NCBI GenBank assembly: GCA_964536865.1
Contig: CAZHYN010000015.1
Location: 10,428-42,427, forward strand
Length of the DNA: 32,000 nucleotides
DNA from: an uncultured Planctomycetia bacterium
Lineage (GTDB): Bacteria; Omnitrophota; Gorgyraeia; Duberdicusellales; 4484-171
Direction of reading: 5' to 3'
The notes below the pieces were generated by a model. It worked only from the letters and a program-made list of their open reading frames with translations, ran no database searches and was not told the origin of the DNA. A program made the position numbers and the translations under genes. Below are positions 1 to 32,000 of the stretch, piece by piece (position 1 is the stretch's first letter; every line of letters starts with the position of its first letter).

Positions 1-2
1 CT

Positions 3-620
3 CCTGAAGAGCTTCATAGTTTTATGAAGGGGTATCTTGCTCAGATAAAAGGTATAAAAGGAATTTCTAAGATTAGCATCCAGACAGGTACAACCCATGG
101 AGGAGTAGTATTGCCGGATGGTTCTATTGCTAAAGTAAAGATAGATTTTGATACTTTAAAACTTCTTTCGGAAATTGCCCGTAGAGATTACAAGATGGCA
201 GGAGCAGTACAACACGGAGCTTCTACACTTCCTAATGAAGCTTTTCATCGTTTCCCCGAGGTAGGATGTGCAGAAATACATTTAGCTACCCAATTTCAGA
301 ATATAGTATACGACTATCTACCTCTTTCTCTAAAAGAGGAGATCTATACATGGTTAAATGGAAACTGTGCTGAGGAGCGCAAACCCGATTGGACTGATGA
401 CCAATTTATATATAAGACCCGAAAGAAAGCTTTAGGCCCTTTTAAGAAAGAAATCTATTCTATCCCTAGAGAATTACGTGAGAAGATTTCAAATGTTTTA
501 GAGAAAGAGTTCCTTTTTCTTTTTGAGCAGCTTAGAATTCACAACACAAGAGATATAATAGAAGCTTATATTCACCCAGTAGTTATAAAGAAAGAAAAAA
601 GTATTTTTAATAAAAATTAA
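3..620 (+). CDS. class II fructose/ketose-bisphosphate aldolase family protein, C-terminal part (5' end outside window)
   Basis: The frame is open from the window edge. Motifs GTTHGG and AVQHGASTLP fit the GT(S/T)HG and HG(G/A)S(G/T)xP signatures of class II aldolases (PF01116 type). TAA stop at 618-620. Confidence 0.65.
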   Translation, partial: PEELHSFMKGYLAQIKGIKGISKISIQTGTTHGGVVLPDGSIAKVKIDFDTLKLLSEIARRDYKMAGAVQHGASTLPNEAFHRFPEVGCAEIHLATQFQNIVYDYLPLSLKEEIYTWLNGNCAEERKPDWTDDQFIYKTRKKALGPFKKEIYSIPRELREKISNVLEKEFLFLFEQLRIHNTRDIIEAYIHPVVIKKEKSIFNKN

Positions 621-740
621 TAGTTTTTTAACGATTGTTTTTTCTTTAACTTATTCAAGATTAATTACATATAATAATCATTTTATGTTTTTAAAAGAAG
701 AATATTGTTTTTTGATTTTATAAATACATTTCCCAATATC

Positions 741-748
741 AAGGAGGA
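741..748 (+). promoter_or_regulatory. Shine-Dalgarno sequence AAGGAGGA for the PqqD-like ORF
   Basis: AAGGAGGA ends 5 nt upstream of the ATG at 754. Confidence 0.6.
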
Positions 749-753
749 CGAAG

Positions 754-1071
754 ATGAAAAATATTTCGTTTCTAGAAAAACAGTTTATTCCTAATGAGGA
801 AGTTCTCTCTTTTCGAGAATTTGATGGAGAGATAGTTTTTCTTCATAAAGACGAGAGAAATCTTTATGAGTTAAATAGAACTGCAAGTTTTATTTGAAAG
901 AAATTGGTTGAGGGAAAATTGGTAAAAGATATTATAGATGAGATGTATGAAAAGTATAGAAATGTTAGAATAAAGAATAGAAAAAGACGTGATATATTTT
1001 ATAAAGAATTTAGTGAAAAAGAAGATGCTTATCTCCAGAAAGTAAAACTCACCTATATTTTCAATACTTAA
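754..1071 (+). pseudogene. PqqD-family (RiPP recognition element-like) small protein interrupted by in-frame TGA at 895-897
   Basis: The translation MKNISFLEKQFIPNEEVLSFREFDGEIVFLHKDERNLYELNRTASFI[TGA]KKLVEGKLVKDIIDEMYEKY... follows the PqqD pattern (beta strands, then LN.ta..iW..l.g..tv.eii..l). The stop sits exactly where the conserved Trp is expected (TGG->TGA). The frame continues to TAA at 1069-1071. Confidence 0.6.
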
Positions 1072-1507
1072 AAAAGATAAAGATAGGAAATTCCCTTTAC
1101 ATTCCTTGTTACTTCAATGTTAATCCCAAAATTTGCACTCCAGTTTGAAAAGCTCTCTAACCATTCAAAATGTTATAGTTTACAGAATAGCTTTATATCA
1201 AAAAGATACAAAGGTAAATCTCCCAGCCCTTTATTTCTACGAATGAATTTTTTCTTATGAGAGATAAAGGACTGGGTCCTTCGGACAAATTTTCCCCGCC
1301 TGCTAAAAGCATATGTAAGTATCGGCGGGCAGGCCTGCCTACCGTCAGGCAGGTAATGAAAAATTTGGGTTAAATAAAATTATTTACAATTTTATTAGAT
1401 ATATTATCTTATGGAATGAGAGTTTATTTTTACTTGGTAGGTATGTAAAAATACGTCTCTTTGCGATAGTTTTTAAGATATAGGATCATATCTGGCGTGT
1501 TGCCTCA

Positions 1508-1967
1508 TTAATAAATGTTAGTGAAAGGATATTTAAACACAAAGAGCATTTTTATTGTTGAGAGCAAATATCTTTCTAAGTTTTTCTCTATAGCGCGCCT
1601 TAATTGAAAAAGGTTAAACCCTTTCATTTGCTTTTTAAGTATCCGTTTAACAGAGGTTGATACATAGGTAGATTCTAATACCCTCTGGTAAGGTGTCTTT
1701 GATTTATCATAACGCTTAATAACCTTAGAGGCAACTCTTTTTTAGCAACTTAACCGAAGGAGAGAAGAAGTCGTGATACAGCCTCCACTCAGAAGTGTAT
1801 AAATCGTTCATTGGAGCAACTACCTCTGGATTATCTAATCTTTCATAACCAAGCCATTGCTTTAGGTGTGTCCAGTTCTTCTGCTCTATATGACAGTTGT
1901 CTTGCTTTTGGTAAGATCTGCTTCTGGTAAACTGGATAAGATTCTTTCTCTGGGTAATCGGTAACAT
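1508..1967 (-). pseudogene. rve-type DDE transposase/integrase remnant, N-terminally truncated and frameshifted
   Basis: ORF 1725..1967 reads ...IQFTRSRSYQKQDNCHIEQKNWTHLKQWLGYERLDNPEVVAPMNDLYTSEWRLYHDFFSPSVKLLKK, the C-terminal part of an integrase core. After its stop the homology continues in another frame (1723 down to 1508): VIKRYDKSKTPYQRVLESTYVSTSVKRILKKQMKGFNLFQLRRAIEKNLE. A stop lies immediately upstream of the Met at 1967, and the catalytic N-terminal two thirds are absent. Confidence 0.65.
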
Positions 1968-2259
1968 TATTTATGAGTCAACGAAACAAATTTGATTTAA
2001 TTTGGATAACATTTAATAATATGAATTAATTCGCTATACCATTTTCTCTTGCATTTTGTAGCTTTTTTGATAGATTATTTATTAGAATAATTAATAAAAA
2101 TGATAATTTTCAAAATGTTTTTTCAGTAGGAATTATTTAGAAAATTAGAAAAGGAGTTATTTGATGGTGTTTTCAAAGTAAGGGGCAGGTTTTGAAATTC
2201 TTAAAGATTTTTGTTTATTTTTTAATTATTTTTTTCATCTTTGGAGATAACTTTTATAG

Positions 2260-2954
2260 TTGTGGTCCTGGAACAACGAGGGAACCGATAGAAGAAATAA
2301 TTATTTTTGTCCGGAGAATAAGATAAGAGATGAAGCAACTAAGGCACCAGGTGGAGACTGGATTTTGACCTTAGACTGTGATGTTATTTTGGAAAAATGT
2401 TTTTCTCTAACTTCTTAAAAATAATAGGCATAGGTAATTTACTCTCTAACGTAGGAATGTTACAGCCAAAGATATTGAGACCGGATAAAGAGATAATCTA
2501 TTCTTATGGAATATATCTTTCTAGTTAGTGAAAGTTTTATGATATTGACAGAGGTAGGAAGGATTGTGAGAACTTTAATATATCAGAACATATTTTCGAA
2601 GCCTGTTCTTCTCGTACTTTTTATAATCGCAAAATGCTTGAGAACACAAAAGAGATAATTGGATATTTTGATGAGAGGTTTTTCTTTTTAGTAGAGGATG
2701 TAGATTTAGCTTGGCGGGTACAGAGAAAAGGATGGAAGGCAATCTACTATCCTCAGATAATTTGTTTTTACTGTGACAACAGCTCTGGTTTTGATAAGGA
2801 ATGTAGGCAGTACCTTTGTTTTTGCAATCAATACTACTCTATAGCCAAGAACCAAGGACTTAAGGATTATTTTAAAAAATTCTTACCTTTTCTGTTATAC
2901 GATATTCCCCGAATATTTTATTTAATTTTTACCAACTACTATATATATAATTAA
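2260..2954 (+). pseudogene. family 2 glycosyltransferase (GT2) pseudogene
   Basis: There are two frames of GT2-like sequence. The first is WSWNNEGTDRR...ENKIRDEATKAPGGDWILTLDCDVILEK (2263-2390, frame 1). The second is NVGMLQPKILRPDKEIIYSYGIYLSS[TAG][TGA]KFYDIDRGRKDCENFNISEHIFEACSSRTFYNRKMLEN...GYFDERFFFLVEDVDLAWRVQRKGWKAIYYP (frame 0, ending 2954). Tandem stops lie at 2526-2531, with a frame change between the two parts. Confidence 0.7.
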
Positions 2955-2963
2955 ATAATAGTT

Positions 2964-4172
2964 ATGAATGTTGAACTAATGAGAAAATTAGATTACTGGT
3001 TTGGTATACCCTTATGTTTTTTACTCACAGAGATAAATTATATTTTAAAATTGTTTTCCTCTAAAAAAAAGAAGACTATACATAAGAAATTTTTGTTTAT
3101 TAAATTATCTGAGATGGGTAGTATTATTTTAGCTTATCCCCTTATGAAGAAGATACAGAGAGAATATGAAGAAGCGCCGTTATTTTTCCTTACTTTCAAA
3201 AAAAATGCTCCTATTTTCCAGGTTTTGAATATAGTGCCACCTTCAAATGTTTTAACTATACGAGATGATACATTTTCTAAATTTCTCTTTGATACTCTAA
3301 AAGTAATTGTGAGAATAAGAAAAGAGAGTATAGATACAGTTTTTGATTTAGAATTTTTTTCTCGCTTTACAGCAATAGTAGCTTACTTAACTGGTGCTAA
3401 GATGAGAGTAGGGTTCTACAAATATAGATTTGAAGGATTATATCGAGGAAAAATTTTGACCAATAATGTTCAATATAATCCTCTATTACATATAAGTAAA
3501 ATGTATTTATCTTTTGCAGAAGCACTAAAATTAGAAGAGAAATTTACTCCCTGTCTTGAAAGAAAGGTCAACGATAGTGAATTAGTTCTACCTAATATTG
3601 ATTTACCTATAGAAGTAGAGGAGATGGTGTATAATAGATTAAAGAACTTAGGGATAGATGGTGATAAGAGGTTATTTCTTATTAATCCTGGGGAAGGGAA
3701 GCTCCCTTTAAGAGAATGGCCTATAGAAAATTTTATTAAATTATCTAAAATGCTTTTAGAAGATAAAAAAAATTATATTTTTATTGTAGGAAGTAAAGAG
3801 GCTGTTAAAAATGCAGAGAGATTATTTTGCGCTGTTAATAGTGAAAGATGTATAAGTCTGGCTGGTAAAACTAGTTTATTGGAACTATTAGCCCTTTTTA
3901 AAAAAGCTGATGTATTAATAGTCAATGATTGTGGGTTAGCACATCTGGGTTCTTTAACTTCAATAAAAAAAATTATTCTCTTTGGCCCGGAGAGTCCACA
4001 TATCTTTGGACCTTTAGATAGAAACAGCTATGTGATATATGTGAATTTACCATGTTCTCCTTGTTTTTCTGTATTTAACCATCGAAGTTCAGCTTGTAGA
4101 GATAATAAATGTCTTAAATTGATTAAGGCAGAAGAGATATATGATTTGGTAAAGAACCTTATAGGATTTTAA
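2964..4172 (+). CDS. family 9 glycosyltransferase (heptosyltransferase-like)
   Basis: The C-terminal half reads LINPGEGKLPLREWPIENFIKLSKML...IVGSKEA...LAGKTSLLELLALFKKADVLIVNDCGLAHLGS...LFGPESP. This matches the GT9 pattern (K.WP...f..L, LaGktsL.el.ali..a.l.v.nDsG.mHla, lFGpt.p). The 402-aa ORF is intact. Confidence 0.75.
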   Translation: MNVELMRKLDYWFGIPLCFLLTEINYILKLFSSKKKKTIHKKFLFIKLSEMGSIILAYPLMKKIQREYEEAPLFFLTFKKNAPIFQVLNIVPPSNVLTIRDDTFSKFLFDTLKVIVRIRKESIDTVFDLEFFSRFTAIVAYLTGAKMRVGFYKYRFEGLYRGKILTNNVQYNPLLHISKMYLSFAEALKLEEKFTPCLERKVNDSELVLPNIDLPIEVEEMVYNRLKNLGIDGDKRLFLINPGEGKLPLREWPIENFIKLSKMLLEDKKNYIFIVGSKEAVKNAERLFCAVNSERCISLAGKTSLLELLALFKKADVLIVNDCGLAHLGSLTSIKKIILFGPESPHIFGPLDRNSYVIYVNLPCSPCFSVFNHRSSACRDNKCLKLIKAEEIYDLVKNLIGF

Positions 4173-4202
4173 AATTTATCGAGTTGAAAAATTAAATCTC
4201 AG

Positions 4203-5097
4203 ATGAGATCAAAAGTTGGTATTGTCAGATATGAAGCGTATAGAGATGTAAAGCGCACAATAGAAAGAGTTTTAGAAAGTATAGATTGCCTTTCTTTTTT
4301 AAAAGAAAAAACTCTTCTTGAGTAAATATTTCAACAAGAAAAGATTGCAATGCAGCAACAATACTCATCCAGAGGTTGTCAGGGTAATAATTCAGATAGT
4401 TCGAGAATACGGTAGTGAACCATAAGTGGGAGATTCCTTTGCAGTGTTAGGTTTAACAAAAAAGGTTTTTGAGAATTGTGGAGTTAAGGAAGTTTGTCAA
4501 GAAGAAAATGTGAGATTAATCAATTTTGATACTTCCTTAATAGTTAAAAAGAAAATGGATGGCGAAATATTAAAAGAGATATTTTTACCACAGGAGGTTT
4601 TAGAGATTGATCTTCTATTATCATTACCAAAACACAAAACTCATAATTTTATGTTTTTTACAGGAGCACTGAAAAATCAGTTGGGAATTATTCCGGGTGC
4701 CCTAAAACCTAAAATTCATCAGATGGCGCCAAATATAATTGATTTTTCAAAAGCATTGGTAGATATTAACCTTGCAGTTAAGTTTAATCTTGCAGTTATG
4801 GAAGGCATAATAGGTCTTGAGGGAGCAATTCTTCTAATAGCCGTTCTTGAAAAAAGCAAATTTTGTAGTTGCAAGTTCTGATTTAGTAACCTTAGATACT
4901 TTTGTATAAATATGATTGATTTAGATTCCGATAAAACCGTAATAAATAAGATTGCAGAAAGGAGAAGTTTAGGAAGTACTGATTTAAATAATGACGTTGT
5001 AGGTGATTTTGATAGAATTAAGATGGTTAAATTTAGACCCGCACCTTTTAATATAGAGCAGATACCTATTTTTTCTAAAATTAAATTTAGAGTTTGA
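4203..5097 (+). pseudogene. DUF362 domain protein pseudogene (several frameshifts and an internal TAA)
   Basis: DUF362-like segments are spread over three frames. MRSKVGIVRYEAYRDV...KTLLE* stops at 4323-4325. It is followed by ..KYFNKKRLQCSNNTHPEVVRVIIQIVREYGSEP[TAA 4423-4425]VGDSFAVLGL...LPKHKTHNFMFFTGALKNQLGIIPG...KIH...LVDIN...MEGIIGLEG. The next piece is NFVVASSDLVTLDTFV in another frame. The last piece is MIDLDSDKTVINKIAERRSLGSTDL... Confidence 0.7.
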
Positions 5098-5109
5098 AGT
5101 GACGTTGCT

Positions 5110-5307
5110 ATGTCATTCATTTATAGAGAGAAATATACTAAGTGTGGAACCTGTCAGATAAGGTGTCCACCAGATGCAGTCGTTATTGCAAAGCATTTTA
5201 AGATCGATCAGAGAAAATATATAAAATATTTCTCTTGTGTTGAGAATTGTCCAGAAGAAGTTATAAAAATCAGAGTACTTTTATATTTAAAACTCTTTAT
5301 AAAATAA
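5110..5307 (+). pseudogene. degenerate 2x[4Fe-4S] ferredoxin-like ORF (probable decayed C-terminal module of the DUF362 gene)
   Basis: Two CxxCxxCxxxCP-type motifs are recognisable, but Tyr replaces the expected Cys at Y9 (TAT 5134-5136), Y37 (5218-5220) and Y40 (5227-5229). The motifs read [Y]TKCGTCQIRCP and [Y]IK[Y]FSCVENCP. Confidence 0.5.
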
Positions 5308-5338
5308 ACACAAGGCACTTACAAAGAATTAATAATAT

Positions 5339-6910
5339 GTGTTGTTATCTATGAGGCTGGTCAAAAATCAAAAAATTTCAATGGTTCTTTTTTTGATTTT
5401 AATTTTTAGTTTTTTCTTGAGAATTTATAGAATAGATTATCATAGAGTTTGGTATGATGAAGTCAGATCCATTGCTACCGCAGAGAAAATATCAAGTAAG
5501 GAAGGATTTTTTGCCTATTATAAGCCTCTATATTTTTTAATTTTAAAATTATGGATTAATCTTTTTGGGATAGATGTGACACTTTTAAGGTTGCTCTCGG
5601 TAATATTTGCTATTATTTCAATTATATTTATCTACCGAATTGGTTGTCTCATTATTAATTCAAGATTAGGAATAATTAGTGCTTTTCTTCTGAGCATATC
5701 CTGTTTTCATATCTATCATAGTCAGCAAGTGCGTCATTTTACTTTTTTGGTAATGCTTTGTGTTTTATCTTATTTTTATCTCTTGAAAATTTGGCAAGGT
5801 AGGAATAAATTTTTTTTATACAATACATTTTTGAATATTTTGATAATTTTCACCCATCCTTATGGTTTATCTGTGGTTTTGGCACAAAATCTGTGTATAT
5901 TTTTAGTCTTCAATAGAAAAAAAATAAAGAGGTGGTTTTCCTATCAAAGTATTATATTTTTGAGTTGTATCATCTGGTTTATCTTTTCAGATAGAGATAC
6001 TATGGTAAAGAATACATGGTGGATAAAAGTTCCTCATTTTAACAATATTATAGAGACGTTACATACATTTAGTTACGGAGGTCCAAGGTATGGATTAGAT
6101 GATTTTCAAATTGTCTTTAATTTCCCCATAATTATTAATTTAATCTTTCTAATTTTTGCTGTATTTTTAATCTTCGGATCTATTAAGCTTTTTGGAAAAC
6201 ATAGAAGGGCATTTTATTTTCTCTTAGGCTGGTTGATTATTCCTATCCTTAGTGCTTATATCTTTTCTTTATTATTTTTTCCTGTCTATTTAATAAAACA
6301 TCTTATTATATGCTTACCAGCATTTTATCTTTTAGTTGGAGTAGGTATTTGTGAACTGAGAAGAAAATTATTGGTTTGTTTAGTAGTTGTTTCTATATTT
6401 TTATTGAACATTTATCCGTTAAAGGTTATTTATGTTGAGGACTATAGTATCGATTGGGAAAAAGCTACGGAGTTTCTTAAAAATAATATAAAACCTTTTG
6501 ATGCTATTTTAATTTCTCCAGTTTGTCAGTTGAATAGTTTTCTTTATTATTTTCGCCCACATAAGCGAGGTTTTCTTAAGGACTTAGATACATATGGCAA
6601 AGTTTTAAATGGCAATATTGTAGAGGTATTTAAGGAGAGAGATAATTTGATCTTGGGGCTAAAACAGAACCAGAATAGAAATATAGCAGATTTTAAAAAA
6701 GAGATATTAGAGAAGATCAATATACTAAAGAAGTATTTTGAGGGAGAGAATGTTTGGTTACTAGTTGACAGATGGACGGATCAGGGATCGGACGAAGAGA
6801 ATTTCCTTGTCCATACTTTTTCTAATGTTTACCATAAAGAAGACATGCAGAGATTTTACGGTATAAATGTATATAAGTTTAAAAACTATGAGATTTGCAC
6901 TGATTTTTAA
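5339..6910 (+). CDS. ArnT/PMT_2-like GT-C family membrane glycosyltransferase (GT39/GT83-like)
   Basis: The N-terminus is FFLRIYRIDYHRVWYDEVRS (first-loop DE motif of PMT_2/ArnT-type enzymes). Many hydrophobic segments follow, then a soluble C-terminal domain. The start is GTG 5339 or ATG 5351. Confidence 0.6.
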   Translation: MLLSMRLVKNQKISMVLFLILIFSFFLRIYRIDYHRVWYDEVRSIATAEKISSKEGFFAYYKPLYFLILKLWINLFGIDVTLLRLLSVIFAIISIIFIYRIGCLIINSRLGIISAFLLSISCFHIYHSQQVRHFTFLVMLCVLSYFYLLKIWQGRNKFFLYNTFLNILIIFTHPYGLSVVLAQNLCIFLVFNRKKIKRWFSYQSIIFLSCIIWFIFSDRDTMVKNTWWIKVPHFNNIIETLHTFSYGGPRYGLDDFQIVFNFPIIINLIFLIFAVFLIFGSIKLFGKHRRAFYFLLGWLIIPILSAYIFSLLFFPVYLIKHLIICLPAFYLLVGVGICELRRKLLVCLVVVSIFLLNIYPLKVIYVEDYSIDWEKATEFLKNNIKPFDAILISPVCQLNSFLYYFRPHKRGFLKDLDTYGKVLNGNIVEVFKERDNLILGLKQNQNRNIADFKKEILEKINILKKYFEGENVWLLVDRWTDQGSDEENFLVHTFSNVYHKEDMQRFYGINVYKFKNYEICTDF

Positions 6911-8393
6911 TCCATTTAAATACAAAATTCATGAAGAGAATATAAGAATTGTCCAAAAATATTTTGGTCTTTTTCCACCTTTAAGTATTAGTTGGGTAGC
7001 TTCTATCGCCGAAAAAGCAGGACATAAAGTAATAATTGTAGATGCAAGAACTTTAAAACTTACTATGGCAGAAACGTTAGATATATTAAAAAAATTTAAA
7101 CCCGATATCATGGGTTTTATGATGACAACATATATGTTTCCTGATACTTTAACTTGGATCAGATTTTTGAAGAAGCATTTGAAAATTCCTGTAGTAATAG
7201 GAGGATATAATTTAAGAATTTATCCTAAAGAATCCGTTTCCCATCCAGAGATAGAGTTTGGAGTGGTTGAACATGCTTATTATACAATTCCTGCTCTTTT
7301 TAGAGAGTTAGAAAAGGAAAGACCAAACTTTGATAATGTTCCAGGACTTGTTTACAAAAAAGATGGAAATATTTTTGTTACTCCTCATCCCCAAAAAATA
7401 GATTTTGATAAATTTCCTAATCCTGCAAGACATCTATTACCCAATGAATTATATGCTGAATTTCCTACAGAGAGAAGGAATTTCACTGTGATGGTTACCT
7501 CTTTAGGATGTCCCTTCGGGTGTACATTCTGTGAGGCGGGAAGAACTCCTTATTCGCCTCGTTCCCCAGAAACCGTTGTTAGGGAAATGGAGGAATGTTA
7601 CTATAAGTATAATATTAGAGAAATAGATATTTTTGATTATGAATTTACAGGAATAAGAGAACGAGTGCTAAAAATATGTAAGTTATTACAGGAGAGAAAG
7701 TTGGATATTATTTGGGCCTGCCGTTCTCGAGTAGATACAGTAGATGGTGAACTACTACAGGAAATGAAAAAAGCAGGCTGTAGTAGGATATATTTTGGAT
7801 TGGAGTCGGGTAATCAAGAGATACTTAATAAAGTAAATAAAGGAATAACCCTTAAACAGATACGAGACACGATAGGAATATGTCGAGATTTAGGAATAAA
7901 ATCTTTGGGGTTTTTTCTGATAGGCGCACCTGGAGACACTAGAGAAACAGTAAAAGAGACTTTAAATTTTGCTAAGAGTTTGGATTTAGATTATGTTCAA
8001 TTTTCAAAATGTTTAGCTAAGCCTTTGACTCCTTTGTGGAAACAAATGGTTGAAAACACTGGAAAGGATTATTGGAAAGATTGGATATTGGGCAAAGAGA
8101 TAGATAGATCCTTACCAAGACCATGGACAAGTCTTACAAATAGAGAGATCGATAAATTAGCTAAGTGGGCCTATGTTTCCTATTATTCAAATCCACGCCG
8201 TCTTCTGAAATCTGTTTTAGGAGTTCGCTCCTTCTCAGAATTTAAAAGGAAATTTTTTGCCTTTGTAGATATGGTTTTTTCGCAGGAAAAAGTAGCTAAT
8301 GAAGATGTAAATTTCGAGGCTTTTAATGAAAATTTAAAGAGCACTATTCACATATGTAAAAAGAGACTAAAGGAGGCTTTTTTAAAGGAATAA
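6888..8393 (+). CDS. B12-binding domain radical SAM protein (class B type)
   Basis: The N-terminal B12-binding-like domain reads KAGHKVIIVDARTL...PDIMGFMMTTYMF...IPVVIGGYNL. It is followed by GCPFGCTFC (CxxxCxxC) and YFGLESGNQEILNKVNKG. ATG 6888 (MRFALIFNP) is preferred over the track start 6867, and it overlaps the upstream gene by 23 nt. Confidence 0.85.
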   Translation: MRFALIFNPFKYKIHEENIRIVQKYFGLFPPLSISWVASIAEKAGHKVIIVDARTLKLTMAETLDILKKFKPDIMGFMMTTYMFPDTLTWIRFLKKHLKIPVVIGGYNLRIYPKESVSHPEIEFGVVEHAYYTIPALFRELEKERPNFDNVPGLVYKKDGNIFVTPHPQKIDFDKFPNPARHLLPNELYAEFPTERRNFTVMVTSLGCPFGCTFCEAGRTPYSPRSPETVVREMEECYYKYNIREIDIFDYEFTGIRERVLKICKLLQERKLDIIWACRSRVDTVDGELLQEMKKAGCSRIYFGLESGNQEILNKVNKGITLKQIRDTIGICRDLGIKSLGFFLIGAPGDTRETVKETLNFAKSLDLDYVQFSKCLAKPLTPLWKQMVENTGKDYWKDWILGKEIDRSLPRPWTSLTNREIDKLAKWAYVSYYSNPRRLLKSVLGVRSFSEFKRKFFAFVDMVFSQEKVANEDVNFEAFNENLKSTIHICKKRLKEAFLKE

Positions 8394-8399
8394 TTAACT

Positions 8400-8622
8400 G
8401 GGTTAAGACCAAAAAATATAAATTTAACACAATTTACCCTGGGAAAAGAACATGATATTATGAAAACCTACCTCCTTAAAAAAAGATATAATAATGAAGG
8501 TTGTCTAAGGAAAGGAGGTAGATATGCAAGGTTTAGAAAGAGTAAAAAGGTTTAGGTATTTTTCCACCATAGGTGGATCCTTCGCCTGAGGCGAATCCAC
8601 CTCTGGTGGAACCTCTGGTGGA
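8400..8622 (+). ncRNA. candidate IS110 bridge-RNA / structured leader region (hypothetical)
   Basis: Several structures lie in this stretch: a 10-bp stem 8468-8477/8512-8521, the direct repeat AAGGTTTAG at 8528-8536 and 8547-8555, alternating TCCACC/GGTGGA arms at 8563-8622, and hairpin TTCGCC-TGA-GGCGAA at 8581-8595. IS110-group elements are known to encode a bridge RNA in the 5' non-coding end. Confidence 0.3.
8581..8610. repeat. 30-nt GC-rich double hairpin, copy 1 (TTCGCC-TGA-GGCGAA + TCCACC-TCT-GGTGGA)
   Basis: Two abutting 6-bp stems with 3-nt loops lie 12 nt upstream of the transposase ATG. Confidence 0.7.
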
Positions 8623-14402: not shown

Positions 14403-16719
14403 AGAGATAGGTGTCCTTATTATCTTTATATTTTTCTTCTTTGTTTTATTCAAAAAAATATTATTTGGAAAGGTATTTTTTCGGGGTGACATTTTTTTTA
14501 TGCATCTTCCTGTATTTGAGTATTGGAGAGGGAATTTTTTTTCATTAGATAGTATTTTATGGTCGCCTTCTATCTTTTTTGGATATCCTTTAGCTTCCAA
14601 TCCCCAATTTGGATTATTTTATCCACTAAATTTAATTTTCGTATTTCTTTTTAAAGATACTCTGTATGCTTTAAATCTATTAATAATCTTCAACTACTTC
14701 TTAGGACTTTTATTTACTTATATCTATCTCAGAGAACTACAAATTTCTAAATTTGGCTCTTTGATAGGTAGTATTTGTTTTATTTTTAATAGTTTCATGC
14801 TTGATTATCACGATAGCCTTCATGCTCTTTCAACAATGATATATTTACCATTGTTATTATTTATAATTGAGAAAATATTTAATGATGGAAAATTTTTATA
14901 TATTGCCCTTTCAGCCTTATTAGTCGGTCTTCAGCTTTTAGCTGGACATAGCCAATATTTTTATATCTCTTGGACGATAGTGGTCATCTATATTCTATAT
15001 AAGGTAATTTCTCAGAAAAAATCCCTTAAAAAATCTATAATAATATTCTCTTCTATTTTTATAGTTGGATTTCTAATTGCCTCTATACAGCTTCTTCCTG
15101 CTTATGGTCTTGCGCAATTTTCTTCTCGTAATCTCGCAGTGCCTTCGGCTCTATCTTTGATATCTGAACGTGAAAGTGAGAGTTTAACTCTACAGAAGAT
15201 TTTAGGGTTCTTTTTTTACCATTTTGGAATAAGGAAAGATTCTCCCTTTCAGCCCTGTTTTTTAGGAACTTTTCCTTTCATTCTTGGAACATTAGGAGTC
15301 AACTTTAAAAATAAAAAAGTAAATGGTCTATTTTTTCTGTTTATATTTGGCTTCTCTTTCTTACTGTGTTTAGGTAGATGTAGTTTTTTTTATGACCTCT
15401 TTAGCTATTTACCTTGGTATTCTTATTTTCACGATCCTCTCAAATGGGAGTTCATTTTAGTCTTTTCTATATCTGTACTTTCTGCATTAGGTGTTGAAAA
15501 TCTGAAAAAAGTAAATTTTCTTTGGGTTATTTCAATGATAATTTCAATTTTTATACTATGCTTAATTGGATTTTTATTTTTACTTTATCATTTTGATTTG
15601 TTAAAAATAGCGATAAACGATGTTCTTTTTACTTTCGCTATAACAGTTTTCTTTATTATTATTTTGTTTGTTTTTGAAAAGTATAAAATTATTATAAAAT
15701 CACTTATTTTTATTTTTTTTCTTGCTATCATCTTCATTTATAGTCATAGAAGTATAAGGGAAATTGAAAAGAGTTTGATTGACAAGAACCGAAAGAAATT
15801 AGAGAAATTTTCAAAAGTTTTGGATGATTTAAAGCAAAAAGATAATAGCAGAATTTACTTACATAAGGAGGCTAATTTTTTTTCAATTTTTTCTTACCAT
15901 CTTTATTTATGGTTATATAATTTGAAACCTCGAGTGGACAAAAGATACATATTTTCTTATCTCGATTATCCAATGGGTAATAACCTTCTTCCTTTTAGGA
16001 TTCAACACTGTTCTGGTTATGCATCCCTTATTCCTGCAAGATACCTTGAGTTTACTAAAACCTCTATGGAAATATCTCCAATAAGGATGATGGGATATCC
16101 TGATTTTATTTTTTATCCTAATTATTTATTTTTAAGCAATATATCCATAGCTGTAGTTCCTAAGATCAGAGATAATAAATACTTTCATACAGAGAGTTTA
16201 TTTGAGAAAGTTTACGAAAATAATCAATTTGATATCTATCGAGTAAAAACCCTCTCCGAGAGAGCCTATTTTGCTAAAGATTTTATCGTAGAAAAGGATA
16301 GACACAATATTTTGGATATTTTAAAAAAGGATACTTTTGAGCCTAAGGAGGTTGTTGTCTTGGAGAAAGCTTTAGCTATTATTGAACCTAGGAGGGAGAA
16401 GAAACATGAAAGTTATAAAATTAACATAGAAGAATACAGCAATACAAGTATTGATATAAGTTTAGAGACAAATTCTAGTGGTTTTCTTGTTTTATTAGAT
16501 TCTTTCTACCCGGGATGGGTGGCCTATTTGGATGACAGAAATGTAGAAATTTTAAGAGCGAATTATCTATTTAGAGCAGTGTATATTCCTGAAGAGGGAA
16601 GACACAGAATAGTTTTTAGGTATAAGCCATATTTATTTAGAGTAGGCTGTTGGATAAGTATTTTGACCTTATTTTTTCTTTTGGGTAGTCTGAAGTTTGC
16701 TAAAAAAGAAGTATTTTAG
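14389..16719 (+). CDS. YfhO-family GT-C membrane glycosyltransferase (paralog 1)
   Basis: The 776-aa protein has many TM segments. The C-terminal domain reads SGFLVLLDSFYPGWVAYLDDRNVEILRANYLFRAVYIPEEGRHRIVFRYKPYLFRVG plus a terminal TM helix, typical of PF09586 YfhO. Motifs shared with paralogs include LQLLAGHSQYFY, SIQLLPAYGLAQFSSR and ARYLEFTKT. Confidence 0.75.
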   Translation: MRKYKEIGVLIIFIFFFFVLFKKILFGKVFFRGDIFFMHLPVFEYWRGNFFSLDSILWSPSIFFGYPLASNPQFGLFYPLNLIFVFLFKDTLYALNLLIIFNYFLGLLFTYIYLRELQISKFGSLIGSICFIFNSFMLDYHDSLHALSTMIYLPLLLFIIEKIFNDGKFLYIALSALLVGLQLLAGHSQYFYISWTIVVIYILYKVISQKKSLKKSIIIFSSIFIVGFLIASIQLLPAYGLAQFSSRNLAVPSALSLISERESESLTLQKILGFFFYHFGIRKDSPFQPCFLGTFPFILGTLGVNFKNKKVNGLFFLFIFGFSFLLCLGRCSFFYDLFSYLPWYSYFHDPLKWEFILVFSISVLSALGVENLKKVNFLWVISMIISIFILCLIGFLFLLYHFDLLKIAINDVLFTFAITVFFIIILFVFEKYKIIIKSLIFIFFLAIIFIYSHRSIREIEKSLIDKNRKKLEKFSKVLDDLKQKDNSRIYLHKEANFFSIFSYHLYLWLYNLKPRVDKRYIFSYLDYPMGNNLLPFRIQHCSGYASLIPARYLEFTKTSMEISPIRMMGYPDFIFYPNYLFLSNISIAVVPKIRDNKYFHTESLFEKVYENNQFDIYRVKTLSERAYFAKDFIVEKDRHNILDILKKDTFEPKEVVVLEKALAIIEPRREKKHESYKINIEEYSNTSIDISLETNSSGFLVLLDSFYPGWVAYLDDRNVEILRANYLFRAVYIPEEGRHRIVFRYKPYLFRVGCWISILTLFFLLGSLKFAKKEVF

Positions 16720-16723
16720 AATT

Positions 16724-17668
16724 ATGAGTTTTATCCCTAAGATTATTAGTTGGATTTTAACTTATCGCTGCAATCGGAATTGCATATATTGTGGTTCTCC
16801 TAGTAACCAAGGAGAATTATCTACCAAAGAACTCATTATATGTGCAAAAAAATTGAAGGATTTTGGAGTAAGAAGAATTTATTTTACTGGAGGAGAACCT
16901 TTGATTAGAGAAGATTTTGTTGAGATTGTCAATGTTTGCAGTAAGATGGGTTTTTTAGTTTATCTTAATACAAATGGTGATTATATTGGAAGAGTAATCG
17001 GTGATATCAAGGATGTTAAGAAGGTAACTTTAAGTTTGGATGGACCTGAAGAAATTAATGATAGTATAAGAGGTGAGAATAGTTATAAGAATACTATAGA
17101 AGCTGTTGAGATTCTTAAAAGGAGAAATTTTGAAGTGAGTTTTTATACTGTTCTTTCTGAATTAAATTCTTTCCCTTTCGTAATTGATCATATACTTAAT
17201 ATAGTTAAATTCTTTAAAGCAACGGTTTTTTTTCAGCCAGCTAAGAGGTATCTTTTGAGAAATCCAAATGTGAAAAACCCCATTTTTCCATCCAAGGAAA
17301 AATACAAAAATATTATAAATTATATCTTTGATAGAAAGAGGCGAAATTATCTCTACATTGCCAATTCTTTTTCTGGACTAAAACATCTGGGTTACTTCCC
17401 AGAAGGAAAAGTTATTAACTGTGCAGGGACTCGATTATTTTATCGACTCGAGAATAATGCTGATCTTATAATATGTAGCCAAAATAGAACTGTTTTTGGA
17501 AATCTTTTGAAAGATGATATTAGGAAATTTCCCTCCGGAAAAAATATTAAGTGTTCAAATTGTACTTTTGCCGCAAAGGTAGAAGCTAATTTGATATTTC
17601 AAGGTAATTTGGAGAGCAGCATTAATTATGTTTTAATTTCTTTTTTTAGGAAGTACTTTAACAGATAG
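16724..17668 (+). CDS. radical SAM protein with SPASM/twitch-like C-terminal Cys motifs (paralog group A, member 1)
   Basis: Diagnostic segments are YRCNRNCIYC (CxxxCxxC), YFTGGEPLIRED, SLDGPEEINDSIRGENSY, CAGTRLFYRLENNADLIIC, and CSNC followed by VEANL. ATG 16724 is preferred over the TTG at 16697. Confidence 0.85.
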   Translation: MSFIPKIISWILTYRCNRNCIYCGSPSNQGELSTKELIICAKKLKDFGVRRIYFTGGEPLIREDFVEIVNVCSKMGFLVYLNTNGDYIGRVIGDIKDVKKVTLSLDGPEEINDSIRGENSYKNTIEAVEILKRRNFEVSFYTVLSELNSFPFVIDHILNIVKFFKATVFFQPAKRYLLRNPNVKNPIFPSKEKYKNIINYIFDRKRRNYLYIANSFSGLKHLGYFPEGKVINCAGTRLFYRLENNADLIICSQNRTVFGNLLKDDIRKFPSGKNIKCSNCTFAAKVEANLIFQGNLESSINYVLISFFRKYFNR

Positions 17669-17673
17669 AAATA

Positions 17674-20100
17674 ATGAAGAATGAGAAGACTCCTTTCTTT
17701 CTAATCTTTTTAAGCTTTTTTATCTTTTTTCACAATATCTTTTTATCTTTTTATCATTTTACTCTACATGCCGAGCGTTTCGATAAACATTTTCTTTTTT
17801 CGTATTACCTCTATCACTATAAATCGTCGCTGTGGTTGCCCCATCTTTATTTAGGAATGCCTCTTTTTTCCAATATAGAGCAAGGTTTTTTCTATCCCTT
17901 TTCTATTTTGACAAAAATTTTACCTCCTGTATGGTGTATTAATATGATTTTTATTGTTCATTTTCTGTTCGGTGGAATTTTTATTTATCTTTATGCAAAA
18001 AAGATAGGCTTGAGTAAAGAAGCTTGTTTGGGGGCTGTTTTTGTCTTTCTTTTTAATGGTTTTCTTTTGGGAAGCTATACTCATATGTTTGTTTTACAAA
18101 GTTATGTATACATTCCTCTTCTTCTTTATTTATCCGAAAAGTTTTTTGAAAATAAAAAATATATCTGGTTGATTCTAATTGGTTTATCTTTAGGGCTCCA
18201 AGCTCTAACCGGAATGTTTCAATTTTTTTATTATACAGTATTGTTTTTGGCAGGATATTTTTTGTTTAAAAAAATAATTTTAGGTTTATCTCTGCATAGG
18301 TGTTTTATGGTATTTATTTTTGTATTGATAATTAGCCTTGGAATTTTTGCGGTCCAATTTTTCCCTGTTTATGAACACTATTTGTTTTCAGCAAGGAAGT
18401 TTGCCTCTTTTGCTCAAGTTATGGATAGGCCTGGAGATACACTACAATTTTTAAATATTTTAGATTTTGTTTTTCCCGAATATATACAAGGTGATTTTGT
18501 AAATGCATTTAGTCCTGGCCATTTTGGTATTATCTCACTATTTTTGGCCCTGATAGCCATCTTAAATTATAAAAAAGCAAAATATAAAAATTATATTCTA
18601 TTTTATAGTATATTTTTTATATTAACACTTTTACTCGCTGTAGGTAAATATACCCCTTTATACTACATACTTTATCATTTAAGAATACCAGGGTTTTCTG
18701 TCTTTAAGAAGCCTTTACGAATAGAAGTTTTAACTATGTTTACATTAGCAATCCTTGTCGGTGAGGGTATAGAGATTCTAAGAAAAGTTGTTATTTCTCG
18801 CAAACAAATTTTCTTATATTTGTGTATCTTTTTTATATTTGCAATCCTGATTTGCTTCCACTTGCAAAATCAAAAAGTTGCACTTTCTAATCCAAATTAT
18901 TCGCAGATAATCAACCCGGAAAGATTCCCTATTGGACTTTTAAAATTTCTTCATTCTCTTAGTATTAGGAACTTTTTTATTTTGATATTTTTAGCTTCAA
19001 TTTTCTTCATTTCATTGGTTATAAAACTTAATTTAAGATTGAAGTATTATTTACCTATTCTAATTTTTCTTAATTTATATTTATTTAGAAATTTTGATAC
19101 ACCTTTTTTTGCTTCAGGTGAACTTAAGTCTTCTTGGTTTAGAGAGCCTGAAAGCGTTAGTTTGATTAAGGATAAATATAGTAAGTTATATAGAGTTGCT
19201 TCATTGGCTAATGATGATATATCAGGATGTTCGGAATCGAATATTAGAAGTCTAGAAGAAAAAGCTAATTGGTATAATTTAACTTCATTATGTAGAGCTA
19301 AGCAATTTTACTGGACAAAGAAAACCTTGATTGAAAATACGCCTATTATTTATGATTTACATTCTTCTCTTGGACACATTGTATTACCTACTCAAAGATA
19401 TCTTGAGTTTGTGAAAACAGATCTAGAAATAGACCCTATGTCGAGTGAGTCGTATAATGACTTTATATTTCATCCCAATTTTTTAAGTTTAACATCGAGT
19501 TCTTTTGTGATTGTTCCTCGCTGGCAAGATAAACCTTATTTCCATAATAGAGATCTGTTTGAGAGAATTTATGAAGATGATGAATTGTATATTTACTACT
19601 ACCGATGGGCTTTAAAAAAGATCTTTTTTGTGCAAGATTATATTATAATGAAAAATAGAGAAGAGATATTGTCTTTCATTAAAAGTTCTCATTTCGATCC
19701 TAAAAGGACTGTAATCATTGAGACAATTCCTAAAAATTTTCAGCCAATCGATAAATATAGATATAATTTAAAGCCTAAATATACTTTAGAGATTAATGAT
19801 TATCAAAATGATTTTGTTGAATTAAAACTTTCCACGGATACTTCAGGCTTTCTTGTTTTTCTCGACGCTTATCATCCTGGTTGGAAGTCTTATATAGATG
19901 GGAAAGAGAATAGAGTCTTAAGAGCAAATTATATATTTAAGGCTATTTACATTCCTGATGGAGGGAAGTATAGAATCACTTTCAAATATAAGCCATTCTC
20001 TTTTAAAATAGGATGTATAATTAGTTGTTTAACGGCTGTCTTTTGTATTTTTGGGACGATTGTATGGAGAGAGAAACAAATGTGGCTAAGGATGAGCTGA
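17674..20100 (+). CDS. YfhO-family GT-C membrane glycosyltransferase (paralog 2)
   Basis: The 808-aa polytopic protein carries LQALTGMFQFFYY, AVQFFPVYEHYLFSAR and QRYLEFVKT. The C-terminus reads SGFLVFLDAYHPGWKSYIDGKENRVLRANYIFKAIYIPDGGKYRITFKYKPFSFKIG. Confidence 0.75.
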   Translation: MKNEKTPFFLIFLSFFIFFHNIFLSFYHFTLHAERFDKHFLFSYYLYHYKSSLWLPHLYLGMPLFSNIEQGFFYPFSILTKILPPVWCINMIFIVHFLFGGIFIYLYAKKIGLSKEACLGAVFVFLFNGFLLGSYTHMFVLQSYVYIPLLLYLSEKFFENKKYIWLILIGLSLGLQALTGMFQFFYYTVLFLAGYFLFKKIILGLSLHRCFMVFIFVLIISLGIFAVQFFPVYEHYLFSARKFASFAQVMDRPGDTLQFLNILDFVFPEYIQGDFVNAFSPGHFGIISLFLALIAILNYKKAKYKNYILFYSIFFILTLLLAVGKYTPLYYILYHLRIPGFSVFKKPLRIEVLTMFTLAILVGEGIEILRKVVISRKQIFLYLCIFFIFAILICFHLQNQKVALSNPNYSQIINPERFPIGLLKFLHSLSIRNFFILIFLASIFFISLVIKLNLRLKYYLPILIFLNLYLFRNFDTPFFASGELKSSWFREPESVSLIKDKYSKLYRVASLANDDISGCSESNIRSLEEKANWYNLTSLCRAKQFYWTKKTLIENTPIIYDLHSSLGHIVLPTQRYLEFVKTDLEIDPMSSESYNDFIFHPNFLSLTSSSFVIVPRWQDKPYFHNRDLFERIYEDDELYIYYYRWALKKIFFVQDYIIMKNREEILSFIKSSHFDPKRTVIIETIPKNFQPIDKYRYNLKPKYTLEINDYQNDFVELKLSTDTSGFLVFLDAYHPGWKSYIDGKENRVLRANYIFKAIYIPDGGKYRITFKYKPFSFKIGCIISCLTAVFCIFGTIVWREKQMWLRMS

Positions 20101-20136
20101 TTCTTAATAGTATTTTTGTCATAATTAAAGACGGCT

Positions 20137-21114
20137 ATGAGAAATAGGACCTTATATCATCGATATAAATTACTCTTTTCAATATTTCTTACTATGGGAA
20201 TATTTTTCGTTCTATTTTCGAAGATAAAAATAGAGGAGGTTATAGGAGTTTTAGGACATGTAAAACCAGCTCTATTTTTTTTAGCCGTTTTTATTTCAAT
20301 CGCAAACAATATATTTTTATCCTCTGATAAATGGCGTCGAATTCTTCATGTTTTTGGTAGAGATATTACTCTCAAAGAAGCAATATTTATGAAGATGGGT
20401 AGTGATCCCATAATTAGCATACTGCCTATGAGAGCCGGGGAACTAACAAGGGTTGTTTATTTGAGGCAGTGGCATAATTTTTCTTTTTTGAAGGGCTTTA
20501 GCTCAATCTTTTTTGAATTGGGGCTAAACTTCTTAGCTGTCTTATTTTTCATTTCAGTAGGTCATTTAATTTTGAACTTTAGCTTGATTAGTATAATTTC
20601 TTACATCTGTTTTTTAAGTTTAATCTTGTTTATAACAAGAAAGATACTATTTAAGCTAAGAATGAAAGAAGAGCTTATAAATTCTATAAGAGGATCTCGA
20701 ATTAACATTTATAATTATCTTAGGGAGATTATCTATGTTTACAATAAGATTGGAAATAGAAGGTTATTAACTTTATTCATTTATTCTACAGTTTTTATAG
20801 CTTCTGAGTTAGCTAATTTTTACATATTGAGTGAAGGGCTAGACCTATCTATTCCATATCCATTAGTTTTTATTTTCATTCCCTTAACTACAGTTATAAC
20901 CAGTCTTCCCATTACTCTATTTGGTTTAGGGACAAGAGAAGCTGCTATTATTTTCTTTTTCTCGAAATATGGCTCTTTAAAACAACTGTTAAGTTTAGGT
21001 ATTTTATATTCCTCTGTGGAATACCTTCTCCCTGTAGTTATTAGTTTAGTATATACGAAGCCTTTTATAGATAGATTGGTAACTACTAAAGAGGATTTTG
21101 GAAATTTAACATAA
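20137..21114 (+). CDS. UPF0104 / LPG_synthase_TM (flippase-like) integral membrane protein (paralog 2)
   Basis: The protein is polytopic and carries the motif SLPITLFGLGTREAAIIFFF, alignable with the 13533 protein. Confidence 0.65.
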   Translation: MRNRTLYHRYKLLFSIFLTMGIFFVLFSKIKIEEVIGVLGHVKPALFFLAVFISIANNIFLSSDKWRRILHVFGRDITLKEAIFMKMGSDPIISILPMRAGELTRVVYLRQWHNFSFLKGFSSIFFELGLNFLAVLFFISVGHLILNFSLISIISYICFLSLILFITRKILFKLRMKEELINSIRGSRINIYNYLREIIYVYNKIGNRRLLTLFIYSTVFIASELANFYILSEGLDLSIPYPLVFIFIPLTTVITSLPITLFGLGTREAAIIFFFSKYGSLKQLLSLGILYSSVEYLLPVVISLVYTKPFIDRLVTTKEDFGNLT

Positions 21115-21126
21115 AAAATTGAAGTG

Positions 21127-22119
21127 ATGTCGAGAATATTATTTTCCATTGGAAAGTCCTTTATAAAGTTTAAACTGCTTAGATATAAAATTCCGTTGGT
21201 AGTAAGTTGGATGTTGACCAGTAGATGCAATCAGAGATGTTCTTATTGTAAGATCTGGGATGTGAAATTTAACGAACTAAATACAAAACAGATTTTTTCT
21301 ATAATAGATGAGTTAGTTTCAATGGGAACCAAGATTATTATATTTACAGGAGGAGAACCACTTTTAAGAGAGGATATCGGCGAAATTATAACTTATACTA
21401 CTTCAAGGGGTATTTATGTAAGTCTTAATTCAAATGGAGTATTGATAAAGAAGAGGATAAAGGAGATTAAAGGAGTAAATAGGATAAAATTGAGCATCGA
21501 CGGTCCCAGACAAATACATGATTCCCTAAGAGGAGAGGGTTCTTTTGATAAAGTTATGGAGGCGATTACCATATGTAAGGCTAATAATATTAAAATCGAT
21601 ATTAAAGTGGTATTATCTAAATACAATATCAATTGCCTAGATGCTATTTTATCTTTAATTGAAGATTTAAATTTGAAGGCTGATTTTCAGCCAGCAACTT
21701 TAAAGATCTTATGGAGTGATGAGATAAATCCCGTTGCTCCACCAGAAGAGGAGTACAAGAGAGCTATTCAGAAATTAATAATGATGAAGAAGGCCGGCAC
21801 TATAAATATACAAAATTCTATCTCAGGGCTCCAACATCTGTATAATTGGCCTCATCCTAAGAGAATAAGATGTGCTGCTGGAATATTGAGCTGTAAGATT
21901 TTACCTAACGGTTATGTTATATCCTGCGATAGAAATTTTTCTAAATATAATTTATCTGAAGGCGATCTTCTGAATTCTGTATATTACAATTTCAGAGAGA
22001 TGTTTAATCAACTTAAACCATCTTTTTGTTTTTCCTGTTGGTGTTCTTCTGTTGTTGAATTCAATTTGGCAGTCTCACTTAACCTCAATGCTGTTTTTAA
22101 TCTATTAAAGTCAGTTTAA
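21127..22119 (+). CDS. radical SAM protein with SPASM/twitch-like C-terminal Cys motifs (group A, member 2)
   Basis: Diagnostic segments are TSRCNQRCSYC, IFTGGEPLLRED, SIDGPRQIHDSLRGEGSF, CAAGILSCKILPNGYVISC, and CFSCWC followed by VEFNLAVSLNLNAVFNLLK. The start is ATG 21127 (or GTG 21124). Confidence 0.85.
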   Translation: MSRILFSIGKSFIKFKLLRYKIPLVVSWMLTSRCNQRCSYCKIWDVKFNELNTKQIFSIIDELVSMGTKIIIFTGGEPLLREDIGEIITYTTSRGIYVSLNSNGVLIKKRIKEIKGVNRIKLSIDGPRQIHDSLRGEGSFDKVMEAITICKANNIKIDIKVVLSKYNINCLDAILSLIEDLNLKADFQPATLKILWSDEINPVAPPEEEYKRAIQKLIMMKKAGTINIQNSISGLQHLYNWPHPKRIRCAAGILSCKILPNGYVISCDRNFSKYNLSEGDLLNSVYYNFREMFNQLKPSFCFSCWCSSVVEFNLAVSLNLNAVFNLLKSV

Positions 22120-22120
22120 C

Positions 22121-23179
22121 TTGAATGGTATATCTAAAGACGAGGAACATAATTTCAATTTTTTAGCAGAGATGTTAAAGAAGTTAAAATTTATGAGTAA
22201 AATACTAAATCATAGTTTTGGTTCCATAAATTTAATATTGACTAGAAGGTGTAATCTACAATGTCCTCATTGTGAAGTAATTAAAAGGAATAATGGTAAG
22301 GAATTAAGTGTGGATGATTGGAAGGTAATTATTGATAGACTATCAAAGAAATATTTTATTTTTGTTTTTACTGGAGGAGAACCTTTGCTATACAACGGTC
22401 TAGAGGAATTAATAAGCTATGCTTCTCATAAAGGAATAACAGGTCTTCTTACTAATGGAATACTATTGACGGAGGAAAAGATCAAAAGTTTTAAAACTTT
22501 AGATTATATTAATATCTCCTATCCTGTTTTTTATTCAAACCTTGAGACAAAATTTTTAGATACCGTTAAGATTCTTATTCATTATAGTAAAATTTTTAAA
22601 TTTATAGTAAGCTCCACTGTCGTCGTACACGCAAAGAATGTTTTGAAAGTACCTGAAATTGTCAAAAAATTGAATGATTTAAAGGTTAATATAGAGATAT
22701 CTCTATTACACTCCTCTGATGATAAATTATTTTGGTATAGGTGTAATAGATCCGATTTGGCGTTTAAAGAAGCAGAGTTAAATGATTTAGAAAATTTGGA
22801 AAAAGAGTTGATTAAGATGAAAAAGTGTGGTTATAGGATTTTAACTCCCTTAGGCTATATTTCTAGAATGGCTGATTATGTAAGAAAGAAAGTATTTATG
22901 CAATGTTTTGCTGTGGAGAGGTTTTTTACAGTTAATAATGATGGTTTTATTATGCCCTGTCAAGATATTCCTCCTTCAAATATAAATGCTTTAGACTTTA
23001 AGGATTTCAATCAATTGAAGGAGATAAGAAAAAATATACCAGAGAATTGTAACTGCTGGTGGGATTGTGCATATTTCTATTCTCTATTTAGTAGAGGAAC
23101 CATTAAACAGACTGTATCAGAGATAGCGATTTTAGCTCACTCATTTTTTGTACGGAAATTAAAAATAAACATTCTTTAA
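22121..23179 (+). CDS. radical SAM protein, SPASM/twitch-like (group B)
   Basis: Diagnostic segments are TRRCNLQCPHC, FTGGEPLL, CFAVERFFTVNNDGFIMPC (Cx12Gx4C) and CNCWWDC. The start is TTG 22121, with an alternative ATG at 22172. Confidence 0.8.
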   Translation: MNGISKDEEHNFNFLAEMLKKLKFMSKILNHSFGSINLILTRRCNLQCPHCEVIKRNNGKELSVDDWKVIIDRLSKKYFIFVFTGGEPLLYNGLEELISYASHKGITGLLTNGILLTEEKIKSFKTLDYINISYPVFYSNLETKFLDTVKILIHYSKIFKFIVSSTVVVHAKNVLKVPEIVKKLNDLKVNIEISLLHSSDDKLFWYRCNRSDLAFKEAELNDLENLEKELIKMKKCGYRILTPLGYISRMADYVRKKVFMQCFAVERFFTVNNDGFIMPCQDIPPSNINALDFKDFNQLKEIRKNIPENCNCWWDCAYFYSLFSRGTIKQTVSEIAILAHSFFVRKLKINIL

Positions 23180-23228
23180 GAAATTTATTCACTAAGTTTT
23201 TTAATTAAAAATGAACTGACAGAACAGC

Positions 23229-24659
23229 ATGGGAAGAAGAAAGATATTTCTAATTAGACTTGATAACTCTTCTTTAAAGAGAATTTATCATCCCAGACAT
23301 ATGTATCCTCCTTTAACCTTAAAGTATATACAAGCATTATTGAACAAGAAGAAAAAATATGAAGTAAGATTTTTTGACTATTGGGTTAGCAAGCTGTCTC
23401 TGAGTAAGTTCGCTGAAGGAATCTTTAAATTATCCCCGGATATAGTAATAATTTATGTTGATCCATATAACTTTCATTCAGTAGTGAAATTTATATCGCT
23501 GATAACTCAGAAAAAGAAACCCATTATAATCGGTATCGGTCCCGATATTACTTTTAGACCAGAGTTATATATAGAAGATACCCCTCTATTTGATATAATT
23601 ATACCTGGAGAACCAGAAATAGAAATACTCTCAATTATAGAAAAATTAAATGGGAACATAAGCATGTTTAAAGCTTTGAAGGATATTTATAGACGAAGGG
23701 TTAATCTTATAAATATTGTTTTCGATTTAGATAATTTGCCATTTCCGAACTTTACATTAAAAGAATTAAAATCGTACACTTTTATTTATCCGGTAAGAAT
23801 GAATAGAAGATTAATATGTGGTTATGTTATCACTTCCAGAGGTTGCCCCTACAGTTGTACATTTTGTTCGCCTGGAATAAGAAAAAGTTATAGTAAAGTA
23901 TTGCGCTTAAGGAGTACTTCTAATATTGTAGATGAAATCCAGTTTTTAATGAAAAAGGGAGTTAATTTTATATCCTTTGAAGATGATAATTTTGTGGCTG
24001 ATTTTGATCACGTCGTTTCTATATGTGAGGAGATCAAAAGGAGAAGGATAAATATAAAATGGTCTGCTCAGGTTAGAGTAGATGAGGTCAATTATAAACT
24101 GCTTAAATTGATGAGGGATTCTGGATGCAGTCTTCTACAGTTTGGCATAGAATCAGCATCAAAGAGAATTTTACGTATGTTGAATAAAACGACCGAAGCT
24201 GAGAAATGGATAGAAAGAAGTAAAGAGATATTTTATCATGCCAAAAAGTTAGGTATTACCACATGTGCTTTATTTATGATAGGTAATCCTACCGAGACTA
24301 GGCAGGAAGCAGTCGAGACTATAAAATTAGCAAAGTGTTTAAATTCAGACTTAGTAAAAGTTCATTTTTTTATCCTATATCCTGGGTCAACTATTTATGA
24401 AAAGTGTAGGATAGAATATAAAAAGTTACAATTACAAGATGATGTACATCATTATAGTAAACCTATAATTAATTTAAGCAATATGTCCGTAGAGGAGTTG
24501 TTACAAGTAAGAAAAAAGTTTTATAGAAATGTATATTTACAATTAGATTATATTTTAAAGCATATATTTAAATATGGGATTTTTTACATTTTCAATATTA
24601 AAGTATTTTTTATTTTACTGAAGGGTCTTTTAAGAATTTTGCAGGATAGTGAGAAATAA
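23229..24659 (+). CDS. B12-binding domain radical SAM protein (class B type)
   Basis: The B12-binding-like domain reads SPDIVIIYVDPYNF...KPIIIGIGPDITF, followed by SRGCPYSCTFC and QFGIESASKRILRMLNK. The next gene starts at the base immediately after the stop. Confidence 0.85.
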   Translation: MGRRKIFLIRLDNSSLKRIYHPRHMYPPLTLKYIQALLNKKKKYEVRFFDYWVSKLSLSKFAEGIFKLSPDIVIIYVDPYNFHSVVKFISLITQKKKPIIIGIGPDITFRPELYIEDTPLFDIIIPGEPEIEILSIIEKLNGNISMFKALKDIYRRRVNLINIVFDLDNLPFPNFTLKELKSYTFIYPVRMNRRLICGYVITSRGCPYSCTFCSPGIRKSYSKVLRLRSTSNIVDEIQFLMKKGVNFISFEDDNFVADFDHVVSICEEIKRRRINIKWSAQVRVDEVNYKLLKLMRDSGCSLLQFGIESASKRILRMLNKTTEAEKWIERSKEIFYHAKKLGITTCALFMIGNPTETRQEAVETIKLAKCLNSDLVKVHFFILYPGSTIYEKCRIEYKKLQLQDDVHHYSKPIINLSNMSVEELLQVRKKFYRNVYLQLDYILKHIFKYGIFYIFNIKVFFILLKGLLRILQDSEK

Positions 24660-25727
24660 ATGCTTAAGATATTAAGGTTTATTAATAAAATAGGATATAA
24701 AGATAACTTTTATCGATTGCTGTCTACTTCTATAGATAATTTTTTGGTGTACAAAATGTTGAGAAAACCTAAACGAGGTCCTTTATATGTTACTTGGGAC
24801 ATAGTGAAGAATTGCAACGTTAAATGTTTATATTGTGACTACTGGAAATCAAAGAATTTTGGTTTAGCTTTAGAGGATAAACTTCGTATAATTAAAGAGA
24901 TGGGAAGATATGGTATTTGGATGTTAAGTTTCTGTGGTGGTGATCCACTACTAGATAAGGATTTACCACTTCTTATAAAATCTGCCAAAGCAAATGGAAT
25001 GCTTGTTAATGTATCTACCAATGGTTTACTACTTAAGGAAATGCATTCTTCTTTGATTGAGTCTAATTTGGATTCTATAATTATAAGTGTAGAGAGCCAT
25101 AAAGATGAAGTTCACGATGCAATTCGCAATCACCCGGGATTATTAAGAAAAATAAAAGAAGGTATAGAGATCTTAAAGAGAAAGAGAAAGGATAACAAGC
25201 CATATATTAGTATAAGAATGTTAATAAATCGACAAAATTATAAGATGATGCGTGAATACGTAAATTATTGGCGTGATAAAGTTGATAATATATTATTCAA
25301 ACCCTTAACTGAAAATAAGAAGATATTTTATACTATTCCTGAACATATGAAATTGTTGAATGAGGACAAAGAGATATTTGAAAATATTTACTCAAGTCTT
25401 TTTAGAGAAAATCCAGATTTAGATAATATTTATCATCGAGAAATACCTAATTATATATTCGATCATAAAAGTTTACATGATAAATACCGATGTTTTGCTG
25501 GAATATTTTTTGCTGATATCGATATAGAAGGACATTTGTATATCTGTGGAGAGCATAGAGTTATGCTAGGAGATTTAAAAAAACAGAGTTTTTCACAGAT
25601 ATGGAGTTCAGATTTTTCTCAAGACATTCGCAGGAGATTAAAGATATATAAAATAAAATGTTTTTGTTGTGCCGATCTTTTTTTAATAAACATATATCTT
25701 ACTAAAGTTGTAGGAGGCCCCAATTAA
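24660..25727 (+). CDS. radical SAM protein, SPASM/twitch-like (group B)
   Basis: Diagnostic segments are KNCNVKCLYC, FCGGDPLLDKD, SVESHKDEVHDAIRNHPG, CFAGIFFADIDIEGHLYIC (Cx12Gx4C) and CFCC. Confidence 0.8.
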   Translation: MLKILRFINKIGYKDNFYRLLSTSIDNFLVYKMLRKPKRGPLYVTWDIVKNCNVKCLYCDYWKSKNFGLALEDKLRIIKEMGRYGIWMLSFCGGDPLLDKDLPLLIKSAKANGMLVNVSTNGLLLKEMHSSLIESNLDSIIISVESHKDEVHDAIRNHPGLLRKIKEGIEILKRKRKDNKPYISIRMLINRQNYKMMREYVNYWRDKVDNILFKPLTENKKIFYTIPEHMKLLNEDKEIFENIYSSLFRENPDLDNIYHREIPNYIFDHKSLHDKYRCFAGIFFADIDIEGHLYICGEHRVMLGDLKKQSFSQIWSSDFSQDIRRRLKIYKIKCFCCADLFLINIYLTKVVGGPN

Positions 25728-25729
25728 TT

Positions 25730-26932
25730 ATGATTTGCCGTCGCAGGCCAAGGATCTATAAAGGTATCTGGAGAGACGTACTGAATGGAGTATTATTCTC
25801 TAAGTGTCCGCAAGATGAATATGTTAAAACTTTCGAAGAAAAAGTTGCTAAGTATGTGGGTGCTAAATATGCAATAGCCACTTGCACAGGTCGTAATGCC
25901 TTAGAGTTGCTTTTAATGGCTATGGATTTAAAGCAAGGAGATGAGGTAATCTTACCTGCCTATACTCTGAAGGATTTAATATTTCTAATAATTGGAATGG
26001 GATTGAAGCCGGTTTTGGTAGATATAGAACCAGACACCTTTAATATTGATCCTAAACTCATAGAGGAGAAAATTACAGAGAAAACGAGAGTTATTGTAGC
26101 TACCCATCTTTTTGGATTACCCTGTAATATGGATAGAATTTTAGAGATTGCTAAGAAAAATAACCTAAGAGTGATAGAAGATTGTGCGCATGCTTTTGGC
26201 GCCAAATATAAAGGTAAGATGGTAGGAGTCATAGGAGATGGAGGATTTTATAGTTTTCAGTTAATAAAGTTGTTAAATACCTTTGGTGGAGGCATGGTGG
26301 TTACTAATGATAAAAAAATTGCTACTTATGTAAGAGACGCAGTTTCCACATATCCTTCTCTATCTAAATGTAGTTTACTTCTAAAAATTTTATTGAGTTA
26401 TGTAGAATATTTTATAACCGGAAGTTCTTTGTTTATGTTGATTGCTCCCTTCTTCCGTTATAAGTTTACAACTAAGTTGATAAGTAGAATATATTTATCC
26501 TTTGGTAGTCACACTAGAATAGTGCATTTTAAGTTTTCAGATATTCAAGCACTTATTGGTCTAAAACAGCTGTCGTTTTTGAGGCGTAAAGATAGTGAGA
26601 GACTTTATAAGGCTGAGATATTAAAGAACCTATTGAAGGATGTGAAACTACAAAATACTTATGATAAAAATGTAGAAAGAGTAATGTATTACTTTGTGAT
26701 AAAGATAGAAAAGAAAGAAGATTTAGCCAAGATAAGAAAGAGATTATCAATTAAAGGTATAGACGCAGCAATCAAAGAAGAGATAACAGACGATTGTTCA
26801 CTTCTATTGGGTGGTAAATATCCCGTAGCAAATCAGATTTACAATACAGCTATTCAGATCCCCCTATATGAAGAATTAACTCTTAAACAGATAGAAGCTA
26901 TTGCTAATGCAGTTAATAAAATTTGTCGTTAA
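25730..26932 (+). CDS. DegT/DnrJ/EryC1/StrS family PLP-dependent aminotransferase-like protein (paralog 2)
   Basis: The sequence CTGRNALELLLMAMDLKQGDEVILPAYT...KPVLVDIEPDTFNID...VATHLFGLPCNMDRI...VIEDCAHAFGAKYKGKMVGVIGDGGFYSFQLIKLLNTFGGGMVVTND aligns along its length with the 12306 protein. Confidence 0.8.
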   Translation: MICRRRPRIYKGIWRDVLNGVLFSKCPQDEYVKTFEEKVAKYVGAKYAIATCTGRNALELLLMAMDLKQGDEVILPAYTLKDLIFLIIGMGLKPVLVDIEPDTFNIDPKLIEEKITEKTRVIVATHLFGLPCNMDRILEIAKKNNLRVIEDCAHAFGAKYKGKMVGVIGDGGFYSFQLIKLLNTFGGGMVVTNDKKIATYVRDAVSTYPSLSKCSLLLKILLSYVEYFITGSSLFMLIAPFFRYKFTTKLISRIYLSFGSHTRIVHFKFSDIQALIGLKQLSFLRRKDSERLYKAEILKNLLKDVKLQNTYDKNVERVMYYFVIKIEKKEDLAKIRKRLSIKGIDAAIKEEITDDCSLLLGGKYPVANQIYNTAIQIPLYEELTLKQIEAIANAVNKICR

Positions 26933-26954
26933 AGCTACATTTAGGTAGAAACGT

Positions 26955-29234
26955 GTGAGGATTAATTTAAACATAAGAAATAAATGTATAGCATTTTTAT
27001 TTTTTATATTCATTATTACTATTTTTTTCAGAGAGGCTATATTTGTCAAGTATTACTTTGGGAATATAAATCTATTTGGAATTTATTCGTCTTTGTATCC
27101 GGAATATTCCAATTTTATCAAAAAATATTCCTATATCCCTTTGTGGAATCCTCACCGTTTATGTGGATTTCCTGTGCCAGGAGAGCCTCTTGAATGGAGC
27201 TTACTTTCACCTTTTACGATATTAATGTACTTATTATACTATACCTTCCATCTACCCAATCCTATTTTAATAAATATTTATAAAATTTTTAGTTTTATGT
27301 TAATAGGTTGGTTTATTTTTCTCTATATGCGAGAAATCAATCTCTCTAGGTTGGCTGCCTTTATGAGTGGATTTATATTTATTAGTTTGCCCACACTACT
27401 TGACCAATGCGATCCGAATAGTTTAAATTCATATATTTGGTATGGATTAATCCTTTATTTAATTGAAAAGGGAATGAAGAAAAAAAGGATCAATTATATT
27501 TATATTATACTGGCAGCTGTATTCTATGGAATTCAGTTTCTAGGGGCAGATCCTAACTATTGCTATTATTTTTCTCTTTTTCTTTTATTTTATCTTTTTT
27601 TTAGACGACTGCCAAAGTTAGGAAAGGGCACTTTTAAAGTAGAAAAGGTTAGAGAATCTATCTTTATATACTTACTTATTTTTATCGTTGGAGTAGGTAT
27701 CGCTGCTGTACAGCTTATTCCTACCTATGAATTAGCAAAGCACTCTGCGTTAATTCAGTTTAGAAACTATCAAAATATTAATGAATGGGAAAATTTAGAC
27801 AAAGAACAATTACTATCTATAGTGAGATTAAATCCAGAGAAGATGGAGAATTATTGTGGAATTTTAATGATTATTTTTTTGGCATTTTCTTTATTCCATA
27901 AAAATAAATCTTATCTTAAAGTGTATTTTCCTATCATAGCTATTTTTATAACACTAGGTCTTGTTAGAAATTCAAGCCAACTTAAGTTACTCTGTATGTT
28001 TCTGCCATTATTTAGATATCTTGTTCATAACCATTTTATGGTCGTATTTTTTACTTTTTTTACATGTTGTTTTGCTGTTGGATTGGGATTTGAGGAATTC
28101 ATTAGGCAAAGTAAAATAAAGATTTTAATATTGGTTTTCATGTTATCTATATTGCTTTTAATAAATTGGAGACGGTTAAATATTTATTTTTATTTTACTT
28201 ATATTGGTTTGATATTTTTTTCTTTTGTTTTTTATGTATGGAGAAATAGAGAGACAAAATGTAAAAAAGTAATTATTCTGTCTTTCTTTTTATTCTGTCT
28301 TATTAGTAACTATTTGATGTGGCGTCCATTTTATTGGCAGCAATATATGAAGGGGGAATTACTAAGAGCTCTCTATCCTCAGAGATTTGATGAGGAATAT
28401 TCAAATATTTGGCCTTTAGAAAAGTTTTTGAGAGATAATGTTTATAATCGTATTGGAAATTATAGAATAGCCCACTGGGACGATTATGCAAATCGATCTC
28501 TTAAATTTTACTCTTTGGATGGTCGAAGTAATTTTATCCCAAAGCGTTATTTAGAATTTACCAAGGCGAGTTTCGATATTGATTTGACATCAGAAATGGG
28601 ATATCATGATTTTATTTATTATCCTAACTTAATTAAATTATTAAAGTGTAAATATGTAGTGCTAAATAAAAAAGAGGGTAAATGGTGCAACATTATAGGT
28701 GAATATTGGAAGGAAATATTTAGAAATGAGAGATATGCTGTATTCAAATTTGAAAAACCCCTTAAGCATTTTTTGTTTTTAACAGATTTCCTCGTGTTAC
28801 AGAATGATAGAAAGATATTAGAGTTATTAAAAGATAGTAACTTTGATCCTGAGAGAGTAGTTATTATTGAAAATAATCCCAAGATAAGAAATTTTTCTGT
28901 CTTCAGGCAGGAGGATTTGAAGTATGAAATTGAAACTTTAGAATATCTTCCTCAAAGAGTGAAACTTTTTCTACATACTAATATTCCTGGTTTCCTCCTT
29001 TTCTTAGATCCCTACTATCCTGGTTGGAAAGTGTATGTAGATGGTAAAAAGAATAAGATATACCGTGCAGATTTTCTCTTTCGAGCTGTTTATATTTCCA
29101 CTAGAGGAGAACATACTGTGGAATTTGTTTATTCTCCATTTTCTCTCAAAGTGGGAGCAGTTATCTCTTTTATTACACTAGTAGGAAGCATAGCAGGAAT
29201 GAAAATAGCGAAATTATCAAGTATCAGAAAATGA
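26955..29234 (+). CDS. YfhO-family GT-C membrane glycosyltransferase (paralog 3)
   Basis: The start is GTG. The 759-aa polytopic protein carries IQFLGADPNYCYY, AVQLIPTYELAKHSAL and KRYLEFTKA. The C-terminus reads PGFLLFLDPYYPGWKVYVDGKKNKIYRADFLFRAVYISTRGEHTVEFVYSPFSLKVG. The stop overlaps the next start (ATGA 29231-29234). Confidence 0.75.
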   Translation: MRINLNIRNKCIAFLFFIFIITIFFREAIFVKYYFGNINLFGIYSSLYPEYSNFIKKYSYIPLWNPHRLCGFPVPGEPLEWSLLSPFTILMYLLYYTFHLPNPILINIYKIFSFMLIGWFIFLYMREINLSRLAAFMSGFIFISLPTLLDQCDPNSLNSYIWYGLILYLIEKGMKKKRINYIYIILAAVFYGIQFLGADPNYCYYFSLFLLFYLFFRRLPKLGKGTFKVEKVRESIFIYLLIFIVGVGIAAVQLIPTYELAKHSALIQFRNYQNINEWENLDKEQLLSIVRLNPEKMENYCGILMIIFLAFSLFHKNKSYLKVYFPIIAIFITLGLVRNSSQLKLLCMFLPLFRYLVHNHFMVVFFTFFTCCFAVGLGFEEFIRQSKIKILILVFMLSILLLINWRRLNIYFYFTYIGLIFFSFVFYVWRNRETKCKKVIILSFFLFCLISNYLMWRPFYWQQYMKGELLRALYPQRFDEEYSNIWPLEKFLRDNVYNRIGNYRIAHWDDYANRSLKFYSLDGRSNFIPKRYLEFTKASFDIDLTSEMGYHDFIYYPNLIKLLKCKYVVLNKKEGKWCNIIGEYWKEIFRNERYAVFKFEKPLKHFLFLTDFLVLQNDRKILELLKDSNFDPERVVIIENNPKIRNFSVFRQEDLKYEIETLEYLPQRVKLFLHTNIPGFLLFLDPYYPGWKVYVDGKKNKIYRADFLFRAVYISTRGEHTVEFVYSPFSLKVGAVISFITLVGSIAGMKIAKLSSIRK

Positions 29235-30256
29235 TTAGAAAATTTGAATATTTTAATTTAAATTCAATTGTCAAAAAGAGAAAACTAATCTTTTTGAAAC
29301 AAGCATTTTGGGCATTTTTCCTTAAAAAAAGAATACCTCTAATGATAGGATGGAGTTTAACTTCTTCCTGCAACCTTAAATGTCCCTATTGTAGCTACTG
29401 GAGACAGCATCAAAAAAAGGAAATAGAAACTGAAAAAATTTTTTCCATAATCGATGAGATGTATCAAATAAATGTGAGAAGGATACGTTTTACAGGGGGA
29501 GAGCCTTTATTACGTACTGATTTACCTTACATTATCGAATATTGCAAAAAGAGAGGAATTCATGTTTCTATCGGTACTAATGGTACTTTGTTAAAAAGGA
29601 AATTTAATGATATTAAGCTTGTCGATATGATAACTATAAGTTTAGATGGTCCTCAAGAAGTACACGATGCTATAAGAGGTAAGGGAACTTATAAAAAGGT
29701 CATGGAGGGAATAGAGTTGTGTAAGAAGTACAATATAAAATTCCAAATAGATACAGTGATATCGAGTATGAATTTAAAGCATCTACATTTCATTTTGTCA
29801 ATGGCCAGAAATTTAAAGGTTTTTGTTTTCTTCCAACCGGTAACCTTAAATGAATTGGATGGTACCTTACCGAATCCCCTCGTTCCTAGAATAAATGAAC
29901 TTCGATGGGTAATGAAGGATTTGATAAAGGAGAAAATATCCAATAGATATATTGGTAACTCAATGGCCTGTTTAAAATATTACCTAAATTGGCCTCATGG
30001 AGAAATTATTTGTAACATCGACAGAGTTTTTGCCCGCTTGCAGGCCGATGGGCAACTATATACATGTTTTTATAGAAGGAAAAGTCACAGAAATTGTGTA
30101 GAAGATGGCTTTAAGAATGCTTTTAGGGTGTTAGATAGAGGACCATTTAAGTGTTCCCAATGTTGTTGGACAGCAAGGGTAGAATTGAATTTAGCACTTT
30201 CTGGAAACTTAGATGCAATATTAAATTTATTAAAAGTAAATTCTGGACAAATATAA
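29231..30256 (+). CDS. radical SAM protein with SPASM/twitch-like C-terminal Cys motifs (group A, member 3)
   Basis: Diagnostic segments are TSSCNLKCPYC, FTGGEPLLRTD, SLDGPQEVHDAIRGKGTY, and CSQCC followed by VELNLALSGNLDAILNLLK. Confidence 0.85.
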   Translation: MIRKFEYFNLNSIVKKRKLIFLKQAFWAFFLKKRIPLMIGWSLTSSCNLKCPYCSYWRQHQKKEIETEKIFSIIDEMYQINVRRIRFTGGEPLLRTDLPYIIEYCKKRGIHVSIGTNGTLLKRKFNDIKLVDMITISLDGPQEVHDAIRGKGTYKKVMEGIELCKKYNIKFQIDTVISSMNLKHLHFILSMARNLKVFVFFQPVTLNELDGTLPNPLVPRINELRWVMKDLIKEKISNRYIGNSMACLKYYLNWPHGEIICNIDRVFARLQADGQLYTCFYRRKSHRNCVEDGFKNAFRVLDRGPFKCSQCCWTARVELNLALSGNLDAILNLLKVNSGQI

Positions 30257-30259
30257 AAG

Positions 30260-32000
30260 ATGAGAAATTATAAAAGTTGTACCGTACCCTTGTTGTTTTT
30301 AACCTTATTTATTACATTTTTTTCTTTTATTTTTAATTATAAAAGTTTATACCTTGCAAGTTATATTTATACTACACGGTATCCAGTAATTTATTACTTT
30401 CTGAAGAATATTAAGACCTATCAATATTTTTCTTTATGGTGTCCTAATATCCTCTGCGGATATCCTCTGTTAGCAGATCCCTCATATGGATTTTTTAATC
30501 CACTTTTAATGTTTTTTAGCAAGATATTTTCTATACATTTTGTGCTTATTGCTATTTCAACCACTGCCTATCTTTTAGGAACTTTGTTTATTTTTCTATA
30601 TGCACGGAGGATAGGTTTGGATAAATTCTCATCTTTTGTATGTGGTATTGTATATATGTTTAGTGGATACATGTTAAACAATTTTTTTCTATGGACAAAT
30701 GATTTATTATCCATCGTTTTGTTGCCTTTGGTATTTCTTATTATAGAAGGGATTAAAAGAGATAATTTTATTAATAGATGTATTTTGCTAGCATTACTTT
30801 TAGGTATTCAGATGTTAGGAGGCGGATTTCAACTTTTTAGTTATGGATTATTACTGACATTATTTTACTTTTCTATCAAATTTTTCCAAATTTATAAATT
30901 AAATAACGTAAATTTTGCAAAATTTCTAGGAGCATTTTTTGCTATTTTCGTAATGGCTGTGCTTATAGCATCGATACAGATTTTTCCTTCTCTTGAGCTT
31001 TTTCTTATTTCCGGGCGTACAAAAATAGATTTTTATGGAGCTACCTCGAGTAATCCAAAATATTTATTTTCTCTGAAGGATATGATAGATTTTCTTTCTT
31101 TTTCAGGAAATGCTTACATAGGATCAATTCCGTTAACGATTTTTTTTGTAAGTCTACTTATTAAACCTTTCCTATTTAGAGAACGATTCTTCATCTTTAG
31201 CTTTTTTCTATTTTTATTTATCGCTCTTGGCGAAAAGAGCCCTTTCTATAAGATTTTATATTCTCTTTATGTACCTGGTTTTAGATTTTTTAGAGACCCT
31301 AAAAGGATTCTTTATATATGTCTTTTTAGCTATTCAATACTTGTCGGTACTGGCTTACGTAAGTTAATAATTCATCAGTTTAATGAAAAAAGGATTAATT
31401 ACTTTCTATTAATTATTTTTACCTTTTTTAGTTGTATTTATCTATATACAAATTTTTCTCTATTTAACTATATTAAACTGACTTCTTTATTTCTTGCCTT
31501 TTTAGTTATCTATTATTTTGTTAAGAGTAGGAAAATTTCTTATGTTAACTTTATGATAATACTAATTTTTCTCATAATGGGAGATCTTTATATAGCGCGA
31601 CCTAAGAAAGTTCCTTTTTATATTTGTCCAAAATATATAAATATAAATTTATTGGAATGTGTACCTTCATTTATTTCCGATGTACTTAAAAAGGATAAAG
31701 AGACTTTCTTTAGAATAAAATCAGTTCATACTAGCTTCCATAATACTAATTTTATTGGACCTGATATAGATAAAAAGTTAACACTTGAACGAATGGAAGA
31801 AACAATTTGGAATAAGAAGGTACTAAATAAGAATTTTTGCCTACTTTATTCTCTTTTTTCTTCTGGTGGCTATTCGCCACTTATTCTGAGTCGCTATTTG
31901 GAATTCACCAAAACTGATTTAGAAATTAATGGGTTAGAGACATATCCCTACACCACCTTCCTTATCTATCCCAATTACTTAAGATTAACTAATACTAAAT
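30260..32000 (+). CDS. YfhO-family GT-C membrane glycosyltransferase (paralog 4), 3' end outside window
   Basis: This ORF is not in the supplied track because no stop occurs before the window end. It is open from ATG 30260, 3 nt after the preceding stop. My translation gives MRNYKSCTVPLLFLTLF...SLWCPNILCGYPLLADPSYGFFNPL...IQMLGGGFQLFSYG...SIQIFPSLELFLISGR...SRYLEFTKTDLEINGLETYPYTTFLIYPNYLRL, colinear with the other three paralogs. Confidence 0.75.
   Translation, partial: MRNYKSCTVPLLFLTLFITFFSFIFNYKSLYLASYIYTTRYPVIYYFLKNIKTYQYFSLWCPNILCGYPLLADPSYGFFNPLLMFFSKIFSIHFVLIAISTTAYLLGTLFIFLYARRIGLDKFSSFVCGIVYMFSGYMLNNFFLWTNDLLSIVLLPLVFLIIEGIKRDNFINRCILLALLLGIQMLGGGFQLFSYGLLLTLFYFSIKFFQIYKLNNVNFAKFLGAFFAIFVMAVLIASIQIFPSLELFLISGRTKIDFYGATSSNPKYLFSLKDMIDFLSFSGNAYIGSIPLTIFFVSLLIKPFLFRERFFIFSFFLFLFIALGEKSPFYKILYSLYVPGFRFFRDPKRILYICLFSYSILVGTGLRKLIIHQFNEKRINYFLLIIFTFFSCIYLYTNFSLFNYIKLTSLFLAFLVIYYFVKSRKISYVNFMIILIFLIMGDLYIARPKKVPFYICPKYININLLECVPSFISDVLKKDKETFFRIKSVHTSFHNTNFIGPDIDKKLTLERMEETIWNKKVLNKNFCLLYSLFSSGGYSPLILSRYLEFTKTDLEINGLETYPYTTFLIYPNYLRLTNTK

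Follow-up and report, generated by a model that had tools for sequence, protein, structure and literature searches.

Radical SAM-rich array from an uncultured Omnitrophota-type anaerobe: a probable cell-surface sugar cluster with a recurrent core

What a bacterium builds with eight radical SAM (rSAM) enzymes and five GT-C glycosyltransferases encoded in one array is the question raised by a 32,000-nucleotide stretch of DNA (the window). Between positions 5339 and 32000, 18 tightly packed genes lie on the + strand, as do all features given below except a transposase relic. They comprise eight rSAMs (three B12-type and five SPASM/twitch-like), five GT-Cs (one PMT_2-type and four YfhO-type), two DegT proteins, two PF03706 proteins and one SDR. 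The ORF listing and junction analysis reproduced every overlap and abutment of the initial annotation, namely the ATGA overlaps at 12306-12309 and 29231-29234, the TAA-ATG abutment at 24657-24662 and the 14-nt overlap at 14389-14402, and intergenic gaps do not exceed 49 nt anywhere from 9822 to 32000. The insertion sequence described as the sole break of the array is an IS110 transposase (8623-9594). Seventeen ORFs are complete (289-808 codons) and one stays open for 580 codons up to the window edge, in a region of ~30% G+C, and the identical sequence was independently assembled from other samples. The cluster is real, intact and from an uncultured Omnitrophota-type anaerobe, and it probably builds chemically unusual cell-surface sugars. 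By a rough hand estimate, which assumes that ~2% of an anaerobe's genes encode rSAMs, eight among 18 consecutive genes is a density far above chance (P ~1e-9).

Regarding the gene families, the profile searches found PF04055 in all eight proposed rSAMs, together with two DegT, two PF03706, one SDR, one PMT_2 (G1) and two YfhO (G8 and G17) matches, as anticipated. Meanwhile, no protein of the array reached the cut-off of any named equivalog family in NCBIfam, so close homology to a characterised pathway is not indicated, and no description of such a cluster was found in the literature, in agreement with the view that no pathway of this kind had been characterised. Each rSAM carries one CX3CX2C motif, as seen by the Pfam and motif scans; its supposed N-terminal position does not hold for the three B12-type enzymes (G2, G5 and G14), where it lies near residues 202-222, C-terminal to the B12 domain.

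G2 (6867-8393; PF02310 at 48.6 bits plus PF04055) is a highly conserved core enzyme, with 61-80% identity over the orthologs found and 64-74% for the named ones. Its relatives at 64-80% identity form more than 120 clusters, most of them Omnitrophota, and its neighbours reach only 29-50% identity across loci. Against a 50%-representative library, one cluster scores 725 bits and the next 459 bits. The best NCBIfam match is HpnJ, at 169 bits against a cut-off of 577.6, and among solved structures AprD4, a sugar diol-dehydratase, lies nearest (86.6 bits). A hydrophobic tail is absent from G2 and a membrane segment was found in none of 44 orthologs. One G2 ortholog (P0146) is a fusion with a GT2. 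The second core enzyme, G5 (10813-12309; PF02310 at 76.2 bits plus PF04055), possesses a hydrophobic C-terminal segment at residues 451-469, a tail seen in 12 of 20 homologs, and its top NCBIfam match is the 'lipid biosynthesis B12-binding/radical SAM' family of ladderane clusters (112 bits). G14 (23229-24659; PF04055 at 70 bits) is HpnJ/BchE-like, scoring 141 and 133 bits with these two models, and shares 40% identity with a gene of locus L086. Its PF02310 score of 28.3 bits falls just under the cut-off of 32.1. Over its full length, however, it aligns in NCBIfam with families of B12-rSAMs, and it is counted here as the third B12-type enzyme.

The remaining rSAMs are G9 (16697-17668; PF04055 at 81.7 bits), the core-type G12 (21124-22119; 96.7 bits), G13 (22121-23179; 58.9 bits), G15 (24660-25727; 78 bits) and G18 (29231-30256; 103.7 bits). 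All five had been called SPASM/twitch-like, and the Pfam SPASM domain matched G15 only (PF13186 at 26.8 bits, cut-off 21.5), with no match in G9, G12, G13 and G18. These four have instead a C-x17-C spacing and, near the C-terminus, a CxxC(x)C patch whose conservation across the aligned family is 70-88%; in G13, the CX3CX2C motif is accompanied by C-terminal cysteines 262, 280, 310, 312 and 316. G9 is 35% identical to G12 and G18, and the G12 orthologs in L085 and L086 share 39-43% identity with it. Among proteins of solved structure, SkfB, CteB and PqqE are the nearest in sequence to the G9/G12/G18 family. The AF2 model of G18 (pLDDT 92.9) finds its best PDB fold match in the sugar decarboxylase BlsE (TM 0.68/0.71), with DesII, viperin-like nucleotide dehydratases and GDGT-MAS also present in the fold list and anSME and SuiB high in it.

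The membrane-embedded transferases begin with G1 (5339-6910), a PMT_2/ArnT-like GT-C with PF13231 at 35 bits and 15 hydrophobic segments, whose orthologs in L085 and L088 are 49-50% identical. Among the four enzymes assigned to the YfhO type, G8 (14389-16719; PF09586 at 96.7 bits, 17 hydrophobic segments) and G17 (26955-29234; 51.3 bits) are confirmed by Pfam, whereas G10 (17674-20100) and G19 (30260-32000, cut by the window end) have no Pfam match of their own and are considered YfhO-like through paralogy to G8. G10 shares 30% identity with G8 over 777 aa (BLAST E 6e-99), its cluster carries a precomputed PF09586 label, and its AF2 model (pLDDT 81.6) has the GT-C fold, with AftD, STT3, PglB and PMT as top PDB matches; G19 is 28% identical to G8 (E 3e-31) and to G10 (4e-40). 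The four paralogs are 24-38% identical among themselves and are interleaved with rSAMs. Two flippase-like membrane proteins accompany them, G7 (13533-14402; PF03706 at 66.5 bits, and TIGR00374 'flippase-like domain' at 46.6 bits, over its cut-off of 43.2) and the core-type G11 (20137-21114; 95.6 bits), which is paired with a G12-type rSAM in L004, L005, L007, L086, L097, L110 and L122. To our knowledge, flippase activity of PF03706 proteins is established for MprF alone; Wzx-type flippase domains are fused to some YfhO homologs. The sugar-modifying enzymes are the SDR-type NAD-dependent epimerase/dehydratase G4 (9822-10808; PF01370 at 95 bits), whose best NCBIfam match, ADP-glyceromanno-heptose 6-epimerase, scores 66.6 bits, far under the cut-off, and two DegT/PLP sugar aminotransferases. 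G6 (12306-13529; PF01041 at 223 bits, in two stretches) is best matched by PseC, LegC and ArnB, all under cut-off. G16 (25730-26932; 260 bits) bears a hydrophobic insert of ~43 aa at about residues 222-266 and retains the catalytic Lys, as seen by alignment to solved DegT structures.

Rather than a singular curiosity, the island is one copy, expanded and rearranged, of a locus recurring across Omnitrophota, the taxon labels of loci being those of MAG bins. The core recurs in 57 loci and consists, in order, of a GT9, a G2-type B12-rSAM, a G5-type B12-rSAM and a SPASM-type rSAM with a PF03706 protein, usually with a GT-C nearby. The initial limit at 5339 is thus too far downstream, as the core starts with the GT9 gene at 2964-4172 (PF01075 at 79.7 bits). 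Its product best matches heptosyltransferase II (95 bits, cut-off 134.6) and is 40-42% identical to the L085 and L088 counterparts. Of the 40 loci with upstream DNA available, 16 have a GT9 directly 5' of the G2 ortholog, and a G5-type gene lies directly 3' in 17 of 39. In a set of 24 loci, a second B12-rSAM was found within four genes of G2 in 16, PF03706 in 10 and an rSAM of the SPASM type in 8, and GT-C genes occur in 16 of the 22 loci longer than 12 kb. Compared with L085 and L088, the genes here stand in a rearranged order. As for the recurrence of the whole module, the partnership of GT9, both B12-rSAMs, rSAM and PF03706 is kept, but the YfhO-rSAM adjacency is limited to the closest relatives L085 and L088, and loosely L027. 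Overall, the main partners of these rSAMs are glycosyltransferases (GT9, GT2, GT4 and GT-C) and sugar aminotransferases.

In related loci, the same rSAM families have as neighbours small GT2s, deacetylases of the YdjC or polysaccharide type, and GT-Cs; the GT2s of L086, L087 and L125 are closest to the polyprenyl-phosphate sugar transferases ArnC, PgfS, AglJ and PpgS. In L087, an ArnC-like GT2 (80.6 bits), an HpnK-like YdjC (160 bits) and an HpnJ-like B12-rSAM (165 bits) succeed one another as the HpnI, HpnK and HpnJ steps do in the hopanoid pathway. Some related loci also encode TMTC-like PMT_2+TPR GT-C proteins, resembling protein O-mannosyltransferases. The archaea-binned loci L008, L014 and L006 combine PMT_2, GT2 or GT9, B12-rSAM and rSAM, which points to a carrier shared by archaea and bacteria and away from lipid A.

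Upstream of the array, the only GT2 in the window is a frameshifted pseudogene (2320-2954) missing its N-terminal ~68 residues. The intact GT2 of L085, also upstream of the GT9, aligns to it in two frames, with residues 69-96 falling at 2320-2403 and residues 110-274 at 2448-2942, and the remaining 106-aa ORF matches PF13632. Between the GT9 and G1 lies a second pseudogene (4206-5307) with Pfam fragments of DUF362 and 4Fe-4S ferredoxin (Fer4) domains. Aligned with its intact homolog from L113, it shows three in-frame stops and has its N-terminus in a different frame. A transposase relic is located at 1725-1967(-). The IS110 transposase (PF01548 and PF02371) is ~40% identical to annotated IS110 transposases and separates G2 and G5 in this copy. 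Its 5' leader is structured (z = -3.1). With the adjacent GT2 and DUF362 genes dead and IS110 between G2 and G5, this particular copy of the locus may be partly impaired.

Among known systems, the hopanoid pathway HpnI (GT2)-HpnK (YdjC deacetylase)-HpnJ (B12-type rSAM) offers HpnJ, the named family with the highest scores for both G2 and G14, the gene order of L087, and counterparts of HpnA (SDR), HpnH (SPASM-like rSAM) and HpnL (PF03706), the shared logic being radical rearrangement of a lipid-borne sugar after its deacetylation or amination. However, HpnJ scores of 169, 141 and 110 bits stay far from 577.6, the cluster lacks squalene-hopene cyclase and the other hpn genes, the window has neither an intact GT2 nor a YdjC, and the hopanoid pathway lacks the GT-C and GT9 of the cluster. 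The Arn system (ArnA/B/C/D/E/F/T, L-Ara4N on lipid A) resembles it in the DegT and SDR pair, the lipid-phosphate amino sugar, the flippase step and periplasmic transfer by a PMT_2/ArnT-like GT-C, with ArnC-like GT2s and deacetylases in related loci. Unlike Arn, the cluster has no ArnB, ArnC or ArnT equivalog (the ArnB model gives 137-158 bits against 631), no ArnA formyltransferase and no ArnD, and has PF03706 in place of ArnE/F; Arn, in turn, has no counterpart to the eight rSAMs. Three-component glycosylation (GtrA/GtrB/GtrC, and CsbB/GtcA/YfhO for Firmicutes teichoic acid) shares the YfhO-family GT-C as extracytoplasmic transferase, the lipid-linked monosaccharide donor and the dedicated flippase, but the window lacks a GtrB/CsbB-type GT2 and GtrA/GtcA (PF04138), and the four YfhO paralogs of the cluster are divergent and interleaved with rSAMs. 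Omnitrophota-type bacteria are PVC-group diderms, in which teichoic acid is not expected. The proposed Arn/Gtr-like logic is still the best fit and ArnC-like GT2s occur in related loci, although the window lacks an intact GT2 for priming a lipid phosphate with sugar.

As for individual rSAMs, G2 is nearest to AprD4 among solved homologs, and G18 to BlsE by fold; DesII, AprD4 and GenK had been named in the initial annotation as precedents for radical chemistry on sugars. AprD4, BlsE, DesII and GenK work singly on soluble antibiotic intermediates, whereas the cluster sets eight rSAMs in an envelope-glycan context with GT-C and flippase-like proteins; identity between AprD4/BlsE-type sugar rSAMs and those of the cluster is low (15-24% in fold alignments). 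The archaeal calditol synthase Cds, an rSAM that converts a lipid-linked hexose into a cyclopentyl head group, is a conceptual precedent for radical ring contraction (PMC13459092), but it acts on GDGT lipids in Sulfolobales.

With moderate confidence, we favour a functional envelope-glycoconjugate cluster in which lipid-carried sugars are altered by radical chemistry, flipped and transferred by GT-Cs to envelope acceptors. At the cytoplasmic face, the SDR G4 and the aminotransferases G6 and G16 would activate and aminate the sugar, which would then be loaded onto a lipid carrier, most likely polyprenyl phosphate, by the GT9 here and by ArnC-like GT2s in related loci, as the GT2 of the window is dead. 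We know of GT9 acceptors that are lipid A-Kdo or proteins, and of none that is polyprenyl phosphate; in the window, no intact priming GT2, phosphoglycosyl transferase, Wzx, Wzy or WaaL was found. All eight rSAMs would remodel the sugar: the soluble G2, the tail-anchored G5, and G14, all three of the B12 type, and the SPASM/twitch-type G9, G12, G13, G15 and G18. The most likely reactions are contraction of the ring to give a cyclitol, deoxygenation or dehydration, decarboxylation, or C-methylation. For a radical enzyme that contracts the ring of a lipid-linked sugar, HpnJ and Cds have been proposed as precedents (PMC13459092). The initial annotation's heavily C-modified glycan is a putative product. 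G7 and G11 may carry the lipid-linked product over the inner membrane, and the five GT-Cs (G1, G8, G10, G17 and G19), each presumably with its own specificity, would transfer it to periplasmic acceptors, for which an LPS-like glycolipid, a glycan and a protein are candidates.

The same end product would arise if the rSAMs acted on soluble nucleotide-activated sugars, as for DesII, AprD4, BlsE and GenK, before GT9 or GT2 load and GT-Cs deliver them. Since AprD4, closest to G2 among solved structures at 86.6 bits, and BlsE, the best fold match of G18, act on soluble substrates, sugar tailoring before lipid attachment fits equally well; DesII and viperin-like nucleotide dehydratases in the fold list, the lack of a membrane segment in all 44 G2 orthologs and the NDP-sugars usually taken by DegT and SDR enzymes point the same way. 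However, the G5-type tail anchor in 12 of 20 homologs, the nearness of G2 and G14 to HpnJ, thought to act on lipid-linked glucosamine, the GT2-YdjC-B12-rSAM order in L087 and the GT2 fused to one G2 ortholog speak for a glycosyl transfer that comes before the radical step. Soluble substrates seem rather unlikely. It is also conceivable, but improbable, that the rSAMs remodel a membrane lipid, either methylating, cyclising or cross-linking its isoprenoid or acyl chains or performing hopanoid-type side-chain chemistry, with GT-C, PF03706 and DegT proteins decorating its head group. The ladderane-cluster 'lipid biosynthesis' family as top match of G5 (112 bits), HpnJ, HpnR, HpnH and Tes among the NCBIfam matches, GDGT-MAS among the fold matches, and counterparts of six hopanoid-associated families in these loci (HpnA-like SDR, HpnH-like rSAM, HpnI-like GT2, HpnJ-like B12-rSAM, HpnK-like YdjC and HpnL-like PF03706) are consistent with it. 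Against this, all lipid-family scores lie far under their cut-offs, no squalene-hopene cyclase, squalene synthase, HpnG or fatty-acid/isoprenoid-chain genes were found in the window and five annotated related loci, and the dominant partners are glycosyltransferases and sugar aminotransferases.

A secreted peptide or protein matured by SPASM-type rSAMs, as in RiPP pathways, and then glycosylated by GT-Cs has very little probability. The kinship of G9, G12 and G18 with SkfB, CteB and PqqE, the high ranks of anSME and SuiB and the TMTC-like proteins of related loci would agree with it, but the top fold match over the full length is to a sugar enzyme, the Pfam scans of the array revealed no RiPP recognition element, peptidase or transporter, and the absence of any gap above 49 nt between 9822 and 32000 leaves no room for a precursor peptide gene. 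Equally doubtful is a non-functional island undergoing pseudogenisation after IS activity, for which the two pseudogenes, one with three in-frame stops, the relic at 1725-1967(-), the IS110 inside the array and the rearranged order relative to L085 and L088 could be read as signs. In ~30% G+C DNA, where stops arise easily, 17 ORFs are nevertheless complete and one is open to the edge, the catalytic residues are preserved, with a CX3CX2C motif in each of the rSAMs and the DegT Lys in place, and other samples independently yielded the identical sequence.

The + strand of the window, mapped from the ORF listing and Pfam scans, carries from position 5339 the island of radical SAM (rSAM) and envelope glycoconjugate genes proposed in the initial annotation; the ORF listing, Pfam and junction analysis confirmed it with small corrections, the gene junctions given there being exact. 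It starts with G1, a PMT_2-type GT-C (5339-6910), and G2, a B12-binding rSAM (6867-8393; PF02310 and PF04055), followed, after an IS110 transposase (8623-9594), by the SDR epimerase/dehydratase G4 (9822-10808), the B12-rSAM G5 (10813-12309; PF02310 and PF04055), the DegT protein G6 (12306-13529; PF01041), the PF03706 protein G7 (13533-14402), the YfhO protein G8 (14389-16719; PF09586), the rSAM G9 (16697-17668; PF04055) and the YfhO-like G10 (17674-20100). Then come the PF03706 protein G11 (20137-21114), the rSAMs G12 (21124-22119) and G13 (22121-23179), both by PF04055, the B12-type rSAM G14 (23229-24659; PF04055, with PF02310 below cut-off), the rSAM with SPASM domain G15 (24660-25727; PF04055 and PF13186), the DegT protein G16 (25730-26932; PF01041), the YfhO protein G17 (26955-29234; PF09586), the rSAM G18 (29231-30256; PF04055) and the YfhO-like G19, which begins at 30260 and is cut by the window end beyond 32000. 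From 9822 onward the largest intergenic gap is 49 nt, in DNA of about 30% G+C. Paralogs are 24-38% identical among the YfhO proteins, 35-40% within the G9/G12/G18 rSAM clade, 35% for the DegT pair and 24-26% among the B12-rSAMs, low values indicating that these sets are old and not recent duplications. The sequence was also assembled independently from other samples, with identical proteins on metagenome contigs that reach 43.8 kb, and one independent assembly (L001) stops at almost the same point as the window end. Rfam at gathering thresholds gave no match in the window, and promoter and terminator scans of it did not differ from shuffled sequence.

Radical SAM enzymes were recognized by PF04055 above its gathering score (29.5) together with the CX3CX2C cluster motif, and all eight assignments were borne out, with scores of 51.7-103.7 bits and one such motif in each protein. 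Class B was defined by an N-terminal PF02310 domain (cut-off 32.1) ahead of the rSAM core, scoring 48.6 bits in G2 and 76.2 in G5; in G14 it reaches 28.3, just below the cut-off, with full-length alignment to the HpnJ, BchE and BzaD models. On these domains G2, G5 and G14 are assigned to the class B (B12-binding domain) radical SAM enzymes, as putative cobalamin binders. For SPASM, a PF13186 match and a seven-Cys motif for two auxiliary clusters were considered: the Pfam model is passed by G15 only (26.8 vs 21.5), C-x17-C plus CxxC(x)C are present in G9, G12, G13 and G18, and the family alignment has six C-terminal Cys columns with 70-88% conservation.

Regarding relatives, HpnJ (TIGR03471) is the nearest named NCBIfam family for G2 (169.4 bits) and G14 (140.6 bits), and G5 is nearest to the ladderane-cluster 'lipid biosynthesis B12-binding/radical SAM' family (112 bits) and HpnJ (110.4 bits), scores that reject membership in HpnJ at its cut-off of 577.6. 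The SPASM-type enzymes match the NirJ/AhbD, PTO1314, MoaA, mycofactocin and HpnH models of NCBIfam at 54-120 bits. By sequence, the closest solved structure to G2 is the aminoglycoside diol-dehydratase AprD4 (86.6 bits), and the model of G18 (pLDDT 92.9) has its best full-length fold match in the sugar decarboxylase BlsE (TM 0.68/0.71), then in peptide maturases, viperin-like enzymes, MoaA and DesII. These nearest relatives (HpnJ, AprD4 and BlsE) all suggest sugar chemistry without methylation, at least in G2 and G18. A C-terminal hydrophobic segment occurs in 12 of 20 G5-type homologs and in none of the 44 G2-type ones. In addition, four giant proteins of 1467-2633 aa (P0355, P0369, P0385 and P0406) contain two to four G2-like B12-rSAM stretches and may belong to the giant multi-enzyme proteins described for Omnitrophota, in whose complete genomes radical SAM domains cluster with sugar-metabolism domains in giant proteins, according to a 2026 preprint (10.64898/2026.06.07.730766).

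Concerning the transferases, the proposed YfhO assignments hold directly for G8 (96.7 bits) and G17 (51.3 bits), both above the PF09586 gathering score of 28.5, whereas G10 and G19 have no direct Pfam match and are linked by paralogy to G8 (E of 6e-99 over 777 residues and 3e-31, respectively). PF09586 is found on the cluster of G10 itself and on 40 of 44 other homologs (41 of the 45 matches listed). The AF2 model of G10 (pLDDT 81.6, pTM 0.85) has GT-C proteins as all of its best 16 PDB fold matches (AftD, STT3, PglB and AglB, with PMT lower in the list; probability 0.98-1.00, E from 1e-3, TM about 0.4), and the modelled fold agrees with a GT-C architecture, with a multi-pass N-terminal membrane domain and a predicted periplasmic C-terminal domain. 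PDB sequence searches with G8 and G11 gave no match. Fusion to a Wzx-type flippase domain is seen in some YfhO homologs.

G7 and G11 score 66.5 and 95.6 bits against PF03706 (cut-off 33.4), and 46.6 and 38.0 against TIGR00374 (cut-off 43.2, passed by G7 and missed by G11), and are classified by these profiles as MprF-type flippase-like domain proteins, with putative flipping activity. The two DegT enzymes carry PF01041 at 223 and 260 bits, match PseC, LegC, ArnB and WecE of NCBIfam at 116-178 bits, and keep, by alignment to solved DegT enzymes, the catalytic PLP-binding Lys. Compared to those structures, both G6 (12306-13529) and G16 (25730-26932) possess a partly hydrophobic insert of about 43 residues between the fold halves, which may be a membrane-association element; the Pfam match is split in the same way in the DegT genes of two related loci, L086 and L087. 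For LPS heptosyltransferase (GT9), PF01075 together with TIGR02195 or TIGR02193 was considered: upstream of the island, the window's GT9 (2964-4172) passes PF01075 (79.7 vs 22) and falls short of TIGR02195 (95.1 vs 134.6 bits).

The G2 family has more than 120 clusters (90% identity) at 64-80% identity, and in a library of 50%-identity representatives its orthogroup is a single match of 725 bits, the next one having 459 bits and 44% identity. The named relatives at 64-74% identity are almost all Candidatus Omnitrophica/Omnitrophota, the exceptions being one labelled Elusimicrobia and one from a 'Spirochaetes' MAG; the G18 family is likewise mostly from Omnitrophota and Elusimicrobiota, which makes Omnitrophota the likely source of the window. 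For the gene contexts, 63 metagenome loci were retrieved with G2 as query, plus five Pfam-annotated contexts; their ORFs were labelled by phmmer with the window's own proteins as queries, and the counts rest on 57 non-redundant loci carrying a G2 ortholog. By these contexts the island is one instance of a locus that recurs. Of the 40 loci whose DNA extends upstream of the G2 ortholog, 16 have a GT9 as the next gene on that side, and a G5-type B12-rSAM lies directly downstream in 17 of 39. Among the 24 loci with enough DNA, the four genes downstream include a second B12-rSAM (16/24), a PF03706 protein (10/24) and a G12-type rSAM (8/24). Because of this GT9-G2 pairing, the window's GT9 is taken as part of the system, though it lies outside the 5339-32000 first delimited. 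GT-C genes occur in 16 of the 22 loci longer than 12 kb, and in the related loci they encode PMT_2, YfhO or TMTC-like PMT_2+TPR proteins carrying an FxWDD motif at the N-terminus. The initial annotation also asked whether YfhO-rSAM adjacency recurs; as a conserved two-gene module it found no support in related loci outside the closest relatives.

Those closest relatives, L088 (GT9-G2-G1-G5-G10-rSAM-G6-G7) and L085 (GT2-GT9-G2-...-G1-G5-G12-G10), show partial, rearranged synteny with the window. Their identity to it is 78-79% for G2, 49-50% for G1, 40-42% for GT9 and G5, 43% for G12, 39% for G6, 36% for G10 and 29% for G7, and this drop from G2 to the other genes is the pattern of conserved core enzymes in a putative fast-evolving surface-glycan locus. 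Other loci are also rich in these enzymes, as L011 has ten rSAMs and L003 has seven, along with GT2s, PMT_2, YdjC and a polysaccharide deacetylase. A scan of genome contigs with the generic rSAM pattern GGEPLLRxD returned 80 loci, most of them unrelated NirJ/AhbD-type rSAMs, with about 16 full-length family members. Several core loci end downstream in a conserved protein, 'unk713', whose length ranges from about 700 to over 3000 aa and which has no Pfam match (L122, 19331-21469; downstream ends of L116, L117 and L123); it follows a TMTC-like GT-C pair where such a pair exists (L122, L123).

Close homology to a characterised pathway, named in the initial annotation as one of three outcomes that would count against it, was not found, as no curated equivalog cut-off was reached by the cluster proteins in the NCBIfam search; the sole model passed is a generic flippase-like domain, by G7. 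The curated cut-offs rule out equivalog membership in HpnJ, HpnH, HpnK, ArnB and PseC. For the Arn (L-Ara4N) pathway, the two DegT enzymes reach 136.6 and 157.7 bits with the ArnB model (cut-off 631), and Pfam scans of the window found no ArnC-type GT2, ArnA formyltransferase or ArnD. The three-component Gtr/CsbB-GtcA-YfhO system needs a GtrB/CsbB-type GT2, a GtrA/GtcA flippase and a GT-C, whereas the window has the GT-C only, with PF03706 proteins in place of GtrA and its sole GT2 being a pseudogene of another subtype.

Unlike the window, related loci have ArnC-like GT2s. The small GT2s of L086 and L125 are nearest to the polyprenyl-phosphate sugar transferases ArnC, PgfS, AglJ and PpgS (AglJ weaker for L086), and one G2 ortholog, P0146, is fused to a GT2 domain. 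In L087, a GT2 (nearest ArnC, 80.6 bits), a YdjC protein (nearest HpnK, 160 vs 232.6 cut-off) and a B12-rSAM (nearest HpnJ, 165 bits) follow the hopanoid order HpnI-HpnK-HpnJ, in which deacetylation of a lipid-linked GlcNAc is thought to be followed by ring contraction through the radical enzyme (PMC13459092). Core-like combinations are also found in loci binned as DPANN archaea, methanogen archaea and Myxococcota: L008 ('Iainarchaeum', 317-6589) has an MTase, PMT_2, an ArnC-like GT2, a B12-rSAM and an rSAM; L014 ('Methanosarcinales', 50-10920) has PMT_2, an rSAM, GT9, a B12-rSAM, a carbamoyltransferase and a GT4; the whole of L006 ('Woesearchaeota') has a similar mix; and L013 (Byssovorax) also has a UbiA prenyltransferase. 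Either the combination is spread across domains, or the contigs binned as archaea are bacterial and were mis-binned. With correct binning, lipid A is excluded as substrate, and polyprenyl or dolichyl phosphate would be the simplest common carrier; the GT9 of L014, a close homolog of the window's (177 bits), also argues against an LPS-specific role.

In the most likely mechanism, SDR and DegT enzymes would activate and aminate sugars in the cytoplasm, GT9 or GT2 enzymes would load them onto a lipid carrier, and the radical SAM enzymes would remodel them at or near the membrane, with ring contraction, dehydration or deoxygenation, decarboxylation and C-methylation as candidate reactions. The PF03706 proteins would then translocate the products and the divergent GT-C set would transfer them to periplasmic acceptors. 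The main rival to this mechanism, action of the rSAMs on soluble NDP-sugars, deviates from it only by the point at which these enzymes come into play. A bolder and tentative proposal, which we hold to be possible and rather less than probable, is that the loci encode a conserved, possibly cross-domain pathway where class B and SPASM-type rSAMs convert amino sugars on a lipid carrier into carbocyclic, deoxygenated or C-branched donors for GT-C installation on the envelope, with G2 (61-80% identical across Omnitrophota orthologs) catalysing an indispensable new radical step in envelope biogenesis.

Remodelling of membrane lipids, to which the HpnJ and ladderane-cluster matches of the B12-rSAMs could point, is less likely, as neither squalene-hopene cyclase nor other hpn genes were found in the window or the annotated related loci. 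Maturation of a RiPP, to which the peptide maturase matches could be related, is rejected by the junction analysis, because the gaps leave no room for a precursor gene. A dead island is also less likely; the left flank is eroded, but the 18 cluster genes are intact with their catalytic motifs kept, and this, together with the independent assembly from other samples, suggests that the cluster proper is probably functional.

All component families, as well as the logic of lipid-linked sugar, flippase and GT-C, are already known. What appears to be undescribed is the conserved pairing of GT9, two class B rSAMs, a SPASM-type rSAM and PF03706, the extreme conservation of G2 and the phylum-wide radical SAM saturation of envelope-glycan loci; a literature search found no description of rSAM/GT-C/GT9 envelope loci. 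To our knowledge, cell-surface glycans have hardly been explored as targets of radical SAM chemistry. The words polyprenyl, undecaprenyl and lipopolysaccharide are all absent from a 2026 review on rSAM enzymes that modify lipids (PMC13459092). A single odd island becomes a defined, testable five-gene core conserved across an uncultured phylum and, if the proposed mechanism is right, new sugar structures (e.g., cyclitols, C-branched or deoxy sugars), new class B rSAM reactions and a new donor type for GT-C transferases would follow. It could also shed light on surface biology in Omnitrophota, a phylum in which many members are regarded as nanobacteria attached to hosts.

In the left flank, the GT2 pseudogene upstream of GT9 (2320-2954) is frameshifted and has lost its N-terminus, so the priming transferase would be encoded elsewhere or GT9 would do that job. 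An 80-aa minus-strand ORF adjoining it (1725-1967) resembles by eye a DDE transposase/integrase C-terminus, with no Pfam match. Between GT9 and G1, a DUF362 and 4Fe-4S ferredoxin pseudogene (4206-5307) has three in-frame stops, two of them TGA (4879-4881 and 5095-5097), and its N-terminus in another frame; intact DUF362 genes adjoin G2 orthologs in L113 and L096. Selenocysteine or other recoding of the TGAs was rejected, as each stop aligns to an ordinary residue (V, D and G) of an intact homolog, the N-terminal frameshift comes in addition, and TGA serves as a normal stop elsewhere. The IS110 element lies between G2 and G4/G5, and its transposase (DEDD_Tnp_IS110, 70 bits; Transposase_20, 88 bits) is about 40% identical to annotated IS110 transposases. 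Its leader (8400-8625) has a perfect 12-nt tandem repeat, ACCTCTGGTGGA x2 (8599-8622), as well as a hairpin of 17 nt (8562-8611); the leader RNA is more stable than shuffled sequence (-61.2 kcal/mol, z = -3.1) and might be an IS110-type guide ('bridge') RNA. It has no Rfam match at gathering thresholds. At the window start, the match of a 198-aa ORF (24-620) to class II fructose-bisphosphate aldolase is confined to the C-terminal part (profile 167-242 of 277); with a stop before it, the ORF may be a truncated gene or have its N-terminal part upstream.
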